Assembly: GCA_964460985.1 (NCBI GenBank)
Contig: CAYWQX010000005.1
Location: 26,987 to 90,986, forward strand
Source of the DNA: an uncultured bacterium
GTDB lineage: Bacteria > Chlamydiota > Chlamydiia > Chlamydiales > Parachlamydiaceae
DNA length: 64,000 nt
Reading direction: 5' to 3'
The translations under genes and the position numbers were made by a program. This document shows positions 1 through 64,000 of the stretch, piece by piece. Under the pieces are notes generated by a model. That model did no database searches, was not told where the DNA came from, and saw only the letters and a list, made by a program, of their open reading frames with translations. Numbering within the stretch: position 1 is the first letter of the stretch; each line of letters opens with the position of its first letter.

Positions 1-120
1 TTACCAAAACGACACTCATATAGGTTACACTTCTTTGCCCTTATCGAGTTCTAAAGATATGACGCTAATTGTTTTAATCTTGAGGTATTTAAAATAAGTG
101 CAGAACAAAGTTTATTAAGA

Positions 121-520
121 GGTACTTCCGTGAGTTTCCAGGCGCTATCGCAAGGGGAGCTGCATAATAGGTACTTCCAAAGTTTCCAGGGAAGCGGGCA
201 TGCGCACGGGCATGGGCAAGGGCAGGGATTAGCTACAAGCGGCAGGTGGGTAGGTACTTCCAAAGTTTCCAGGCGCTATCGCAAGGGGAGCGGCAGAATA
301 GGTACTTCCGGGAGTTTCCAGGGAAGCGGGCATGCGCACGGGCATGGGCAAGGGCAGGGGTTAGCTACAAGCGGCAGGTGGGTAGGTACTTCCAAAGTTT
401 CCAGGCGCTATCGCAAGGGGAGCGGCAGAATAGGTACTTCCGGGAGTTTCCAGGGAAGCGGGCATGGGCAAGGGCAGGGGTTAGATGCAAGCGGCAGGTG
501 GGTAGGTACTTCGGGGTGAT
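121..520. repeat. GC-rich compound tandem repeat, about 3.2 copies (units 132, 132, 120 bp), carrying seven copies of the core GGTACTTCC-N3/4-GTTTCCAGG
   Basis: Core motif starts at 121, 170, 253, 301, 385, 433 and 505 (last copy truncated). The alternating ~24-nt and ~58-nt segments between cores are themselves repeated. The third unit lacks a 12-nt gcgcacgggcat segment. The region is clearly more GC-rich than its flanks and is open in several frames on both strands. Confidence 0.9.
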
Positions 521-533
521 TTCGATAAAAGAA

Positions 534-606
534 CGGACTGAGTAGGATTCGAACCTACGACCACCCGCTTAGAAGGCGGGTGCTCTATCCACTGAGCTAT
601 CAGTCC
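534..606 (-). tRNA. tRNA-Arg (anticodon TCT)
   Basis: The reverse complement folds as a canonical cloverleaf. Acceptor GGACTGA/TCAGTCC, D stem GCTC/GAGC, anticodon stem CCCGC/GCGGG with loop CTTCTAA (anticodon TCT), T stem GTAGG/CCTAC with loop TTCGAAT, discriminator G. No CCA is encoded. Confidence 0.93.
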
Positions 607-675
607 ATCAATGGCAGCTAATTTAACAAACGACCTAGTAAATTACAACTATTTTGGATACACTCTTTTCCACTT

Positions 676-1164
676 ATGCCATACACACCCATACTCGGCA
701 CGTTAGGCTATGTCCTTTCGCCGGATCGAAAAAAAGTATTGATGGTTCATCGAAAATCGCGTTTGGATGATGCCCATTTAGGAAAATACAATGGCCTTGG
801 TGGGAAGCTTGAAAGGGATGAGGATATCGTCGCCGGCATTAAAAGGGAGATTTTTGAAGAAGCCGGTATTATATGTGAAAAAATTAGTTTAAGGGGAACA
901 ATCAATTGGACAAATTTCGGTCCCAAAAATGAGGATTGGATGGGCTTTATTTTCCTCATCGAATCCTTTACCGGAACTCCTTTAACCGAAAATCCCGAGG
1001 GGAGCCTCGAATGGGTGGACATCTCCAAGCTAGAAGAGCTTCCGATGTGGGAAGGTGACAAATATTTTTTACCCCTCGTCTTTGATGGCGATCCGCGCGC
1101 ATTCCATGGGTTTATGCCTTATCAAAACAATCATCCAATAGGCTGGAGTTATTCCAGAATTTAA
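676..1164 (+). CDS. Nudix (MutT-like) hydrolase
   Basis: Complete Nudix box GX5EX7REUXEEXGU in GKLERDEDIVAGIKREIFEEAGI. ATG start, 162 aa. Confidence 0.85.
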   Translation: MPYTPILGTLGYVLSPDRKKVLMVHRKSRLDDAHLGKYNGLGGKLERDEDIVAGIKREIFEEAGIICEKISLRGTINWTNFGPKNEDWMGFIFLIESFTGTPLTENPEGSLEWVDISKLEELPMWEGDKYFLPLVFDGDPRAFHGFMPYQNNHPIGWSYSRI

Positions 1165-1170
1165 GGTATT

Positions 1171-1626
1171 ATGTTCCCTAAACCCCTTGTTTACATCGCT
1201 TTAGGTGGTAACATCGGGGATACACGCGCCGTCTTTGATAAAGCTTTAATAGAGCTTGAAAAGGTGGGAGAAAACTTGAAAGTTTCGAAATTTTATACGA
1301 CGAAACCGGTATCGACGATCGAGCAGCCAGACTATTTAAATGGTTGCGCCTCTTTTCTAACGTCCTTCTCCCCCAGACAAGTCTTTGAAAAGTTGGAGGA
1401 GATTGAAAGGAAGCTCGGTAAAATAAAAAAGAATAAAGACGAGCCCAGGATTATCGATCTCGATCTTCTTTTTTATGGAGAGGAGAATTTTCATATAGGT
1501 GATTTGATCATCCCTCATCCACGGTTTCACGAAAGGCTTTTTGTGCTCGAGCCTCTTTTGGATTTGACGGAGCAAATTGGGCCCTACAATATTAAAAATT
1601 TGATAGACTCTCTGAAGAGGATATAA
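1171..1626 (+). CDS. folK: 2-amino-4-hydroxy-6-hydroxymethyldihydropteridine pyrophosphokinase (HPPK)
   Basis: HPPK hallmarks: YIALGGNIGD near the N-terminus, PRIIDLDLLFYG, and IPHPRFHERLFVLEPL. 151 aa is the typical size. Confidence 0.85.
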   Translation: MFPKPLVYIALGGNIGDTRAVFDKALIELEKVGENLKVSKFYTTKPVSTIEQPDYLNGCASFLTSFSPRQVFEKLEEIERKLGKIKKNKDEPRIIDLDLLFYGEENFHIGDLIIPHPRFHERLFVLEPLLDLTEQIGPYNIKNLIDSLKRI

Positions 1627-1628
1627 AC

Positions 1629-2450
1629 ATGCATTCGGTAAAAATCGGAAATTACGAGATCGGACAAAAAAAGCCTTTGACAGTCATGTGCGGCCCTTGT
1701 GTGATTGAATCGCGCTCCCATGCTTTGGAAACTGCCCATGCACTGAAAGAGATCTATGAAAAAGCGGGAATCAATCTCGTTTATAAATCGAGCTATGACA
1801 AAGCCAATCGATCGGCTTACCACTCTTTTAGAGGTCCGGGCTTGGTTGAAGGCTTAGATATTCTTCAAGAAGTTAAAACGACCTATAAGCTCCCTGTAGT
1901 AAGCGATATCCACGATGCGGAACAAGCCTCGCATGCAGCCCAAGTATTAGATGTTCTTCAGATCCCTGCGTTTCTCTGCCGCCAGACAGATCTTGTTCAA
2001 AAGGCGGCTGAAACAAAAAAAGTGGTAAGCGTAAAAAAAGGGCAGTTTTTAGCTCCTTGGGATATGAAAAATGTGGTTAAAAAGATCGAGCAGGCTGGAA
2101 ATCATCAGATCATCCTCGTCGAAAGAGGCGCTTCGTTTGGCTACAACAACTTGGTTTTTGATCCGCGCTCTATTCCGATCATGCAGTCTTTTAACTATCC
2201 GGTTTGCTTTGACATGACCCATTCTGCTCAGCTGCCCGGAGGGCAGGGCGAGACTACAGGCGGACAAAGGGATATGATTCCCTTCCTTGCAAAAGCGGCG
2301 ATCGCGGCGGGAGCGAATTTATTATTTATGGAAGCTCATCCTGACCCTGAGTCGGCTAAAAGCGATTCTACAACGGTATTAGATATGAAAACACTCCCTC
2401 AGCTTTTGAAAGAGTTAAAAGCTCTTTATAACCTAATTCAAGGTATTTAA
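1629..2450 (+). CDS. kdsA: 3-deoxy-8-phosphooctulonate (KDO-8-P) synthase
   Basis: Family-typical motifs GPCVIES, KSSYDKANRS, IPAFLCRQTDL and FDMTHS. 273 aa. Followed by Lpt-like genes. Confidence 0.9.
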   Translation: MHSVKIGNYEIGQKKPLTVMCGPCVIESRSHALETAHALKEIYEKAGINLVYKSSYDKANRSAYHSFRGPGLVEGLDILQEVKTTYKLPVVSDIHDAEQASHAAQVLDVLQIPAFLCRQTDLVQKAAETKKVVSVKKGQFLAPWDMKNVVKKIEQAGNHQIILVERGASFGYNNLVFDPRSIPIMQSFNYPVCFDMTHSAQLPGGQGETTGGQRDMIPFLAKAAIAAGANLLFMEAHPDPESAKSDSTTVLDMKTLPQLLKELKALYNLIQGI

Positions 2451-3031
2451 TGTTTCGTATAACCACTTTGATATTCATAGCTCTCTGGCTTTTAATCATG
2501 GTGGGAGGCGCATTTTATTTTTTTCATATTGATGAAAACGATGTCAATAATTACAAAGCTTTGCATCAGCAAGGGACAATTGAACAAAATGGAGAGAAAG
2601 GAAGGCAGGTTAAAAAAGGGATTTTAAAAGAACTATGGGTCATGAAAGAGGGAAAGCCCCTTCATATTCGTTTAAAAAGCGATGACGCCCTTTTGACAGT
2701 AGAAAAAAAAGAGAGCAAATCCGAAGTTGTAGAAGAGATGAGCAATTTGGTCTGCCTTATGCAAGAAGAGCTTTTTCCTGATGAAAATAGGCAGATAGTG
2801 CAAAAAATAGAGGCGGCAAAAGCTATTTATTTGTACCGCACCGACAGTTTTTTAGCGGATAACGTTCTTATGACACGATACAAAATCCCCGGAAATACCC
2901 TTCCTGAAGACATTGCAAACGAAAAGCCGATTTTTAAAGCGACGGCTTCCAAGGTCAGATTTCAAATCAAACAAGAAGGGGGCGTTCAACTTCAAGCCAC
3001 TTCCCTTCAAGCCGAGATGGATGAGACATGA
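2450..3031 (+). CDS. N-terminally membrane-anchored protein, LptC-like by size and position
   Basis: One N-terminal TM helix (ITTLIFIALWLLIMVGGAFYFF), 193 aa. It sits between kdsA and LptA-like/lptB with TAATG and ATGA overlaps. The call rests on synteny and size only; no diagnostic motif was seen. Confidence 0.4.
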   Translation: MFRITTLIFIALWLLIMVGGAFYFFHIDENDVNNYKALHQQGTIEQNGEKGRQVKKGILKELWVMKEGKPLHIRLKSDDALLTVEKKESKSEVVEEMSNLVCLMQEELFPDENRQIVQKIEAAKAIYLYRTDSFLADNVLMTRYKIPGNTLPEDIANEKPIFKATASKVRFQIKQEGGVQLQATSLQAEMDET

Positions 3032-4347
3032 TCTTATATCTTCTCCTTCTTCCGGCTTTTCTGTGGGGTTTAAGCGATTTAAAATCGGATCAATTTGTAT
3101 TTGATGGAAAAACAGCCCATCTTCAAGGCCATGTGATCCTCAATCACCCTATGGGACATATTGAGGCGGAGAGTGCCGATTTGGAAGTGGATCCCAAAAA
3201 GACAAAAGGTCCCTTCTCGCGGATTGTTTTAAATGGTCATGTTAAAATTCAACGGGATCTCTCAGAAATAGTTGCCTCTCACGCAGATATTCAATGCCTG
3301 CAGGAAGAGGGGATGTTTGTGGGCGATGACAAAGTTCATTTTAAACATTTACTCAAAAATAAAACCCTTATAGTCACTTCCAAACAAGCTTTTATCGGGT
3401 TTAACCCAACCGGCTTCAAATGGCTGAAGGGCCAAGGCGATGTTGTAATCGACTATGACGAGTACTACAAGGGTAAATCTCCTGAATTACACGTCCAGGC
3501 TCTTCAAGAAGGAAGCTACGAAATCACCCTTTTGCCGGAAGCTGAACTGCATGCCAAAACGGGCGAAGTTTTGAAAGGTAAAACAATGAGGTGGCTCACC
3601 GAATCGGAAGAGATCGAGGTGGAAAAGCCAACCGGAACTCTCCAAAATGGATCGATCGATTTCGAAGGGGATAAACTGACTTGGAACAGTCAAACGGCTG
3701 TTTTGAAAGGCAATGTGCAAATTCGGCTTAAAGATCAGGGGACATGGGTTACAAAAAATACAGTTCGCCTTATGCGAAATGAGAAGGGAGAGTGGTACTC
3801 CGCTGATGCCCAAGGGCCTGTTTTTTTTACAAGAGTCGCAAATGACCGTGATAAAAGCTTTTCCTTACAAGGATTTGGGCCTGCGCATGCCGATCTGATC
3901 AACCACAAAATACGCTTTACCTCCATTTCCGAAGACAAACCTGTGCAGCTCTCCGATCAAATGGGGGAAGCTTTTGGGGAGATTCTTGAGCTTTATTATG
4001 ATGGAAAGGAGCTCAAAAAAATTGTGCTCGAAGGAAGCGTCTATCTTTCCCACACAATCAACGGCTCGGTTGAGAGATCCTATGCCAAAGGCGATCGTTT
4101 GACCTATGATCCTAAAACTCAAATATCGACCCTCGAGTCGGACAAGGGAAGAGTCTTTATTTTTGACAAGGTGAATCAGACGGAAGTCTCGGCTCCTAAA
4201 ATCATCTTGGAAAGGGATCCTGTCACCAAGAAGGATACCATCAAAGGGGAGGGAGATGTACGCTTCCATTTAGTGGATCAAGAGTTTCAGGAGCTTAAAA
4301 ACAGATTTAAACTGGAGGATAAGGCCCATGAACCTGCTCAAAGTTGA
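3028..4347 (+). CDS. Exported OstA/LptA-like protein, unusually long at 439 aa
   Basis: Signal-peptide-like N-terminus MILYLLLLPAFLWGLS. Recurrent G-[HN]-V-x-[IL] strand motifs (LQGHVILNH, LNGHVKIQRD, LKGNVQIRLKD, LEGSVYLSH) as in OstA_N folds. Lies immediately upstream of and overlapping lptB. Confidence 0.45.
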   Translation: MILYLLLLPAFLWGLSDLKSDQFVFDGKTAHLQGHVILNHPMGHIEAESADLEVDPKKTKGPFSRIVLNGHVKIQRDLSEIVASHADIQCLQEEGMFVGDDKVHFKHLLKNKTLIVTSKQAFIGFNPTGFKWLKGQGDVVIDYDEYYKGKSPELHVQALQEGSYEITLLPEAELHAKTGEVLKGKTMRWLTESEEIEVEKPTGTLQNGSIDFEGDKLTWNSQTAVLKGNVQIRLKDQGTWVTKNTVRLMRNEKGEWYSADAQGPVFFTRVANDRDKSFSLQGFGPAHADLINHKIRFTSISEDKPVQLSDQMGEAFGEILELYYDGKELKKIVLEGSVYLSHTINGSVERSYAKGDRLTYDPKTQISTLESDKGRVFIFDKVNQTEVSAPKIILERDPVTKKDTIKGEGDVRFHLVDQEFQELKNRFKLEDKAHEPAQS

Positions 4348-5050
4348 AGCTCTAGAGAAGAGCTATGGCGGAAGAAAAGTGGTAGGCGGCCTCTCCTTCG
4401 AGGTAAATCCGGGAGAGATTGTGGGGCTTTTAGGACCGAATGGAGCCGGTAAGACGACCGCTTTTTATATGACAGTAGGTCTTATCCGTCCCGATAAGGG
4501 GAAAGTTATCTTTTTAGATACCGATGTCACTTTTATGCCGATGCATAAGCGGGCCTTGATGGGCATGGGATTTTTAGCGCAGGAGCCCTCCGTTTTTCGA
4601 AGCTTAACGGTGGAGGAAAATATCCTTTCGATTCTTGAAAATTCCGAAAAGGACGAAAAAGTGAGAAAAGAGCGTCTAGAATCGCTTTTAGATGAGCTTC
4701 ACTTAAAGCCTCTTCGCTATAAAAAAGCGCAGCATTTATCCGGCGGAGAAAGAAGGCGGCTTGAAATCACCCGCTCATTAGTCACGCACCCTAAATTTCT
4801 TTTGCTCGATGAGCCTTTTGCTAATATCGATCCTATCTCGATTCAGGAAGTAAAAGATCTCATTCGTCTCCTTGCGAAGCGGGGTATTAGCATCCTCATC
4901 ACCGACCATAATGCCCGCGAGATCTTCTCCGTTGTCGACCGGAGCTATATTGTGTGTGAGGGACGAGTCATTAAGTCGGGCTCTCCCAAGGAACTGATTA
5001 ATGATCCCGATGCAAAGAAATACTATCTAGGCGAAAATTTCACCTATTAA
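4328..5050 (+). CDS. lptB: LPS export ABC transporter ATP-binding protein
   Basis: Walker A GPNGAGKTT, signature LSGGERRRLEI, Walker B LLLDEPFANIDP, H-loop ITDHN. 240 aa with no permease domain, in an lpt context. Confidence 0.85.
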   Translation: MNLLKVEALEKSYGGRKVVGGLSFEVNPGEIVGLLGPNGAGKTTAFYMTVGLIRPDKGKVIFLDTDVTFMPMHKRALMGMGFLAQEPSVFRSLTVEENILSILENSEKDEKVRKERLESLLDELHLKPLRYKKAQHLSGGERRRLEITRSLVTHPKFLLLDEPFANIDPISIQEVKDLIRLLAKRGISILITDHNAREIFSVVDRSYIVCEGRVIKSGSPKELINDPDAKKYYLGENFTY

Positions 5051-5066
5051 AGTTTGGACGGATCGA

Positions 5067-6425
5067 TTAAATCCCTGTCATGGATCTTATATAGCTAAGC
5101 GGCCGGCGGATAATATAGTAAAACAGAGAAACGTCTTCGCTATACAAGATAGCGGTTCCTTTGAGTCCGATTTTTAAATCATTATCTGGTTTTTTCCATT
5201 CGGCTTCGGCGATAAAACTGGGCATGTTTTTTTCGCTTAAGGAGGTATAGGTAGAAACATAATCCAGTTGTGCTAGATAAGTTTCGTTAGGACTTACGTT
5301 TAAAACAATTTTCACTTCCGAACCAAGATGAAGATCGAGGTTATCGCTTTCAGGAATCCATATTTTAACTTTAGTGTGTTCAGGATCGCCGATCATCATG
5401 ATCTTTTCACCCACTTGCACCGGATTGCCTCTCCACTCGTCTTTGTTCTTAAGCATGACGATGCCTGCAATCGGTGATTTTACATTGAGTTGGTCCGCTT
5501 TATACTTGGCAAGGTCCAGCATCGCTTTTTCTTTTTTTAGTTTGAGAGATAAAACGGAGTATTCAGCCAGAGATTTTTTGTCTCTAAAGGCAAGCGAGTT
5601 CGCCCGGTTTGCCTCTGCTTGAGCGACGTCTACTTGTCTTTCAGCGACTTTTAATTCATCGAGAGGAACTTTCGAATCATAGGAAAAGAGAAGATCTCCC
5701 TTTTGAACCGTTTGGCCCGGGTTTACTTTGATCTCCTCTATAATTCCTTCAAGAGGGGAGGTGACCATGACCGGATTTTTTGGAACAATCTCGCAAGGAG
5801 CTATAATTCTTAAAGGGATTTGGACAAATAGAAGAGAGATTAAAAGGACTCCGATAGCAATCTTAACCGGTTGGTTGAATAAGTTGGCAAACTGATCTCT
5901 TTTAGCATATTTATTCCAGGCAGCATTATAGTTCTGCATGAGGAAATTTAAGATTTCTACCTCATCATACTGCCACTTGACCCCGTTCCATCGTTCTAGA
6001 AGCATACCCATGACAGGCTCTTCGCTCTCTTTGGAGGGCTGTGTGATCGGAAGCCATACAAATGCCACATGGTCGTGCACGATGCTTTTTTGAAGATCCG
6101 AATCTTCCTGTTCCTTGATTTGGTTGACAGTATCTAGAATCTGAGAATGAGACTTATTTTCGATCCCTCGAATGACCTGTTTCCATTGAGAGGCTAAAAA
6201 CGAGTTAGGATTGACTTGCGCATGTCCCGAGACTCCCAAAAGCTCGGCTTTATCTTTATCCAGCTTCCATAAGGAGGCGCGGTTATAGCGCATAATCTGA
6301 ATCGTATCATTTAAGAAAAGGAAGATAAGCGACGAGCGGTTCGGGCTTGAGTAGGCTTTGAGGCCGAGGCGGTTGATGGCGGCGAGCAAATGGATGGCTT
6401 GACCGGATTTATCGGGAGTAGTCAT
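5067..6425 (-). CDS. HlyD-family periplasmic adaptor with ~170-aa N-terminal cytoplasmic extension
   Basis: Single TM helix (VKIAIGVLLISLLFVQIPL). Lipoyl-like halves SPLEGIIEEIKVNPGQTVQKGDLLF and VKSPIAGIVML flank a coiled-coil segment. 4-nt overlap with the upstream adaptor gene. Confidence 0.75.
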   Translation of the reverse strand: MTTPDKSGQAIHLLAAINRLGLKAYSSPNRSSLIFLFLNDTIQIMRYNRASLWKLDKDKAELLGVSGHAQVNPNSFLASQWKQVIRGIENKSHSQILDTVNQIKEQEDSDLQKSIVHDHVAFVWLPITQPSKESEEPVMGMLLERWNGVKWQYDEVEILNFLMQNYNAAWNKYAKRDQFANLFNQPVKIAIGVLLISLLFVQIPLRIIAPCEIVPKNPVMVTSPLEGIIEEIKVNPGQTVQKGDLLFSYDSKVPLDELKVAERQVDVAQAEANRANSLAFRDKKSLAEYSVLSLKLKKEKAMLDLAKYKADQLNVKSPIAGIVMLKNKDEWRGNPVQVGEKIMMIGDPEHTKVKIWIPESDNLDLHLGSEVKIVLNVSPNETYLAQLDYVSTYTSLSEKNMPSFIAEAEWKKPDNDLKIGLKGTAILYSEDVSLFYYIIRRPLSYIRSMTGI

Positions 6426-8554
6426 TCCAACTCCTTACCCGAACTTTCACTAGAGCCGATACTCTCTTCCCACTCTTGGAAAATCAAGTGCTCACGAATA
6501 GGCGATTTGGTTGAGAGTTTTTTGAACGCAGGTTTTTTAGAAAAATCTTCTACGATAGGAGCAAGAGGATAGTCGATGAGGGCGATTTCACCGCTATTTT
6601 CTCCAATATCTGCAAGATCGCCTTGATAGGAGATGGAGGAGATTTTTTTTGCCTCTTTATAGGCAAAGAAAGGAGACAAATTCTCTAGAAGATCGCTATT
6701 TCTTGCAAAGAAAACGGTCTTTATTTTCTTTAATAAAGCCGTTTTTTCATGAATAGTCTCTTTAATTTGACCCTGATAACTTAAAATCGAAGGGGGGATA
6801 AATTGTGGAAGCTTTGTCTTTTGATCAAATGCTTCTCTTAACGAACTTTCCTGGCTCAGCTGAACTAAAGGTTGTTTGGTTGGAATTTTTGATTTTTCGT
6901 CTAAATCTCTCTCAATTGTGCTAGAGTAAACAAGCCGGGAAACAGAAGCTGGTAGAGAGCTCTTTTCAGAAACATCTCTCAGCGATGTCTCTAAAGATAA
7001 AGGTTTATATTCAATTTTTTTAGCAAGATTTGCTTTACCCTCTAACGCTTCTGAAAAAGCGCTTTCATAACTATATGCAAAAGGCATTATAGGCTTAGGA
7101 AGAGAGGTTTTGTTTTCAAAGCTGTTTGACAAGGAGCTCTCGGTTGTGAGCCAAGAATCCGTTTGATCTAAAGATATTTTTGATTTTGTATCCAAATCAG
7201 AATTTAAAGGGATTCTCTGATCGATTGCGAAAGCTTGAAGCGAGACAGGAAGAGAGGTTTTATTTTCAAAACTATTTGAAAAGGAGCTTTCGGTTGTGAG
7301 CCAAGATTCCGTTTGATCCAAAGATATTTTTGATTTTCTGTCCAAAGCAGAATTTAAAGGGCTTTCTTGATTGATTATGACACTTTGAGGAGGGGTTGGA
7401 AGCTGGGATTTCTCATTCAAGGCATCGACAAGCTGTGATTCTAAGAATAGGGGTTCTTTAGGAAATGTCGTAGGTAAACTGCCAAGCTTATCGGTGATAT
7501 CGGGATTGCCTGTATGGTGGATAGGCTCTTTAAAATAGCTTTCTGACCGGTTGAATTTGGGCTTGAGTTCCTCTCTGACTAAACCGGCAAAAACGATAGG
7601 GGGATTTGAATCAGGAAGAGATGTTTTTTTGCCTAAGCGATAGGTGATTTTTCCTGCATATTGGAGCTCTCCCGCTTGAAGCTTTGTGTTTTGAGATTCG
7701 TTTTTATGAAGAGCGGCTTTTAAGGCCAGTGCATCGGGAAGGGATCCTGAGTAAATAATCGGTTCGATGGATGCCTTGGAAGCTACAGGAGTTGGATCGG
7801 GAGGGATTATTTCAGAAAAAGAGGTGGTTCCGGTCATGCCTGCCATGAGTTGGCGGTCGATATTATCGATCTCGGCTTCCACAGTGATCGTTGAGCTTGC
7901 CGGATCGATGACTGAACCGACTCGTTTAATCCGGGCAGGAAGCGCTTGATTCAATTCTTTCACATGGATGGTTAAAGGACGTCCTATTTCCAACTGGTTT
8001 AAATATTTGGCATCGACCAGCATTTTAGCTAGGAGCACCTCGTCTCCTACGATTTCAGCAAGCGGTTGGCCCACTTGAGGAAGTTCGTGCTCGAACAGAT
8101 TGACGTTTGCCACTTTACCGCGGTAAGGAGCAACAAGGTAGCAGGCGCTTAGCTGCTTTTTGGCAAGTTCAAACTCTGATTGAGCAGTCGCGTATAAAGC
8201 ATAGGCTTCCTTGAATTCACTTAAAGAGGCAATTTTGGCTTCAAAAAGCTCTTTTTTAGCTTCGTAGACACTTCTTGCTCGATCCAGGACGGCTTTGGCT
8301 TTTTGAAAGGCGGCGTCATAAATGGAGTCGTCTAGTTTCAGTATCAGATCACCTTGGTCAAAGGAGTCGCCCAGCTTTTTAAAGATCTTTGATACAGGGC
8401 TAGAAATTTGGGCCGATAGAATCGCCTTATGCAGCGGATCTAGTATGACATGAAAATCTGTCTCTTCTAACTCAAGCTGATCGGTTCTTGTTAGGTCGGC
8501 ATTTATAGTACCCGTTGTCAGTAAAAATAGCGTTATCCATTTATATCTCTTCAT
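6422..8554 (-). CDS. HlyD-family adaptor (first ~270 aa) with a ~450-aa repeat-rich C-terminal extension
   Basis: HlyD lipoyl/coiled-coil motifs are present (ILSAQISSPVSKIFKKLGDSFDQGDLILKLDD, APYRGKVANVNL). The longest ORF reaches 8605, but that ATG overlaps the divergent gene start at 8604. I prefer the ATG at 8554, which gives MKRYKWITLFLLTTGTINA (a signal/anchor) and is preceded by aagg...ggg. Confidence 0.7.
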   Translation of the reverse strand: MKRYKWITLFLLTTGTINADLTRTDQLELEETDFHVILDPLHKAILSAQISSPVSKIFKKLGDSFDQGDLILKLDDSIYDAAFQKAKAVLDRARSVYEAKKELFEAKIASLSEFKEAYALYATAQSEFELAKKQLSACYLVAPYRGKVANVNLFEHELPQVGQPLAEIVGDEVLLAKMLVDAKYLNQLEIGRPLTIHVKELNQALPARIKRVGSVIDPASSTITVEAEIDNIDRQLMAGMTGTTSFSEIIPPDPTPVASKASIEPIIYSGSLPDALALKAALHKNESQNTKLQAGELQYAGKITYRLGKKTSLPDSNPPIVFAGLVREELKPKFNRSESYFKEPIHHTGNPDITDKLGSLPTTFPKEPLFLESQLVDALNEKSQLPTPPQSVIINQESPLNSALDRKSKISLDQTESWLTTESSFSNSFENKTSLPVSLQAFAIDQRIPLNSDLDTKSKISLDQTDSWLTTESSLSNSFENKTSLPKPIMPFAYSYESAFSEALEGKANLAKKIEYKPLSLETSLRDVSEKSSLPASVSRLVYSSTIERDLDEKSKIPTKQPLVQLSQESSLREAFDQKTKLPQFIPPSILSYQGQIKETIHEKTALLKKIKTVFFARNSDLLENLSPFFAYKEAKKISSISYQGDLADIGENSGEIALIDYPLAPIVEDFSKKPAFKKLSTKSPIREHLIFQEWEESIGSSESSGKELE

Positions 8555-8603
8555 GAACCCTTGCCTTAAAAATATCCAAAGACTTAACAACGGTATATAA
8601 ATC

Positions 8604-10739
8604 ATGCCACTTCAGATTCAAGAAAATAGCGAAGATTTAAATAAAATTTTACCTACTCTTCGTCAAGACGTCCAACTGATGGAAGGTCCGCCCGAACCGG
8701 ATGGATCTCCGACGTATAGTTTGTATGATCCTGTAAGAGCCTCTTACTTTAAAATTTCCTGGGCAGAGGCGGTTGTTTTTGAAAATTTGAAGTCGAATAT
8801 GAAAATGGCCGATTTAGTGCAGGCCATTAAAAAAAGATCTACCTTGCAAGTTACACCGGAATCGTTGAATGCCTTTTTTTTAGATGCCGAAAGGCTAGGT
8901 CTTCTTTCTTTAGGGCATGAATCCGAAGAATACATCAAGGAAGCCGAAGCCAGAAAGCAGGGATGGTTCATGTGGCTCATCATGCACTATCTTTATATTC
9001 AGATTCCTTTATTCCGCCCTGATAATTTCTTAACGAAAACAGTTAAATATGTAAGGCCTCTTTTTTCTAAATGGGCGATCGCTTTTTATGCCGTACTTCT
9101 TTTATCCGGGCTAGTTCTCCTGATCTCCCGATTTCATGAATATATTAATACTTTTACCTACTTTTTCACGTTCGGAGGATTTATAGCGTATGCGCTTGCT
9201 ATCTCCCTTGTGAAAGTCATACATGAATTTGCGCATGCGTATGTCTCTAAAAGTGTGGGGATTAGAGTCAGGCAGATGGGGGTTGCCCTAATTGTTTTTT
9301 GGCCGGTTTTATACACCGATGTAACCGATAGCTGGAGGCTCTCCTCAAGGCTGCAACGCTTTAAAATATCTTTTGCCGGGATTGCAGCCGAGCTTGTCAT
9401 CGCCTCGATTGCAACTTGGGGTTGGATCTTAACCGATCCGGGTATTCTCAATAGTATCTTTTTTGTGATCTCTTCGGTCACCTGGATTTCCACCCTTGCG
9501 GTGAACTTAAATCCTTCCATGCGCTTTGATGGATACTACCTTTTATGCGACCTCTGGGGAATTGACAACCTTCAATGGAGAGCGTTTGCCTACACCCGTT
9601 GGTTTTATCGAAAGTGGCTCCTAGGAATAGATATGCCTATGCCAGAGCCGCTGAGTACAAAAAGGCAGGTGGGTTTTTTAGTCTATAGTATTGTCACCTG
9701 GATATGGCGTCTCTCGCTATATATTTTTGTGGCTGTGTTCGTCTATTATAAATTTACAAAAACTCTGGGTATTTTCCTTTTTATACTTGAAATCGCCATC
9801 TTTATTCTGTGGCCTTTATGGGGCGAGATCTGCCAAGTATGGAAGCTGAAAGAGTTGATTCATCTCAACAAAAGGCTCTTAGCCACGCTGAGTGTACTAG
9901 CCCTTTTTCTCGCCTGGTTTACGATACCGCTTCCTCATTCCCAGACGTTTGTAGCGATCACAGCCCCCCGGGAAGAGCAGCAGGTTTATGCCCCTTACGA
10001 TGGAGTTATGCAAAAAATATATGTTGCAAGAGATCAGGTGGTTCAACCGGGAGATAAGCTCTTTGAGATGACCTCGTTTCCCCTCGAGAATAGAATCAAG
10101 ATATTAAAAGAAGATAAAGCCATGAAGGAGCGGGAAGTCATACTCGCTCAAATGAATCCACAAGACAGAGCGCTCATAAAAGAGAAAACGGCTGCTCTAA
10201 GACAATCGGAGAGCGAATTGAAAGCTTTACAGTCTCTAAAGCAAAACCTGACATTGTATGCGGAAATTGGAGGCGTTATCTACCAATATGATGAGTATAT
10301 CCATGAAGGGCAGCCTGTAAAAAAAGATACTGTTCTTGCTAGAATCTCCCCTTTAAATAAAGCGAGCGTCGATGCCTTTGTCCCTGAAACGGACGTGAAG
10401 AATTTAAAAGTGGGTCAAGAGGTCACTTTTTTTACACACAATTACCGTGAAAGCTATAAAGGGGTGATCTCCTCAATTATCCCTTCCCGCGATCAAGTCT
10501 TAAGCTATCCACAACTCTCTTCCCTTCATGGAGGGGAGCTTCCAACTACCCAAGAGTCTGAAACAAACCGCTTACTATTGGTAGAAAGCTATTATCAAGT
10601 GGAAGTGGATATCGATAATAACCCCCCTTACCGAATCGGCATGACAGGCTATATTGAAGTAAGAGGCGAAAGAATTTCTTACCTAGGTCATTTGCTGAAT
10701 TATTTAACTCGAATCTTCTACCGCGAAAGCACTCTCTGA
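8604..10739 (+). CDS. Site-2 protease (peptidase M50) membrane domain fused to a C-terminal HlyD-like adaptor domain
   Basis: HEFAHAYVSK (HExxH) and NLNPSMRFDGYY (the NxxPxxxxDG motif of M50) lie in a polytopic region. C-terminal APYDGVMQKIYVARDQVVQPGDKLFEM plus a coiled coil and AEIGGVIYQY match a HlyD fold. The start is uncertain; the next ATG is at 8679. Confidence 0.75.
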   Translation: MPLQIQENSEDLNKILPTLRQDVQLMEGPPEPDGSPTYSLYDPVRASYFKISWAEAVVFENLKSNMKMADLVQAIKKRSTLQVTPESLNAFFLDAERLGLLSLGHESEEYIKEAEARKQGWFMWLIMHYLYIQIPLFRPDNFLTKTVKYVRPLFSKWAIAFYAVLLLSGLVLLISRFHEYINTFTYFFTFGGFIAYALAISLVKVIHEFAHAYVSKSVGIRVRQMGVALIVFWPVLYTDVTDSWRLSSRLQRFKISFAGIAAELVIASIATWGWILTDPGILNSIFFVISSVTWISTLAVNLNPSMRFDGYYLLCDLWGIDNLQWRAFAYTRWFYRKWLLGIDMPMPEPLSTKRQVGFLVYSIVTWIWRLSLYIFVAVFVYYKFTKTLGIFLFILEIAIFILWPLWGEICQVWKLKELIHLNKRLLATLSVLALFLAWFTIPLPHSQTFVAITAPREEQQVYAPYDGVMQKIYVARDQVVQPGDKLFEMTSFPLENRIKILKEDKAMKEREVILAQMNPQDRALIKEKTAALRQSESELKALQSLKQNLTLYAEIGGVIYQYDEYIHEGQPVKKDTVLARISPLNKASVDAFVPETDVKNLKVGQEVTFFTHNYRESYKGVISSIIPSRDQVLSYPQLSSLHGGELPTTQESETNRLLLVESYYQVEVDIDNNPPYRIGMTGYIEVRGERISYLGHLLNYLTRIFYRESTL

Positions 10740-10789
10740 TTTATCAAGCGGATACCTCCGAATACTTTAAAAAAAACGGCATCCAATTT

Positions 10790-13700
10790 TTACTTTGGCG
10801 GTTTAGTTTGAGAGGCCTTTTTCAAAGCTTCAAGCACAAGGTTGGTTGACGTATCTCCTTCTGTGCTTTCAAAACTGGAGATCCCTTCCGGAAGATCGGC
10901 AGGATCCATGGTAATCGCAATCGCAGCTACCGTATTGACGATTTTATCATTGTCTGGAGCGTTAAGACCGTCATTTTGGGAGCTTGGAACCGCGTTTTCT
11001 TTTTCATGTTTCACAACCATTTGAGACATGGCGGCAAGGGGTGTAACGTTACTGAAAGTGACGGCTCCCTGAGTCATTTTTCCGATATAGGCTAAAGCTT
11101 CATCAACCCCTTTGGCAATGAAAGGTTCTTGAATAGCATTGGTAGCATTATGAGAGCTTCGAATATCGACGGTTACATGCTGGATGATTACGATACCATT
11201 GATTTGGATTGAATAGACGAAGGAATCTTTTCCAATATATCCAGGAGTTGATTGGTATTTCCATCCGGTCTCTTGAGAAATCTCACCGTGAACGGGCTTA
11301 GTAATGAGTTTAATTGAAGGAGCGCCCGCTTCGTTAAGGGCAGGTATTTGTATGTCTTGCAGCTTCACCACCGTATTTTTAGGCTGTACAATATCAGGAA
11401 TCGTAGAAATGATTCCGTTTCTTGTTTCATCTAGCGTGACAAATTCTACTTTTGGAGTGAGGGAAATGTTTAAAGAGAGAGGATTATTGGCAGCTGTTTG
11501 AATCACATTTAAAGTTATCGTGTGAACTTCGCTATCACCATTCCCATCGGTCACTTTATAAGTAAAAGTGTCAACGCCGGAGAAATTAGCATTCGGAGTA
11601 TATCTGAAGGAGCCATCCGTATACAAAATTAAAATCCCATTTTTAGGCTGTTCGACAAGAATGGATTGTAGAGGATTATTCTCCACATCGGAGCTGCCGG
11701 ATAAAAGTCCTATCTCGCTCGATACTTGCAGCTGATTACCCGATACAAAGCTATAGGATTTATCGGTTGCTAGGGGAGCATCGTTGATAGGATGGATGGT
11801 TAGAGCGATCGTATCGCTTGCTGAAAGCATCGCATCGGTAGAGAGTTCTTGTGTTTGAATAGAAATGACCGCCGATCCATTGTAGTTGGCAGTTGGATCA
11901 AATTTTAATCCATTTAAAGCTTGGTTGATATCTTGAATAGAACCTGTAATCTCCATCACGCTATCGCCGGTTCCGCTGCCGGTTAATAAGGTGAGCCCTT
12001 GAAGAGTTGATAAAGTCAGCTTTCCATGAGTGGAAATCAAAGTGACTTTATAATCGCCGGTTAGGCCATCGATATCCGTGATCTGGATTTGATTGCCGTT
12101 AGCTTGGGAGAAGATAAGAGAGGTATCTTCATTGATAGTTTGAGCAGCTGGAATGAGATTAACCGGAGTATCATTCACACTCTCTAGATGAATCGAAATC
12201 GATTTGAGAGTACTTTTGTCTCCGTCATCGGTACGTATATTGAGAAGGATATCTCCATTATAGTTCGCATCGGCTCTAAAGGTCAGTCCATTTAGGGCTT
12301 TATTGATATCTTGAGTAGATCCTCTGATCGCAAGATTTCCCGCCGTGTTATCTAAAATAGTGATTCCGTCTAAACTGCCGAGAGTCAATGTGCCGGATCC
12401 TACAGATAACGTAACGGTAAGGATAGGATTGTCGATATCTTCGACATATATAGGATTTTGAGTCGCATCCGAGAAGACAAGAGGTGTGTCTTCATTGCTT
12501 GACTGCGGTCCCGGTACCTGAAGAGTGGGTGCATCATTCACTTGGTTTACATCGATAGGAATAAATTTCTGAGTGGTCATATCGCCATCGTTTGCCGTGA
12601 ATTCCATGGTCGTAGATCCGTTGAAGTTTAAGCCGGGAGTAAATAGAAGGCCATTTAAAGCTTGGTTGATAGAAAAAGCTGTACCGCTAAAGATAAGGGT
12701 AGAATCGTTAGTTCCTGTTCCCTGTATGAAGGTAAGCCCTTCAAGACCGCTTAAAGTGATTTTTCCATCTGGGGCAGATAAAGTGACTGTTAGGGTTGTA
12801 TTATCTATGTCATTTACTTGTAGCGCATTGCCATTTTCTTGAGAGAAGACAATTCCCGTATCCTCTAAAGTGCTTTGAGTGGATGGAACTTGCGAAGTCG
12901 GCTGATCGTTAATCGGACTGATCTGAATATTGATGGTTTTGGTTTCAGAAAGGTTTTGATCAGACACGGTCACTTGGATCGCTGCAGATCCATTGTAGTC
13001 TTTGGTTGGAATAAATTTTAAGCCATCTAATGCCAGATTGATATCTGCTGTATTCCCTGTAAATGTCATCGTTGAATCGTTAGATCCTGTGCCTGCACTA
13101 AAGTGGATGCCTGATACTTGACTTAAAACGAGTGTTCCATTGGAAGCACTAAGGGTAACCGTTACTTCAGAGCTATCGATGTCCTGCACAATGATCGCAT
13201 TCGAGTTTTCGGGCGAGAAAATAAGGGTGGTATCTTCCTGAACTGCTTGTAAGGAGGGTATAATGCTGAAAGGGGCATCGTTCACAGCGTTTACGTGAAT
13301 ATTGATAAGACCTGTATCGGTTAAAGAGCCGTCTGTGGTGGTGACTGAAAGAGAGGCGGATCCTTCAAAGTCAGGATTTGCGTTAAATGCAAGCCCATTG
13401 AGTGCTGTATTGATAGCTAAAAGAGAGCCGCTAAAGGTCATTGTACTGTCTAGTGTTCCATCTCCTTTTGTAAAGGTAAGGCCTGAAAGTCCATTCAGGG
13501 TGAGAAGCCCGTTGGTTGAGGTTAAGGTGACAGTGACTGATGAAGAATCAATATCTAGTACTGAAATGGCATTTCCATTTGAAGTTGAGAATATAAGGGA
13601 TACATCCTCATTAACCGATTGGCTTTGTGGAAGAGATTGTACAGGTTGATCATTTTGAGCGGTCACATCGATTAAGATAGTGGAAATATCCTCTAAAGCT

Positions 13701-16700
13701 CCATCCTCCGTCGTTATTTGGATCTGAGCAGGTCCATTGTAATCTTGAACAGGATCAAATGTTAATCCATTTAACGCCAGATTAACAGCCTCTTTAGAGC
13801 CGCTGATTCTCATCGTTTGATCGGAAATTCCATCGCCCGCTATAAAGGTAAGCCCCGTGGTACCCGCTAGCGTGAGAAGACCATTTTGTGCGGTGAGTGT
13901 CACTGTGATTACGGGAGAGTCCACGTCATTTATCGTGATCGCATTCAAATGACTGCTAGAGAATACGAGAGTTTGATCTTCTTGAACGATCTGTGAAACG
14001 GGGATCGTATTGATCGGAGCATCATTCACGGCATTAATGGTGATATCAATCGATGAGAGGGTGCTTAAATTTCCATCATCAGATGTGATTTGAAGCGATG
14101 TAGTTCCATTGTAATTCAAATCAGGATTGAACTTTAGTCCGCTTAAAGCTTGATTCACCGATTCGAGCGTTCCACTAAAAGTCATTGTAGATGAGTCATT
14201 TTGTCCATTGACAAAGGTTAAACCTTGCGTGCCGTTCAGAGTGATTGAACCATGCTGGGTAGCAAGTTGGATCGTCACTTCATCCGAGTCGATGTCGGAT
14301 ACATTAATAGGTATCACAATAGATGTATCTTCATTCGTTACCTGAGGTCCCGGTATTTGATGAACCGGGGCGTCATTGACCGCGTTAACTTGGATGTTGA
14401 TATGGTCTACATCTGTGAACTCTCCGTCGCTAGTAGAAATTTGAAGGCTGCTCGAGCCGTTAAAGTTTCTATTTGGAAGGAATTCAAGGCCCTCTAAGGC
14501 CCTGTTAATGTCTTCCTTACTTCCTGTAAACGTCATGGTGTTATCAGAATATCCATCACCTGCCGTGAAAGTAAGACCTGTAATTCCGTTAAGAGTCAAA
14601 GATCCGTTGGTAGCTGTAAGGGTCACCGTGATCGATGGATTGTCCACATCGCTTAAACTAATTGCATTAGAATTTTGCTGAGAGAAAATAAGGGGCGTAT
14701 CCTCATTCACAGTTTGCGCTGAAGGAACTGTATTAACAGGGTGATCATTGACCGCATGGACTGAGATATTCACCTGGCTTGTCTCTGTAAGAGAGCCGTC
14801 GTTTGTAATGATTTGAATGGAGGCAGATCCGTTGTAGTTACTATCGGGTAGGAAGCGAAGGCCTTCTAGAGCTTGGTTAATATCAGCAAGAGTGCCGCTA
14901 AAGGTCATGCTCGTATTATTTAATCCGTCGCCTACAGTGAAGTTTAGCCCCTCGAGAGAATTTAAGGAGAGGGTTCCGTTAGCCGCATTTAATGTAACAG
15001 TGACGATCGGACTATCGATATCTATGATTGATATTGCATTGGCATTAGCACTTGAAAAGATAAGCGGAGTGTCTTCAGATACGATTTGGGCGACCGGTAC
15101 ATTATTAACCGGCGAGTCATTCACGGCATTTACAGATAGGTTAATATTTTTTATGTCTGTCAGAGTTCCATCGGAAGAAACGACTTGAATTAAGCTAGAA
15201 CCGTTGTAGTCAGAAGAGGGTGCAAACACTAAACCATCAAGGGCAAGGTTAATATCCGATGGACTTCCTTTAAAGGTCATGGTGCTATCGGAGAGTCCAT
15301 CTCCTTCAATAAAGGTAAGATGAGTAATACCGTTTAAAGTTAAGGAACCGTTAGTCGCAGTCAAAGTGACGGTCCATTCAGAGCTGTCGATATCAGTGAT
15401 TGAAATCAAGTTGGAATTGGCAGAAGAGAAAACAAGCTCACTATCTTCGTTTACTACTTGAGCAACAGGAACGCTGATCACAGGACTGTCATTTACCGGA
15501 GTTACCGTAATATTAATATTGCTTGTATCGGTCAAGGTTCCATCGGATGTGATGATTTGTATCGAGCTTGGACCATTATAGTCCTGATCCGGCATATACT
15601 GTAGACCGTCCAACGCTCGATTGATGGCAGACAAACTTCCGCTAAATGTCATCGTGCTGTCCGATATTCCATCTCCGGATAGAAAGGTAAGCCCTTCGAT
15701 TCCACTGAGAGTGAGATTTCCGTTAGATGCGCTTAAAGTGACTGTAACAGCTAGGCTATCCACATCCTCTAAAGTGATGGCATTTAAGTTCGCCGAAGAG
15801 AAGATTAAAGCTGTATCTTCATTGACAATCTGCGCCTGAGGAACTTGGTTAAAAGGAGTGTCATTGACAGGAAGAACTGTGATGTTAAGGAGTTGAGTGT
15901 CGGTTAATGATCCGTCTGTGGAGACAATTTCAATCGAACTAGATCCATTGTAATTTGAAAGGGGCATGAAACTTAAGCCATTTAAGGCTGTATTGATAGC
16001 CGTGAGGCTTCCGCTAAATGTCATCGTACTATCGGATATTCCATCTCCGACTGTAAAGGTAAGGCCTAAAATACCGCTTAATGAAAGTGTGCCGTGAGTC
16101 GAAGTTAATGTGACAGTTAACTCAGAGCTATCCACATCGCTTAAAGAGATTGCATTCGAATGAGCGGTAGAGAAAATAAGGGCCGTATCTTCAGAAACGA
16201 CCTGGGCTGCAGGCAGATTATTGATTGGGGTGTCGTTAACAGCCTCTACCTGAATATTGACTAAGCTAGTATCGGTGAGTGTCCCATCGTTTGTAGTAAT
16301 TTGCAGAGTAGAAAATCCATTATAATTTGTCTCAGGAGTAAATTGAAGGCCATTTAACGCGGCGTTAACGTTAGCTTGAGAGCCGCTAAAGGTCATAGTA
16401 CTATCGTCGGCCCCTTTGCCATTAATAAAAGTAAGTCCTGTTAACTGGCTGAGTGTGAGCGATCCGTTAGTAGCAGTAATTGTAATAGTTACGATAGGGC
16501 TATCTACATCTTTAATCTGAATTGAATTGGAGTTCAAAGAGGAGAAGACAAGGGTTCCATCTTCAACGACTGATTGGGCAACAGGAACCAAATTAAAAGG
16601 TGCATCGTTTACAGGGTTTATGATGATATTGATATTACCCGTATCGCTTAAAAATCCATCGGTCGTAGTCATTTGAATGGAAGCTGAACCATGATAATTT

Positions 16701-19700
16701 TCATTTGGATTAAATCTTAATCCATTTAAGGCGGTGTTAATATCCTCTCTTGTTCCCGTGAAAGTCATTGTAGTATCAGATGCGCCATCTCCGATCGCAA
16801 ACTGAAGATCGTTCATCTGACTTAATGTGAGCGATCCGTTAGTGGCAGTTAAGGTTACAGTAAGAACCGGGCTATCGATATCGGCAACTTGTACTGTTCC
16901 AGCGAATAGAAGAGGGGTATCTTCATCCGTTGTTTCAAGCGTGGGGAGTATTTGAATAGGATTGTCATTCACAGGTGTGATATGGATATTGATATTACCT
17001 GTATCGGTGAGATCCCCGTCTTGGGTCATGATCTGGATGGAAGCAGACCCGTGATAGTTTTCTTGTCCCAGGAACTCAAGTCCGTTTAAAGCACTGTTTA
17101 TGTCTCTTTGCGTACCTGTGAAAGTCATCGTCGTATCAGATGCGCCGTCTCCTTCAGTGAAGAAAAGCCCTGCGATTTGACTTAAAGATAAAGTTCCATG
17201 GGTAGCGGTCAAGGTGACCGTCACAAGGGGGCTGTCGACATCGCTGATCGATAGGGTTCCAGGGAAAACTAAAGGAGTATCTTCACTCACTACCTGAGCT
17301 ACAGGAAGATTATTGATAGGGGCATCATTGACAGGTGTGATATGAATATTGATCGAATCGCTATCGGTCAGAGCGCCGTCATAAGTTGTGATTTGGAGAC
17401 TGCTAGAGCCTGTATAATTTTCTTTACCCAGAAACTTAAGACCATTTAAAGCGGTATTAATGTCAGCTTGAGTGCCTAAGAAGGTCATCGTTTCATCGGA
17501 AACTCCATCTCCTGAAGTAAACGTAAGACCGCTTGTTCCATTCAAGGTGATGTCTCCGTTAGTGGCAGTCAGAGTCACGGTAACGATAGGGCTATCAACA
17601 TCATTAATTGAAATTTGATTGGAAAAGACAGAGGAGAATGTCAGTATACTATCTTCGTTGATGACCTGAGCGACAGGAACTGAATTGATGGGAGAATCAT
17701 TCACAGGATTTACAGTGATATTAACCGTCTCGGAATCGGTAAGAGTCCCATCCGTAGTTGAAATATGGAGAGAAGCTTCACCATTAAAGTCCTTATTTGC
17801 CAAGAAAACAAGCCCGTTTAGCGCATGATTGATATCAGAGGATGCGCCCGAGAAGGTCATTGTTGTATCGAAAGTGCCATCGCCTACAGTAAAGCTCAGA
17901 CCTGCAACTGAGCTTAAGGAAAGAGCCCCTTGAGTGGCCGTTAAAGTGACGGTCAATAGGGAGTTATCAACGTCTGCAATCGAAATCGCATTCGACTGGC
18001 TTTGTGAGAAAATAAGAGGGGTATCTTCATCCACCATTTGAGCGACCGGTACCGTATTCAAAGGAGCGTCATTTACGGGAGTAATGGTGATGTTTATATT
18101 GTCTATATCGGTTAACTCTCCATCAGATGTAATGATTTGTACACTCGCGGATCCGTTATAATCGCTCACGCCTAAGAATTTCATGCCGTTTAAAGCATTA
18201 TTAATATTTGTAGAGCTTCCTGAGAATGTCATGGAACTGTCGGAAGTTCCATCGCCTGTTATAAAGGTTAAGCCGGTGATTTGGCTTAAGGTAAGAGTGC
18301 CGTTATTCGCATTCAAGGTGACAGTAAGCTCGCTATTATCTACATCCGCCACAGAGATTAAATTGGAACCTGTGAAAAATAAGGGAGTTTCTTCACTGAT
18401 GCTTAAGGAGGCGGGGACTGTATTGAAGGGCTGATCATTGATAGCATTAATAGCGATATTGATGTTGTCAGTGTCGATTAACTCTCCATCGGTTGTCACG
18501 ATTTGGATTGAAGCAGGACCATTATAATTGGATATCGGAGTATATTGCAGCCCATCGAGAGCCGTATTGATGAATTCTTTTGTGCCGCTGAAAGTCATAG
18601 CGGTGTCAGATACCCCATCACCTGCTTGGAAGGTTAATCCGGAGGTCGAAGAAAGGGTAAGAAAGCCGTTTGTGGTTGTCAGAGTCACCGTGACATTAGC
18701 GTTATCCACATCGTTAATCGTAATCGCATTCGATGTCGCTTGAGAGAATACGAGCGTTGAATCCTCATTCATAACTTGAGCAACCGGTACGCGGTTATAT
18801 GGAGTATCATTCACAGGATTGATAGTAATATTTACACTCGACGTATCGGTCATGAATCCGTCTGTAGAATTGATTTGAACGCTTGCCGATCCGTTATAAT
18901 TTTCGCGTCCGATGAATTTTAATCCATTCAAGGCTTGGTTAATAGCGCTTTGGCTGCCGCTAAATGTCATACTTTCATCATTTGTTCCGCTGCCTCTTAA
19001 GAAGGTAAGACCCGTAATGCCATTTAACGATAAATGGCCGTTAGTAGAGGTTAAGGTTACGGTAACGGTCACGTTATCCACATCCGATACCGTGATTGCG
19101 TTCGAATGGACGGACGAGAAAATAAGCGGAGTATCTTCATCCACCACTTGGGCCTGAGGCACAAGATTGATAGGAGTATCATTGACCGGATTAATGGTGA
19201 TGTTGATGTTATCGATATCCGTTAAAGATCCATCGTTTGTAATTATTTGGATGCTTGCAGATCCATTATAATCGGTAGACCCAAGGAATTTAAGACCATT
19301 TAAAGCCTGATTAATAGCTGATGGAGTGCCTGTAAAGGTCATAGTACTATCGGACAGGCCATCTCCGTCGCTAAAACTAAGCCCGGAGATCCCGCTTAAG
19401 CTTAAAACACCATGGGTCGCGGTAAGGGTGACTGTTACGGTTGGACTATCGATATCCATTAAGGTGATCGCATTCGAATGGATCGATGAGAAGACTAATT
19501 CTGTATCTTCGTTGATAAATTGAGCTTGAGGTACCTGGTTAATCGGGACGTCATTCACAGGTATAACTAAAATATTTACTGAATCTATATCGGTAAGGCT
19601 GCCATCCTGAGTGATCATCTGCAGGCTTGCAGAGCCATTATAATTTTCAGCCGGGGTAAATTGAAGCCCTTCCAAAGCGGCATTAATATCGTTTTGGTTC

Positions 19701-22700
19701 CCGCTAAAGGTCACTGTTTGATCTGACTCACCATCGCCCTGACTAAAGGTAAGTCCACTGATTCCACTTAAACTAATCAAACCATTGGTAGCATTTAGTG
19801 TAACTGTAACTACAGGACTATCTATATCCGTCAAACGAAGAGCATTACCATTTGCCTGTGAGAAAATAAGAGGAGTGTCTTCATTTACTGTTTGAGCGAC
19901 CGGAACTTGATTGAAGGGAGCGTCATTGATTGGATTAATCGTGATATTCACATTGTCAATATCACTTAAGATCCCGTCGGTTGTTATCATTTGAACGGAA
20001 GCGGGTCCGTTATAATTACTATTTGGGATAAATGATAGTCCGTTTAATGCACGATTAATAGCGGCTTGAGTTCCGTTAAAGGTCATGGTGCTATCAGACT
20101 CTCCGTCACCTGCTGTAAAGATAAGCCCAGTAGTGCCGTTTAATGAGATAGACCCGTTCGTTGCAGTTAGGGTGACGGTGATACTCTCGTTATCGATATC
20201 ATTCACAGCGAGAGCATTTGAGTTGGCTGTAGAGAAGACAAGCGCGGTATCTTCATTGACCACTTGAGCGACAGGAACCGTATTCAATGGAGTATCATTG
20301 ACTGGGTTTACCGTGATGTTAATGCTATGTATATCTGTTAAGGAGCCGTCGGTTGTTATGATTTGAACCGAAGCAGAGCCGTTATAATTCGAATTAGGCA
20401 GGAATGAAAGACCATTTAAAGCAGTATTGATAGCGGTTTGAGTCCCACTGAAGGTCATCGTTCCATCAGAGGTTCCATCCCCTGCGATAAAGGTAAGGCC
20501 TGTCGTTCCATTTAAGGTAAGATCTCCATTGGTAGCTGTCAGAGTAACTGTGACCGTGCTACTATCTACGTCGCTTAAAGAGATTGCATTAGAATTAGCA
20601 GTCGAGAAAATAAGCGCTGTATCTTCATTCACGACTTGGGCAACAGGGACAGAATTGATCGGAGAATCATTTACAGGATTTATAGTAATACTAATCGTAT
20701 CGCTGTCTGTAAGTGATCCATCGGTCGTGACGACTTGTATTGAAGCTGATCCATTATAATTTGCGGTTGGTATAAACTGCAGGCCGTTTAGAGCTGTGTT
20801 AATAGCTGCTTGAGTGCCTGTAAAGGTCATCGTCCCGTCTGAGGTTCCATTGCCTGTTTCGAAGGTAAGCCCGGTTAAGCTTCCCAAACTAAGAATACCA
20901 TTTGTAGCGGTGAGAGTGACCGTTACAGATACACTATCAACGTCAGATATCGTGATGGCATTTGAATTAGCGCTTGAGAAGATAAGCGCGGTATCCTCAT
21001 TCGTGATTTGCGCGACGGGAATGGTGTTAATCGGAGTATCATTCACCGCATGCACAGTGATATTGATATTATCGGTATCTGTTAGTGAACCATCCGTTGT
21101 GACAATTTGAACCGAAGCCGATCCGTTGTAGTTTGAGTTCGGTAAGAAAGTAAGTCCATTTAAAGCGGCATTGATATTTGTTTGAGTACCGGTAAAGGTC
21201 ATTGTAGAGTCTGAAATCCCGTCGCCGGCTGTAAAAGTAAGACCCGTAGTACGACTTAATGTGAGAGCCCCGTTTGTAGCAGTGAGGGTAACTGTAACGG
21301 ATGTGCTATCCACATCATTTATCGAAATATTTCCGTTAAATATGAGAGGGGTATCTTCGCTTACGGTTTGAGCTTCAGGTACTGTATTGATCGGTGTATC
21401 ATTCACCGCATTGACGGTGATATTGATGTTATCGGTATCGGTAATTGAACCATCGTTCGTTACAATTTGAACAGACGCCGATCCGTTATAGTTAGCCGTT
21501 GGACTGAATTGAAGACCATTTAGAGCGGTATTGATAGCGGTTTGAGTGCCGGAGAAAGTCATCATTTCGTCGGAGGTTCCATCGCCCACTGTAAAGGTAA
21601 GGCCTGCCGTACCGTTTAAGGTAAGGGCTCCATTCGTAGCCGATAGAGTAACTATGACGATCGTGTTATCTACGTCGTTTAAGGAGATCGCATTGGAATT
21701 AGCATTTGAAAAGACAAGGGTAGTATCTTCATTCACCACTTGAGCGACCGGTACACTGTTAACGGGAGCGTCATTCACTGCGTTGACGGTGATATTAATG
21801 TTGTCGGTATCGGTAATTGAACCATCGTTCGTTACAATTTGAACAGACGCCGATCCGTTATAGTTAGCCGTTGGACTGAATTGAAGACCGTTTAAAGCCT
21901 GGTTGATCGCAGACTGAATGCCAGTAAAGGTCATGGTGCTATCGGAAGCACCATCGCCATTCGTGAAGATAAGCCCCGTCGTTCCATTTAAGGTAAGGAC
22001 TCCATTCGTAGCAGTTAAGGTGACGGTAACGGTCGTGTTATCTACGTCGTCTAAAGAAATGGCATTGGAGTTGGCTGTCGAGAAGATAAGCGGTGTATCT
22101 TCATTTACGACTTGAGCGACGGGGACGCAATTTACAGGAGCATCGTTCACCGCATTAACGGTGATATTGATGTTATCGGTATCGGTAATTGAACCATCGT
22201 TCGTTATAATTTGAAGAGAGGCTGAGCCGTTATAGTTAGCCGTCGGGATGAACTGAAGACCATTTAGAGCGGTGTTGATCGCTGTTTGAGTCCCACTGAA
22301 GGTCATCGTTCCATCGGAGGTTCCATCGCCCGCGGTAAAGGTAAGGCCTGTCGTTCCGTTTAAGGTAAGAGCGCCATTGGTAGCGGTTAAGGTGACGGAA
22401 ACGGTTGTATTATCGATATCATTAATAGAGATTGAATTGGAATTAACTGTCGAGAAGATAAGCGGTGTGTCTTCATTGACGACTTGAGCGACGGGGACGC
22501 TATTTACAGGAGCATCGTTCACCGCATTAACGGTGATATTGATGTTATCGGTATCGGTAATTGAACCATCGTTCGTTATAATTTGAAGAGAGGCTGAGCC
22601 GTTATAGTTAGCCGTCGGGATGAACTGAAGACCATTTAGAGCGGTGTTGATCGCTGTTTGAGTCCCACTGAAGGTCATCGTTCCATCGGAGGTTCCATCG

Positions 22701-25700
22701 CCCGCGGTAAAGGTAAGGCCTGTCGTTCCGTTTAAGGTAAGGGCTCCATTGGTAGCTGTCAGAGTAACTGTCACATTAGAGTTGTCAATATCATTGATAG
22801 AGATCGCATTAGAATTAGCACTTGAAAAGACAAGGGCAGTATCTTCATTCACCACTTGAGCCACCGGTACACTGTTAACGGGAGCGTCATTCACTGCGTT
22901 GACGGTGATATTAATGTTATCTGTATCGGTTATAGAGCCATCGTTCGTTATAATTTGTACGGAAGCGGATCCGTTATAGTTAGCCGTCGGGATAAACTGA
23001 AGGCCATTTAAGGCAGCGTTGATATTTGCTTGCGTACCGGAGAAGGTCATCGTCCCGTCTGAGATCCCATCGCCTGCAGTAAAAGTAAGCCCCGTTATTC
23101 CGTTTAAGGTAAGGGATCCATTTATAGCGGTTAAGGTGACAGTGACAGTAGTATTATCCACATCGCTTAAAGAGATGGCATTGGAGTTAGAGGTCGAGAA
23201 AACAAGGGTGGTATCTTCATTGACCACTTGAGCGACGGGGACGCTATTAATGGGTGCGTCATTAACCGGATTGACCGTGATACTAATACTATCTGTATCG
23301 GTTAAAGAACCGTCGGTTGTGGTGATTTGAACCGAGGCAGAGCCGTTAAAATTCGAATTAGGAATGAATTGAAGACCGTTTAAAGCATTATTGATAGCAG
23401 TTTGAGTGCCGCTAAAGGTCATTGAAGCATCGGAAGTGCCATCGCCCGCGGTAAAGGTAAGGCCGGTAAATCCGTTTAGGGTAAGCGCTCCGTTTGTAGC
23501 TGTTAATGTCACCATGACATTTGTATTATCTACATCATTCAGTGTAATTGCATTGGAATTTACGGAAGAGAAGACAAGGGGTGTATCTTCGTTAATAACC
23601 TGCGCGACAGGTATACTATTAACAGGAGCGTCATTCACCGCATTAACGGAGATATTAATATTATCAGTGTCTGTTAAAGAGCCGTCAGTCGTTACAACTT
23701 GTATCGAGGCGGATCCATTATAGTTTGAGTTCGGTAAGAAAGTAAGTCCATTTAAGGCAGCGTTAATGTTAGCCTGAGTGCCTGAGAAAGTCATAGTCGA
23801 GTCTGAAGTCCCATCGCCTGTAGTGAAGGAAAGACCGGTGATACGGCTTAAGGTGAGGGCGCCATTTGTAGCGGTTAAGGTGACCGTGACAGTGCTGTTA
23901 TCTATATCGTTAATAGAGATATTTCCGTTGAAGACAAGAGGAGTATCTTCATTAACCGTTTGCGCTACCGGAACGGTATTAATCGGTGTATCATTAACTG
24001 CATTCACGGTGATATTGATGTTGTCGGTATCAGTAATTGAACCGTCAGTTGTTATGATTTGAATCGAGGCAGAGCCGTTATAATTCGAGTTCGGAAGGAA
24101 TTGAAGACCGTTTAAAGCATTATTGATAGTAGTTTGAGTGCCGCTAAAAGTGATCGTACCATCCGCGATTCCATCTCCTGTCGTGAGGTTAAGTCCTGTC
24201 GTTCCATTTAATGTAAGGACTCCATTGGTAGCCGATAAAGTAACGGTTACAGTCGAATTATCTACATCATTAATGGAGATGGCATTGGAGTTAGCAGTCG
24301 AGAAGACAAGCGTTGTGTCTTCATTGACAACTTGAGCGACGGGTACGCTATTTACAGGAGCGTCATTGACCGCATTGATAGTGATATTAATGTTATCGGT
24401 ATCAGTAATTGAACCATCGTTCGTTACGATTTGAACAGAAGCCGATCCATTATAGTTTGCGGTCGGAATGAACTGAAGACCATTTAAAGCGGTATTGATA
24501 GCCGATTGAGTGCCGGTAAAGGTCATCGTTCCGTCAGAGGTTCCATCACCTATAGTAAAGGTAAGGCCTGTCGTTCCGTTTAAGGTAAGGAATCCATTCG
24601 TAGCGGTAAGAGTAACCGTTACAGATCCATTATCAACATCGGATACTGTGATAGCATTCGAATTAGCGCCTGAGAAGATAAGCGTGGTATCTTCGTTGAC
24701 GACTTGAGCGACAGGAACCGTATTAATGGGTGCGTCATTGATTGCATTGACCGTAATATTAATATTATCCGTATCGGTTGTAGCGCCATCGTTCGCTACA
24801 ATTTGAACAGACGCCGATCCATTGTAATTGACGTTTGGGATGAACTGAAGACCATTTAGAGCCGCATTGATCGCAGACTGAGTACCGTTGAAGGTCATGG
24901 TACTATCGGAGGTTCCATCGCCAGCGGTAAAGGTAAGTCCTGTCGTTCCGTTTAAGGTAAGGGCTCCATTGGTAGCTGATAAAGTAACGGTTACAGTCGA
25001 ATTATCTACATCATTAATGGAGATGGTATTGGAGTTAGCAGTTGAGAAGACAAGCGTGGTATCTTCGTTGACCACTTGAGCGACCGGGACGCTATTCACA
25101 GGGGCGTCATTGACAGCATTGACGGTGATATTAATGTTGTCGGTATCGTTTGTAGAGCCATCATTCGTTACAATTTGTACGGAAGCGGATCCGTTATAGT
25201 TAGCGATAGGTGTGAACTGAAGACCATTTAGGGCGGTGTTGATCGCCGATTGAGTGCCGGTAAAGGTCATCGTTCCGTCAGAGGTTCCATCGCCAGCGGT
25301 AAAGGTAAGTCCTGTCGTACCGTTTAAGGTAAGAGTGCCATTGGTAGCGGTTAAGGTGACAGTAACTATGGTATTATCCACGTCGCTTAAAGAGATTGCA
25401 TTCGAGTTAGCGGTCGAGAAGACAAGCGTGGTATCTTCGTTGAGCACTTGAGCGACGGATACACTATTAACGGGGTTATCGTTGACAGGGGTGATGTTAA
25501 TATTGATCGTATCGGTGTCAGTTAGGCTCCCATCGGTTGTGATGACTTGGAGGGAAGCAGATCCGTTATAATTAGCAGCAGGAATAAACTGCAGGCCATT
25601 CAGCGCTGTATTAACGGCCGCCTGGCTGCCGATAAACTTCATGGTTCCATCAGAGATTCCATCGCCCGTTTGGAATGTAAGACCGGTTAAGTTTCCTAAA

Positions 25701-28700
25701 GTAAGTAAACCATTCGTAGCAGTAAGAGTAACCGTTACAGATCCGGTATCGACGTCAGATACGGTGATAGCATTCGAATTGGCGGAAGAGAAGACAAGGG
25801 GTGTATCTTCATTCACTACTTGAGTGACGGGAACGCTATTTACAGGTGCGTCATTGACCGCATTAACGGTGATATTGATGTTATCGGTATCGGTTATAGA
25901 GCCGTCGGTCGTGACAACTTGTATCGAGGCGGAACCATTATAGTTAGCTGTAGGTATGAACTGAAGACCGTTTAAGGCAGCGTTGATATTAGCCTGAGTG
26001 CCTGAGAAAGTCATTGTGCTATCAGTAGTTCCATCGCCAGTGGTAAAGGAAAGACCGGTGATACGGCTTAAGCTAAGGGCGCCATTTGTTGCGGTTAAGG
26101 TGACCGTGACAGTACTGCTATCCACATCGTTAATAGAGATATTTCCGTTGAAGACTAGAGGAGTATCTTCATTAACCGTTTGAGCTCCCGGAACGGTATT
26201 AACGGGAGCGTCATTGACCGCATTCACGGTGATATTGATGTTATCGGTATCGGTGGTTGATCCGTCGTTGGTTACAATTTGAACAGACGCCGATCCGTTA
26301 TAGTTAGCGGTCGGGATGAACTGAAGACCGTTTAGAGCGGTGTTGATCGCGGATTGAGTACCGGTAAACGTCATCGTTCCGTCATTGGTTCCATCGCCAG
26401 CAGTAAAAGTAAGCCCAGTTATTCCGTTTAAGGTAAGAGCGCCATTGGTAGCGGTTAAGGTGACGGTAACTGTGGTATTATCCACGTCATTTAAAGAGAT
26501 AGCATTTGAGTTAGCATTTGAAAAGACGAGGGGAGTATCTTCGTTGACGACTTGAGCGACGGGAATGGTATTGATCGGAGCATCATTGACTGGGTTTACT
26601 GTGATGTTAATACTATCTGTATCGGTTAAAGAACCGTCGGTTGTGGTGATTTGAACCGAAGCAGAGCCGTTAAAATTCGAATTCGGCAGCAATGAAAGAC
26701 CATTTAAAGCGGTGTTGATCGCTGATTGAGTGCCGGTAAAGGTCATCGTTCCGTCAGAGGTTCCATCGCCAGCCGTGAAGGTAAGTCCTGTCGTACCGTT
26801 TAAGGTAAGAGTGCCATTGGTAGCGGTTAAGGTGACAGTAACTATGGTATTATCCACGTCGCTTAAAGAGATTGCATTCGAGTTAGCGGTCGAGAAGACA
26901 AGCGTGGTATCTTCGTTGAGCACTTGAGCGACGGATACACTATTAACGGGGTTATCGTTGACAGGGGTGATGTTAATATTGATCGTATCGGTGTCAGTTA
27001 GGCTCCCATCGGTTGTGATGACTTGGAGGGAAGCAGATCCGTTATAATTAGCAGCAGGAATAAACTGCAGGCCATTCAGCGCTGTATTAACGGCCGCCTG
27101 GCTGCCGATAAACTTCATGGTTCCATCAGAGATTCCATCGCCCGTTTGGAATGTAAGACCGGTTAAGTTTCCTAAAGTAAGTAAACCATTCGTAGCAGTA
27201 AGAGTAACCGTTACAGATCCGGTATCGACGTCAGATACGGTGATAGCATTCGAATTGGCGGAAGAGAAGACAAGGGGTGTATCTTCATTCACTACTTGAG
27301 TGACGGGAACGCTATTTACAGGTGCGTCATTGACCGCATTAACGGTGATATTGATGTTATCGGTATCGGTTATAGAGCCGTCGGTCGTGACAACTTGTAT
27401 CGAGGCGGAACCATTATAGTTTGCAGAGGGTAGGAAGGTAAGTCCATTCAAAGCCGCGTTGATATTAGCCTGGGTGCCTGTAAAGGTCATGGTCGAGTCT
27501 GAAGTCCCATCACCGGCGGTAAAGGAAAGACCGGTGATACGGCTTAAGGTAAGGGCGCCATTTGTTGCCGTCAAAGTGACGGTGACGGTTGAGTTATCGA
27601 TATCGTTAATAGAGATATTCCCGTTGAAGATAAGAGGAGTATCTTCATTAACCGTTTGCGCTCCCGGAATAGTGTTAATCGGTGCATCATTCACAGCATT
27701 CACGGTGATATTGATATTGTCCGTATCGGTTATAGAACCATCGTTCGTTATAATTTGAAGAGAGGCCGATCCGTTATAGTTAGCGTTCGGGATGAACTGA
27801 AGACCGTTTAAGGCGGCGTTGATATTTGCTTGTGTACCGGAGAAGGTCATCGTTCCGTCAGAGGTTCCATCGCCGGCAGTAAAAGTAAGGCCTGTAATAC
27901 GACTTAAGGTAAGAGCGCCATTAGTCGCATTTAATGTAACGGTAACGTTTGTACTGTCTACATCGTTTAAAGAGATAGCATTGGAATTAGCGGTCGAGAA
28001 GACAAGCGGTGTGTCTTCATTGACAACTTGAGCAACGGGCACGCTATTTACAGGGGCGTCATTCACCGCATTCACGGTGATATTAATATTGTCCGTATCG
28101 GTTATAGAACCGTCATTTGTTATAATTTGTACAGAAGCCGATCCGTTATAGTTAGCGGTAGGTATGAACTGAAGACCGTTTAAGGCGGCATTGATATTTA
28201 CTTGCGTACCCGAGAAAGTCATTGTTCCGTCAGAGGTTCCATCACCTGCAGAAAACGTAAGCCCAGTAGTACGACTTAAGGTAAGGGCTCCATTGGTAGC
28301 GGCTAAGGTGACAGTGACAGTTGTATTATCTACGTCGTTCAAGGAGATCGCATTGGAATTAGCAATTGAAAAGACAAGGGCGGTATCTTCGTTCACTACT
28401 TGAGCGACAGGTACTGAATTGATAGGCGCATCATTGACAGGGTTGACCGTAATATCTACCACATCGGTGGAGCTTAACTCTCCGTCGCTCGTTGTGATTG
28501 AAAGAGAGGCGGAGCCATTGTAATTTGAATTGGGAAGGAAACTAAGACCATTTAAAGCATTATTTATGCTGGTTGAAGTTCCACTAAACTGCATAACACT
28601 ATTTGATGAGCCATTACCTTCAAGGAAAGTAATTCCCTCTGTGCTTCCTAGAGTAAGCAATCCATTGGTGGCGATGAGTTGGACCGTGATTTCCGTATTA

Positions 28701-31700
28701 TCGATATCGGCAAGGGTAATCGCATTCGAGTTAGCGGTTGAGAAGACGAGGGGGGTGTCTTCACTCATAGATTGCGCGACCGGTACCTGATTAACGGGAG
28801 CGTCATTGACTGCTTCTATTTGAATATTGATGTTATCTACATCTTGATAACCCTCTGTTTGAGTCACTATTTGTAAAGAAGCTGATCCATTAAAGTCTGA
28901 GAGACCGGTAAAGGTTAAACTTTGAAGCGCACTATTGATATCAGCTGCAAAACCTTTTAAAGTTATGCTAGAGCCTTCCTTATCACCCGCTAAAATTTCT
29001 ATATTTTTAAAGTCGCTAAGTATTAGCGATCCGTTCGTTGCAGTGAGAGTTACAATAACTTCTTCTCGCCCTTCGTATTGAAGACTGATCGTGTTTCCAT
29101 TTTTATCCGAGAAGGCAAGCTCAGAGTCTTCGTACATAAACTGGGCGGATGGAACGGTATTTATGAGTGCACGATTGGGCTCATTGATGTAGATATTAAT
29201 GGTATCCGTATCAGATTGTTTCCCATCCGAAGTGCTGATGGTAACAGAGGCGGAACCGGTATAGTTTTCACTCGGTCTGAATGTTAAACTATGTAAAGTC
29301 TTGTTTATCTCTTTAGAGCCTCCTATTAGAGTGAATGAACCGTCTCTATTAATAGTAACTTCGACACCCTCTTGATTGCCTATTTCAAGCGTTCCATTTG
29401 TAGCGCTCAGTGTAACTTCGATCCGTTCTTGAGTTACATTAATAATCGATATAGCGTTAGCCGTTTCACTTGAGAAAACAAGGTTAGTATCCTTATCAAT
29501 TACCTGAGAAACAGGCACATTATTATAGAGAGCCTTTGCATCCTGAATATCAATATGAATGATATCGCTATCAGAGAGTTTGCCATCGTTTGTTTCAATT
29601 TGAATGGAAGCGGAACCTGTATTCTTATCCGACGTTGTAAAAAGTAGCGTATTCAGGGCGTTGTTAACATCCGCGATCTTGCCGGTAAAGTATAGTGTTT
29701 CGCCGCTTAAAGAATCGATTTCAACACCCGGCACTCTATTTATTGTTAGACTTCCATTTGTTGCGGTTAAGGTGACTGTAACCACTTCGCTATCGATGTC
29801 TGTAAGAGTAATCGGATTAGAATTAGCGAGCGAGAAGGAGAGAGTTTTTCCTGCATCAACTGTTTGGCTTACAGGTATTGTATTGATTGGATCGTCATTC
29901 ACTGCTTCAACTTGAATGTTGATCAGCCCGCTATCGCTTAAAGACCCGTCAGTCGTTACAACTTGAATGCTCGCAGAGCCATTATAGTTCTCTTTCGGCT
30001 GGAAGATAAGGCCGTTTAAAGCGGCATTAATATTAGCCTGAGTTCCTGTAAATGTCATGGTCGTATCGGACGATCCGCTGCCTTCCAAGAAAATTAAACC
30101 AGAGGTTCCACTAAGCGTTAAAGCACCATTTGTTGCGGTTAGTGTGACCGTAACAGTTGGACTATCGACATCATTGATTGAAAGATTTCCATTAAAGACA
30201 AGGGGAGTATCTTCGCTTATGGTTTGAGCTTCAGGTAGAGAGTTGATAGGAGTGTCATTGACCGCATTGACTGCGATATTCACATTGTCGGTATCGGTTG
30301 TAGAGCCGTCGTTTGTTACAATTTGAACAGACGCCGAGCCATTATAGTTGGTAGTTGGGGTGAACTGAAGACCATTTAAGGCAGCGTTGATATTTGCTTG
30401 CGTACCGGAGAAAGTCATCGTCCCATCAGAGCTTCCATCGCCCGCTGTAAAAGTAAGCCCTGTGATACGACTTAAGGTCAGGACGCCATTCGTAGCTGTC
30501 AGAGTAACTGTCGCATTAGAGTTGTCGATATCGTTAATGGAGATCGCATTGGAGTTAGCGGTCGAGAAGATAAGCGTGGTATCCTCATTGACCATTTGAG
30601 CAACAGGAACCGTATTGATCGGAGCATCATTGACTGGGTTTACCGTTATATTAATATTATCTGTATCGGTTAAAGAGCCGTCGGTTGTGGTGAGTTGAAC
30701 CGAAGCAGAGCCGTTAAAATTCGAGTTTGGAAGGAACTGAAGACCATTTAAGGCGGTGTTGATTGCCGATTGCGTACCGGAGAAGGTCATCGTCCCGTCA
30801 GAGCTACCATCGCCTGCAGTAAAAGTAAGCCCTGTTATTCCGTTTAAGGTAAGGGATCCATTTATAGCGGTTAAGGTGACCGTGACAGTTGTATTATCCA
30901 CGTCGCTTAAAGAGATTGCATTCGAGTTAGAGGTCGAGAAGACAAGCGTGGTATCCTCATTGACCACTTGAGCGACAGGTATAGTATTAACGGGGTTATC
31001 GTTGACAGGGGTGATATTAATATTGATTGTATCGGTATCGGTTAGGCTGCCATCGGTTGTAATGACTTGGAGGGAAGCGGATCCGTTATAATTAGCAGCA
31101 GGAATAAACTGCAGGCCATTCAGCGCTGTATTAACGGCCGCCTGGCTGCCGGTAAACTTCATGGTTCCATCAGAGGTTCCATCACCCGTTTGGAAGGTAA
31201 GACCGGTGATACTGCCTAAGGTTAAAACACCATTTGCTGCGGTTAAAGTAACCGTTACAGATCCGGTATCGACATCGGATACAGTGATAGCATTCGAATT
31301 GGCGGAAGAGAAGACGAGCGTGGTATCTTCATTCACTACTTGAGTGACGGGGACGGTATTAAGAGGTGCGTCATTGACCGGATTGACGGTTATATTGATA
31401 TTGTCTGTATCGGTTATAGAGCCGTCGGTCGTGAGAACTTGTATCGAGGCGGAACCATTATAGTTTGAGATCGGTAAGAAGGTAAGTCCATTTAAGGCGG
31501 CATTGATATTAGCCTGGGTGCCTGAGAAAGTCATTGTGCTATCAGTAGTTCCATCGCCAGTGGTAAAGGAAAGACCGGTGATACGGCTTAAGCTAAGGGC
31601 GCCATTTGTTGCGGTTAAGGTGACCGTGACAGTACTGCTATCCACATCGTTAATAGAGATATTTCCGTTGAAGACTAGAGGAGTATCTTCATTAACCGTT

Positions 31701-34700
31701 TGAGCTCCCGGAACGGTATTAACGGGAGCGTCATTGACCGCATTCACGGTGATATTGATGTTATCGGTATCGGTGGTTGATCCGTCGTTGGTTACAATTT
31801 GAACAGACGCCGATCCGTTATAGTTAGCGGTCGAGATGAACTGAAGACCGTTTAGAGCGGTGTTGATCGCCGATTGAGTGCCTGTAAAGGTCATCGTTCC
31901 GTCAGAGGTTCCATCGCCAGCCGTGAAGGTAAGTCCTGTCGTTCCGTTTAAGGTAAGAGCGCCATTGGTAGCGGTTAAGGTGACGGTTACGGTCGTATTA
32001 TCTACGTCGCTTAAAGAGATCGCATTCGAGTTAGCGGTCGAGAAGACAAGCGTGGTATCTTCATTGACGACTTGAGCGACCGGTACACTATTAACGGGAG
32101 TGTCATTGACCGCATTGACTGCGATATTCACATTGTCGGTATCGGTTGTAGAGCCGTCATTCGTCATAATCTGAACAGAAGCTGGGCCATTATAATTTGC
32201 GGTCGGAATGAACTGAAGACCATTAAGGGCCGTATTAATGGCCGATTGAGTGCCAATGAAGGTCATCGTTCCGTCAGAAGTTCCATCGCCCGCTGTAAAG
32301 GTAAGTCCCGTTATTCCGTTTAAGGTAAGAGCTCCATTTGTCGCTGTTAAAGTAACTGTCACATTAGAGTTATCGATATCATTAATGGAAATAGTATTTG
32401 AGTTGGCTGTCGAGAAGATAAGCGTGGTATCTTCGTTGACCACTTGAGCGACGGGAACCGTATTGATTGGAGCATCATTCACTGGATTTACAGTGATATT
32501 GATGTTGTCGGTATCGGTTATAGAGCCGTCATTCGTCACAATCTGAATAGAAGCTGAGCCATTGTAGTTAGCCGTCGGGATGAACTGAAGACCGTTTAAG
32601 GCAGCGTTTATATTTGCTTGCGTACCGGAGAAGGTCATCGTCCCGTCGGAGGTTCCATCTCCATTGGAGAAATTAAGTCCGGTAATTCCGTTTAAAGTTA
32701 AGGTTCCGTTGGTAGCGGTTAAGGTGACAGTCACTGAGGTATTATCCACGTCACTTAAAGAGATCGCATTGGAGTTGGCTGTCGAGAAGATAAGCGTAGT
32801 ATCTTCGTTGACCACTTGAGCGATGGGAACCGTATTGATCGGAGCGTCATTCACCGGATTTACAGTGATATTGACGTTATCGGTATCGGTTATAGAGCTG
32901 TCATTCGTCACAATCTGAATAGAAGCGGATCCATTATAGTTAGCGGTCGGGATAAACTGAAGCCCATTTAAAGCCGTATTGATAGCCGATTGAGTGCCGG
33001 TGAAGGTCATGGTGCTATCGGAAGTGCCATCACCAGCGGTGAAGGTAAGGCCTGTCGTTCCGTTTAAGGTAAGGGCTCCGTTGGTAGCGGTTAAGTTGAC
33101 AGTCAATGTGGTATTATCCACGTCGTTTAAAGAGATCGCATTGGAGTTGGCTGTCGAGAAGACAAGCGTGGTATCTTCGTTGACGACTTGAGCGACAGGG
33201 ACGCTATTAACGGGAGCGTCATTCACCGCATTAATAGTAATGTTAACACTATCTGTATCTGTGCTAGAGCCGTCATTCGTCACGATTTGAACGGAAGCAG
33301 AGCCGTTATAGTTAGTGGTCGGGATAAACTGAAGACCGTTTAAAGCGGTGTTGATCGCCGATTGAGTACCGGTAAAAGTCATCGTCCCGTCAGAGGTTCC
33401 ATCGCCTGCGGTAAAGGTAAGTCCTGTCGTTCCGTTTAAAGTAAGAGCTCCATTGGTAGCGGTTAAGGTGACGGTGACGGTCGTATTATCTACGTCGCTT
33501 AAAGAAATCGCATTCGAGTTAGCGGTCGAGAAGACAAGCGGTGTATCTTCATTGACGACTTGTGCGACCGGAACGGTATTAACGGGGTTATCGTTTACAG
33601 GGGTGATGTTAATATTAATCGTATCGGTGTCAGTTAGGCTGCCATCGGTTGTGATGACTTGCAGGGAGGCAGACCCGTTATAATTGGCAGCAGGAATAAA
33701 CTGCAGTCCATTCATTGCAGAGTTGACAGCCGCCTGGGTGCCGGTAAACTTCATGGTTCCATCAGAGGTTCCATCGCCCGTTTGGAATGTAAGACCGGTG
33801 ATGCTACCTAAGGTTAAAACACCATTTGCTGCGGTTAAAGTAACTGTTACAGATCCGGTATCGACATCGGATACAGTGATAGCATTCGAATTGGCGGAAG
33901 AGAAGACAAGGGGTGTATCTTCATTCACAATCTGGGTGACAGGTATGCTATTGACTGGAGCATCGTTGACTGCACTGACGTTGATATTGATGTTATCGGT
34001 ATCGGTTATTGAGCCGTCAGTCGTGACAACTTGTATCGAGGCGGAACCATTATAGTTTGAAGAGGGTAGGAAGGTAAGCCCATTCAAAGCCGCGTTGATA
34101 TTGCCTTGAGTGCCAGAGAAAGTCATAGTCGAGTCTGAAGTTCCATCGCCTGCGGTAAAAGAAAGGCCGGTGATACCGCTTAAAGTGAGAACTCCATTGG
34201 TCGCATTTAATGTGACGGTGACAATACTGCTATCCACATCGTTAATAGAGATATTTCCGTTGAAGACTAGAGGAGTATCTTCATTAACCGTTTGAGCTCC
34301 CGGAACGGTATTAACGGGAGCGTCGTTTACTGCGTTAACGGTGATATTGATGTTGTCGGTATCAGTGATAGATCCGTCGTTAGTTATGATTTGTACGGAA
34401 GCGGATCCATTATAGTTAGCGGTCGGGATAAACTGAAGCCCATTGAGCGCTGTATTGATTGCTGATTGAGTACCACTGAAGGTCATGGTTCCATCAGAGG
34501 TTCCATCACCTGCTGTAAAGGTAAGACCTGTGATACCACTTAGGGTAAGGGCGCCATTCGTAGCGGTTAAGGTGACAGTGACATTTGTATTATCGACATC
34601 GTTAATTGAAACGGCGTTTGAATTAGCAGTCGAGAAGACAAGCGTGGTATCTTCGTTGACCACTTGAGCGACCGGGACGCTATTCACAGGAGCGTCGTTG

Positions 34701-37700
34701 ACTGCATTGATGGTGATATTAATGTTGTCGGTATCGTTTGTAGAGCCATCATTCGTCACGATTTGTACGGATGCGGAGCCGTTGTAGTTAGCTGTTGGGA
34801 TAAACTGAAGACCGTTTAAAGCGGTGTTGATCGCCGATTGAGTGCCAGTAAAAGTCATCGTTCCGTCAGAGGTTCCATCGCCAGCCGTGAAAGTAAGTCC
34901 TGTCGTTCCGTTTAAGGTAAGAGCGCCATTGGTAGCAGTTAAGGTGACGGTTACGGTCGTATTATCTACGTCGCTTAAAGAGATCGCATTCGAGTTAGCG
35001 GTCGAGAAGACAAGCGTGGTATCTTCGTTGACCATTTGAGCGACCGGGACACTGTTCACAGGAGCGTCATTGACTGCATTGACGGTGATATTAATATTAT
35101 CGGTATCGGTAGTTGATCCGTCATTGGTTACGATTTGTATTGAAGCCGAGCCGTTATAGTTAGTAGCAGGGATAAACTGTAGGCCATTTAAGGCAGCGTT
35201 GATGTTAGCCTGAGTACCGGAAAAGGTCATAGAGCTATCAGAAGTTCCGTCACCTGCACTAAATGAAAGACCTGTAATTCGGCTTAAGGTAAGAGCACCA
35301 TTTGTGGAGGTTAAGGTAACAGTGACATTTGTGTTATCGACATCGTTAATCGAAATGGCATTGGAATTAGCACTTGAGAAGACAAGGGTTGTATCTTCGC
35401 TAACGACTTGAGCGACGGGAACCGTGTTAACGGGTGCATCGTTGACTGCGTTGATAGTGATATTAATATTATCGGTATCAGTGGTTGATCCGTCGTTGGT
35501 TACGATTTGGACCGAAGCCGAGCCGTTATAGTTAGCAGTCGGAATGAACTGCAGGCCGTTCAGGGCTGTATTGATTGCTGATTGAGACCCACTGAAGGTC
35601 ATGGTTCCGTCAGCGGTTCCATCGCCCGCTGTAAAAGTAAGCCCAGTAGTTCCGTTTAAGGTAAGGGCGCCATTCGTAGCCGTTAAAGTGACAATAACAT
35701 TTGTGTTATCGACATCGTTAATCGAAATGGCGTTTGAATTAGCACTTGAGAAGACAAGGGTTGTATCTTCATTGACCACTTGAGCGACCGGGACGCTATT
35801 CACAGGAGCGTCATTGACTGCATTGATGGTGATATTAATATTATCGGTATCGGTTGTAGAGCCGTCGTTGGTTACGATTTGTACGGAAGCTGAGCCGTTA
35901 TAGTTAGCGGTCGGGATGAACTGAAGTCCATTGAGCGCTGTATTGATTGCTGATTGAGTACCACTGAAGGTCATCGTTCCGTCAGAAGTTCCATCGCCCG
36001 CTGTAAAGGTAAGACCTGTGATACCGCTTAAGGTAAGAGCTCCATTTGTAGCGGTTAGGGTGACAGTGACATTTGTATTATCAATATCGTTAATTGAAAT
36101 GGCGTTAGAATTAGCACTTGAGAAGACAAGAGTTGTATCTTCGCTAACGACTTGAGCGACGGGAACCGTATTTATGGGTGCATCGTTGACAGCAGCAATG
36201 TTTATATTAACTGTATCAGTATCGGTTAAAGTTCCATCGGTTGTAACAATTTGTACAGAAGCAGACCCATTATAATTTGCGCTTGGGATAAATTGAAGGC
36301 CATTTAGTGCGGCATTGATATTGGCTTGAGTACCAGTGAAAGTCATTGCAGCATCGGATGCGCCATCGCCGTTTGAGAAACTGAGTCCTGTAGTTCTACT
36401 TAAGCTAAGAACCCCATTGCTAGAGGTTAAGGTGACTGTGACGCTATTACTATCCACATCATTAATAGCGATTGCATTTGAATTGGCGCTTGAAAAAACA
36501 AGCGTTGTATCTTCGTTAACTACCTGAGCGACTGGTACAGTGTTAATCGGTGCATCGTTTACTGCACTGATTGTGATATTTATACTATCAGTATCAGTAG
36601 TAAAGCCGTCATTTGTTGAGATTTGTATGGAAGCAGATCCATTATAATTTGCTGTCGGTATAAACTGAAGGCCATTTAAAGCAGTATTAATAGCTGATTG
36701 AGTGCCTGAAAAGGTCATTGTTCCATCTAATGTTCCATCACCAGTAGTAAAGGTAAGTCCTGTGAGACTGCTTAAGGTAAGAGCTCCATTTGTCGCTGTC
36801 AATGTAACAGTCGCGTTTGAATTATCAATATCGTTTATAGATATCGCATTGGAATTAGCACTTGAGAAGACAAGGGTTGTATCCTCGTTAACGACTTGAG
36901 CGACTGGAACGGTATTAACTGGAGCATCATTTACAGCGGTAATATTTATTACGGCGGTTTTTGAATCATTAAACTCGCCATCAGATACACTTAACTGAAC
37001 CGAAGCAGACCCATTATAATTTGGGGAACCTATAAAACTCATGCCGTTTAAAGCGGCATTAATCGCACTAGAGGCTCCCGAGAAAGTCATTGAACTATTA
37101 TTTGTCCCATTTCCAACACTAAAGTTTAAGCCAGTTGTGGAAGCTAGGGATATTTGTCCGCTAACAGCTGTGAGTGTTACTGTTAAATTACTATTATCAA
37201 CATCTGCCACAGTAAAGGCATTATTATTTGCTGTAGAAAAAATGAGAGCGGTGTCTTCGGAAACTGTCTGATTTAAAGAGGGGCCTGTTGCGATTGGCGC
37301 ATCGTTCACGTTCGTGACGTTTATTGTAAGATTATCTGTCGTATTGGTAAGTCCATCAGAACTGCTGATCTGAAGAGTATCGGTTCCTGAAAAATTAGTG
37401 GTTGGATTGTACGAAAGGGTATTTAAGGCTGCATTAATATTCGAAACACTGCCAGAAAATACCATTATACTATTACTAGTGCCGTTTCCCGTAGAGAAGG
37501 TGAGCCCTGTCTTAGTAGCTAAAGTAAGAGTCCCGTTCGCAACTGTTAATGTTACCGTGCTTGTTGTATTATCAACATCGCTGATAGAGATTTGATTTCC
37601 ATTAGTTGCATTAAAGGATAAGGTTCCCTCTTCTGCAATAGTCTGTGCGGCAGGTAGATTATTGATCGGTGCATCATTTACAGAGTTCACGGTGATGGCG

Positions 37701-40700
37701 ATCGTATCGTTATCGGATAATGTTCCATCGGAGGTCATTATATTCAATGACGCAGAGCCTGAAAAATTAGGCGTAGGGGTAAATGAAAGTCCATTTAAAG
37801 CAGCGTTAATCTGACTCGAAGTGCCGCTAAAGGTCATTAAACTGTCGGCAGTCCCATCTCCGCTTGAAAAACTTAAGCCTGTTAATTGACTTAAGGTGAT
37901 AACGCCATTTGTGGCTGTTAGAGTAACGGTTAAAGTAGAATTCTCGGCATCTGAAACGCTAATTTGTCTTCCAAGGGAAGAGGAAAAAATAAGAGCCGTA
38001 TCTTCATTAACCGATTGCGAAGAGGGAACTTGATTAATGGGTGCATCATTGACCGCATTGACAGTAATAGATACCGTTTCAGTATCTGTGAGCGCGCCGC
38101 CCGATCCAATATTACCAAGGTCGTTAGCAATAATTTGAAGAGAAGCAGATCCACTGAAATCGGCCGATCCCTGAAAACTAAGGGTTAAAAGAGAGGCATT
38201 AATGTCACTGATAGTTCCCGTGAAAGTCATGCTCCCATCAGCCACGCCATCACCATTTGTAAAGGTAAGGCCGCTAATTGATCCAAGAGTCAATAACCCG
38301 TTTGTAGCTGTCAAAATGATTTGATAGTTTCCGGAGCTTCCGTCAATATCTGAAAGCTGAATTTTATTGCTTCCCGATAAAGCAATAGAGGTGTCCTCAT
38401 TTACACTTAAAGAGGTAGGATAGGAAAGGACGGGGGCGTCATTAACAGCTCCCACACTCAATGTGACCGTTTTTGTGAAAGTTCCTCCTGTTCCATCATT
38501 TAAAGTATAGGTAAAGGTATCAGTTCCATTGAAATTGGCGTTCGGAGTGTATTGGAACGAGCCGTCTGAGTTTAGATAGTTTAAAGTTCCGTTAGATGGG
38601 TTAGTCCAACCCGCGATAAAAACAGAATTTGGAGTTTCTGCATCAGAGACTCCTGCCATCAAACCGGAGGAACTATTTACGGTCAGGACTGCATCCTCCG
38701 TTGCATTATAAGTTTTATCACCTACAGTCGGATCAGAGTTGGTTGGATTATAACCCCATAACTCACGGCCTGTAGCTCCCGTGCCGGTTCCGGTATTAGC
38801 TGAGAAATAGAGAGTGCTTCCAGAAATCGTTAAACTGGCAGGAGAGGAACCTGAAGATCCAGATAAAATATCTTTCACCATCAACGTTCCGGCCGAAGTT
38901 CCGTCCGACACCCACAGCTCTGTTCCATTAGATCCATTGGTGGCTGTAAAGTAGACAAGACCATTATAAGCAATTAAATTAGCCGCCCCTGAGGAGCCTG
39001 TCGCACTGATTTCTTTGACTAAAACAGTGCCGCCTGAAGTCCCATCCGATTTGAAGAGTTCTATGTTGGTAGATGTAGAACTGCCGGCGGTAAAATATAA
39101 AACTCCATTGTTATTAACGAGGTTGGAAGGGGTCGATCCGGTTGTTCCTGATATAATATCCCTAACGATGTAAGTTCCGGCAGAGGTCCCATCCGATCTC
39201 CACAATTCTGAGCCTTCAGCTGTAGTCGTCGCTCTAAAGTATAAAAGATTATCTACGGCAGTCAAACTGCCTGCAGAAGATCCTGTTGCACCCGTGTTAA
39301 TATCCCTGACTAATACTGTGCCGCTCGATGTTCCGTCGGACTTCCAAAGTTCTTGCCCCTCATTAGAGGTGGTGGCAAGGAAGTAAAGGGTGCCATTGAC
39401 GTTCGTGAGGGCGGTAGGGGAGGAGCTTGAGGAGCCTGAAGACCTGATATCTTTAACTAGAACAGTCCCATTAGAGGTGCCATCCGATTTCCAGAGTTCT
39501 ACCCCTTTTGATCCATCGTTTGCGGTAAAATAAAGAGTGTTTCCAATCGCTAAAAAGTTAGCCGGGCTTGAACTTCCCGAGCCCGATCGAATATCTTTTA
39601 CTATTACAGTTCCGTTAGATGTTCCATCCGACTTCCAAAGCTCAACCCCGTTGGTTGAATTGTTAGCGGCAAAGAAGAGGGTGCCGTTTACATTGGTAAG
39701 GGAAGTGGGAGAGGCGCTAGAAGTTCCGGATCGAATATCTTTAACTAGTACAGTGCCATCAGCAGTACCATCGGACTTCCAGAGTTCTACCCCATTGCTG
39801 GCGGTTGTCGCAGTGAAAAATAAAGTGCCGTTTACATTGGTTAAATTGCTCGGGCTTGAGTTGGCTGTACCGGTATTGATATCTTTTACAAGGACAGTCC
39901 CTGCAGCGGTTCCATCGGTTTTCCAAAGCTCTGTTCCATTCGTGCTATCGGTGGCGGTGAAAAACAATGTCCCGTCAACATCTCTAAAGTTGACAGGATT
40001 GGAGGAGCCTGTTCCTGAGACGATGTCATTCACCAGATAGACGGTATTATCTAAAACACCCACCCAATTATCTAGTTGAGATGCATTGAAATAGGTCACT
40101 TTAGCATCGATATTTCCCTCTTCTAAAGTCCAGTTGCCCCCGAGAAGCTCCGATCCTGTGAGGTCGGTAGAGGCGGCAATCGATACAAAGTGGCCAGACG
40201 AAGTGTCGTCGATAAAAGTGTCTAGGTGTTTCACGAGATCAAGACCTGCTTGATCGCTCGCTACATTACAGGCAAGTAAATCAATCCGCCCTTCGTTTTT
40301 TACCAAGCTTGAAACATCTTTCCAAAAGGTTTGAAGCTGGGCATCCGATTCGAGTCCTTGCATGGACATTGTTTTCGAAGCAGTAAGAGAAAACTCCGCA
40401 TCCGAGCCGTAGCTTACAAAGGCGATCGAATCGGCTTTTTGGCCTCCTAGTTTATCGGAGATCTGTTGATAGATATCCTCAAGCGAGCTTTTTGAGGCGT
40501 CATAGGTCACTATTTTGACATCATCACGGGTTGACTGGGCTAGAATATCGACGTTTTTAACCTGAGAGGATAAAACAATAACTTTTACCGGCTCTTTATT
40601 AGTCTGCAGGGCATCAGAGCCATGGTCGCTATCACCGAGCGCTTGAGGGGCGTTCTTCTCGCTTTGTTGATTCTGGGACTCCGATCCGCTTTGTTTGGAC

Positions 40701-40882
40701 TCGGCTGTTTGATGATTGCTATCATTTTGCTGTTTTTGCGCTTCCGCCTGTTTTTGGACTTGATGCTCCTGTTCTTGAGCGGCTGCCTGATTGGAAATAT
40801 CTGCCGCTGCAGCGGCATCAAGGAGGATCCTTTCTTCCAGGGGTATGATTCTTAAAGGGACTCCGCCTTGATCATTCTTCAT
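10790..40882 (-). CDS. Giant (10,030 aa) repetitive adhesin-like surface/secreted protein: LEPR-XLL motif, DUF4347-like domain, ELWxxDGT repeats, ~70 Ig/cadherin-like repeats
   Basis: Single uninterrupted 30,093-nt ORF with an ATG start in an ATGA overlap with the upstream TolC-like gene. From N to C:
- N-terminus PLRIIPLEERILLDAAAA (LEPR-XLL type), then a Q/E/S-rich linker.
- A DUF4347-like block ending LLGGNWTLEEG.
- 8-9 copies of [ST]ELW[KR]SDGT.
- A ~372-nt tandem array with (V/I)ND(A/T/N)P junctions.
- Two cadherin-like domains and a ~150-aa non-repetitive tail. Confidence 0.95.
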   Translation of the reverse strand: MKNDQGGVPLRIIPLEERILLDAAAAADISNQAAAQEQEHQVQKQAEAQKQQNDSNHQTAESKQSGSESQNQQSEKNAPQALGDSDHGSDALQTNKEPVKVIVLSSQVKNVDILAQSTRDDVKIVTYDASKSSLEDIYQQISDKLGGQKADSIAFVSYGSDAEFSLTASKTMSMQGLESDAQLQTFWKDVSSLVKNEGRIDLLACNVASDQAGLDLVKHLDTFIDDTSSGHFVSIAASTDLTGSELLGGNWTLEEGNIDAKVTYFNASQLDNWVGVLDNTVYLVNDIVSGTGSSNPVNFRDVDGTLFFTATDSTNGTELWKTDGTAAGTVLVKDINTGTANSSPSNLTNVNGTLFFTATTASNGVELWKSDGTADGTVLVKDIRSGTSSASPTSLTNVNGTLFFAANNSTNGVELWKSDGTSNGTVIVKDIRSGSGSSSPANFLAIGNTLYFTANDGSKGVELWKSDGTSNGTVLVKDIRSSGSSSSSPTALTNVNGTLYFLATTSNEGQELWKSDGTSSGTVLVRDINTGATGSSAGSLTAVDNLLYFRATTTAEGSELWRSDGTSAGTYIVRDIISGTTGSTPSNLVNNNGVLYFTAGSSTSTNIELFKSDGTSGGTVLVKEISATGSSGAANLIAYNGLVYFTATNGSNGTELWVSDGTSAGTLMVKDILSGSSGSSPASLTISGSTLYFSANTGTGTGATGRELWGYNPTNSDPTVGDKTYNATEDAVLTVNSSSGLMAGVSDAETPNSVFIAGWTNPSNGTLNYLNSDGSFQYTPNANFNGTDTFTYTLNDGTGGTFTKTVTLSVGAVNDAPVLSYPTSLSVNEDTSIALSGSNKIQLSDIDGSSGNYQIILTATNGLLTLGSISGLTFTNGDGVADGSMTFTGTISDINASLLTLSFQGSADFSGSASLQIIANDLGNIGSGGALTDTETVSITVNAVNDAPINQVPSSQSVNEDTALIFSSSLGRQISVSDAENSTLTVTLTATNGVITLSQLTGLSFSSGDGTADSLMTFSGTSSQINAALNGLSFTPTPNFSGSASLNIMTSDGTLSDNDTIAITVNSVNDAPINNLPAAQTIAEEGTLSFNATNGNQISISDVDNTTSTVTLTVANGTLTLATKTGLTFSTGNGTSNSIMVFSGSVSNINAALNTLSYNPTTNFSGTDTLQISSSDGLTNTTDNLTINVTNVNDAPIATGPSLNQTVSEDTALIFSTANNNAFTVADVDNSNLTVTLTAVSGQISLASTTGLNFSVGNGTNNSSMTFSGASSAINAALNGMSFIGSPNYNGSASVQLSVSDGEFNDSKTAVINITAVNDAPVNTVPVAQVVNEDTTLVFSSANSNAISINDIDNSNATVTLTATNGALTLSSLTGLTFTTGDGTLDGTMTFSGTQSAINTALNGLQFIPTANYNGSASIQISTNDGFTTDTDSINITISAVNDAPINTVPVAQVVNEDTTLVFSSANSNAIAINDVDSNSVTVTLTSSNGVLSLSRTTGLSFSNGDGASDAAMTFTGTQANINAALNGLQFIPSANYNGSASVQIVTTDGTLTDTDTVNINIAAVNDAPINTVPVAQVVSEDTTLVFSSANSNAISINDIDNTNVTVTLTATNGALTLSGITGLTFTAGDGTSDGTMTFSGTQSAINTALNGLQFIPTANYNGSASVQIVTNDGSTTDTDNINITINAVNDAPVNSVPVAQVVNEDTTLVFSSANSNAISINDVDNTNVIVTLTATNGALTLNGTTGLTFTAGDGTADGTMTFSGSQSAINTALNGLQFIPTANYNGSASVQIVTNDGSTTDTDNINITINAVNDAPVNTVPVAQVVSEDTTLVFSSANSNAISINDVDNTNVTVTLTSTNGALTLSRITGLSFSAGDGTSDSSMTFSGTQANINAALNGLQFIPATNYNGSASIQIVTNDGSTTDTDNINITVNAVNDAPVNSVPVAQMVNEDTTLVFSTANSNAISLSDVDNTTVTVTLTATNGALTLNGTTGLTFTAGDGTSDGTMTFTGTQSAINTALNGLQFIPTANYNGSASVQIVTNDGSTNDTDNINITINAVNDAPVNSVPVAQVVNEDTTLVFSTANSNAVSINDVDNTNVTVTLTATNGALTLSGITGLTFTAGDGTSDGTMTFSGTQSAINTALNGLQFIPTANYNGSASVQIITNDGSITDTDNINITVNAVNDAPVNTVPGAQTVNEDTPLVFNGNISINDVDSSIVTVTLNATNGVLTLSGITGLSFTAGDGTSDSTMTFSGTQGNINAALNGLTFLPSSNYNGSASIQVVTTDGSITDTDNININVSAVNDAPVNSIPVTQIVNEDTPLVFSSANSNAITVSDVDTGSVTVTLTAANGVLTLGSITGLTFQTGDGTSDGTMKFTGTQAAVNSAMNGLQFIPAANYNGSASLQVITTDGSLTDTDTININITPVNDNPVNTVPVAQVVNEDTPLVFSTANSNAISLSDVDNTTVTVTLTATNGALTLNGTTGLTFTAGDGTSDGTMTFTGTQSAINTALNGLQFIPTTNYNGSASVQIVTNDGSSTDTDSVNITINAVNDAPVNSVPVAQVVNEDTTLVFSTANSNAISLNDVDNTTLTVNLTATNGALTLNGTTGLTFTAGDGTSDSTMTFTGTQSAINTALNGLQFIPTANYNGSASIQIVTNDSSITDTDNVNITVNPVNDAPINTVPIAQVVNEDTTLIFSTANSNAISLSDVDNTSVTVTLTATNGTLTLNGITGLNFSNGDGTSDGTMTFSGTQANINAALNGLQFIPTANYNGSASIQIVTNDGSITDTDNINITVNPVNDAPINTVPVAQVVNEDTTLIFSTANSNTISINDIDNSNVTVTLTATNGALTLNGITGLTFTAGDGTSDGTMTFIGTQSAINTALNGLQFIPTANYNGPASVQIMTNDGSTTDTDNVNIAVNAVNDTPVNSVPVAQVVNEDTTLVFSTANSNAISLSDVDNTTVTVTLTATNGALTLNGTTGLTFTAGDGTSDGTMTFTGTQSAINTALNGLQFISTANYNGSASVQIVTNDGSTTDTDNINITVNAVNDAPVNTVPGAQTVNEDTPLVFNGNISINDVDSSTVTVTLTATNGALSLSRITGLSFTTGDGTTDSTMTFSGTQANINAALNGLTFLPISNYNGSASIQVLTTDGSITDTDNINITVNPVNDAPLNTVPVTQVVNEDTTLVFSSANSNAITVSDVDTGSVTVTLTAANGVLTLGSITGLTFQTGDGTSDGTMKFTGSQAAVNTALNGLQFIPAANYNGSASLQVITTDGSLTDTDTININITPVNDNPVNTIPVAQVVNEDTTLVFSTSNSNAISLSDVDNTTVTVTLTAINGSLTLNGITGLTFTAGDGSSDGTMTFSGTQSAINTALNGLQFLPNSNFNGSASVQLTTTDGSLTDTDNINITVNPVNDAPINTVPVAQMVNEDTTLIFSTANSNAISINDIDNSNATVTLTATNGVLTLSRITGLTFTAGDGSSDGTMTFSGTQANINAALNGLQFTPTTNYNGSASVQIVTNDGSTTDTDNVNIAVNAVNDTPINSLPEAQTISEDTPLVFNGNLSINDVDSPTVTVTLTATNGALTLSGTSGLIFLEGSGSSDTTMTFTGTQANINAALNGLIFQPKENYNGSASIQVVTTDGSLSDSGLINIQVEAVNDDPINTIPVSQTVDAGKTLSFSLANSNPITLTDIDSEVVTVTLTATNGSLTINRVPGVEIDSLSGETLYFTGKIADVNNALNTLLFTTSDKNTGSASIQIETNDGKLSDSDIIHIDIQDAKALYNNVPVSQVIDKDTNLVFSSETANAISIINVTQERIEVTLSATNGTLEIGNQEGVEVTINRDGSFTLIGGSKEINKTLHSLTFRPSENYTGSASVTISTSDGKQSDTDTINIYINEPNRALINTVPSAQFMYEDSELAFSDKNGNTISLQYEGREEVIVTLTATNGSLILSDFKNIEILAGDKEGSSITLKGFAADINSALQSLTFTGLSDFNGSASLQIVTQTEGYQDVDNINIQIEAVNDAPVNQVPVAQSMSEDTPLVFSTANSNAITLADIDNTEITVQLIATNGLLTLGSTEGITFLEGNGSSNSVMQFSGTSTSINNALNGLSFLPNSNYNGSASLSITTSDGELSSTDVVDITVNPVNDAPINSVPVAQVVNEDTALVFSIANSNAISLNDVDNTTVTVTLAATNGALTLSRTTGLTFSAGDGTSDGTMTFSGTQVNINAALNGLQFIPTANYNGSASVQIITNDGSITDTDNINITVNAVNDAPVNSVPVAQVVNEDTPLVFSTANSNAISLNDVDSTNVTVTLNATNGALTLSRITGLTFTAGDGTSDGTMTFSGTQANINAALNGLQFIPNANYNGSASLQIITNDGSITDTDNINITVNAVNDAPINTIPGAQTVNEDTPLIFNGNISINDIDNSTVTVTLTATNGALTLSRITGLSFTAGDGTSDSTMTFTGTQANINAALNGLTFLPSANYNGSASIQVVTTDGSITDTDNINITVNAVNDAPVNSVPVTQVVNEDTPLVFSSANSNAITVSDVDTGSVTVTLTATNGLLTLGNLTGLTFQTGDGISDGTMKFIGSQAAVNTALNGLQFIPAANYNGSASLQVITTDGSLTDTDTININITPVNDNPVNSVSVAQVLNEDTTLVFSTANSNAISLSDVDNTIVTVTLTATNGTLTLNGTTGLTFTAGDGTSDGTMTFTGTQSAINTALNGLSLLPNSNFNGSASVQITTTDGSLTDTDSINITVNPVNDAPINTIPVAQVVNEDTPLVFSNANSNAISLNDVDNTTVTVTLTATNGALTLNGITGLTFTAGDGTNDGTMTFTGTQSAINTALNGLQFIPTANYNGSASVQIVTNDGSTTDTDNINITVNAVNDAPVNTVPGAQTVNEDTPLVFNGNISINDVDSSTVTVTLTATNGALSLSRITGLSFTTGDGTTDSTMTFSGTQANINAALNGLQFIPTANYNGSASIQVVTTDGSITDTDNINITVNAVNDAPVNSVPVTQVVNEDTPLVFSSANSNAITVSDVDTGSVTVTLTATNGLLTLGNLTGLTFQTGDGISDGTMKFIGSQAAVNTALNGLQFIPAANYNGSASLQVITTDGSLTDTDTININITPVNDNPVNSVSVAQVLNEDTTLVFSTANSNAISLSDVDNTIVTVTLTATNGTLTLNGTTGLTFTAGDGTSDGTMTFTGTQSAINTALNGLQFTPIANYNGSASVQIVTNDGSTNDTDNINITVNAVNDAPVNSVPVAQVVNEDTTLVFSTANSNTISINDVDNSTVTVTLSATNGALTLNGTTGLTFTAGDGTSDSTMTFNGTQSAINAALNGLQFIPNVNYNGSASVQIVANDGATTDTDNINITVNAINDAPINTVPVAQVVNEDTTLIFSGANSNAITVSDVDNGSVTVTLTATNGFLTLNGTTGLTFTIGDGTSDGTMTFTGTQSAINTALNGLQFIPTANYNGSASVQIVTNDGSITDTDNINITINAVNDAPVNSVPVAQVVNEDTTLVFSTANSNAISINDVDNSTVTVTLSATNGVLTLNGTTGLNLTTGDGIADGTITFSGTQTTINNALNGLQFLPNSNYNGSASIQIITTDGSITDTDNINITVNAVNDTPINTVPVAQTVNEDTPLVFNGNISINDIDNSTVTVTLTATNGALTLSRITGLSFTTGDGTSDSTMTFSGTQANINAALNGLTFLPNSNYNGSASIQVVTTDGSLTDTDNINISVNAVNDAPVNSIPVAQVINEDTPLVFSSVNSNAITLNDVDNTNVMVTLTATNGALTLNGFTGLTFTAGDGTSDASMTFSGTQTAINNALNGLQFIPNSNFNGSASVQITTTDGSLTDTDSISITVNPVNDAPINSVPVAQVVNEDTTLVFSTSNSNAISLSDVDNTTVTVTLTAINGSLTLNGITGLTFTAGDGISDGTMTFSGTQANINAALNGLQFIPTANYNGSASVQIITNDGSITDTDNINITVNAVNDAPVNSVPVAQVVNEDTALVFSSANSNAISINDIDNSNVTVTLTATNGALTLNGTTGLTFTAGDGTSDGTMTFSGTQTAINTALNGLQFIPTANYNGSASLQIITNDGSITDTDNINITVNAVNDAPVNSVPVAQVVNEDTPLIFSTVNSNSISINDIDNTTVSVTLTATNGALTLNGTTGLTFTAGDGTSDGTMTFSGTQTAINTALNGLQFIPTANYNGSASLQIITNDGSITDTDNINITVNAVNDAPVNCVPVAQVVNEDTPLIFSTANSNAISLDDVDNTTVTVTLTATNGVLTLNGTTGLIFTNGDGASDSTMTFTGIQSAINQALNGLQFSPTANYNGSASVQIVTNDGSITDTDNINITVNAVNDAPVNSVPVAQVVNEDTTLVFSNANSNAISLNDVDNTIVIVTLSATNGALTLNGTAGLTFTVGDGTSDEMMTFSGTQTAINTALNGLQFSPTANYNGSASVQIVTNDGSITDTDNINITVNAVNDTPINTVPEAQTVSEDTPLIFNGNISINDVDSTSVTVTLTATNGALTLSRTTGLTFTAGDGISDSTMTFTGTQTNINAALNGLTFLPNSNYNGSASVQIVTTDGSLTDTDNINITVHAVNDTPINTIPVAQITNEDTALIFSSANSNAITISDVDSVSVTVTLTATNGILSLGSLTGLTFETGNGTSDGTMTFTGTQAAINTALNGLQFIPTANYNGSASIQVVTTDGSLTDSDTISITINPVNDSPINSVPVAQVVNEDTALIFSTANSNAISLSDVDSSTVTVTLTATNGDLTLNGTTGLTFIAGDGTSDGTMTFSGTQTAINTALNGLSFLPNSNYNGSASVQIITTDGSLTDIHSINITVNPVNDTPLNTVPVAQVVNEDTALVFSTANSNALAVNDIDNESITVTLTATNGSISLNGTTGLIFTAGDGESDSTMTFNGTQAAINRALNGLSFIPNSNYNGPASVQMITTDGILSDIDNVNITINPINDAPFNQVPVAQTVNEDTPLIFSQANGNALRLTDIDSPVVTVTLNATNGLISLSGISGLTFSQGDGESDQTVTFSGNQNDINAALEGLQFTPAENYNGSASLQMITQDGSLTDIDSVNILVIPVNDVPINQVPQAQFINEDTELVFSSIHSNAITLMDIDSPTVTVTLTATHGVLSLSGISGLSFSDGDGLSDSTMTFTGTPSAINQALNGLKFLGSTDYNGSASIQIITNDGSLTDIDNINITINPVNDTPINLVPQAQVVDEDTPLIFSSVHSNAITVSDVDNVTVTVTLTSTNGHLSLNGITGLTFLRGSGTNDESMTFSGSQSAINQALNGLKFIGRENYNGSASVQINSTDGFMTDTSSVNITINPVNDTPYNRVPVAQVMNEDSTLVFSQATSNAITINDVDNANVTVTLTTTNGFLTLSSTSGLTFQAGDGVSDTAMTFSGTKEFINTALDGLQYTPISNYNGPASIQIVTTDGELIDTDNINIAINAINDQPFNTVPASLSISEETPLFFTGSNLISVADVDNSELTVTLNANNGTLTLSQITGLTFITGDGTSDSSMTFSGSSTNINNALNGMKFLGVSDYNGSASVQIITSDGELTDIDNINITITPVNDAPLNTVPVAQMVDEDTPLIFSQSQSNAISIADVDNSLLTVTLTATQGALSLSSVAGLSFTVGDGTFDTTMTFSGASSDINHALNGLVFLANKDFNGEASLHISTTDGTLTDSETVNITVNPVNDSPINSVPVAQVINEDSILTFSSVFSNQISINDVDSPIVTVTLTATNGDITLNGTSGLTFTSGDGVSDETMTFLGTQADINTALNGLKFLGKENYTGSSSLQITTYDGALTDSDSINIHITPVNDAPINNLPVAQVVSEDTPLVFPGTLSISDVDSPLVTVTLTATHGTLSLSQIAGLFFTEGDGASDTTMTFTGTQRDINSALNGLEFLGQENYHGSASIQIMTQDGDLTDTGNINIHITPVNDNPIQILPTLETTDEDTPLLFAGTVQVADIDSPVLTVTLTATNGSLTLSQMNDLQFAIGDGASDTTMTFTGTREDINTALNGLRFNPNENYHGSASIQMTTTDGFLSDTGNINIIINPVNDAPFNLVPVAQSVVEDGTLVFSSLNSNSIQIKDVDSPIVTITITATNGSLTLSQLTGLTFINGKGADDSTMTFSGSQANVNAALNGLQFTPETNYNGFSTLQITTNDGTLTDTSLVNIQVEAVNDTPINNLPAAQVVSEDTALIFSTAHSNAISLSDVDSSELTVTLTSTHGTLSLSGILGLTFTVGDGISDSTMTFSGSLTAINTALNGLSFMPLSNYNGSSSIEIVSTDGSLTDTQLLNITVLPVNDTPFNQVPQAQIVNEDTALIFSSANLNAITLEDVDSLAVTVTLSASNGNLTLSGIEGLTFLSGDGISDSTMTFSGSLSAINRALDGLQYMPDQDYNGPSSIQIITSDGTLTDTSNINITVTPVNDSPVISVPVAQVVNEDSELVFSSANSNLISITDIDSSEWTVTLTATNGSLTLNGITHLTFIEGDGLSDSTMTFKGSPSDINLALDGLVFAPSSDYNGSSLIQVVSSDGTLTDIKNINLSVNAVNDSPVNNVPVAQIVSEDTPLIFSSANANAISIIDIDSPIVTVTLNAANGTLSLNSLEGLNFTVGDGLNNTSMTFSGTLADINQALEGLRFLPDSNYNGSASIQIITNDGSLTETSQVNISVHAVNDHPVNTVPSAQTVNEDTPLIFSQQNSNAISLSDVDNPSITVTLTATNGSLTLNGITGLTFTAGDGYSDNTMTFTGSKEDINRALEGLEFLPNRNFNGSSSLQISTSDGEFTDVDHINIQVNAVNDAPVHQIPGPQVTNEDTSIVIPINVSDIDSDEVTIQLATQHGSITLNGTQGLTFVNGQNDSSTMTFSGTLESVNQALSGLKFNPDLNYNGTTSLQITSDDGNLSTLSSIDITINAVNDAPINTIPVSQIVQEDQTLVFSSSHLNAITINDVDSPVITVTLTAQNGLLTLAGTTGLTFIAGDGISDQTMRISGSKEAVNLALNGLTFDPVQDYNGPAQIQITTEDGALEDISTILIDVTAQNDQPVQSLPQSQSVNEDVSLIFSTSNGNAISVLDIDSSSVTVTLTSTNGLLTLNGLSGLTFTKGDGTLDSTMTFSGSLLAINTALNGLAFNANPDFEGSASLSVTTTDGSLTDTGLINIHVNAVNDAPFSIIPSLQAVQEDTTLIFSPENSNAIIVQDIDSSEVTVTLSASNGTLVLSQVSGIHFSAGTGSNDSTMTFTGNTADINLALDGLKFIPTKDYNGSAAIQVTVSDQNLSETKTINIQISPINDQPTSQVPSTQSTLEDTGIVFSQENGNALQVNDIDNTTLTVTLSAPDGKITLSGLEGLTFIQGTGTNDSTLIFSGTAFSINQALNGLLFTPGLNFNGSTTMEFTANDGDMTTQKFIPIDVNQVNDAPTLQVPGPQSSNEDTPLVFSDATQNPIYVEDIDNPILTVTLSVGSGTLTLGSLDGITILDNTAGNLAIRGSTQDINKALNGLTFRADANYNGDILLNIRTDDGDKSTLKSISIHLESVNDTPVNLIPAAQTINEDTSLIFSQANGNQIQITDIDGLTGDYKVTLISTHGKLTLSTLQGLTLLTGSGTGDSVMEITGSIQDINQALNGLKFDPTANYNGSAVISIQTQELSTDAMLSASDTIALTIHPINDAPLATDKSYSFVSGNQLQVSSEIGLLSGSSDVENNPLQSILVEQPKNGILILYTDGSFRYTPNANFSGVDTFTYKVTDGNGDSEVHTITLNVIQTAANNPLSLNISLTPKVEFVTLDETRNGIISTIPDIVQPKNTVVKLQDIQIPALNEAGAPSIKLITKPVHGEISQETGWKYQSTPGYIGKDSFVYSIQINGIVIIQHVTVDIRSSHNATNAIQEPFIAKGVDEALAYIGKMTQGAVTFSNVTPLAAMSQMVVKHEKENAVPSSQNDGLNAPDNDKIVNTVAAIAITMDPADLPEGISSFESTEGDTSTNLVLEALKKASQTKPPK
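11790..38445 (-). repeat. Intragenic tandem array, period 372 nt (124 aa) with a 360-nt short variant; about 70 units
   Basis: Consensus unit: VNDAPVNSVPVAQVVNEDTTLVFS-ANSNAIS-DVDN--VTVTLTATNGALTL-G-TGLTFTAGDGTSDGTMTF-GTQ-AINTALNGLQFIP-ANYNGSAS-QIVTNDGS-TDTDNINITVNA. The antisense ORFs in the track recur every 372 nt. The unit count is estimated from length divided by period, not counted one by one. Confidence 0.9.
38750..40050 (-). repeat. ELWxxDGT-type repeats (8-9 units of ~47-50 aa), probable beta-propeller region of the giant protein
   Basis: TELWKTDGTAAGT, VELWKSDGTADGT, VELWKSDGTSNGT (x2), QELWKSDGTSSGT, SELWRSDGTSAGT, IELFKSDGTSGGT, TELWVSDGTSAGT and RELWGYNPT. Each is followed by V-[KR]-DI and preceded by LYF/LFFTA. 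Confidence 0.8.
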
Positions 40883-42279
40883 AAATCATTCCTCAGCTGA
40901 TAGTGCATAGGGATGCCTAACGCATTATTGATAGCTTCTATAGAGGTCATTAAATTTCCATACTTTTCAAAGGCTGTCATTTCAGCTAAGAAAGCATCCG
41001 TTTTGAATCCTAAGAGATCCCCATCGTGAAACTCTCCTACCTTCTCAATGACTTTAGCATCCGATAATAACTTGGATTGGGCATCGGCATACTCTTTAGC
41101 GAGCTTCCAATTTTCTTCTGCATCGACATAAAGAAGGATAGCTAGCTGCAGCTGAGTGAGCACGCCAAGGGATAAAGCCACCCTATTTTTAATAACCAAT
41201 GTCCTTTGCTCTTCTGCCGTTTTCATATCGTAGTAGGCGGCAGGGATATTAAATAAATTATAAGTGACTTTTAAGCCGGCCTGCAGCCACTTATTGTACA
41301 CAAGAAACTTGTTGCTATCGAAATTGGTAGCTCCATAAAGACCTACGCTGGGAGCCATCAGAAGCGCTTGATTTCTGATCTCCTCGGTAAAGATCTTTTC
41401 TTCTAAGTCACGGCTATAAAGTTCAGGACGATTAAAAAGGGCTGTATCTTGAAGCTCTTCCCATTTGAAAGAAAATTCTCGGGGCATCTCCATCTCTTCA
41501 GGCACCAGTTTAAACGAATCGGCATCTTTAAACCCCATAAACTGGGCGAGCTGATTTTTGGCGGTGACAAAATCGCGGTGGAAGTCTTGAAGCTGAAGTT
41601 TAAGTTTAGAGAGCTGCGCGTCCATCTTCAGGGTTGGAACGGCAGGGATTGTTCCTTTCGTTGCAAAATATCTAAGCTTGTCTTGATATTCATTGATTTT
41701 TCGAATCAACTCCTCTGATTTTTCAACCCCTTTTTGAGCGAGCTGAGCCTTCCAATATGATTTTGTCACTTCCAAAACAACATTCTGGCTAAGTCTTCGG
41801 TATTCTAACTCCGCCATCAGCTCTTTGTTAGCCTCTTGCTTGGCTCGTCCGTAGCTGAGTCCAAAATCGAGTAAGTTCCAGGTATAGGTCAGATTGTAAG
41901 TCAAATCATGCTGCTCAGAGGATATACTGGGGGGAGCGGGCGGTTGATTGGTAAGCGATTGAGAGGAAGAGCCGGTATTGCGATTTCTTCCGTATTGCTC
42001 GCTGTTTAAGATGAGGCTAGGAAGAATTTTCCAGGTTGCGCTGGTAGCCATCTCCTGTTTGATGCGAACCTCTTGCTCTTTGACTTTGAGCTCCAGGTTT
42101 TGCTGTAAGGCAATTTCTATGATGTCATAGTATTTTAATGGTTTTTCGGGGATAGGGGTTCGATCAATTTCGAACGTATCCTCTTCCATTTTTTCGAGCC
42201 TTAAATAATCTCGATGCGGTGTCGCTGTCGGGCAGCAAGCAGTAAGAAATAAGCAGCTGAATATCAAACGGGATTTCAT
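40879..42279 (-). CDS. TolC-family outer membrane channel protein
   Basis: 466 aa. Lipoprotein-like N-terminus (LIFSCLFLTACC). Two-fold internal repeat of long helical segments rich in A/L/Q/E, as in outer membrane efflux proteins. Its stop overlaps the giant ORF start (ATGA). Confidence 0.75.
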   Translation of the reverse strand: MKSRLIFSCLFLTACCPTATPHRDYLRLEKMEEDTFEIDRTPIPEKPLKYYDIIEIALQQNLELKVKEQEVRIKQEMATSATWKILPSLILNSEQYGRNRNTGSSSQSLTNQPPAPPSISSEQHDLTYNLTYTWNLLDFGLSYGRAKQEANKELMAELEYRRLSQNVVLEVTKSYWKAQLAQKGVEKSEELIRKINEYQDKLRYFATKGTIPAVPTLKMDAQLSKLKLQLQDFHRDFVTAKNQLAQFMGFKDADSFKLVPEEMEMPREFSFKWEELQDTALFNRPELYSRDLEEKIFTEEIRNQALLMAPSVGLYGATNFDSNKFLVYNKWLQAGLKVTYNLFNIPAAYYDMKTAEEQRTLVIKNRVALSLGVLTQLQLAILLYVDAEENWKLAKEYADAQSKLLSDAKVIEKVGEFHDGDLLGFKTDAFLAEMTAFEKYGNLMTSIEAINNALGIPMHYQLRNDL

Positions 42280-42319
42280 ACACTACATATATGACAATCC
42301 CGCCTAATAATCAAAAATT

Positions 42320-42784
42320 TTACTTTACGATGATCTCGTTTGGCTGAAAAAAGAATTTGATTTCGGAAGCAGCTGATTCTAAGCTATCTGAGCCATGCAC
42401 AGCATTTTCCGTCATCGATTTGGCAAAATCTTTGCGAATCGTTCCATCGGCTGCATTTTTATAGTTGGTTGCCCCCATGATATCCCGATTTTTTTGAACG
42501 GCATTGTCGCCATCTAGCACCATGACAATGACAGGACCTGATGCCATGAAGGTTGTTAAATCTTCATAAAAAGGCTTGCCCTTATGAACCGCATAGAACT
42601 CACCTGCTTGATCCTTAGTAAGTTGTACTTTTTTAATCGCCGCGATAGTGAGCCCGTTTTTTTCGAAACGATCAATGATTAAGCCCACATGACGATCCCT
42701 TACCGCGTCCGGTTTAATGATTGAAAGGGTTTGCTCTGCGAAGAGAGCAAGGGGGGCGAGAGCTAGCATGACCCATCTAAACAT
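42320..42784 (-). CDS. ndk: Nucleoside diphosphate kinase paralog with N-terminal Sec-type signal peptide
   Basis: [16 protein letters not shown] precedes [12 protein letters not shown], which aligns with the first residues of the canonical Ndk encoded 0.5 kb upstream. Ndk motifs are retained ([26 protein letters not shown]). GGAGA lies 6 nt upstream of the ATG. Confidence 0.85.
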
Positions 42785-43329
42785 CTAATTTCTCCATAAG
42801 TTAAAAATTCATTAAAAAAGTCATCTCCCGAATCGGTTAAAAAAGAGTCGGGATGAAATTGCAGGCCATTTTGTTTGAGTGTTTTATGGCGGAGTCCCAT
42901 AATATAATCTTCTCCAAAAGCTGTCACTTCCAAACAGGAGGGGAGCCAATCGACGACGAGCGAATGATATCTTCCTACGGCCAAATTTTGCGGGAAATGA
43001 AGAAAACGGTGGGTAATAACAGTTTTTTTCCCATGGCAAGGGAATTGGGCTTTCTTGAAATCGCCGCCGTGCGCTTTGGCAAGTATCTGATGACCGAGAC
43101 AGATACCCAGAAGGGGGGTTGTAGTTTCGGGAATGATTTTGAGAAGATTTGGAGCATCATCCGGATTTCCGGGTCCAGGTCCGATCACTACCCGATCGTA
43201 ATCATTTAAGTTATAACTAGATCTTTTAACTTCTACGACAGCTCCCTGTTTTAAGAGAGCGTCGTAGATATTTCCGGTAAAAGAATCGAAGTGATCGATT
43301 AAAAGAACTTTTAACGAGTGCGTGGGCAA
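42763..43329 (-). CDS. Class I glutamine amidotransferase, PabA/TrpG type (aminodeoxychorismate or anthranilate synthase component II)
   Basis: [15 protein letters not shown], catalytic GICLGHQ, and [10 protein letters not shown] (the FHPES-type His/Glu region). 188 aa. Apparent TTG start at 43329, with no in-frame ATG available upstream of the conserved N-terminus. Confidence 0.8.
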
Positions 43330-43742
43330 ATATCACCGTTTTGGAAGAAGAAAGAGATTTCGTTTTTGGCATTTTCAACGCTGTCAGAGCCGTGAACGGC
43401 ATTTTCTTCGATGCTGCTTGCAAACTCGCGCCGGATAGTGCCCGCTTCCGATTTTTGCCAGTCGGTGGCGCCCATGATTTTACGGTTTTGCTGCACGGCG
43501 TTTTCGCCTTCCAAAGTCATCACCAGAACAGGGCCTGATGTCATAAATTTAACCAAATCGCGGTAAAAAGGGCGCTCTTTATGCACAGCGTAGAAATCTT
43601 CCGCCTGTTTTTGACTTAAATGCATCATTTTGGCCGCTACTATTTTAAGGCCGCCTTGCTCTAGCTTTTCAATAATCGATCCAATTTTGTTTTTGGATAC
43701 AGCGTCAGGTTTTACGATTGATAAGGTTCTTTCTAAAGTCAT
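43311..43742 (-). CDS. ndk: Nucleoside diphosphate kinase (cytoplasmic form)
   Basis: [43 protein letters not shown] and NAVHGSDS (catalytic His). 143 aa. Confidence 0.92.
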
Positions 43743-43816
43743 AACTTCTCCGTTTTAATGTAAATACAATAACTGATCCCTTGTCATCTATTCAATGATT
43801 CTTCATATTTTTACCC

Positions 43817-46207
43817 ATGAAAGCACCTCTTAATTGGCTCAAAGAATTTATTGATATAACCCAATCTCCAAACCAGATCGGCAAGGTATTGACGAGTCTC
43901 GGTCTCGAAGTGGAGGGGATTGATTCTTTAAAACCGAACTTTACGAATGTGGTCATCGCTAAAGTTCTCTCGACAGAACCGCACCCGAATGCGGATAAAC
44001 TGACAATAGCTCAGGTTTCGGACGGCGATCAGACCTTCCAGGTTGTCTGCGGCGCGCCTAATTGCAGGGCCGGGATGAAGACCGCCCTTGCTAGAATCGG
44101 AGGCGATGTTGGACAGGGAGAGAACCAATTTAAAATAAAAAAGGCAAAAATCAGAGGCGTCGAATCGTTTGGCATGCTCTGCTCAGGAAAAGAGCTTGGA
44201 ATTTCAGCGGAAGAGGATGGAATACTCGAATTTCCGGAAGTTGCCAAAGAGGGAACGGAGCTTGATCAATTGTATGGCGATACGATTTTTGAGATCGGCT
44301 TAACCCCTAATTTAAGCCACTGCATGTCGATTGTGGGAATTGCTCGCGAAATCAAAGCCGCTTTAAATTTAAAAATTAAAACAAATGAAGTTAAGCTCGA
44401 AGAAACAGGCTCGCCCTTTACTACAGCGGTTGAAGTGATCGACAAAGAGGGCTCTCCCCGTTACATGGCAAGAGGGGTAGAAGAGCTTAAAGTAGCCGCC
44501 TCTCCCGATTGGCTGAAACAAAAATTGGAATCGGTCGGCATTAGGTCTATCAATAATGTCGTCGACGTGACGAACCTTGTCATGATCGAGACGGGGCAGC
44601 CCCTTCATGCGTTTGACCTAGATAAAATCGAGGGGCAGAAGGTGATTGTAAGATCTGCTATAAAAAGCGAAACACTTTGTACACTCGATGGAAAAGAGAG
44701 AGAGCTAGAAGAAGGGATGCTCGTTATTGCAGACGCTCGAAAGCCTCTCGCGGTGGCTGGTGTGATGGGAGGAAAAGAGTCGGAAGTCTCTGATTCAACC
44801 CGCCGAATTTTAATCGAATCGGCCTACTTTGACCCCTCTTCTGTCAGACGAACTTCCAAAAAATTAGCCCTTTCTTCAGATGCCTCTAAGCGATTTGAAA
44901 GAGGGGCAGATCCTCTGCAGGCAGAATATGCTCTTGCTAAAGCGGCTTCTCTGATCGCTGAGTTGACTGGAGGAAAAGTTCAAAAGGGGATAGCCGATCT
45001 AAAAGCTAAAACGTTTGAACCGAAAATTATTATGGTTCGTTTAAGCCGTGTAAATGCTCTTTTAGGCACCCATATTAGCGCAAGTGAAGTGGAAAACATT
45101 TTTTTAAGGCTTGGTTTTGAAGTTGAATTTGATGGAAGCGATCGTTTCACCGTAAAAGTTCCCACTTTTAGAGCCGATGTGAGCGAAGAAATTGACTTAG
45201 TTGAAGAGGTGGCCCGTCTGTATGGGTACGATAATATCAAAAGAGAGCCTGCCCGTTTTGAAGCTTCAAAAATGCCCCATGCGCCCCTTTATCTTTTCGA
45301 AAATGAAGTGAGAAGAAAGTTAATCGGCGAAGGACTGCAAGAATTCATCACCTGTGATCTTATCGGCCCATCAGCCCTTAAAATTGTGCAAGGCGATGAA
45401 AATCTTACCCTCGATACCATTAAAGTTTTAAATCCCGTCTCTCTTGAGCAATCGGTTTTGAGAACCTCGCTCCTACCCGGACTTCTCCAAGTCGTAAAGC
45501 ATAATTTCGACCGGGAGTCTAAAGATATCGCCGGTTTTGAGGTGGGACGGGTGCATACCCGGGAAGGAGATAAGTTCGATGAAGAGGGAGTCGTAGGGAT
45601 CATCTTATCTGGCTCCTCCACTCCTCACTCCTATGATCCTAAACCTCAAGAATTTGATTTCAGGGATTTGAAAGGAATTCTTGAAAACTTTTTGGAGATG
45701 CTAGGTATTCATAAATCCTCCTTTAGACCCTCGACGAATCCACAGCTGCATCCCGGAAGGCAAGCGGCCATTTTCGTCGGCGCTTTAGAAGTCGGCATGT
45801 TCGGGGAGGTCCATCCTCAAGTGATAAGACGTTTGGATATCAATCAAAGAGTCTTCTATGCCGAACTGAATCTTACCGATCTCATGAAAGTAAGAACCAA
45901 GGATATCCGCTTTAAAGAGCTGTCCGTCTTTCCTGCCTCTGAAAGAGATTGGACGATTACCCTTCTTGAGAAAGCGCCTGTAGCTCAAGTCATGGATGCG
46001 ATCAGGTCGGTTCCCTCTCAATTATTAGAGGCAGTTTATTTGTCAGACATGTATCGTAGCACTTCATTGGGTGCAGATAAAAAAAATGCCACCTTCCATT
46101 TTGTTTACCGAGATCCCAAAGGGACGATTGAACAAGAGACGGTGGATAAAGAACACGAACGCATCATATCAAGCGCCCTCCATTTAATTACCGGCTGTTT
46201 GCCTTGA
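43817..46207 (+). CDS. pheT: Phenylalanine--tRNA ligase beta subunit
   Basis: 796 aa. N-terminal MKAPLNWLKEFIDI. tRNA-binding OB region (HPNADKLTIAQVSDG...VVCGAPN). B3/4, B5 and C-terminal anticodon-binding-like regions in the expected order. Confidence 0.92.
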   Translation: MKAPLNWLKEFIDITQSPNQIGKVLTSLGLEVEGIDSLKPNFTNVVIAKVLSTEPHPNADKLTIAQVSDGDQTFQVVCGAPNCRAGMKTALARIGGDVGQGENQFKIKKAKIRGVESFGMLCSGKELGISAEEDGILEFPEVAKEGTELDQLYGDTIFEIGLTPNLSHCMSIVGIAREIKAALNLKIKTNEVKLEETGSPFTTAVEVIDKEGSPRYMARGVEELKVAASPDWLKQKLESVGIRSINNVVDVTNLVMIETGQPLHAFDLDKIEGQKVIVRSAIKSETLCTLDGKERELEEGMLVIADARKPLAVAGVMGGKESEVSDSTRRILIESAYFDPSSVRRTSKKLALSSDASKRFERGADPLQAEYALAKAASLIAELTGGKVQKGIADLKAKTFEPKIIMVRLSRVNALLGTHISASEVENIFLRLGFEVEFDGSDRFTVKVPTFRADVSEEIDLVEEVARLYGYDNIKREPARFEASKMPHAPLYLFENEVRRKLIGEGLQEFITCDLIGPSALKIVQGDENLTLDTIKVLNPVSLEQSVLRTSLLPGLLQVVKHNFDRESKDIAGFEVGRVHTREGDKFDEEGVVGIILSGSSTPHSYDPKPQEFDFRDLKGILENFLEMLGIHKSSFRPSTNPQLHPGRQAAIFVGALEVGMFGEVHPQVIRRLDINQRVFYAELNLTDLMKVRTKDIRFKELSVFPASERDWTITLLEKAPVAQVMDAIRSVPSQLLEAVYLSDMYRSTSLGADKKNATFHFVYRDPKGTIEQETVDKEHERIISSALHLITGCLP

Positions 46208-46218
46208 AGGAGATCCTC

Positions 46219-47097
46219 ATGAAAAATAGAAAGAAACTCATTTTAGCCTTAGTTCTCTTAAGCGGATGCCAAAGAGAGCAGTATGTACAAGAGCCCTATG
46301 AAGTGGTGGATGAAACCTACGTCCATAAATACGGAATGGAAGTCACACCCCAGGAATGGCAGAATCGGGGGGAGCATGGCCAAAGAATCACCACTTTGAA
46401 AAACGGGGTTACTGTCACTGAAAACTACAGTTTTGGCAAGCTCGACGGTCCTAAAACCTATACATTCCCTTATTCGAGTACGATCCAGAAAATTGAGACG
46501 CACTCGCAAGGCGAGCTTATTCAGGAGGAACACAGCAATATCGATGGCAAGCCCTATCAAAAAGTAGAGTTTCTTGGAAATAACAGCAAACGTATCACAA
46601 ACTGGTATAGCGAAGGCCATCCTCAATCGGTAGAAGAGTTTGACGGTGATATGCTCGCAAAAGGAGATTACTACACGATAGAGGGCGCTCAAGAATCTCA
46701 TGTGGTAGACCTGAATGGGGAGAGAACCAACCGCGATGCTCAAGGGAAACTTCTCTCAAGAGATACCATTGTGAATGGACAGCTTTATGAAAGAACCACT
46801 CTTTGGCCGAACAATACTCCTAAAGAGGTGACTTCCTACAAAAACGGCAAAATTCACGGACACAAAAGAAGTTATAGTGAAGACGGCTCTCCGGTTTCCG
46901 ATGAAACATGGGTTGACGGCCTTCAAAGCGGTATGACAATCCTATATATCAATGGTGAAAAGTATTCCGAAGTGCCGTACAGAAACGGCGTTAAAATCGG
47001 CGTGGAGAAAAGATATAAAGATGGCCATCAACTCTTTGAAGAGATTACCTGGATCGATGGCGTGCAAGATGGCCCATCGCGCACCTATTTAAAATAA
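46219..47097 (+). CDS. Lipoprotein with MORN-variant (YwqK-like) repeats
   Basis: Lipobox LVLLSGC. Repeated G-x-x-x-G-x-x-x-x-Y/W units (NGKIHGHKRSY, VDGLQSGMTILY, NGVKIGVEKRY, IDGVQDGPSRTY). The track ORF begins at a TTG (46204). I prefer the ATG at 46219, which has AAGGAG 6 nt upstream. Confidence 0.7.
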   Translation: MKNRKKLILALVLLSGCQREQYVQEPYEVVDETYVHKYGMEVTPQEWQNRGEHGQRITTLKNGVTVTENYSFGKLDGPKTYTFPYSSTIQKIETHSQGELIQEEHSNIDGKPYQKVEFLGNNSKRITNWYSEGHPQSVEEFDGDMLAKGDYYTIEGAQESHVVDLNGERTNRDAQGKLLSRDTIVNGQLYERTTLWPNNTPKEVTSYKNGKIHGHKRSYSEDGSPVSDETWVDGLQSGMTILYINGEKYSEVPYRNGVKIGVEKRYKDGHQLFEEITWIDGVQDGPSRTYLK

Positions 47098-47109
47098 ATT
47101 ATCTTTTTT

Positions 47110-47147
47110 ATCCTCTCCAAGGAGAATCCCTGGAGAGGATTTCTGTT
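47110..47147. terminator. Bidirectional intrinsic terminator between convergent genes
   Basis: Perfect 10-bp inverted repeat atcctctcca (47110-47119) / tggagaggat (47131-47140) with an 11-nt loop. T-rich tracts flank it on both sides (ttttttat upstream, tttctgtt downstream). Confidence 0.6.
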
Positions 47148-47149
47148 AC

Positions 47150-47638
47150 TTAAAAACTCCAGAGCTCTTCCATGACAGCCGTAAATTCCCCGTTTTCAAG
47201 CGTATACTTTTTTTGCATCACCGGCATCTCGTTCATATCGTAAAGGGTCACCCCGTCGAAAGGATCGCCCCATTCTTTCAAGCTGATTTTATGGTAGGCC
47301 ACCGGTATCATTTGGGGGGTAAGATAGTGGCATAAAGAACATTTTTCCCCTCTAAACTCATACTTCTCAATCAAGACCACTCGATCATCCTGGTTTCGAA
47401 GAAGGCTTTGGTTTTCAGAGAGGGGAATCTTAAGCCAACTTGCCTGGCGCGGGTCCTTCAGCGCTCGAAAATCAAAGAGATTAGAATCGTAGATTACCCT
47501 TTGATAAGCTCCTTGATGATACTCTTCGACGGAGTATCTTTTGTGATAAGGATCTACCACGATTTTGTAGCGATCTCCTGCCTCTCTTCCATAAGGTTTG
47601 CCTTCTTTCCAATAGTAGTTTTTGAATGTTCTAATCAT
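47150..47638 (-). CDS. Hypothetical protein (162 aa)
   Basis: Clean ATG-started ORF bounded by the terminator hairpin. No motif I recognise. Confidence 0.55.
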   Translation of the reverse strand: MIRTFKNYYWKEGKPYGREAGDRYKIVVDPYHKRYSVEEYHQGAYQRVIYDSNLFDFRALKDPRQASWLKIPLSENQSLLRNQDDRVVLIEKYEFRGEKCSLCHYLTPQMIPVAYHKISLKEWGDPFDGVTLYDMNEMPVMQKKYTLENGEFTAVMEELWSF

Positions 47639-47771
47639 AAGGAATTATCGTACCGAAAGGTGGCAAAAAGGTGTTCTCCTTTCTTTATTAAAAGTTTTAA
47701 GCGCCTCATTCTAAATTAGTAACGGTTGGCATGTTCTATGCATACAAATCTTAAAAGGAGGGCTAAATCCT

Positions 47772-47951
47772 ATGACAAAAGCCCAGCTTCTACAGAAGAT
47801 TGCAAGACTCGAATCGATGAATGACCAGTTAGCCACGGAAGTGGAACATGTGGACCGTCTCATGAAGATGCTTGGATTTTCGGAAGGTCTTAAAAGTGTC
47901 AAATTGACTGCGCAAGAAATCATAGACAATGGATTGATGGAAGAAAATTAA
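47772..47951 (+). CDS. Small (59 aa) helical/coiled-coil protein, missing from the ORF track
   Basis: The ATG is preceded by aaaaGGAGGGctaaatcct. Product: MTKAQLLQKIARLESMNDQLATEVEHVDRLMKMLGFSEGLKSVKLTAQEIIDNGLMEEN, with heptad-like hydrophobic spacing. The overlapping 72-aa minus-strand track ORF has an implausible composition. Confidence 0.55.
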   Translation: MTKAQLLQKIARLESMNDQLATEVEHVDRLMKMLGFSEGLKSVKLTAQEIIDNGLMEEN

Positions 47952-47989
47952 AATTTATTATAGACTATCCCAAGCCAAAAAGGAAGTCT

Positions 47990-48325
47990 ATGACAAATGC
48001 GATTCAATGGGGACCTTACACCACACCTATAGTTGTTAGGGAGGTGTCGGATGGTTTATCGGTCCATCGTCAAAAATTCACTCAAAAAAAATTCAATGTC
48101 GATAGCGAACTTACGATTGAGCAATTTAATAAGCTTTTCAATGAATACAGCCAAATTATTCGTAAGAATGTGGGAAAATCTTTTACCGCGGCTGAAGTAA
48201 ACATCAGAGAGCCTTTGCAGTTTAATGCTCTTTTCAAGACTTTGAATTGTTACCTTGTAACTTATAACCTTGTATTGAAGCGGGAAGGCATGTTCTATCG
48301 AGTAGAGTCTAAGGGTAGCTCATAG
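47990..48325 (+). CDS. Hypothetical protein (111 aa)
   Basis: ATG preceded by aaaGGAAGtct. No recognisable motif. Its 3' end overlaps the convergent TolC-like gene by 17 nt. Confidence 0.45.
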   Translation: MTNAIQWGPYTTPIVVREVSDGLSVHRQKFTQKKFNVDSELTIEQFNKLFNEYSQIIRKNVGKSFTAAEVNIREPLQFNALFKTLNCYLVTYNLVLKREGMFYRVESKGSS

Positions 48326-49871
48326 GATTTGCAAATAAGATCTCCCCGTTGCAGTCATTGGTTGCAATGAGAGTGCCTGTCAAAAAGCGAAGGCGTGCAA
48401 TACCTTGATAGTATTGCCGCCTTAAATCAATCACAGTCAATTTAGCATTTGCGAGCCTTGTCTCAAAATCGAGTAAAAAGAATACGTTTCCGAAGCCCTC
48501 TACAAGCCGTTTAGATTCGTTATCCAAGTTTAACTGGTTTTTTTGGACTGCGATCTCCGCTTCTCTAATTTGTCCAATTAGAGCGATCTGATTATTCAAC
48601 GTTTGCAAGATTTCGGTGGCAGTAGATTGTTTGATCAAGGTTGTTCTTAAGATCGTTTGCGATAAATTAGAGCGCTGCTGCCTTAAAAAACCTTCTGCCT
48701 GGTCATTGTGGAGAGGGAATGAAACCTGCACACCCATGCTTAAGTTCGTGTTGTTATTTTTCCCGTAAAAAGGTGAGCCCGGGTTTACAAAAGCCGGTTG
48801 ATAAAAGGGAGAGATTAAGTAAGAGCTGCTAGAGAGGGTATTCGTACGAGTATTATTGGTTTGAACAGTGCCAAAAAAATCTACCTGAGGAAGGGTTTGG
48901 TTTTCTGCGCCAATCACGAGACTATTAAAAGCTTTCTCTCGATCAAGCGAAGCTAATATATCAAATCTTCGTTCAATCCCAAGATTGACGAGAGGATCTT
49001 TTGCCCCCATGAGTTTGTCTTCAGTTAAAGTCACGGGAGGCAGCACATCTTCTGCTTTAAACGAGAGATCTAAGTTCGCACATTGAGTGGAGGGGGCAAG
49101 TCCAGTGTAGAAGACAAGCTGCCTTTTATTTGAGTATAAAGCGCCTTCTGCATTAATCAGAAACTGTCTTTGCTGAGCGATAGTAGCAAGCGGTTGGTTG
49201 ATATCGGTGGCAGCGATTTCACCCCCCTCAATCAGTTTTCGGACCATTCCGATAATTTTTTCAAGACGCTCGATCGACTCTTTAAGAATACTTACATTTA
49301 ATTCGCTTGCAGCGACATCCCAATAGGTGTTAACGGTGTTTAAGATATCATTTGAGATGCTTTGAAGAGTATCCCATTGGACCGCATTCAGCTCGTGAAA
49401 GGCCGCTTTTTCATACTGGGTGTTATAGCTATTTAAAAAATTTCTTAAAATAGGCTGTGTGACTTGAAAGGTTACTTGCGAAGCTCTTCCGATCCCGGCA
49501 GTCGGGCTTGTAAAGTTTTCGACAAGACCGCTCACATTAAATGAGGTGCCGGCTCTTGTTACTTTTGATAGGGAGCCTTGATAGAGGGAGGCATCCCCGC
49601 TGAATGAGGTAGAGGGAGGGCTTTGATAAAATCGATAAAAATTGTCTTGCAAGCTTTGATCGAAGAGGGGATCAAAAGGGCCTCCCGCTTCTCTTAAGAC
49701 CCCTTCTTGTTTATCAATATCGAGAATGGAGATTTCGACCTGTTTTTGGTTGTTTAATGTACTGATAATAGCATCTCTTAAAGTAATCGGTTGAGGGGAG
49801 TCGGGCAGGGACGCAGAATAAAGAGAGGTAAAACAAATAAACAAGCAAAGTGTACGAGAGAAATAAACCAC
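48309..49871 (-). CDS. TolC-family outer membrane channel protein (last gene of the export operon)
   Basis: 520 aa with a signal-like N-terminus (LCLFICFTSLYSA). Internally duplicated helical/beta architecture typical of outer membrane efflux proteins. Apparent GVG start (GTG at 49871), so the start is uncertain. Confidence 0.7.
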   Translation of the reverse strand: MVYFSRTLCLFICFTSLYSASLPDSPQPITLRDAIISTLNNQKQVEISILDIDKQEGVLREAGGPFDPLFDQSLQDNFYRFYQSPPSTSFSGDASLYQGSLSKVTRAGTSFNVSGLVENFTSPTAGIGRASQVTFQVTQPILRNFLNSYNTQYEKAAFHELNAVQWDTLQSISNDILNTVNTYWDVAASELNVSILKESIERLEKIIGMVRKLIEGGEIAATDINQPLATIAQQRQFLINAEGALYSNKRQLVFYTGLAPSTQCANLDLSFKAEDVLPPVTLTEDKLMGAKDPLVNLGIERRFDILASLDREKAFNSLVIGAENQTLPQVDFFGTVQTNNTRTNTLSSSSYLISPFYQPAFVNPGSPFYGKNNNTNLSMGVQVSFPLHNDQAEGFLRQQRSNLSQTILRTTLIKQSTATEILQTLNNQIALIGQIREAEIAVQKNQLNLDNESKRLVEGFGNVFFLLDFETRLANAKLTVIDLRRQYYQGIARLRFLTGTLIATNDCNGEILFANPMSYP

Positions 49872-49956
49872 AAATTAATAATTCACTTTTTTCTTCTTTC
49901 TAGCAATTAAGTTCTTAAATATCAAGATCGGTATGTAGATTGAACTGCACTTACGA

Positions 49957-51186
49957 TCAATTCAAGTTAAAGAAGTAATAAAAGGGAGACGTTCTTCCCG
50001 AGATTCCTTTTACTATAAAAACGGTTCCATTTGAGATCTCGAAGGGGGGGCCTCCGCTCGAAGTCCATCGATACCCGGAGGGTGAAGAGGGGTCTTTTTC
50101 TGCTCGGATGATGATTCGTGTCATCGTTTTGTTTCCTTGCGTCAGATATTTTACAATGCCTTCATTCTGAATCAAGGTATTAATATTTTCTATCGATACA
50201 GGGTACTCAGAAACCTCTTCTACATACCCAATGATCGTGCCATACTTTTCTGAATCGATATTGGTAGGTTGAATCTCAACGCGGGTATTTAGCTGGATCA
50301 TTTTCCCTAAGGCCGCAGGCAGATAGGCAATAAAGATCTGCTCGCCCTGGGCGGGTTCAATCTTCGCAAGCGTATTGCCGATCGAGACTTTAGAGCCCTC
50401 CGAAGTGAGTATTTCGAGAAGCACTCCTTTTATGGGGCTTACAACTTGCTTAGCATCTGTCTCTACTCTAAGAAGCTCTAGTTCTAAGATTTGAGTTTGA
50501 AGCGCCATCTCTTTCTTTACTAGTTCTTCCTTTCGATGACCTTTTGCCAAAAATGCGTCAATTTGCGAAAGGCTGACTTTTGTTTTTTGAATCGCAATTT
50601 TTCTTTCCGACAAGATGTTCTCAATCGCTTGAAGATCCTGCACCCCTAAAAGGCCGCTCTCATAGAGGATCTGTTTTTTCTTTAACTCCTCCTCTAAAGT
50701 AATCAGGCTATTTTCAAGTTCTTTTAAGTTCTTTTGGGCAGCCTCTTTTTGCTTAAGATAGGCTAATTTCGAGGCCTCCTCCTCTTTTTGAACCTGTTTC
50801 TTGAGTTCGTTGAGCTCTTGGGTGAGTTTTTGGACCTCTCTTTTACGATTTTCGAATTTTAGATTGTTTTGCGGATTTACAATTTCGATCAGAGGAGTTT
50901 CAGGAAAGACTTGTTCATTCACTTTAACAAAAATTTTGGATACGAATCCATCCGATTTTGTTTGGACTGATACAAGCCCCTCTTTATTGAGGATGATCCC
51001 AAAACCGTCTATTAGGAAGGGGATAAATCCAAAAAACATCCATAGGATAGTGATAAGAATAAGTAATATTAAAGGGATGAGGACGAAGAACTTATTATAT
51101 ACCGGGGGCTGAAAAGGCTCTTCAATCTCCGTGTTAGAATGGATATTTTCCGGAGGGGGAGCGTCACTTTTTTTCTTTTCGTCCAT
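49957..51186 (-). CDS. HlyD-family type I secretion adaptor (second copy in the operon)
   Basis: N-terminal TM helix (FVLIPLILLILITILWMFFGFIPF). Lipoyl-like GFVSKIFVKVNEQV and VVSPIKGVLLEI around a long coiled coil. Paralogous to the 56210-57436 product, sharing IDG-GI-(L/I)N--GL and a C-terminal W(T/S)S(S/G)G...G(T)V motif. Confidence 0.8.
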   Translation of the reverse strand: MDEKKKSDAPPPENIHSNTEIEEPFQPPVYNKFFVLIPLILLILITILWMFFGFIPFLIDGFGIILNKEGLVSVQTKSDGFVSKIFVKVNEQVFPETPLIEIVNPQNNLKFENRKREVQKLTQELNELKKQVQKEEEASKLAYLKQKEAAQKNLKELENSLITLEEELKKKQILYESGLLGVQDLQAIENILSERKIAIQKTKVSLSQIDAFLAKGHRKEELVKKEMALQTQILELELLRVETDAKQVVSPIKGVLLEILTSEGSKVSIGNTLAKIEPAQGEQIFIAYLPAALGKMIQLNTRVEIQPTNIDSEKYGTIIGYVEEVSEYPVSIENINTLIQNEGIVKYLTQGNKTMTRIIIRAEKDPSSPSGYRWTSSGGPPFEISNGTVFIVKGISGRTSPFYYFFNLN

Positions 51187-51187
51187 A

Positions 51188-54016
51188 TTATACTAATTTC
51201 TGCTCCATAATAATCTTGTGGAAAGCCCCCTTTTTCTGAGAGAGTTCCTCGTAAGTCCCTGTTTCAACTACTCGCCGATCTTTTATCACGATAATTTTAT
51301 CCGCTTTTTGAATAGTGCTTAGACGGTGAGCGATGACGACTCTTGTGATATTCATCTGATCAATATTTTTAGTCACGATCTCTTGGGTTTGATTATCGAG
51401 CGCACTTGTTGCCTCATCGAGGAAGAGAATTTTGGGTTTTCCAATGATGGCTTTCGCTAACAGAATCCTTTGTTTTTGGCCCCCTGAAAAAGCTTTTCCG
51501 CCATTGATGAGAAGGGTCTCGAGCTTAGTGGGGAGAAGTTTTAAATCTTCTCCAAATCCGGCAAAAATAAGAGCGTTTAGAATCTCTTCATCGGAATAAT
51601 AACTGCCTCCCATAATGTTGTCTCGAAGTGAGGCGCCTAGGATTTTTGAATCCTGTAAAACCGATCCGATTTGTTGCCTAAGTTTTTTCGGATCGAGCGT
51701 ATTCAAGTCTTTCCCATCATAATAAATGGCTCCTTTGACCGGCTTCTCAAAACCTAAAAGCAGTTTAAGCAAAGTTGATTTACCGCTTCCGGATGCCCCT
51801 ACAATCGCGACGAACTCACGAGGCTCGATTGTGATGTTGATATTATCCAAGATGAAAGGGCTCTCTTTTTCATATTGGAAAGAGAGATTATTGATCTCGA
51901 TTTTACCGGTTAGAGATCCGGGATCGATTTTGTCGTCAGTCCATTCGGGGGTTTCTTGAAAAATAACTTCGCTTCTCTTCCATAAAGCGCCTGTATAGCT
52001 TAGAAATAAGAGGATATTCAAAAAGGAAAAATAGGACTGTATGAACATGCCAAAAGCAGTCAAAAAGCCTGTGAAATCTCCAAAATTAAAAGACTCTGAT
52101 TTGATATCGATTTTCCATAGTATCCAGACCATGAGGATAAATGCCCCCCCATACATGACGCTCCAGTTGATAGCGTTCACAAAATCTTGAATTTTTGCGA
52201 CCCTCCATTGAAGAGAGGTCATTTTTTGGAAATCTTTTTCCCAGAGGACAAAGCTTAAAAACTCTTTTCCGGCGGTCCTGATTTTTGAGATCGAATTAAG
52301 GATTTGGTAGACATAGGTATTAATTTCGCTTCGATAGTGATACACATCGATCCAACAAGCGTAGGAAATTCTTAATACAATGAGAGTCGTGAGAGTAAGG
52401 ATCACTACCACACCCACCGTGATCCAAGCGAGCGAGTGATTAAAATAAAACATGGGTATAAGGAACAAGAGGGAGAAAATCCCTTCAATCAGCCCTCTTA
52501 AATTTGGGCCCACAATAATTTTTTGAATATTGTCAAACCCAAGCGACCTTATAACCAAATCACCGATTTCAAAACGTTTAAAAAAGCGGATGGGAAGATC
52601 CAAAATTCTCTGGAAAATGGCAAGCTGAAGATTATGCTGGGAGACGGTATTAATTCTTAAAAATAGATATTCATTCACGAATTTGAAGGCAAGAATAGCA
52701 CTAATTGCAATCAGGTAGGCACTTGCTATCTGATAGAGGAAAAGATAATCGTTATTGGGAATAACTAAATTGTAAACGAGTTTAGTGGCGAAGGGCAAAA
52801 AGAGATTCAAAACAGCTACGAGAATAGCGATATAAAAGGCTGAGTTCAAATTTTTAAGCTGTCCTTCTAGCGAAAATGAGATGATTTTTAGAAAGCTTAA
52901 AGAAGCTGTCCTCGGAAGGTTTTTATAAAAGATAAAGGCTCTTTTATCGATCCTTGAAGGATCGATATCCTTTACAGGAGTTACTTTTTGAGTCTCCACA
53001 TCGAAGGCTTTATACTCGCCGTTGATAAAAAGAAGCGCTATGGGTTTTTCATCCACTGCCCCTAATAAAGGCCCTAGGTCATTTGAAAACCAACCCTCTT
53101 TGAGATTAATCAATCGGTAGTAGATGCCGTAATGATTAGAGATTTGTTGGATATCTTTCTGAACGTGAGATGAAGATTCAAAGGTTGAATTTTTATCGAT
53201 AAAATAAATGCCGGCTCTTTTCCAAATCAATTTTAAAGTGCTTAGAAGATAATTCTGGGATTTGACTTCGCTTGATAAAATAGCGTTTTCTTCTAATACT
53301 TGAGCCAGTTCGTCAAGAGCCTTCTCAAACTGATTTTCAGTCAATTTTTTTTCTTTAAGGAATTTAGCGAGAGAATCTTTTTGTTTTTCACGTATCCTTA
53401 AGGGAATAAAATGGCCTAAAATAGAGTTGAGCTGTTTTAAGCCCTCAGTGATTTTATGGGAGGAGAGATTTTTTAACGTCTCAATGCGTAGAGATTTTGA
53501 GCTTTCATTTTTGATCCAAAAGGAGTGATGAACAGGAAAAAAAATGGCCGGCTTTATTCTTAAATCGTTTACGCCAAAAAGGACTAACCCCTCCTGGTCT
53601 GTTTTTATCCATTTCAATCCGCTCCTATCATCTCCCTTACGAGACTCGGCTGTATCGCCTATTGCAAGTTCAAAAGATTCTTCGGCAATTATATGGGAAG
53701 GAAAATCGAGTCCTTCAGGATAAAATTCGTTAAAACTTTCGATCCAATCATATATTTGAGGCTCGACCGTATTAAAATCTAATTCAGGGGTTTCTAATTC
53801 CGTATCTTCGATGGCTATAAGCAATAATGAAAAGGGCGATTCATGAAAATCAAAGGGGAAAAAGATATCTCCCTTTCGAACAGTTTTGATGTATGTCAAT
53901 GCGGGTAAATTGGGATCAGAGGAGGCGATATATAAATTGCAAGATCCTTTCTTTAACGAGTATATTTTTTGAAAAGGACTTAAAGTAAAACGTGAATTAA
54001 TTGAAAGGTGAGTCAT
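51188..54016 (-). CDS. ABC exporter permease/ATPase with ~390-aa N-terminal extension and no peptidase domain; resembles the second ABC subunit of NHLP/NHLM-type bacteriocin exporters
   Basis: 942 aa. Six-TM exporter core, Walker A GASGSGKST, signature FSGGQKQRILLA, Walker B ILFLDEATSALD. ATGA overlap with the upstream C39-ABC gene. The subfamily call rests on architecture and gene order only. Confidence 0.75.
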   Translation of the reverse strand: MTHLSINSRFTLSPFQKIYSLKKGSCNLYIASSDPNLPALTYIKTVRKGDIFFPFDFHESPFSLLLIAIEDTELETPELDFNTVEPQIYDWIESFNEFYPEGLDFPSHIIAEESFELAIGDTAESRKGDDRSGLKWIKTDQEGLVLFGVNDLRIKPAIFFPVHHSFWIKNESSKSLRIETLKNLSSHKITEGLKQLNSILGHFIPLRIREKQKDSLAKFLKEKKLTENQFEKALDELAQVLEENAILSSEVKSQNYLLSTLKLIWKRAGIYFIDKNSTFESSSHVQKDIQQISNHYGIYYRLINLKEGWFSNDLGPLLGAVDEKPIALLFINGEYKAFDVETQKVTPVKDIDPSRIDKRAFIFYKNLPRTASLSFLKIISFSLEGQLKNLNSAFYIAILVAVLNLFLPFATKLVYNLVIPNNDYLFLYQIASAYLIAISAILAFKFVNEYLFLRINTVSQHNLQLAIFQRILDLPIRFFKRFEIGDLVIRSLGFDNIQKIIVGPNLRGLIEGIFSLLFLIPMFYFNHSLAWITVGVVVILTLTTLIVLRISYACWIDVYHYRSEINTYVYQILNSISKIRTAGKEFLSFVLWEKDFQKMTSLQWRVAKIQDFVNAINWSVMYGGAFILMVWILWKIDIKSESFNFGDFTGFLTAFGMFIQSYFSFLNILLFLSYTGALWKRSEVIFQETPEWTDDKIDPGSLTGKIEINNLSFQYEKESPFILDNINITIEPREFVAIVGASGSGKSTLLKLLLGFEKPVKGAIYYDGKDLNTLDPKKLRQQIGSVLQDSKILGASLRDNIMGGSYYSDEEILNALIFAGFGEDLKLLPTKLETLLINGGKAFSGGQKQRILLAKAIIGKPKILFLDEATSALDNQTQEIVTKNIDQMNITRVVIAHRLSTIQKADKIIVIKDRRVVETGTYEELSQKKGAFHKIIMEQKLV

Positions 54017-56217
54017 GTAATACTCCCTTTTTGTATTTCCTTTTCAAGCTCAACAAATTTTCTATAAATGCTTTCCCCCATCATCAGTTCTTGAGGCGAG
54101 CCCATTTCAATAATTTCTCCATTTTCAAGAACAAAGATCTTATCGCACAATTTAGTTGAGCTTAAGCGGTGGGCAACCACTAAAAGGGTAAATCCCTTTT
54201 TTCTCAAATTATGAATAATAGAAGACTCCGATTCAGAGTCGACATTGGATAGGGCTTCATCGATAATTACAATGCTAGGCTCTTTAGCAAAAATTCTTGC
54301 TATCTCTACTTTTTGTCTTTGACCGCCGCTTAAATTGCTTCCACCTTGCAAAATCATTGCGTCATACCCATGCGTTCGTTGGAGAATTTCGGTGTGAAGG
54401 CAAGCTTCTTTTGCGGCCTTCACAATAGTTTCCTGGCTTAGCGTTGGATCGAAAAAGGCGATATTTTCTTTAAAGGTATCGCTATAAAGAAGCACCTCTT
54501 GCTCGGCAACCCCTAAAGAACGGATAATGAGATCGCGGGGAAGATTATTTTTAGGTATGCCGTCAAAAAGTATTTCGCCCTCCCAAGGCTCTAGTAAACC
54601 GCAAATTAATTTGACTAAAGTCGATTTGCCGGAAGCGGTGAATCCTACAAGACCTACCATCTCTCCCGGTTGAATGGTCATATTAATATTTTTTAAGATG
54701 GGATCGGCTTCCTTGTCGTAACCGAAGGTGAGATTTCTTATTTCTATCCTACCTTTAAGCTTAGCCCCCTGGTAGTCATTATGTTCTTCCTGTAAGAGAA
54801 AGCTTTTGTCGATATTATTTTTCAAAACATCATTTATTCGGTTGATGTCCACTCTTATGAGTTCAGCCACGCTGTTGAAATTAACTAAGCGAATGACGGG
54901 CGCTGTAAAAAAATTCATGAGAAGAATCATGGCAAAAAGCATTCCTAATGAAAGGTCGCCCGACATGACCCTTTCAGCCCCTAAAAATAAGACTATACCG
55001 CTTGTAAACAATTGCAGAAAATAGGGGATAGTCCCCGCTAAAATATCTTTTTGAGCCGCTTCCTTAGAGGCGTTTAAGTTTCTTGTGTAGTGGCCTGCCC
55101 AGTAGCTGAAAATTTTATTTTCAGAGTTGGAGGCTTTAATTGTTTCTATACTATCCAGGAGGTTGTATGTCTCACCTATCACCCTCGAAAAGGTCTGCTG
55201 GTAGATGTTATAGGCATTTAGCTTCACTTTGAAAAGATATCTTAATAAAAGTAGGTTGATCACGAGAAATAAAATCCCGATATTCGCGATCAAAGGATCG
55301 TAGTAAAACATGATCGCTGCGAAAGCGATCGACAAAATGGCATCGACTACAAGGCCTGTGAGCTGGGTTGTGATACCTACAGAGACGTTTTCATTGATTT
55401 GAAGACGATTTGTGATCTCTCCGCTATATCTTTGAAGATAGAATTCATAGGGGAGGCGTAATATATGCCATAAAAATTGGGTTGAAAGGTACGTTGTAAG
55501 AAAAATCTGCACCCGCGATAAAATTCTTTGTTCGAGAAATTTCAGTCCTACCATCAAACCAAAAAACAAAAGGGCAAAGAGGATAAACTCCTCCTGCCAG
55601 TGGTCGATTCGATTGATTAAAAAATTATCGATAAAAACTTGCGTCATTAAGGGAACCAACAAGAGGGGAGCCATCAAGATAAAATTGATAATGAAAGTGG
55701 CGATGAATGGTTTTTTAGCCCTTTCGAATATGGTGAGAAAGGAATTAATGATGGTAGTTTTTTGGCCGGACGGGGTAAAATCGAGCGATTTTTCAAATAA
55801 TATGACCAACCCTGAATAAGATTTTTTAAAATCTTCATAGGAGATGCTTATCTGTCCAATCGAGGGATCCATGATAAAGACACTCTCTTTTGAAAACCCT
55901 TCAATAACCACAAAATGGTTCATATTCCAGTAAGCGATGAACGGGAGCGGCAAATCATAAAGATCTTTTAACTCTACCTCATGCGCTTCAGTCAAAAGGC
56001 CGTACTGATTTGCTACATTAGTAATTCCAAAAACGCTTGCCCCTTCCCTCGTAACGTTGCACTCTTTTCTTATCTGTTCTAAAGGAAAGAATTTGCCGTG
56101 ATACTCAAAAATACTTAAGAGGCAGGCAGCGCCGCATTCCACCGCCTCCATCTGCATGACAGTGGGGACCTCCCGTCTTGAAAATTTGGAAGCTTTAGGA
56201 ATGCTAGTTTCATTCAT
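54013..56217 (-). CDS. ABC exporter with N-terminal C39 cysteine peptidase domain (bacteriocin/double-glycine-peptide processing type)
   Basis: The C39 catalytic set is intact: QMEAVECGAACL (Gln, Cys), NHFVVIEG (His), IMDPS (Asp). Then a six-TM core, Walker A GFTASGKST, signature LSGGQRQKVEIA, Walker B IVIIDEALSNVD. 734 aa. Confidence 0.88.
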   Translation of the reverse strand: MNETSIPKASKFSRREVPTVMQMEAVECGAACLLSIFEYHGKFFPLEQIRKECNVTREGASVFGITNVANQYGLLTEAHEVELKDLYDLPLPFIAYWNMNHFVVIEGFSKESVFIMDPSIGQISISYEDFKKSYSGLVILFEKSLDFTPSGQKTTIINSFLTIFERAKKPFIATFIINFILMAPLLLVPLMTQVFIDNFLINRIDHWQEEFILFALLFFGLMVGLKFLEQRILSRVQIFLTTYLSTQFLWHILRLPYEFYLQRYSGEITNRLQINENVSVGITTQLTGLVVDAILSIAFAAIMFYYDPLIANIGILFLVINLLLLRYLFKVKLNAYNIYQQTFSRVIGETYNLLDSIETIKASNSENKIFSYWAGHYTRNLNASKEAAQKDILAGTIPYFLQLFTSGIVLFLGAERVMSGDLSLGMLFAMILLMNFFTAPVIRLVNFNSVAELIRVDINRINDVLKNNIDKSFLLQEEHNDYQGAKLKGRIEIRNLTFGYDKEADPILKNINMTIQPGEMVGLVGFTASGKSTLVKLICGLLEPWEGEILFDGIPKNNLPRDLIIRSLGVAEQEVLLYSDTFKENIAFFDPTLSQETIVKAAKEACLHTEILQRTHGYDAMILQGGSNLSGGQRQKVEIARIFAKEPSIVIIDEALSNVDSESESSIIHNLRKKGFTLLVVAHRLSSTKLCDKIFVLENGEIIEMGSPQELMMGESIYRKFVELEKEIQKGSIT

Positions 56218-57436
56218 GCGTATCTTTTGGCCATTTCAAATTGTCGATAGGAATCAGATAGTAAAGAGGTCTTGCCTGTTCAATAACCGCCTCTACATCA
56301 CCCACAGTCCCTTTAGAAATCAATACGTTTGGCTCGTTTCCTGAACTCCACAAAAATAAATGAGGATTTTGCGGATCTTGCAGAGGCTTGATGAGAGCTT
56401 CTATAACGGCAGGTTGATTATTCATCAGGTAAGATACGACCATTTTATTCTGGATTCGATTGATGACGTTTGTCTCGGACACTGCATACTGAGATATTTG
56501 ATCAACTCTTCCAAGAATACCCCCATAAATATTCTCGTTTACGGTTTTGACTCGCATGATCGCAAGATCGCCGAGTTGTATCTTTTTGCCGGTCTGGATA
56601 GGAAAATAGGCTAAAATGAGAGGCTGAAAATTCTTTTGAGAATCTACTTCAAGCCAAACCAATGAGTCGCCCGGAGAGACGATTTGCCCTTCAAATGTTT
56701 TAAGCTCTAAAACTCTTCCTGATTCAGGGCTTACAATTTGAGTTTGCTTTTGAGCAATTAGGAGTAAATCTAAATTCTCTTTCTCTTTCCTGACCTCTTC
56801 TTCTTTTTGAATAATCTCCTGCGTCCGATACTCTCTTTGTTCTTCAGCAATTAATTCTGAAAGTTCCCCTTTTTTGGTTTCTAAATCGACTTTTTTCAAA
56901 ACAAAATCTTGCTCTTCGCTCCGATAAATTTTTTGGCTAATCAAGCCTTCTTCAAGAAGCTTTTGATGTTTTTCTAAAATGAGATTGTAAGAAGCAATAT
57001 TCTTCTCCAATTCGCGGATGTTAAATTCAGTCGACTTAATTTTTGTTTGAAGGGCTTGTCTTTCGGCGGTGTATTCTCGACGTATTCTATCTTGTAGATT
57101 TTTGAGCTCTTCACTCAGGTTATTTAAACGTTTTTCTGAGGCGGAAATTTTTAGCTGTAATTCAGGATCTTCAATTTTCATTAAAAGATCGCCGCTTTTC
57201 ACTAAATCGCCCTGTTCTACGAAAATTTCTTTCAAGGTTCCTTTTACAGGAGACTGAATGTCTTTAAGACCGGACTCGTTGATTAGAATACCTCTTCCGT
57301 CAATAGAGACTGCAATCGTTCCGAAAATACTCCAGAGGACAACACCTAATATCAAAAGGAATGAGATCGCAAATCCAATTTGAATGGGAAGACTTAAAAT
57401 TTTTATGTCTTTCAGCGAATCGACATCTTTTTTCAT
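56210..57436 (-). CDS. HlyD-family secretion adaptor (first copy in the operon)
   Basis: TM helix (IQIGFAISFLLILGVVLWSIFGTIAV). Lipoyl-like GTLKEIFVEQGDLVKSGDLLMKIED and IVSPESGRVLEL around a long coiled coil. The track start (57448) is a GTG. The ATG at 57436 forms an ATGA overlap with the upstream stop, so I prefer it. Confidence 0.8.
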   Translation of the reverse strand: MKKDVDSLKDIKILSLPIQIGFAISFLLILGVVLWSIFGTIAVSIDGRGILINESGLKDIQSPVKGTLKEIFVEQGDLVKSGDLLMKIEDPELQLKISASEKRLNNLSEELKNLQDRIRREYTAERQALQTKIKSTEFNIRELEKNIASYNLILEKHQKLLEEGLISQKIYRSEEQDFVLKKVDLETKKGELSELIAEEQREYRTQEIIQKEEEVRKEKENLDLLLIAQKQTQIVSPESGRVLELKTFEGQIVSPGDSLVWLEVDSQKNFQPLILAYFPIQTGKKIQLGDLAIMRVKTVNENIYGGILGRVDQISQYAVSETNVINRIQNKMVVSYLMNNQPAVIEALIKPLQDPQNPHLFLWSSGNEPNVLISKGTVGDVEAVIEQARPLYYLIPIDNLKWPKDTHE

Positions 57437-58533
57437 ATGATATGCCACATTTTTGCAAAGAAAAGAGCAAAGAAGTGCACGAATATCACCCCCGATAAAT
57501 TGGGGGCCTTATTAAAAATCCAGGTAAGCAGGAAATTTAATGATAAACTCAAAAATAAAAGCATAGGAGCTATTGGATGTATATGGATCGCCGGCATGAA
57601 TACGGAAAAAATAGAGGTCATGGCAATCGCTTGGAGGTTTTTATGAGAGCCTAAAAAAATTGTTATTTTTTTTAAAAAAAATCCTCGAAGAACTAATTCA
57701 AACAAAATGACATAAGGAACTAAGCCGATAAACCAAAGAACATGAGAGGACTCTTCTTTTGACCCATAGATAAATGAAAACAAATACAAACAGGGGAGTA
57801 TAACTATCAAAGATCTCGCCGCAAGATTCATTGATTTCCAAAAATTATCTGATTCAAATCCCGTTTGATCCCAAAATAAAAGGAGCCGTTCTTTGAAAAG
57901 AAACAAGATAGCGCCTAGGGATAGCCAGTAGATAAAATTGAATAAACCGGTAGAAAGAGAATGAAAGCCACTTAATAATATATAAAGTGTAATGTTTAAC
58001 AAAAAAGCCAAGCCGATAAACTCGCAGAGTGTGTGTCCTGTTTGAAACGTAGTTTCTAGTTTTTCAGTCGCCTGTCTTGAGGAATAAATGTACTTCTCGC
58101 TTGTTTCAACGACTCTTTGATTGGATAAAATGGCAATATTTTCTAAAAGTTTCTGATAGACATTTTTTAGTCGCTCACTCTTTTTTAACACGTCAGGCTG
58201 AAGAGAATAGACCGTTGTCTCTTTTAGGGTTTCAATCGTAGAGGTGCGTGGAGTTTGATTGATGAAGGCGATTTCTCCAAAAGCATTGCCTTCTTCGATA
58301 TGTCCCAAAGTATAAGTAAAATGGTGGCTCGGATCCCATTTAAGAATTTTGACAGAACCTTTCACAATAAAAAACAGATCGGACGATCCTTGGTCTCCCT
58401 CTTCAAAGATATAATCTAACGCATCGAATTTACAGCGCTTTAAATAAGGAATTATTAGATCAAAGTCTTCTTCCGTAAAATTGGAGAAAAGAGGCTGCTT
58501 TTTTAGCTCTCCCACATCGGTATTCTCGTCCAA
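57433..58533 (-). CDS. Cyclic-nucleotide-binding domain fused to a polytopic membrane domain (weakly CPBP/Abi-like)
   Basis: The N-terminal cNMP-binding fold ends in GNAFGEIAFINQTPRTSTIET (FGE...R-T-[AS] phosphate-binding cassette). About 6 TM helices follow, with LFELVLRGFF, FMPAIHIH and VHFFALFF loosely recalling CPBP motifs ExxxR / FxxxH / Hxxx. There is no in-frame ATG before the domain. Apparent TTG start at 58533, one codon after an in-frame stop, with GAGAG upstream. Confidence 0.7.
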   Translation of the reverse strand: MDENTDVGELKKQPLFSNFTEEDFDLIIPYLKRCKFDALDYIFEEGDQGSSDLFFIVKGSVKILKWDPSHHFTYTLGHIEEGNAFGEIAFINQTPRTSTIETLKETTVYSLQPDVLKKSERLKNVYQKLLENIAILSNQRVVETSEKYIYSSRQATEKLETTFQTGHTLCEFIGLAFLLNITLYILLSGFHSLSTGLFNFIYWLSLGAILFLFKERLLLFWDQTGFESDNFWKSMNLAARSLIVILPCLYLFSFIYGSKEESSHVLWFIGLVPYVILFELVLRGFFLKKITIFLGSHKNLQAIAMTSIFSVFMPAIHIHPIAPMLLFLSLSLNFLLTWIFNKAPNLSGVIFVHFFALFFAKMWHII

Positions 58534-58709
58534 GGCTTACATCTCTCAGAACATAGGTTTACCTATATGTAACTTATAGTTAAATTTTAAGAAATTATTT
58601 AAAAAAGGAATTTTTAGAAGATGTACGAACGACTTAACAAAACATGGAATAGTATTACTACTGATTGTTGATAAATAGATGAGGAATCATGAAAGTTAGC
58701 TCGCTTCAA

Positions 58710-58796
58710 TTACATTGGCCATGTTAAGCCGCCGCCGCCAAATCGATTCGCTCCACCTTTAGATGATTTTTTGGACTTATTAGGATTTTTTTTCAT
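58710..58796 (-). CDS. Precursor peptide P1 (28 aa): MKKNPNKSKKSSKGG-ANRFGGGGLTWPM
   Basis: Read manually from the reverse complement. Same length, start and stop geometry as P2 and P3. Lys-rich leader ending KGG, core ending WPM-stop. The RBS is degenerate (ttGAGc). Lies 177 nt upstream of the exporter operon on the same strand. Confidence 0.65.
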   Translation of the reverse strand: MKKNPNKSKKSSKGGANRFGGGGLTWPM

Positions 58797-58843
58797 TGTT
58801 TTTAAGCTCAATATTTATAGGATCTTGTAATAAAAATTTAAGC

Positions 58844-58876
58844 CCATAATAAAACAAATTTTTTGTTTTATTATGG
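58844..58876 (-). terminator. AT-rich hairpin downstream of P2 (ccataataaaac / gttttattatgg), weak terminator or attenuator
   Basis: Perfect 12-bp inverted repeat, extendable to 15 bp through aaa/ttt. On the minus-strand RNA it is followed by gcuuaaauuuuua. A paralogous copy follows P3. Confidence 0.4.
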
Positions 58877-58921
58877 AATATTATTAAAGGTTAAGAATAG
58901 ATCGATTCTAAGGAGCATGAA

Positions 58922-59008
58922 TCACATAGGCCATGTAAAACTGCCACCGCCAAATCGAGTCGTTCCACCTTTTAAATTTTTTTTGGATTTATTTGGGACT
59001 CTTTTCAT
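58922..59008 (-). CDS. Precursor peptide P2 (28 aa): MKRVPNKSKKNLKGG-TTRFGGGSFTWPM
   Basis: ATG immediately preceded by an in-frame TAA. AAGGAG lies ~14 nt upstream. Synonymous differences from P1 and P3 at several codons (CCA/CCT, AAA/AAG, GGT/GGC/GGA) indicate selection on this frame. Confidence 0.7.
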   Translation of the reverse strand: MKRVPNKSKKNLKGGTTRFGGGSFTWPM

Positions 59009-59047
59009 TTATTTTTTTGTTTCTCCTTAACTAGGTAGACACTAATT

Positions 59048-59076
59048 ATTAAAATATATTTTTTATTTTAAATCAA
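59048..59076 (-). promoter_or_regulatory. Putative sigma70-like promoter for P2 (TTGATT-N17-TTTAAT on the minus strand)
   Basis: -35 is aatcaa at 59071-59076 (plus strand) and -10 is attaaa at 59048-59053, with 17-nt spacing. It lies ~40 nt upstream of the P2 ATG. The same geometry is conserved upstream of P3. The AT-rich context makes chance matches easy. Confidence 0.3.
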
Positions 59077-59195
59077 TAGTTTAATATTTTTTTTAAAAAA
59101 ATAGTATTATTAAAGATTTTATTAAAAAAATCGCTTGTAAGCATTTTAAAGCTTAATGTTTCTTAAATTGTGTTGATAATGGCGTGTTGTAAGGA
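59068..59195 (-). pseudogene. Decayed duplicate of the 3' end of the SNF2 helicase gene (about 42 codons)
   Basis: 59023-59195 aligns by eye with 59434-59613 (offset ~414 nt), including the ...IKLLI-stop codons. The copy reads L**YYFFKKNIKLLI*, so it contains stops and indels. Confidence 0.6.
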
Positions 59196-59257
59196 AATGA
59201 CAATCTTTTTTTTGAATTTTTGGGATAGGTTAAAAGAAAGTTAAATCAAAAAAAGAG

Positions 59258-59288
59258 CCATAATAAAACTAAATTTGTTTTATTATGG
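59258..59288 (-). terminator. AT-rich hairpin plus U-run downstream of P3, intrinsic-terminator-like
   Basis: ccataataaaac (59258-59269) / gttttattatgg (59277-59288). On the minus-strand RNA it is followed by cucuuuuuuug (a run of 7 U). Confidence 0.5.
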
Positions 59289-59335
59289 ATTTGTTATTAA
59301 AAAGATGATTGCTTATTATGTGTAAGACGCCAGTC

Positions 59336-59422
59336 TTACATAGGCCAAATAAGTCGGCGTCCTCCCACCACAAATACTCCACCTTTTAAGTTTTTCTTAG
59401 ATTTGTTAGAAGCTCTTTTCAT
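59336..59422 (-). CDS. Precursor peptide P3 (28 aa): MKRASNKSKKNLKGG-VFVVGGRRLIWPM
   Basis: AAGGAG lies ~11 nt upstream of the ATG. Identical length and an identical KGG ... WPM-stop frame to P1 and P2. The stop codon is embedded in an 8-bp hairpin, tgtaagac-gcca-gtcttaca (59321-59340). Confidence 0.7.
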   Translation of the reverse strand: MKRASNKSKKNLKGGVFVVGGRRLIWPM

Positions 59423-59458
59423 TTTTTTTGTGCTCCTTAGTTAGATAGGACATATATT

Positions 59459-59487
59459 ATTAAAATATAATTTTTATTTTAAATCAA
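59459..59487 (-). promoter_or_regulatory. Putative sigma70-like promoter for P3, overlapping the last codons of the helicase gene
   Basis: aatcaa at 59482-59487 and attaaa at 59459-59464 (plus strand) give TTGATT-N17-TTTAAT on the minus strand. Paralogous to the element upstream of P2. Confidence 0.3.
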
Positions 59488-61557
59488 TAATTTAATACTA
59501 TCTTTCTCTATAAAGTCTGTATTAGTAAAGATTTTATTAAAAATATCGCTTTTATGTCTTTTTAAAAGCTCAATTTTTTCTTCAATCGTGTTGATTGTGA
59601 CGTACCGCCTCACAAAAACGGGCTCTTTTCTTCCCATCCGATGCGACCTTGAAATGGCCTGGTTTTCTACCGCCTCATTCCACCATGGGTCTATTAAAAG
59701 GATTTGATCGGCCCGAGTTAAATTAAGTCCGACTCCGCCTGCCTTCAAAGACATTAAAAGAAGAGGTTTGGACTCATCTTCCTGAAAGGAGTCGAGGATT
59801 TCCTGCCGATTTTTGGTCTCTCCGTCAAAATACAGAGCCCCCTCTAGTTTTTCTCGAATGAGCATCAAAAATCGGGTAAATTGGCTAAACACGATGATTT
59901 TTTGTTTTTCAGCGAGCAAGGTGTGAATATCGTTTAAAATAAGATCCATTTTGCTGCTTTCCACATCCAACCCGATCATTTTAGGATGGCAAGCGACTTG
60001 CCTTAAACGTAAAATGAGCTCGAGAATTTGAAGGGGGTTTTGAGTTTCTTCTAAGTCCTCTTTGGTTGTTTCAAGAAGCTTCAAATAAGCTTCCTCTTGC
60101 TTTGGAGACATCTCCACAAAAAGGGTTTTGTCGATTCTTTCAGGCAGATCTTTTAAAACTTGGGACTTCAGTCTTCGTAAGGTGTAAGGGGCGATTTTGT
60201 TTTTGATCTCTCCCAGCTCGTCAGAGGAGTCTATCAAATCGGGCAGAAGAAATTTGAAGTGCGTTTTTAACTCATCCAAATTGTTTTCAATGGGAGTTCC
60301 GGTCATTAGCAGCTTAAACTTTGTTTTGAGGGACTGGATCGCTTGAAAGGTTTGGGATCTTGAATTTTTCATCATTTGGGCTTCATCGACAATAATTGCC
60401 TCCCAATTAAAGGATTGAAAAAGGGCAAGATCACGTCTGACAATAGCGTAGGAGGTAATGATGATCTCTTTATTAAAATGAGGAGAGCGATCTAATCCAT
60501 GGTAGACCACAAACCCAAGGTCCGAAAAGCGCTCTATTTCCCTTTGCCAGTTAATAAGAAGAGAGGTGGGAGCGACAATGAGGATGGGACCCTTCAATTG
60601 GGAGAGAAAGGCGATCGTCTGGACTGTTTTTCCAAGCCCCATATCATCTGCCAAAAGCCCTGAAAAGCCTTTTTCATAGAGGTATGATAGCCAGTTTAAT
60701 CCCTCTTTTTGATAGGGCCTAAGATCTCCTTTAAAAGAGGGTGCCGAAGTTTCTGGAGGGTTAAATTTATCGAGAACAAGCCCTGCATTTAATTTGGGAA
60801 GAACCAGTTTTCCCTCTTTTTTTACTCCTTTTTTAAGAAGGGGGTGGTACTTAAAATCATCGGGCAATAGAGGAACTTTGCCCGATTCAAGTTGAAGGGG
60901 TCTAGAGATATCAAGGGTCTCATCGCCAAAAGAGAGCGAGCCCGTGACCTCCACTTGATCTTGAATGGAGACGTTAATGGAAGTGTGGGTGAGGGGAATC
61001 ACCTCTTTTTCCTGAGGGTTTAAGATCACCCAACCCTCTTTTTTCAGGTGCTCGGTGGTTTTAAAAACGTCTGGTTTTTTGCAGTAATAGTGATAGGCTT
61101 TTTTCTGGTAGCCTATTTTAAGAAGCTCTCCTTCAAAAGCAGGAGTGAGAAGCTCGACGGTCATTCCATAAGGATCGAGCCATTTGATTCGGGGGGCCTC
61201 TTTGGGAATTTCGCCGAGCACAATGACAGGGTATTCGTCGATCAGTTCTTTTAAAGTGGAAAGATCGATCTCTTTCGGACAAGATTTGACAAGGGAGTAG
61301 GGGGCAAAAGTCTCGATAAAATAGAGGCTCACCCCTTTGATAATTCCAAGAGGGGGTCCTTGAAAGAGATGATCTACCTCCTGAATCTCTTTACCGTTCA
61401 CAGTAAAAAAATAGCTCAGGAGGATCTTCTCTTTTTCTATTTCAGCTACAAAGGTGAGGCTATGGCGTCCAAACAGGTCGGCAACAATCCTCTTTCCTTT
61501 AAAGGATAGGGTCGTAAATTGCTTTTTAGCTTCATCAGGGGTAATATTGAAATTCAT
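59479..61557 (-). CDS. SNF2-family (RapA/HepA-like) DEAD/H-box helicase
   Basis: LLADDMGLGKT (motif I), IVDEAQMMKN (DExx box), LLMTGTPIENN (motif III). The C-terminal helicase domain carries GGVGLNLTRADQILLIDPWWN and QAISRSHRMGR. 692 aa. Confidence 0.88.
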   Translation of the reverse strand: MNFNITPDEAKKQFTTLSFKGKRIVADLFGRHSLTFVAEIEKEKILLSYFFTVNGKEIQEVDHLFQGPPLGIIKGVSLYFIETFAPYSLVKSCPKEIDLSTLKELIDEYPVIVLGEIPKEAPRIKWLDPYGMTVELLTPAFEGELLKIGYQKKAYHYYCKKPDVFKTTEHLKKEGWVILNPQEKEVIPLTHTSINVSIQDQVEVTGSLSFGDETLDISRPLQLESGKVPLLPDDFKYHPLLKKGVKKEGKLVLPKLNAGLVLDKFNPPETSAPSFKGDLRPYQKEGLNWLSYLYEKGFSGLLADDMGLGKTVQTIAFLSQLKGPILIVAPTSLLINWQREIERFSDLGFVVYHGLDRSPHFNKEIIITSYAIVRRDLALFQSFNWEAIIVDEAQMMKNSRSQTFQAIQSLKTKFKLLMTGTPIENNLDELKTHFKFLLPDLIDSSDELGEIKNKIAPYTLRRLKSQVLKDLPERIDKTLFVEMSPKQEEAYLKLLETTKEDLEETQNPLQILELILRLRQVACHPKMIGLDVESSKMDLILNDIHTLLAEKQKIIVFSQFTRFLMLIREKLEGALYFDGETKNRQEILDSFQEDESKPLLLMSLKAGGVGLNLTRADQILLIDPWWNEAVENQAISRSHRMGRKEPVFVRRYVTINTIEEKIELLKRHKSDIFNKIFTNTDFIEKDSIKLLI

Positions 61558-61569
61558 TATGGAAATTAT

Positions 61570-62379
61570 ATGAGTAAACTTCGTCTATGGCAAGCTCATG
61601 CTGACTTTGATCAGGCGGAAAGAGCGTGGGATCAAGGATCTTTAGAAGCCGCCTCTCAAAAACCCCTTAAAAAATTGGATAAACTTCCTAATATGGTAGG
61701 CATTACCCCTGCCACTAAAAGATTTTTGACACTCAAAAGTCTTTTTTGGATGGTTTCAAAAGATGAGGATTATCGCATATTAAAGTATGTGATGAAAAAG
61801 CCGTTGACCCATGGTTTTAGATACCTTAAATCGCTTTTTAAAAAAATTCGGAAAGAGGGCGATTTTTATTTTTACGGGATAAAATCTTTAGGTGAATTCG
61901 AAAAGCTTTTAAAAGAAAATCCTGTCTTTGTAGTCGGTTTTTCTTACTGCCATAAACCGTATGAGTGTCCTTCAGGCAGGTTCACATCAGAGTGCATCCA
62001 TGATCCTGATCATCCTGTCTGCCGGCAGTGCTTTATCGGCAAAGCGGTAAATGCCCTTCCGCTTAAGGATACTTACCCTCTTTTTATCCCGACGATTCAC
62101 TATATTGGGGAAGAAGTCTTTAAGCTGATGGATCGATACCCTAATCGACAAATAGTTTTTTTGATTACAGCTTGCGAAATGACCCTAGAGATGTTCGGGG
62201 ACTTAGGCAATATGGCAGGAATTAAAGGGCTAGGAGTCAGATTGGATGGAAGAATTTGCAATACAATGAAAGCCTTTGAACTCTCCGAACAGGGGATTAA
62301 ACCGGGATTAACAGTTGTGCTGGAGCCGACCCAAAAGAAAATTCTTGAACTCTTGAAGGTCTGGAATTCTTGCGTATGA
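61570..62379 (+). CDS. Cys-rich hypothetical protein (possible metal- or Fe-S-binding; DUF116-like is only a guess)
   Basis: Cluster FSYCHKPYECPSGRFTSECIHDPDHPVCRQCFIGK plus later Cys residues. The track ORF starts at a TTG (61519), which would overlap the divergent helicase start by 39 nt. The first ATG is at 61570. Confidence 0.5.
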   Translation: MSKLRLWQAHADFDQAERAWDQGSLEAASQKPLKKLDKLPNMVGITPATKRFLTLKSLFWMVSKDEDYRILKYVMKKPLTHGFRYLKSLFKKIRKEGDFYFYGIKSLGEFEKLLKENPVFVVGFSYCHKPYECPSGRFTSECIHDPDHPVCRQCFIGKAVNALPLKDTYPLFIPTIHYIGEEVFKLMDRYPNRQIVFLITACEMTLEMFGDLGNMAGIKGLGVRLDGRICNTMKAFELSEQGIKPGLTVVLEPTQKKILELLKVWNSCV

Positions 62380-62380
62380 T

Positions 62381-63604
62381 ATGATCCTCCCTATGACCGA
62401 ACCTCGTACAAAACAATCGATTTTCACCTACGGACTTACCCGTGTGCTAGATGTTCCCTTTTGGGCACTGCACGCACTGATTCCGGTTATTTTGTATAAA
62501 GATTTGGGTGCAACCCCCTTTCAAGTGGGACTCCTTGTCGCCTTAAAACCTCTGTTATCGCTTTTGTCCATGTATTGGAGCTCCCACGTCGGCAATCGCC
62601 CCGATCGATTGATGGGAAATATTCGTCTGGCAAGACTTTTTGCCTACCTTCCCTTTTTCGTCTTTCCGTTTATCACGACTCCCTGGTTTTTTATTTTTGC
62701 CTACGGCACCTACATGATGCTGCAAGTAGGAACGGTGCCCGCCTGGATGGAGATTTTAAAAAGAAATGTCCCCAAAGAACAAAGGGAGAAAACTTTTTCG
62801 TATATCCAAGCCTTTTGCTATATGGGAGGTGGCTTTCTTCCTTTCCTCATCGGGGGCTTGATGGACTCTTACACGGAGGCCTGGAGGTGGCTTTTCCCGG
62901 TGGCGGCCCTGATTGGCTTAAGCTCCGATTTCATTCAAAGAAAAATTCCTAAAGAGAGAGTTGTCTCGCCTGAAGAGAAGAAAAGAATCACCGACCATCT
63001 TGCAAAACCTTGGAAAGAGGCCTTTAGAATTTTAAAAGAACGGCCCGATTTTACCCGCTACCAAATCGGATTTATGGGCGTTGGAGCCGGGCTTATGGTC
63101 ATACAGCCGGCCCTGCCCGTCTTTTTTACCGATATCTTGAAGCTTTCCTACACGGAGCTTTCGGTTGCGATCACCCTCGCGAAGGGTTTCGGATTTGCGA
63201 TCGCCTCGCCTTGGTGGGGTAAAAAACTAAATCGTGCGGACATCTTCAATTTATCGGGGGCGATCGCCTGTTTTGCAGCTCTTTTCCCATGCCTTCTCTA
63301 TTTTGCCGAAATGCATCTTGTATGGCTTTATACCGCCTATTTCTTTTATGGGATTGCCCAAGCCGGCCAAGAGCTTGCGTGGAATATGTCAGGACCCATC
63401 TTTTCAAAAGAGGAGGATAGCTCCCTTTACACGAGCATCAATGTCATGGCTATCGGTTTAAGAGGGGCGGTGATTCCACTGATGGGATCTATTCTAGTGA
63501 CTTCTCTCAGCTCCACTTTTCCACTCGGGGTGGGATCTCTTCTTTGCTTAATGGGTGGTCTTACCTTATATTCATACAGACAAAAATCGATCGTTAAAAC
63601 TTGA
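62381..63604 (+). CDS. MFS-type transporter
   Basis: 407 aa, about 12 predicted TM helices in two halves joined by a charged central loop (QRKIPKERVVSPEEKKRITDHL). GNRPDR-like loop motif after TM2. Confidence 0.7.
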   Translation: MILPMTEPRTKQSIFTYGLTRVLDVPFWALHALIPVILYKDLGATPFQVGLLVALKPLLSLLSMYWSSHVGNRPDRLMGNIRLARLFAYLPFFVFPFITTPWFFIFAYGTYMMLQVGTVPAWMEILKRNVPKEQREKTFSYIQAFCYMGGGFLPFLIGGLMDSYTEAWRWLFPVAALIGLSSDFIQRKIPKERVVSPEEKKRITDHLAKPWKEAFRILKERPDFTRYQIGFMGVGAGLMVIQPALPVFFTDILKLSYTELSVAITLAKGFGFAIASPWWGKKLNRADIFNLSGAIACFAALFPCLLYFAEMHLVWLYTAYFFYGIAQAGQELAWNMSGPIFSKEEDSSLYTSINVMAIGLRGAVIPLMGSILVTSLSSTFPLGVGSLLCLMGGLTLYSYRQKSIVKT

Positions 63605-63620
63605 AAAATGAGTTATTTTT

Positions 63621-64000
63621 ATGCTTTTCCACCGTATTCACCAGAAAGAACTATCTGTCTTTACCTACATCATCGGCGATGAACAAAGTTTAACCTGTAC
63701 GGTGATCGACCCTACACTAGATATTGAGCCTGTTTTGAGGGTTGTAGAGACAAAAGGCTATAAAGTGAATGCGATTTTAGAGACGCATGTCCATGCCGAT
63801 TTTATTTCCGGAGCGCAGCTTCTGAAGAAAACACTCGATAACCGTCCTAAGATTTACGTCTCTGCCTGCGGAGGTACCGAGTGGACGGCTCCTTATGGAG
63901 ATGTCGCATTAAAAAACGGGGATTCTGTGACGGTCGGAAGTTTTAGATTCGAGGCCCTCTTTACCCCCGGTCACACGCCTGAGCATCTCTGTTATAAAGT
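63621..64000 (+). CDS. MBL-fold metallo-hydrolase (5' partial; runs off the window)
   Basis: ATG at 63621. LETHVHADFISG (HxHxDH zinc motif) and TPGHTPEH. No stop before the window end, which is why it is absent from the ORF track. Confidence 0.75.
   Translation, partial: MLFHRIHQKELSVFTYIIGDEQSLTCTVIDPTLDIEPVLRVVETKGYKVNAILETHVHADFISGAQLLKKTLDNRPKIYVSACGGTEWTAPYGDVALKNGDSVTVGSFRFEALFTPGHTPEHLCYK

Follow-up and report, generated by a model that had tools for sequence, protein, structure and literature searches.

A 10,030-residue repeat protein of an environmental chlamydia encoded within a candidate TolC/HlyD/M50 export or processing cassette

Within the 64,000-nt stretch of DNA analyzed here (the window), we found a single gene for a repeat-built protein of 10,030 amino acids (the giant) that, by its sequence, sits in a four-gene cassette encoding a TolC-like lipoprotein, two HlyD-like adaptors, and an RRE-like/M50/HlyD fusion. 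Our preferred reading, held with somewhat more confidence than doubt, is that this is an intact fiber-protein gene from an environmental lineage of the Chlamydiota, whose product is exported and/or processed by the surrounding cassette. The ORF, domains, motifs, fold similarities, and neighborhood conservation were computed, and from these we infer leader binding, cleavage, export by the cassette, and adhesion. The assignment to the Chlamydiota follows the names of homologues: among named proteins, those nearest to the M50-HlyD protein were Parachlamydiaceae, Chlamydiales, and Chlamydiota MAG proteins.

The ORF call places the giant gene at positions 10790..40882 on the minus strand. As a first-pass annotation of this DNA had stated, the frame is open throughout: translation of the minus strand yielded no internal stop over 30,093 nt including the stop codon, and from base composition a stop-free run of 10,030 codons would arise by chance with a probability of about 1e-250. 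The ATG start is preceded by GAGGA 8 nt upstream and overlaps the stop codon of the upstream outer membrane factor (OMF) gene (ATGA). An alternative start at Val8 was ruled out, the codon there being GTC. At the other end, no terminator-like site turned up between the stop of the giant gene and that of the convergent neighboring gene for the 711-aa fusion.

It could be argued that the 30-kb ORF is an assembly artifact or decaying pseudogene, that is, a mis-assembled repeat array or an unexpressed one, since the source is metagenomic and the array interrupts short-read assemblies. Two Logan short-read assemblies from other runs both break inside the array, and self-comparison of the sequence revealed a single exact duplicate of 644 nt within it (25302-25945 and 26778-27421; copies 1,476 nt apart and in frame), so that a 4-unit block may be present in more or fewer copies than assembled. 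Nevertheless, up to their breakpoints the same two assemblies agree with the window at every base, over 19.8 and 16.3 kb and including the 3' 9.5 kb of the giant gene, and the repeat units are diverged, with a mean DNA identity of 66%. The open frame over 10,030 codons, the intact ribosome-binding site, and the start-stop coupling to the OMF gene also speak against an artifact or pseudogene, as do the open frames and conserved termini of orthologues: the L011 orthologue retains an intact C-terminal part of 1,232 aa with 46% identity to the giant, and the tail is conserved at L025. We therefore give this explanation next to no credence and, going by these sequence comparisons, regard the giant gene as real, intact, and maintained.

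HMM and regex scans showed that the domain order and repeat count proposed in the first-pass annotation were essentially correct. Behind the N-terminal region discussed below, amino acids (aa) 290-714 (38741..40015; this and all following features of the giant are on the minus strand) hold eight canonical ELWxxDGT repeats and one degenerate copy by regex, in line with the 8 or 9 proposed; the TIGR04534 model matched with 532.6 bits in 8 stretches (cutoff, 65 bits). Our guess is that this module forms a beta-propeller. The one cadherin-like domain expected before the array was recovered as a Pfam Cadherin_5/Big_9 match at aa 715-810, within a first cadherin-like/Big_9 domain assigned to aa 715-813 (38444..38740). 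The array itself spans aa 814-9699 (11786..38443) and, by HMMs and unit count, comprises 72 contiguous full-length cadherin-like/tandem-95-type units of ∼124 aa joined by (V)NDAP (about 70 had been estimated), 54 of them exactly 124 aa and 9 of them 120 aa long. Cadherin_4 (134 bits), Cadherin_5 (106 to 126 bits), and Big_9 (91 to 113 bits) all scored above their Pfam cutoffs, and within the last 1,000 aa the tandem-95 model NF012211 reached 198 bits (cutoff, 90). Two terminal cadherin-like/Big_9 domains follow at aa 9700-9895 (11198..11785), again as anticipated, with two Pfam Big_9 stretches within the last 330 aa.

The C-terminal tail (aa 9896-10030; 10793..11197) had been described as about 150 aa long and unique. 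A tail of about 135 aa is indeed present, but comparison with chlamydial orthologues showed that it is conserved there, including the motifs SQMVVKHE, TVAAIAITMDP, and VLEALK. It could serve the chlamydial proteins as a type 1 secretion system (T1SS)-like C-terminal signal or as an anchor. A family-wide C-terminal signal was ruled out, as the tail found no match among 150 DUF4347 representatives and is absent from the nonchlamydial DUF4347 giants. No sequence relatives of the tail, the ELWxxDGT module, or a two-unit repeat fragment were found in the PDB.

The giant is poor in Cys and rich in Thr, Asn, and Ser. Scans of all 10,030 aa for GGxGxD (0 matches), LPXTG, and PEP motifs came back empty, and neither a hydrophobic segment nor a Sec- or Tat-type signal was found anywhere in the protein, in agreement with the earlier statement that RTX repeats, sorting signals, and a classical Sec signal are lacking. 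Together with the matches of the units to bacterial cadherin- and Ig-like models, this makes the long extracellular fiber or adhesin suggested previously a reasonable reading of the sequence, namely, a repeat-built surface or secreted fiber with a presumed role in adhesion. The NDAP junctions between repeats resemble Ca2+-binding cadherin linkers. At about 4 to 4.5 nm each, ∼75 cadherin-like/Ig-like beta-sandwich domains would form a rod of ∼0.3 μm.

At its N terminus, the giant carries the segment IIPLEERILLDAAAA (aa 12-26), with the core LEERILLDAA at aa 15-24 (40811..40840). This had been called a LEPR-XLL-type motif. An N-terminal motif of this general kind is present, but the LEPR-XLL model NF012209 remained below threshold (12.6 bits, E 0.084, aa 14-26; cutoff, 17 bits), and by its sequence the segment instead belongs to a tighter, very conserved leader family with the consensus LE[ED]RIV[LF]D[GA]A. 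The NCBIfam LEPR-XLL proteins ("LEPR-8K") have in common with this family a short L-E-x-R-x-L-L-type motif at the extreme N terminus of very large repetitive proteins, whereas the consensus differs and the canonical leader of the family, LEDRIVLDGAG in P0001, gives no match to NF012209 at all. We observed the family motif at around residue 8 in about 130 of the 146 DUF4347 proteins examined; across 130 sequences its L, E, and R are invariant, its D nearly so, and its median start is residue 8. In the fetched loci, the leader stands at the N terminus of all DUF4347 giants whose start is intact, and no other ORF, including any small one, bears it. About 11 DUF4347 proteins have Sec signal peptides in place of the leader, as would be expected if the leader were an alternative export signal. 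Between the leader and the next domain lies the Q/E/S-rich low-complexity linker noted earlier and visible in the translation (aa 28-95; 40598..40801).

The linker leads into a DUF4347 domain with a CPD-like/clan-CD alpha/beta fold (aa 96-277; 40052..40597), assigned from a profile match and a fold model. PF14252 matched aa 101-277 over the full length of the profile with 87.5 bits (E 1e-24; gathering cutoff, 24.6 bits), bearing out the DUF4347-like label given before. In a Foldseek search, the AF2 model (pLDDT 96.9) best matched Tce1 (9qpe_G; E 1e-4), with further matches to SAVED-CHAT (8tl0; E 5e-4) and the Vibrio cholerae CPD (3eeb; E 2e-3); generic Rossmann-like folds reached similar scores. 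The "THG" and "LLAC" motifs of the DUF4347 profile align to the catalytic His and Cys of TcdA. Tce1 (PA0256), a DUF4347-containing T6SS effector, has been described as a putative TcdB-like cysteine protease (PMC13323088). Going by the model, DUF4347 is a clan-CD or CPD-like cysteine protease fold similar to Tce1 and TcdA. The His and Cys are present together in 136 of 191 DUF4347 domain copies (71%), and both residues are lost together. The giant retains Cys205 (LLACNV) but has Tyr at the catalytic His position (FVSYGS); its domain thus lacks the catalytic dyad and is probably noncatalytic. The likeness to the CPDs of MARTX, TcdA, and TcdB (C80) and to Tce1 therefore consists in the motif alignment and the structural match of DUF4347, while the copy in the giant differs by its Tyr and, unlike the toxin CPDs, sits N-terminally on a fiber and not within a toxin. 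As a by-product of this work, DUF4347 becomes readable as a CPD-like protease fold whose catalytic dyad is often lost. A word-indexed homologue search returned 6 matches for the N-terminal 290 aa and 3 for a DUF4347 alignment query; an exhaustive search of representatives returned 13,340 DUF4347 clusters at E values up to 1e-3, many of them of 2,000 to 8,000 aa.

We then turned to the genes flanking the giant. The OMF overlapping its start (40879..42279, minus strand) is a TolC/OEP-family protein of 466 aa with a lipoprotein signal (LTAC) and a Pfam OEP score of 117 bits; it belongs to a specific subfamily that elsewhere lies directly upstream of DUF4347 giants. Convergent with the 3' end of the giant gene is the gene for the 711-aa fusion (8604..10739, plus strand), in which Pfam, AF2, and Foldseek delimited three parts: a beta3-alpha3 domain of RRE/PqqD-like type on the cytoplasmic side (aa ∼15-100), an intramembrane M50 metalloprotease with ∼7 transmembrane (TM) segments, and a periplasmic HlyD-type adaptor (aa ∼445-711). 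Beyond it follow, both on the minus strand and assigned by Pfam, HlyD-family adaptor A (6422..8605; 727 aa, or 710 aa if translation begins at the Met at 8554), which carries a signal or anchor and is extended C-terminally by ∼460 aa of low complexity, and HlyD-family adaptor B (5067..6425; 452 aa), with a conserved ∼180-aa cytoplasmic N-domain, one TM segment, and an HlyD domain. The cytoplasmic domain of adaptor B gave a weak PAS_4 match (E 0.12) and no profile matches in the PDB. The locus thus encodes three HlyD_3/HlyD_D23 proteins by Pfam, with alpha-hairpin regions in the adaptors. No dedicated NCBIfam models exist for the cassette proteins, and neither LapG nor LapD was seen in the window.

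The M50 part of the fusion matched PF02163 with 40.3 bits (cutoff, 27.2). By sequence the M50 metalloprotease is intact, and at least 90% of 120 homologues share its motifs HEFAH207 and NxxPxxRFDGYY301-312 (N301..P304..D309G); among NCBIfam models, that of the daptide leader protease, a RiPP enzyme, came closest (E 8e-47) without reaching its cutoff. The N-domain was modeled by AF2 with medium confidence (pLDDT 76) as E-E-E-H-H-H, and its top 8 Foldseek matches were all RiPP recognition elements, among them TbiB1 with leader peptide, PqqD, a lasso B1 protein, and TigE. The TbiB1 match had a probability of 1.0 and a TM score of 0.71 relative to the target, with weak E values of 0.04 to 0.5 across the top 8. 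Pfam PqqD (PF05402) did not match this N-domain even at E values up to 10, and a profile search of PDB sequences with it was uninformative. On the strength of the model, we consider it a putative RRE-like, leader-peptide-binding domain. The same RRE-like N-domain is found in nonchlamydial cassettes.

The cassette recurs beside DUF4347 giants in unrelated bacteria, with varying gene order. Of 11 independent loci anchored on DUF4347, 7 have homologues of its genes beside the giant (L004, L006, L012, L013, L016, L018, and L022), with all four genes at L016; at the other 4, such homologues are absent within the available DNA. Among 8 chlamydial loci anchored on M50, giants are flanked by the cassette in 5 (the window, L009, L011, L024, and L025), whereas at L010, L026, and L028 no giant was found within 10 kb of the cassette. 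A metagenome scan returned 12 loci, and a scan of genome contigs with a single protein as query yielded one short locus. In none of the related loci does the cassette include an ABC ATPase; ABC-type matches were confined to ATPases of oligopeptide transporters at L010 and to lptB copies where the locus is syntenic with the window. No further accessory gene is conserved among the cassettes, and in the open-access literature we found no description of the cassette system or of a DUF4347 export route. The first-pass annotation had held that the export route is not evident; this is true inside the ORF, but a conserved TolC/HlyD/M50 cassette flanks the giant and recurs with its DUF4347 relatives.

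This genomic evidence makes it probable that the cassette exports or processes the giant by a TolC-type, leader-dependent route. In such a scheme, the RRE-like cytoplasmic domain of the M50-HlyD fusion would bind the leader in the manner of RiPP recognition elements with their leader peptides, and the M50 metalloprotease would then cut the leader off. The three HlyD-type adaptors would dock to the dedicated TolC-like lipoprotein and form a periplasm-spanning exit duct, and Ca2+ could drive the repeats to fold outside the cell and thereby provide a ratchet. As the cassette encodes no ATPase, the inner membrane translocation step and its energy source would be left to other factors, possibly an unlinked translocase. 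No M50/S2P protease is known to act as a protein-conducting channel. More tentatively, and with less than even confidence, we propose that the cassette is a previously undescribed ABC-free envelope-spanning secretion system that recognizes a cleavable N-terminal LE[ED]RIV[LF]D[GA]A leader and exports DUF4347-headed giants in several bacterial phyla, including Chlamydiota.

An alternative that deserves weighing, although we think it unlikely, is that the cassette is a processing, retention, or release module acting on the giant as LapG and LapD act on the N-terminal retention module of LapA, with the M50 protease or the CPD-like domain trimming the N terminus and export following another inner membrane route. 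M50 proteases are cleavage enzymes and not channels, the cassette has no ATPase, a protease-like DUF4347 with a frequently retained dyad directly follows the leader, and the conserved cytoplasmic domain of adaptor B could be regulatory. Three alpha-hairpin adaptors and a dedicated OMF, however, make up a full periplasm-spanning duct, more than processing would need; Sec- and Tat-type signals are absent from the giant, and the replacement of the leader by Sec signals in some members suggests that the leader itself directs export. A little less probable still is classical type 1 secretion of a LapA/SiiE-like adhesin, C terminus first, by an ABC transporter encoded elsewhere, with the neighboring OMF and HlyD proteins as its channel. 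The TolC-like and HlyD-type neighbors and the tail common to chlamydial giants would suit it, and a C39-ABC pair (51188-56217) lies about 7 kb upstream. That cluster, however, matches NHLP bacteriocin export families (TIGR03794 above cutoff; the two ABC subunits best matching TIGR03796 and TIGR03797, below cutoffs) and comes with an OMF of its own, two adaptors, and three adjoining small peptide genes with a KGG motif, and its OMF has no relatives in other giant loci. Going by sequence, this cluster is a peptide system of the NHLP type that brings small precursors of its own. The absence of RTX repeats, the restriction of the tail to chlamydial giants, the ABC-free cassettes of related loci, and the N-terminal position of the family's conserved signal likewise argue against type 1 secretion.

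The neighborhood might also be due to chance, the M50-HlyD, HlyD, HlyD, and OMF genes exporting a small peptide or drug unrelated to the giant. This would fit the proximity of the M50 part to RiPP leader proteases, the RRE-like N-domain, and the three chlamydial cassettes without a giant nearby. Nevertheless, the same gene set adjoins DUF4347 giants at many unrelated loci in differing gene orders, OMF and giant overlap translationally, and small leader-bearing ORFs were found in none of the loci, the motif being confined to giants. We thus consider a chance association very improbable and retain the preferred reading of export and/or processing by the cassette.

If the cassette is indeed the export route, it would provide a leader signal open to testing, explain how giant surface proteins, thousands of them, reach the outside, and mean that a RiPP-style module for leader recognition and proteolysis has been put to new use on proteins some 1,000 times the size of peptides. 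A fiber of ∼0.3 μm would be on the scale of the elementary body and may be a candidate host attachment structure in environmental Chlamydiota.

Among known systems, the giant T1SS adhesins (LapA with LapBCE of Pseudomonas, SiiE with SiiCDF of Salmonella, and MpIBP) share with the giant a very long tandem Ig-/cadherin-like array of the Ca2+ type, an N-terminal module ahead of the repeats, and adjoining genes for a TolC-like OMF and an HlyD-type adaptor, whose export role is here a presumed one. They differ in that the giant has no RTX repeats and its cassette no ABC transporter, in that its conserved signal is an N-terminal leader and not a C-terminal one, and in that the cassette encodes three adaptors instead of one and has an RRE-M50 protease fusion in the inner membrane position. 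The machinery of RiPPs and other leader peptides (C39-ABC PCAT/NHLP exporters, RRE/PqqD proteins such as TbiB1, and M50 leader proteases such as YydH and the daptide enzyme) offers a second likeness: a short conserved N-terminal leader and an RRE-like beta3-alpha3 domain fused to a protease resembling RiPP leader proteases, with HlyD and OMF partners as in Gram-negative bacteriocin exporters. Here, however, Pfam PqqD is not matched and the NCBIfam daptide model stays below its cutoff, the protease is M50 and not C39, ABC domains are absent, and instead of a peptide, a 10,030-aa protein is the presumed substrate.

The giant protein is encoded by an uninterrupted ORF of 30,093 nt including the stop codon (10790..40882, minus strand; 10,030 aa); from the base composition, the probability that 10,030 codons remain free of stops by chance is ∼1e-250. 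Its ATG start follows a GAGGA and shares an ATGA overlap with the stop codon of the gene upstream. Val8 was ruled out as an alternative start, since its codon is GTC. The sequence begins with a leader (core LEERILLDAA, aa 15 to 24) and a Q/E/S-rich linker (aa 28 to 95), followed by DUF4347 (aa 101 to 277; 87.5 bits), an ELWxxDGT module of eight canonical copies and one degenerate copy (aa 290 to 714; 532.6 bits), a Cadherin_5/Big_9 domain recognized by HMM (aa 715 to 810), 72 contiguous units of ∼124 aa (aa 814 to 9699), two HMM-matched Big_9 stretches (aa 9700 to 9895), and a 135-aa tail (aa 9896 to 10030). The consensus of the units opens with NDAP, and they match the Cadherin_4, Cadherin_5, Big_9, and tandem-95 models. 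Given these matches and the unit count, the domain list of the first-pass annotation was correct almost item by item. Its failure to find GGxGxD, LPXTG, or PEP-type signals was borne out as well, as our scan of all 10,030 aa returned none of these motifs; neither did we find a hydrophobic segment anywhere in the giant. Thr (15%), Asn (11%), and Ser (11%) are abundant in the protein, which contains only two Cys residues. The tail (10793-11197, minus strand), previously described as unique, turned out to be conserved among the chlamydial giants of the window and of two loci from other sequences, L011 and L025 (motifs SQ[MI]VVKHE, TVAA[IL]AI[TS][ML]DP, and [VI][LI][ED]AL[KR]); it is without counterpart in giants of other lineages.

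We consider an assembly artefact unlikely as the source of this ORF. The repeat units have a mean identity of 66% at the DNA level and 68% at the protein level, and the sole long exact repeat within the gene is a 644-nt duplicate (25302-25945 and 26778-27421; spacing 1,476 nt, in frame), which reflects either a recent four-unit duplication or an assembly ambiguity, which leaves some uncertainty about how many copies of one four-unit block exist. The window agrees base for base with two Logan assemblies of other sequencing runs, over stretches of 19,758 and 16,336 nt; both take in the last 9.5 kb at the gene's 3' end and stop inside the repeat array. Decay of the gene in relatives had been raised as a possibility, yet the 1,232-aa C-terminal part of the more distant L011 orthologue is open (46% identity; the M50-HlyD proteins of the two loci are 63% identical). 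Judged from this comparison, the gene is thus maintained rather than decaying.

The same N-terminal motif begins DUF4347 proteins of unrelated sources. A DUF4347 profile retrieved 13,340 representative clusters at E values up to 1e-3, in which the domain usually starts 50 to 130 residues from the N terminus; the longest of these proteins has 7,924 aa. Among the best 146 of these 13,340 representatives, 120 carry the leader under a strict pattern and ∼130 under a slightly relaxed one, and most of those without a match are truncated. The consensus is LE[ED]RIV[LF]D[GA]A, in which L, E, and R never vary; its median start is residue 8. Since ∼11 of the 146 have a classical Sec signal peptide in its place, the sequences point to the leader as an alternative signal for export. 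Across all fetched loci, only the N terminus of the giant carries the motif. What had been called a LEPR-XLL-type motif is a conserved leader; the NCBIfam LEPR-XLL model matches it only below its cutoff.

In its AF2 model (pLDDT 96.9), DUF4347 adopts a CPD-like fold. The best structural match was Tce1 in the Hcp3-Tce1 complex (E = 1e-4), with further matches to SAVED-CHAT, the V. cholerae CPD, and generic Rossmann-like folds. Searched against the PDB, the profile matched ECT2L in 11xu (E = 3e-20; residues 288 to 459 of this eukaryotic protein, where both dyad residues are missing) and, weakly, the TcdA cysteine protease domain (E = 0.08), the "THG" and "LLAC" of DUF4347 falling on the catalytic His and Cys. 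Tce1 (PA0256) itself contains DUF4347 (PMC8262886) and has been described (PMC13323088) as a putative TcdB-like cysteine protease whose dyad is His/Cys. Of 191 DUF4347 copies, 136 have both His and Cys, and the two residues are lost together. The window's copy has Tyr and Cys (Cys205, one of the giant's two) rather than His and Cys at these positions and is therefore probably not an active protease. Several DUF4347 giants have two or three tandem copies, the first often degenerate. At two loci (L012, 1502-2728, and L021, 3570-4796, both minus strand), a stand-alone 396-aa protein lies between cassette and giant, its C terminus showing a CPD-like His...Cys pattern (VLHAHGG, VLRACNVG).

Four transport genes surround the giant. 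Directly upstream and translationally coupled to it is a 466-aa TolC/OEP-family protein (OMF) with a lipoprotein signal (40879..42279, minus strand). A 711-aa protein that fuses Peptidase_M50 to an HlyD adaptor is encoded convergently at the giant's 3' end (8604..10739, plus strand), from which two more HlyD-family genes diverge, adaptor A (6422..8605, minus strand; 727 or 710 aa) and adaptor B (5067..6425, minus strand; 452 aa). This four-gene set includes no ABC, RND, or MFS transporter. The nearest named relatives of the fusion belong to Parachlamydiaceae, Chlamydiales, and Chlamydiota MAGs (41 to 61% identity); going by the names of these homologues, an environmental chlamydia is the most likely source of the window. 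At least 90% of 120 homologues share HEFAH207 and N301xxPxxRFDGYY, and ∼7 TM segments are predicted, so the fusion probably has intramembrane metalloprotease activity; among NCBIfam models it matched a daptide RiPP leader protease best, below cutoff (E = 8e-47). The cytoplasmic stretch of ∼100 residues at its N terminus is conserved, occurs in non-chlamydial cassettes too, and was modeled by AF2 as three strands followed by three helices (33-sequence alignment, pLDDT 76). The top eight Foldseek matches of this domain were all RiPP recognition elements (RREs), with weak E values (0.04 to 0.5), and included TbiB1 bound to leader peptide (probability 1.0; five chains, two entries), PqqD, a leader-bound lasso-peptide B1 protein, and TigE; Pfam PqqD gave no match. 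All three adaptors contain, in our reading, coiled-coil hairpin-like stretches. In adaptor B, the N-terminal ∼180 aa (aa 1 to 185) form a conserved cytoplasmic domain that non-chlamydial cassettes share and for which Pfam gave only a weak PAS_4 match and the PDB none. At its C terminus, adaptor A is extended by ∼460 aa of low complexity that include two copies of the internal repeat KSKISLDQT[ED]SWLTTESS.SNSFENKTSLP; the lengths of its homologues lie between about 259 and 727 aa.

Using the four transport proteins as phmmer queries, we found cassette relatives flanking the giant in 7 of 11 independent DUF4347-anchored loci for which 2 kb or more of upstream sequence was available (L004, L006, L012, L013, L016, L018, and L022), with all four genes in L016; L005, L017, L020, and L027 showed none within the sequence at hand. 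Conversely, a giant adjoins five of eight chlamydial M50-HlyD genes, namely, those of the window, L009 (4,486 aa, Calx-beta), L011, L024 (4,034 aa), and L025 (4,587 aa), and none adjoins those of L010, L026, and L028. DUF4347 was confirmed in four of these five giants; the L011 contig stops short of the N terminus. A chance neighbourhood of cassette and giant is thus unlikely, and the variation in gene order among loci speaks for a functional link and against synteny by descent. Relatives of the OMF are specifically of the 466-aa type, and no further conserved accessory gene was found in the cassettes.

A second cluster (48309-58533, minus strand) best matches NHLP bacteriocin-export families and encodes a cNMP-binding protein, HlyD, C39-ABC, ABC, HlyD, and OMF. 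Its two adaptors score above the TIGR03794 cutoff, and its ABC subunits match TIGR03796 and TIGR03797 best, under the cutoffs. Relatives of its OMF were absent from the giant loci. Just upstream, in a low-GC stretch, adjoin three tandem ORFs of 28 to 33 aa (58710-59422, minus strand; VFVVGGRRLIWPM, TTRFGGGSFTWPM, ANRFGGGGLTWPM), in which MKRxxNKSKKNLKGG precedes a core of 13 residues with WPM at its end. The KGG resembles a double-glycine leader, and these peptides are probably substrates of the NHLP-type exporter. With its own OMF and these precursor-like genes, the cluster appears self-contained.

Our functional statements draw on sequence comparison, structure prediction, and genomic context. 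We observed that the N-terminal leader is conserved, that an intact M50 protease is joined to an adaptor and to a domain of the leader-binding type, and that these genes, together with two more adaptors and a dedicated OMF, show a conserved linkage to giants. The RRE-like domain may capture the leader in the cytoplasm, whereupon the M50 protease would remove it and the adaptors and OMF would build the exit duct. The repeats would then fold outside the cell into a rod of ∼0.3 micrometres, in which the NDAP junctions might hold Ca2+. Were export to proceed N terminus first, the rod might carry the ELWxxDGT module at its far end, and the tail conserved in chlamydial giants could remain at the cell.

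Conservation of that C-terminal tail would fit classical ABC-dependent type 1 secretion. This route is nevertheless disfavoured, as the family-wide signal is N-terminal, the giant is devoid of RTX repeats, the nearby ABC system has its own putative substrates, and no cassette among the related loci includes an ABC ATPase; the only ABC-type matches there were copies of lptB, at loci that share synteny with the window, and, in L010, ATPases of oligopeptide transporters. A serious alternative, since M50 proteases are not known to act as channels, is that the cassette processes or retains the giant in the manner of LapG/LapD.

We found no description of cassette or leader in the open-access literature searched and no dedicated NCBIfam models. 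The giant is a newly seen, very large protein of a known, abundant class. Read as an exporter, the cassette would for these reasons represent a new form of TolC/HlyD-type export and possibly a new system.

What the first reader, a model, noticed from the sequence alone, without database searches (positions are those of the whole stretch)
58710..59422. Three unannotated 28-codon genes for Lys-rich Gly-Gly-leader peptides with invariant C-terminal Trp-Pro-Met, heading a C39-peptidase export operon
Three small minus-strand ORFs, all below the 60-aa track cutoff, occupy the ~950-bp gap between the SNF2 helicase gene and the exporter operon:
- P1: MKKNPNKSKKSSKGG/ANRFGGGGLTWPM
- P2: MKRVPNKSKKNLKGG/TTRFGGGSFTWPM
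- P3: MKRASNKSKKNLKGG/VFVVGGRRLIWPM

Evidence that they are genes:
- All three are exactly 87 nt.
- The ATG, the KGG and the W-P-M-stop sit at the same positions in each.
- An in-frame stop lies directly before the P2 ATG.
- AAGGAG lies upstream of P2 and P3.
- Many differences are synonymous (CCT/CCA, AAG/AAA, TCC/TCT, AAT/AAC, GGC/GGT/GGA). The opposite-strand frames are not conserved between copies.

They share strand with, and lie directly upstream of, an operon whose ABC exporter has an intact C39 peptidase (Cys, His and Asp all present). C39 peptidases cleave after Gly-Gly.

What is unusual:
- The leader is only 15 aa and strongly basic, unlike the usual amphipathic LSxxELxxIxGG leader.
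- The predicted mature peptides are only 13 aa, Gly-rich in the centre, contain no Cys, and share an absolutely conserved WPM C-terminus.
- No maturation enzyme gene is nearby.

I do not recognise this leader/core combination as a described family, but I cannot search databases.
Basis: partly seen in the sequence, partly recalled or inferred. Interest (0 to 1): 0.85.

Follow-up and report, generated by a model that had tools for sequence, protein, structure and literature searches.

The report
Orphan small-peptide genes beside chlamydial exporter
Three tandem 28-codon genes in an uncultured environmental chlamydia are very probably real and sit directly upstream of a peptide-cleaving export pump, but they occur only in this one lineage and their "Gly-Gly leader" breaks the known recognition rules, so export by that pump is plausible but unproven.

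Summary
**Observation: confirmed.**
- Three minus-strand ORFs lie at 58710-58796, 58922-59008 and 59336-59422.
- Each is 28 codons plus a stop. All share M-K…N-K-S-K-K-x-x-K-G-G-x4-G-G-x4-W-P-M-stop.

**They behave like genes.**
- There are no indels inside the ORFs.
- This frame shows the fewest amino-acid changes of the six frames (simulation P = 0.0002-0.011).
- pS exceeds pN.
- A strain about 97% identical keeps P3 with two synonymous changes only. It keeps P2 with one synonymous change, one N6D change and one stop-to-stop change.
- Conservation collapses exactly at the stop codon.
- P3 and P2 each have a promoter-like site, AAGGAG and a strong intrinsic terminator. P1 has none of these and is absent from the sister strain.

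**Context.**
- Downstream is an NHLP-type export cassette. It encodes a cNMP-binding/CPBP-like protein, HlyD, a C39-ABC with intact Gln/Cys/His/Asp, a second ABC, a second HlyD and a TolC-like protein.

**Caveats.**
- The closest syntenic relative keeps the whole operon but has only 117 nt and no peptide gene at this site.
- No peptide homologue was found in any collection searched.
- The leader has Lys at -7, a change that strongly impairs cleavage by LahT150, the nearest characterised protease.

**Verdict.** This is a lineage-specific, new variant of PCAT-associated double-glycine peptides. Function is inferred, not shown.

The parts
59336..59422 (-). P3 gene: MKRASNKSKKNLKGGVFVVGGRRLIWPM, 28 codons plus TAA
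   Evidence: The ortholog in strain L043 has an identical protein and only two synonymous changes, aag>aaa and gga>ggg.
59459..59487 (-). Promoter-like site for P3: TTGATT (59482-59487), 17 nt, TTTAAT (59459-59464). The -35 element overlaps the last codons of the SNF2 gene.
   Evidence: Read directly. The consensus scan reports an overlapping site at 59483-59456. The block is 86% identical to its P2 copy (family D3).
59433..59438 (-). AAGGAG Shine-Dalgarno-like site, 10 nt before the P3 ATG
59258..59288 (-). Intrinsic terminator hairpin after P3, followed by a T-run
   Evidence: (I1). The stem is conserved in L043.
59088..59150 (-). Relic copy of the SNF2 gene 3' end, a duplicate of 59503-59565 at 78% identity. 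It shows that the P2 unit arose by tandem duplication of the P3 unit.
   Evidence: family D2. The relic is better preserved in L043:382-450.
59048..59076 (-). Promoter-like site for P2: TTGATT (59071-59076), 17 nt, TTTAAT (59048-59053)
   Evidence: An overlapping scan hit lies at 59072-59045. The site is conserved in L037 and L043.
59023..59028 (-). AAGGAG, 14 nt before the P2 ATG, with an in-frame TAA directly before the ATG
58922..59008 (-). P2 gene: MKRVPNKSKKNLKGGTTRFGGGSFTWPM, 28 codons plus TGA
   Evidence: The strain ortholog differs by N6D, one synonymous change and TGA>TAG.
58843..58877 (-). Intrinsic terminator hairpin after P2: 15-16 bp stem, then a T-rich tail
   Evidence: (I5)
58710..58796 (-). 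P1 gene: MKKNPNKSKKSSKGGANRFGGGGLTWPM, 28 codons plus TAA. It has no promoter-like site, Shine-Dalgarno site or terminator of its own, and it is absent from the sister strain.
   Evidence: Absence in L037 and L043. Against P2, pS is 0.39 and pN is 0.17.
58534..58629 (-). The operon's own 5' leader. It is 97% identical between strains; a short motif is shared with the distant relative L031.
   Evidence: The shared 'taag-tacat-ta-ggt…ttctgagag' motif was read by eye.
57433..58533 (-). First operon gene: a cyclic-nucleotide-binding domain plus a multi-pass membrane domain related to CPBP/Rce1-like proteins, with degenerate motifs. It is one of the two fastest-diverging genes of the locus.
   Evidence: It is 45% identical to L031, whereas most other genes of the locus are 52-88% identical.
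56210..57448 (-). HlyD-family adaptor of NHLP type (TIGR03794, 205 bits, above the cut-off)
54013..56217 (-). Peptidase-containing ABC transporter (PCAT). It has a C39 domain with Gln/Cys/His/Asp, and its best family match is TIGR03796.
51188..54016 (-). Second ABC permease/ATPase without a peptidase (best match TIGR03797). It has an unassigned 255-aa N-terminal extension.
49957..51186 (-). Second HlyD-family adaptor (TIGR03794, 167 bits)
48309..49871 (-). TolC-like outer-membrane efflux protein

Best explanation
P1-P3 are translated small genes. They form a tandemly duplicated, lineage-specific family of 28-residue precursor peptides in an uncultured environmental chlamydia.

**Shown**
- P3 and P2 are autonomous units. 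Each has a sigma-70-like promoter, AAGGAG, the ORF and a strong intrinsic terminator.
- P1 sits between the P2 terminator and the exporter operon and has no signals of its own.

**Inferred**
- P1 would be transcribed by read-through from the P2 unit. With no terminator after it, such a transcript would run on into the exporter operon.
- The conserved Lys-rich 15-residue N-terminus ending in K-G-G acts as a non-canonical double-glycine export signal.
- The C39 domain of the adjacent NHLP-type PCAT (54013-56217) removes it after Gly15.
- The 13-residue products are ANRFGGGGLTWPM, TTRFGGGSFTWPM and VFVVGGRRLIWPM. They leave the cell through the ABC pair, the HlyD adaptors and the TolC-like protein.
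- Outside, they act as small bacteriocin-like or signalling peptides. Their variable centre sets specificity and their invariant G-G and W-P-M are needed for activity or recognition.
- The fast-evolving cNMP-binding/CPBP-like membrane protein is the likely immunity or sensing partner.
For: **Coding**
- The ORFs have identical lengths and no indels, although nucleotide divergence is 21-37% and the flanks carry indels.
- The sense frame has the fewest amino-acid differences of the six frames in each of the three window-paralog pairs.
- Simulated random substitutions give this few amino-acid changes with P = 0.011, 0.0002 and 0.0006. The joint probability with the ORF staying intact is 0.004 or less.
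- pS/pN is 0.39/0.17, 0.72/0.28 and 0.67/0.21. In the leader, P2 against P3 shows 6 synonymous and 2 non-synonymous changes.
- Across strains about 97% identical, P3 has 2 synonymous and 0 non-synonymous changes. P2 has 1 synonymous, 1 non-synonymous and one stop-to-stop change.
- Between strains, conservation holds through promoter, Shine-Dalgarno site and ORF. It collapses at the stop codon and returns at the terminator stem.
- Four copies use three different stop codons at the same position.

**Precursor-like pattern**
- The N-terminal 15 residues are conserved, with 11 invariant.
- Residues 16-25 are nearly randomised between P2 and P3 (18 of 30 nt differ), while the non-coding flanks are 78-86% identical.

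**Link to the exporter**
- The genes share a strand with the operon and lie 177 nt upstream of a complete PCAT, ABC, two-HlyD and TolC operon.
- The C39 catalytic residues are intact.
- A 13-residue leader suffices for LahT150.
- The 15-residue length equals that of class II microcin and bacteroidetocin signals.
- P2 and P3 keep Met at -15, Val or Ala at -12 and Leu at -4.
- At least one PCAT, RtgAB, does not depend on the four canonical hydrophobic positions.
- No canonical GG-leader ORF occurs elsewhere in the window or near the related exporters.
- The terminators fold robustly, and no Rfam family matches.
Against: - Lys occupies -7 in all copies, and P1 has Ser at -4 and Asn at -12. In LahT150, the closest solved homologue of this C39 domain, Lys or Asp at -4 abolished cleavage and at -7 had a strong negative effect. 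Most substitutions of Leu-12 significantly impaired it.
- The closest syntenic relative (L031-L036) conserves SNF2 and the whole operon. Its gap is 117 nt and holds no peptide ORF.
- Three other exporter loci whose C39-ABC is 46-51% identical (taxonomy not checked) also lack any homologue.
- The exporter is therefore older than the peptides and must have, or have had, other substrates.
- P3 and P2 are transcriptionally insulated from the operon by strong terminators.
- The family is found only in this species-level lineage, so there is no deep comparative support.
- There are no expression or peptide data.
- P1 lacks a Shine-Dalgarno site and a promoter, and it is missing from the sister strain.
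Confidence: 0.5

Rival explanations
1. The ORFs are real small proteins but are not substrates of the neighbouring exporter. They landed in, or arose de novo in, a permissive intergenic site after SNF2. They act as uncleaved 28-mers, for example as small basic cytoplasmic or membrane-associated peptides. Their position next to the PCAT is coincidental.
For: - The exporter operon is ancestral and complete without the peptides in L031 and in three further loci.
- The leader violates the -7 hydrophobic requirement, and in P1 also -4 and -12, measured for LahT150.
- P3 and P2 have their own promoters and terminators.
- The operon has its own 5' leader, conserved between the strains.
Against: - The conserved-leader, variable-core, invariant Gly-Gly layout and the 15-residue length are what PCAT substrates look like.
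- Position immediately upstream on the same strand is the typical place for precursor genes.
- No other candidate substrate lies nearby.
Confidence: 0.25
2. The peptides are PCAT substrates but are cut after the second invariant Gly-Gly (G20-G21). This would release heptapeptides GGLTWPM, GSFTWPM and RRLIWPM, in the size range of short peptide pheromones.
For: - G20-G21 is as invariant as G14-G15.
- The invariant WPM would then make up nearly half of the product.
Against: - Relative to that site, -4 is Arg, Arg or Val, -7 is Gly and -12 is Lys. This fits known C39 recognition even worse.
- Residues 16-19, which would then be leader, are among the most variable.
Confidence: 0.08
3. The ORFs are cis-regulatory upstream ORFs, either attenuator or ribosome-arrest peptides. 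Translation or stalling at the invariant W-P-M-stop would modulate terminator read-through into the exporter operon.
For: - The residues directly before the stop codon are invariant.
- Each of P3 and P2 is followed by a terminator.
- Trp and Pro near the C-terminus recur in known arrest peptides such as TnaC (from memory, not tested here).
Against: - The terminators start about 45 nt after the stop codon, and no alternative anti-terminator pairing appears in the folds.
- The copy nearest the operon, P1, has no terminator, and its region is not significantly structured (z = -0.04).
- Three diverged tandem copies with a conserved N-terminus and a hypervariable middle are not expected of a leader peptide.
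- The operon of the relative works without any such ORF.
Confidence: 0.07
4. The units are non-coding repeats, such as small RNA genes or duplicated promoter-terminator modules. The ORFs would then be an accident of A-rich and G-rich sequence.
For: - The region is AT-rich at 33% GC.
- One antisense frame is also free of stops within the 87 nt.
- The gene caller behind the public collection did not call the ORFs, and the protein library holds no match, not even the ORFs themselves.
Against: - Substitutions are biased toward synonymous changes in this frame only.
- Start and stop codons sit at the same positions in five sequences and use three different stop codons.
- The conservation boundary falls exactly at the stop codon.
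- No Rfam match appears even at E = 1.
- The antisense frame lacks start codons in P1 and P3.
Confidence: 0.07

Closest known systems
NHLP/Nif11-type bacteriocin export cassette (TIGR03794 HlyD, TIGR03796 C39-ABC, TIGR03797 second ABC), the 'three-gene transport cassette' of cyanobacterial bacteriocin clusters (PMC3140520)
   Same: - The exporter genes have these three families as their best matches. Both HlyD proteins score above the cut-off (205 and 167 bits).
- The two ABC proteins score 756 and 651 bits.
- The nearest named homologues of the C39-ABC are cyanobacterial NHLP exporters at 38-40% identity.
- A cNMP-binding accessory protein is present, as in cyanobacterial loci, with a weak hit to TIGR03896.
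   Different: - Both ABC proteins fall below the curated equivalog cut-offs of 853 and 709 bits.
- The operon adds a second HlyD and a TolC-like protein, and it fuses the cNMP domain to a CPBP-like membrane domain.
- The adjacent peptides have nothing in common with NHLP or Nif11 leaders, which are about 70-80 residues long, acidic and helical. No modification enzyme is present.
Class II microcins and bacteroidetocins: Gram-negative double-glycine peptides exported by PCAT, MFP and TolC (PMC12219008)
   Same: - The N-terminal signal is 15 residues long and ends in Gly-Gly.
- The peptides appear unmodified, are Gly-rich and have no Cys.
- PCAT, adaptor and TolC-type machinery are all present.
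- Precursor genes are duplicated next to the exporter, and a membrane protein that could provide immunity is encoded alongside.
   Different: - The predicted mature peptides are 13 residues, about 1.4 kDa, against 5-10 kDa.
- The signal is strongly cationic, with Lys at -7 and no acidic residues. It does not fit the microcin regex M…Rx[IL]x9G[GAS] exactly: P2 has K-R-V where R-x-[IL] is expected.
- The host is a chlamydia, a phylum that the library searches did not link to such peptides.
Gram-positive double-glycine peptide pheromones and their PCATs (ComC/ComAB, BlpC/BlpAB, RtgG/RtgAB; PMC7018657, PMC7595303)
   Same: - The short mature peptides, 13 residues here, fall in the size range of peptide pheromones (from memory).
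- Cores vary while the leader is conserved, and cassette content varies between strains.
- RtgAB shows that a PCAT can recognise leaders without relying on the -15, -12, -7 and -4 hydrophobic residues.
   Different: - No histidine kinase or response regulator, and no Rgg-type receptor, is encoded nearby.
- The envelope is Gram-negative and the system includes a TolC component.
- There is no sequence similarity.
LahT150 / AMS protease domain (PDB 6mpz; PMC6363468)
   Same: - It is the closest solved homologue of this C39 domain (E = 1.3e-32), with catalytic Gln21, Cys27, His101 and Asp117 aligned.
- It needs only the last 13 leader residues.
   Different: Its substrates need hydrophobic residues at -4, -7 and -12. 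P1-P3 have Lys at -7.

Membership tests
Double-glycine (GG) leader peptides processed by C39 peptidase domains | Gly-Gly, Gly-Ala or Gly-Ser at -2/-1, about 13-25 residues from the N-terminus | tested here: met
   G14-G15 is invariant in all five sequences. The 15-residue length matches MccV-type and bacteroidetocin signals.
Double-glycine (GG) leader peptides processed by C39 peptidase domains | Hydrophobic residues at -4, -7 and -12 (and -15) that dock into the hydrophobic groove of the protease | tested here: not met
   - Position -15 is Met in all copies.
- Position -12 is Asn in P1, Val in P2 and Ala in P3.
- Position -7 is Lys in all copies.
- Position -4 is Ser in P1 and Leu in P2 and P3.
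- For LahT150, Lys or Asp at -4 abolished cleavage and at -7 strongly reduced it; most Leu-12 substitutions, including Lys, impaired it.
- RtgAB is a known exception to this rule.
Double-glycine (GG) leader peptides processed by C39 peptidase domains | Encoded next to a PCAT whose C39 domain is catalytically intact | tested here: met
   The PCAT gene starts 2.5 kb downstream on the same strand. Gln, Cys, His and Asp are conserved against 6mpz.
Double-glycine (GG) leader peptides processed by C39 peptidase domains | Actual cleavage after the Gly-Gly, with export | not testable with these tools
   This needs an in vitro protease assay or a secretion assay.
Class II microcins | Mature peptide of about 5-10 kDa with antibacterial activity, and a dedicated immunity protein | tested here: not met
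   The predicted mature peptides are 13 residues, about 1.4 kDa. Activity and immunity cannot be tested here. The CPBP-like protein is only a candidate.
Class II microcins | Export by PCAT, membrane-fusion protein and TolC | tested here: met
   A C39-ABC, two HlyD proteins and an OEP/TolC-like protein are encoded in one operon.
NHLP/Nif11 (TIGR03793/TIGR03798-type) precursor peptides | Long nitrile-hydratase-like or Nif11-like leader domain | tested here: not met
   The peptides give no NCBIfam or Pfam hit at E up to 0.1 and 10 respectively. The whole peptide is only 28 residues.
NHLP-type export cassette (TIGR03794/03796/03797) | Scores above the curated equivalog cut-offs for all three components | tested here: inconclusive
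   - The HlyD proteins score above the cut-off: 205 and 167 bits against 156.
- The C39-ABC scores 756 bits against 853, and the second ABC 651 bits against 709. Both are best hits by far but fall below the cut-off.
Known non-coding RNA families (Rfam 15) | Covariance-model match over 58400-59700 | tested here: not met
   There is no match at the gathering threshold in the window apart from a tRNA. There is none at E up to 1 in the region.

The most novel reading that the evidence does not exclude
These would be the first ribosomal exported peptides, either bacteriocins or cell-to-cell signals, described in the phylum Chlamydiae.
- They would use a new, strongly cationic 15-residue double-glycine signal that an NHLP-type PCAT accepts despite Lys at -7. 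That would widen the known recognition code of C39 peptidases.
- They would yield unmodified 13-mers whose invariant C-terminal Trp-Pro-Met (aromatic-x-hydrophobic-COOH) is a recognition motif. The target could be a receptor, a PDZ-type domain or the co-encoded cNMP-gated CPBP-like membrane protein.
- The family would be young. It arose or was captured after the split from the nearest sampled relative, and it is still changing copy number between strains.
Probability: 0.3. Interest if true: 0.75.

Novelty: new variant of a known kind. Interest (0 to 1): 0.55.

Why it matters
- Environmental chlamydiae are obligate intracellular symbionts. I know of no peptide bacteriocin or pheromone described for them, and the two library searches found none.
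- An exported peptide family would point to competition or communication between symbionts sharing a host cell or vacuole.
- A functional leader with Lys at -7 would show that the hydrophobic -4/-7/-12 rule is not general for the NHLP/LahT branch of C39 peptidases. Genome-mining tools for double-glycine peptides rely on that rule.
- The locus is also a clean example of how a very small gene family is born and expands. It shows tandem duplication that carried along a piece of the neighbouring gene, a hypervariable core and strain-level gain or loss.
- Genes this small were missed by the gene caller behind the collection and have no match in its protein library.
- If the peptides turn out not to be exported, the finding reduces to an orphan small-protein family of unknown role.

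Tried and rejected
1. **Protein homology search with the peptides.** `search for homologous proteins` refuses queries under 40 aa.
2. **Profile search against the representative library.** A profile of the three peptides against 1.84 billion representatives gave 0 hits, not even the peptides themselves. The ORFs are evidently not gene-called anywhere, so this search has little power.
3. **GTDB genome scan.** I spent it on the C39-ABC protein. It returned only unrelated ABC transporters at 34% identity or less, so the source lineage has no close representative there. As a result the peptide DNA pattern could not be run on that collection.
4. **DNA pattern scans.** The JGI metagenome scan for KKxxKGG-x10-WPM-stop found nothing. 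The leader pattern found one chance match inside what reads like a phage holin gene (my reading of the sequence, not tested; L042). IMG/VR gave none.
5. **tblastn of P2 and P3.** Searches against plasmids and phages gave nothing significant.
6. **Exact-protein look-ups.** Look-ups of the SNF2 protein and of a 360-aa version of the first operon gene found no record.
7. **Six-frame HMM search.** A search for peptide homologues in all 42 fetched loci found only the window copies and the sister strain.
8. **Canonical GG-leader scan.** A regex scan for canonical GG-leader ORFs near the exporters in the window, L031 and L039-L041 gave only spurious matches inside larger genes.
9. **Attenuator idea.** The folds show terminators but no competing anti-terminator, and the P1 region is unstructured.
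10. **Antisense coding.** Rejected.
11. **Net charge of the C39 domain.** Tested as a hint of adaptation to a cationic leader. It is -7 in the window, and also -7 in the peptide-less relative L031, so it is uninformative.
Full report
**1. What is in the sequence**

- On the minus strand, between the SNF2 helicase gene (59479-61557) and the next gene (57433-58533), lies a 945-nt gap. It holds three ORFs of 28 codons plus a stop:

| ORF | Coordinates | Translation |
|---|---|---|
| P3 | 59336-59422 | MKRASNKSKKNLKGGVFVVGGRRLIWPM |
| P2 | 58922-59008 | MKRVPNKSKKNLKGGTTRFGGGSFTWPM |
| P1 | 58710-58796 | MKKNPNKSKKSSKGGANRFGGGGLTWPM |

- Fifteen of the 28 positions are invariant, including K13-G14-G15, G20-G21 and W26-P27-M28.
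- A back-translated pattern for KKxxKGG-x10-WPM-stop occurs three times in the window. Shuffles give 0.00 expected matches.

**2. Anatomy of the units**

- P3 and P2 each carry a conserved promoter-like block, TTGATT-17 nt-TTTAAT. I read this, and the consensus scan places overlapping sites.
- Each also has AAGGAG, 10 nt and 14 nt before the ATG respectively.
- After a spacer of about 45 nt, each has a long A/U-rich hairpin followed by a T-run: 59258-59288 and 58843-58877.
- These hairpins dominate the predicted folds, with z = -4.1 and -3.3.
- The P2 unit is a tandem duplicate of the P3 unit with a 414-nt period. It even carries a 63-nt relic of the SNF2 3' coding end (families D2 and D3). 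P3 is therefore the older copy.
- P1 follows the P2 terminator after 47 nt. It has no promoter-like site, Shine-Dalgarno site or terminator.
- The 177 nt between P1 and the operon are not significantly structured, z = -0.04.
- Rfam finds nothing here, at the gathering threshold or at E up to 1.

**3. Are they genes?**

- The three copies differ at 18-32 of 84 nt, yet they have no indel, while the flanks do.
- Nei-Gojobori counts give pS/pN of 0.39/0.17 (P1-P2), 0.72/0.28 (P1-P3) and 0.67/0.21 (P2-P3).
- In the first 15 codons, P2 against P3 has 6 synonymous and 2 non-synonymous changes.
- I simulated random placement of the same number of substitutions. As few amino-acid changes arise with P = 0.011, 0.0002 and 0.0006. 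An intact ORF survives in only 5-17% of trials.
- The annotated frame has the fewest amino-acid differences of all six frames in each of the three window-paralog pairs.
- One antisense frame lacks stops within the 87 nt. It changes more and has no start codon in P1 or P3.

**4. Orthologous evidence from sister strains**

- Logan assemblies from the SRR277782xx runs hold a strain 96.97% identical over 11.2 kb of the operon.
- Contig L043 reaches 831 nt upstream of the operon and has two cassettes.
- The first is a P3 ortholog with an identical protein and two synonymous changes.
- The second is a P2 ortholog with N6D, one synonymous change and TGA>TAG.
- In the P2 unit, identity is high through promoter, Shine-Dalgarno site and ORF. 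It collapses immediately after the stop codon and returns at the terminator stem.
- That strain has no P1. Its P2 unit has a P3-like 3' spacer. Cassettes are therefore gained, lost and recombined between strains.
- Taken together, I rate "real translated genes" at about 0.85.

**5. The neighbourhood**

The downstream genes are listed below.

| Coordinates | Product |
|---|---|
| 57433-58533 | cNMP-binding domain fused to a multi-pass membrane domain |
| 56210-57448 | HlyD adaptor (TIGR03794) |
| 54013-56217 | C39-ABC transporter (best match TIGR03796) |
| 51188-54016 | Second ABC (best match TIGR03797) |
| 49957-51186 | Second HlyD |
| 48309-49871 | TolC-like protein |

- This is the NHLP-type three-gene transport cassette known from cyanobacteria (PMC3140520), here extended by further components.
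- The C39 domain is most similar to LahT150 (6mpz, E = 1.3e-32). The residues equivalent to Gln21, Cys27, His101 and Asp117 are conserved.
- The membrane domain of the first gene scores as Rce1-like/CPBP in its 45% ortholog (29 bits). The canonical motifs are degenerate in both proteins.
- CPBP proteins are often cited as bacteriocin immunity factors; this is from memory, since the papers found were not read.

**6. Organism and relatives**

- PheT in the window is 53-59% identical to the named hits, which are Parachlamydiaceae and other Chlamydiia. The source is an uncultured environmental chlamydia.
- No close relative was found among GTDB representatives.
- The nearest lineage with the locus is L031-L036. 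It keeps the full gene order: MFS, a 269-aa ORF, SNF2, cNMP/CPBP, HlyD, C39-ABC, ABC2, HlyD, TolC and two small ORFs.
- Protein identities to that lineage run from 42% to 88%. Its SNF2-to-operon gap is 117 nt and contains no peptide ORF.
- Three further loci, whose C39-ABC is 46-51% identical, contain the same exporter genes (two of the three in the same order) and also lack any homologue.
- The exporter is therefore ancestral, and the peptides are a recent, lineage-specific addition.
- The cNMP/CPBP gene, at 45%, is one of the two most diverged genes of the locus.

**7. Is the N-terminus a double-glycine leader?**

- In favour: G14-G15 is invariant, the leader is conserved while the core varies, and the PCAT is adjacent.
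- The 15-residue length equals that of class II microcin and bacteroidetocin signals.
- LahT150 needs only 13 leader residues.
- P2 and P3 have Met at -15, Val or Ala at -12 and Leu at -4.
- Against: -7 is Lys in every copy, and P1 has Ser at -4 and Asn at -12. There are no acidic residues.
- For LahT150, Lys or Asp at -4 abolished cleavage and at -7 had a strong negative effect. Most substitutions of Leu-12 significantly impaired it, because these side chains sit in a hydrophobic groove.
- There is a precedent for relaxed rules. RtgAB secretes its peptides without depending on these four positions.
- The alternative site after G20-G21 fits even worse.
- I therefore treat cleavage after G15 as the best available inference, about 0.5, and not as established.

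**8. Search for relatives of the peptides**

- Pfam and NCBIfam give nothing.
- The 1.84-billion-protein representative library gives nothing, not even the peptides themselves, so the ORFs are not gene-called anywhere.
- JGI metagenome scans with two DNA patterns gave only one chance hit, in a gene that reads like a phage holin.
- IMG/VR, plasmid and phage searches were all negative.
- Library searches combining Chlamydiae with bacteriocin, C39, NHLP, double-glycine or microcin terms listed no title or abstract on such peptides in this phylum. Only the listings were checked.

**9. Conclusion**

- The most likely reading is a young, tandemly expanding family of precursor peptides. They would carry a non-canonical cationic double-glycine signal and be exported by the adjacent NHLP-type PCAT as 13-mers ending in Trp-Pro-Met.
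- The main rival is that they are small proteins unrelated to the exporter.
- The regulatory-uORF and non-coding readings are poorly supported.
- In kind, this is a new variant of PCAT-associated double-glycine peptide systems. The peptide family itself is an orphan.

Noticed in passing
window 10790-40882 (minus strand), with neighbours 5067-10739 and 40879-42279: There is a single 10,030-codon ORF. Its N-terminal and C-terminal 2,500 residues are packed with bacterial cadherin-like and Big_9 repeats, plus a DUF4347 domain near the N-terminus. On one side it is flanked by three HlyD-like genes, one of them fused to a peptidase M50 domain. On the other side is an OEP/TolC-like gene. This looks like a giant repeat adhesin with its own secretion apparatus.
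   Followed up: partly
window 57433-58533 versus L031:6259-7362: The cNMP-binding/CPBP-like first gene of the operon is only 45% identical to its syntenic ortholog. Most other genes of the locus are 52-88% identical; only orf111, at 42%, is lower. The canonical CPBP motifs (EExxxR, FxxxH, HxxxN) appear degenerate in both proteins.
   Followed up: partly
window 51188-54016, first 255 residues of the product (53252-54016): The peptidase-less ABC protein has an N-terminal extension of about 255 aa. It lies outside the TIGR03797 model and has no Pfam match even at E = 5.
   Followed up: partly
window 52000-60000: The exporter operon and peptide region have lower GC (0.33-0.40) than the rest of the window (0.41-0.47). 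The cause is unknown. The operon is nevertheless syntenic in the nearest relative.
   Followed up: no
window 47772-48325 (plus strand): Two small conserved ORFs of 59 aa and 111 aa converge on the end of the TolC-like gene. They are syntenic in L031, at 88% and 42% identity. The 111-aa product has no Pfam domain (the 59-aa one was not scanned), and neither has a GG-leader.
   Followed up: partly
L039:18303-19760: A group II intron-type reverse transcriptase (RVT_1 plus GIIM) sits just after a related exporter operon, on a 273-kb contig.
   Followed up: no
The word-indexed protein search listed nothing between 100% and 51% identity for the C39-ABC. Yet the L031 ortholog is 65% identical by BLASTP. 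The candidate cap of that search missed the closest relative, so its hit lists are not exhaustive.
   Followed up: yes
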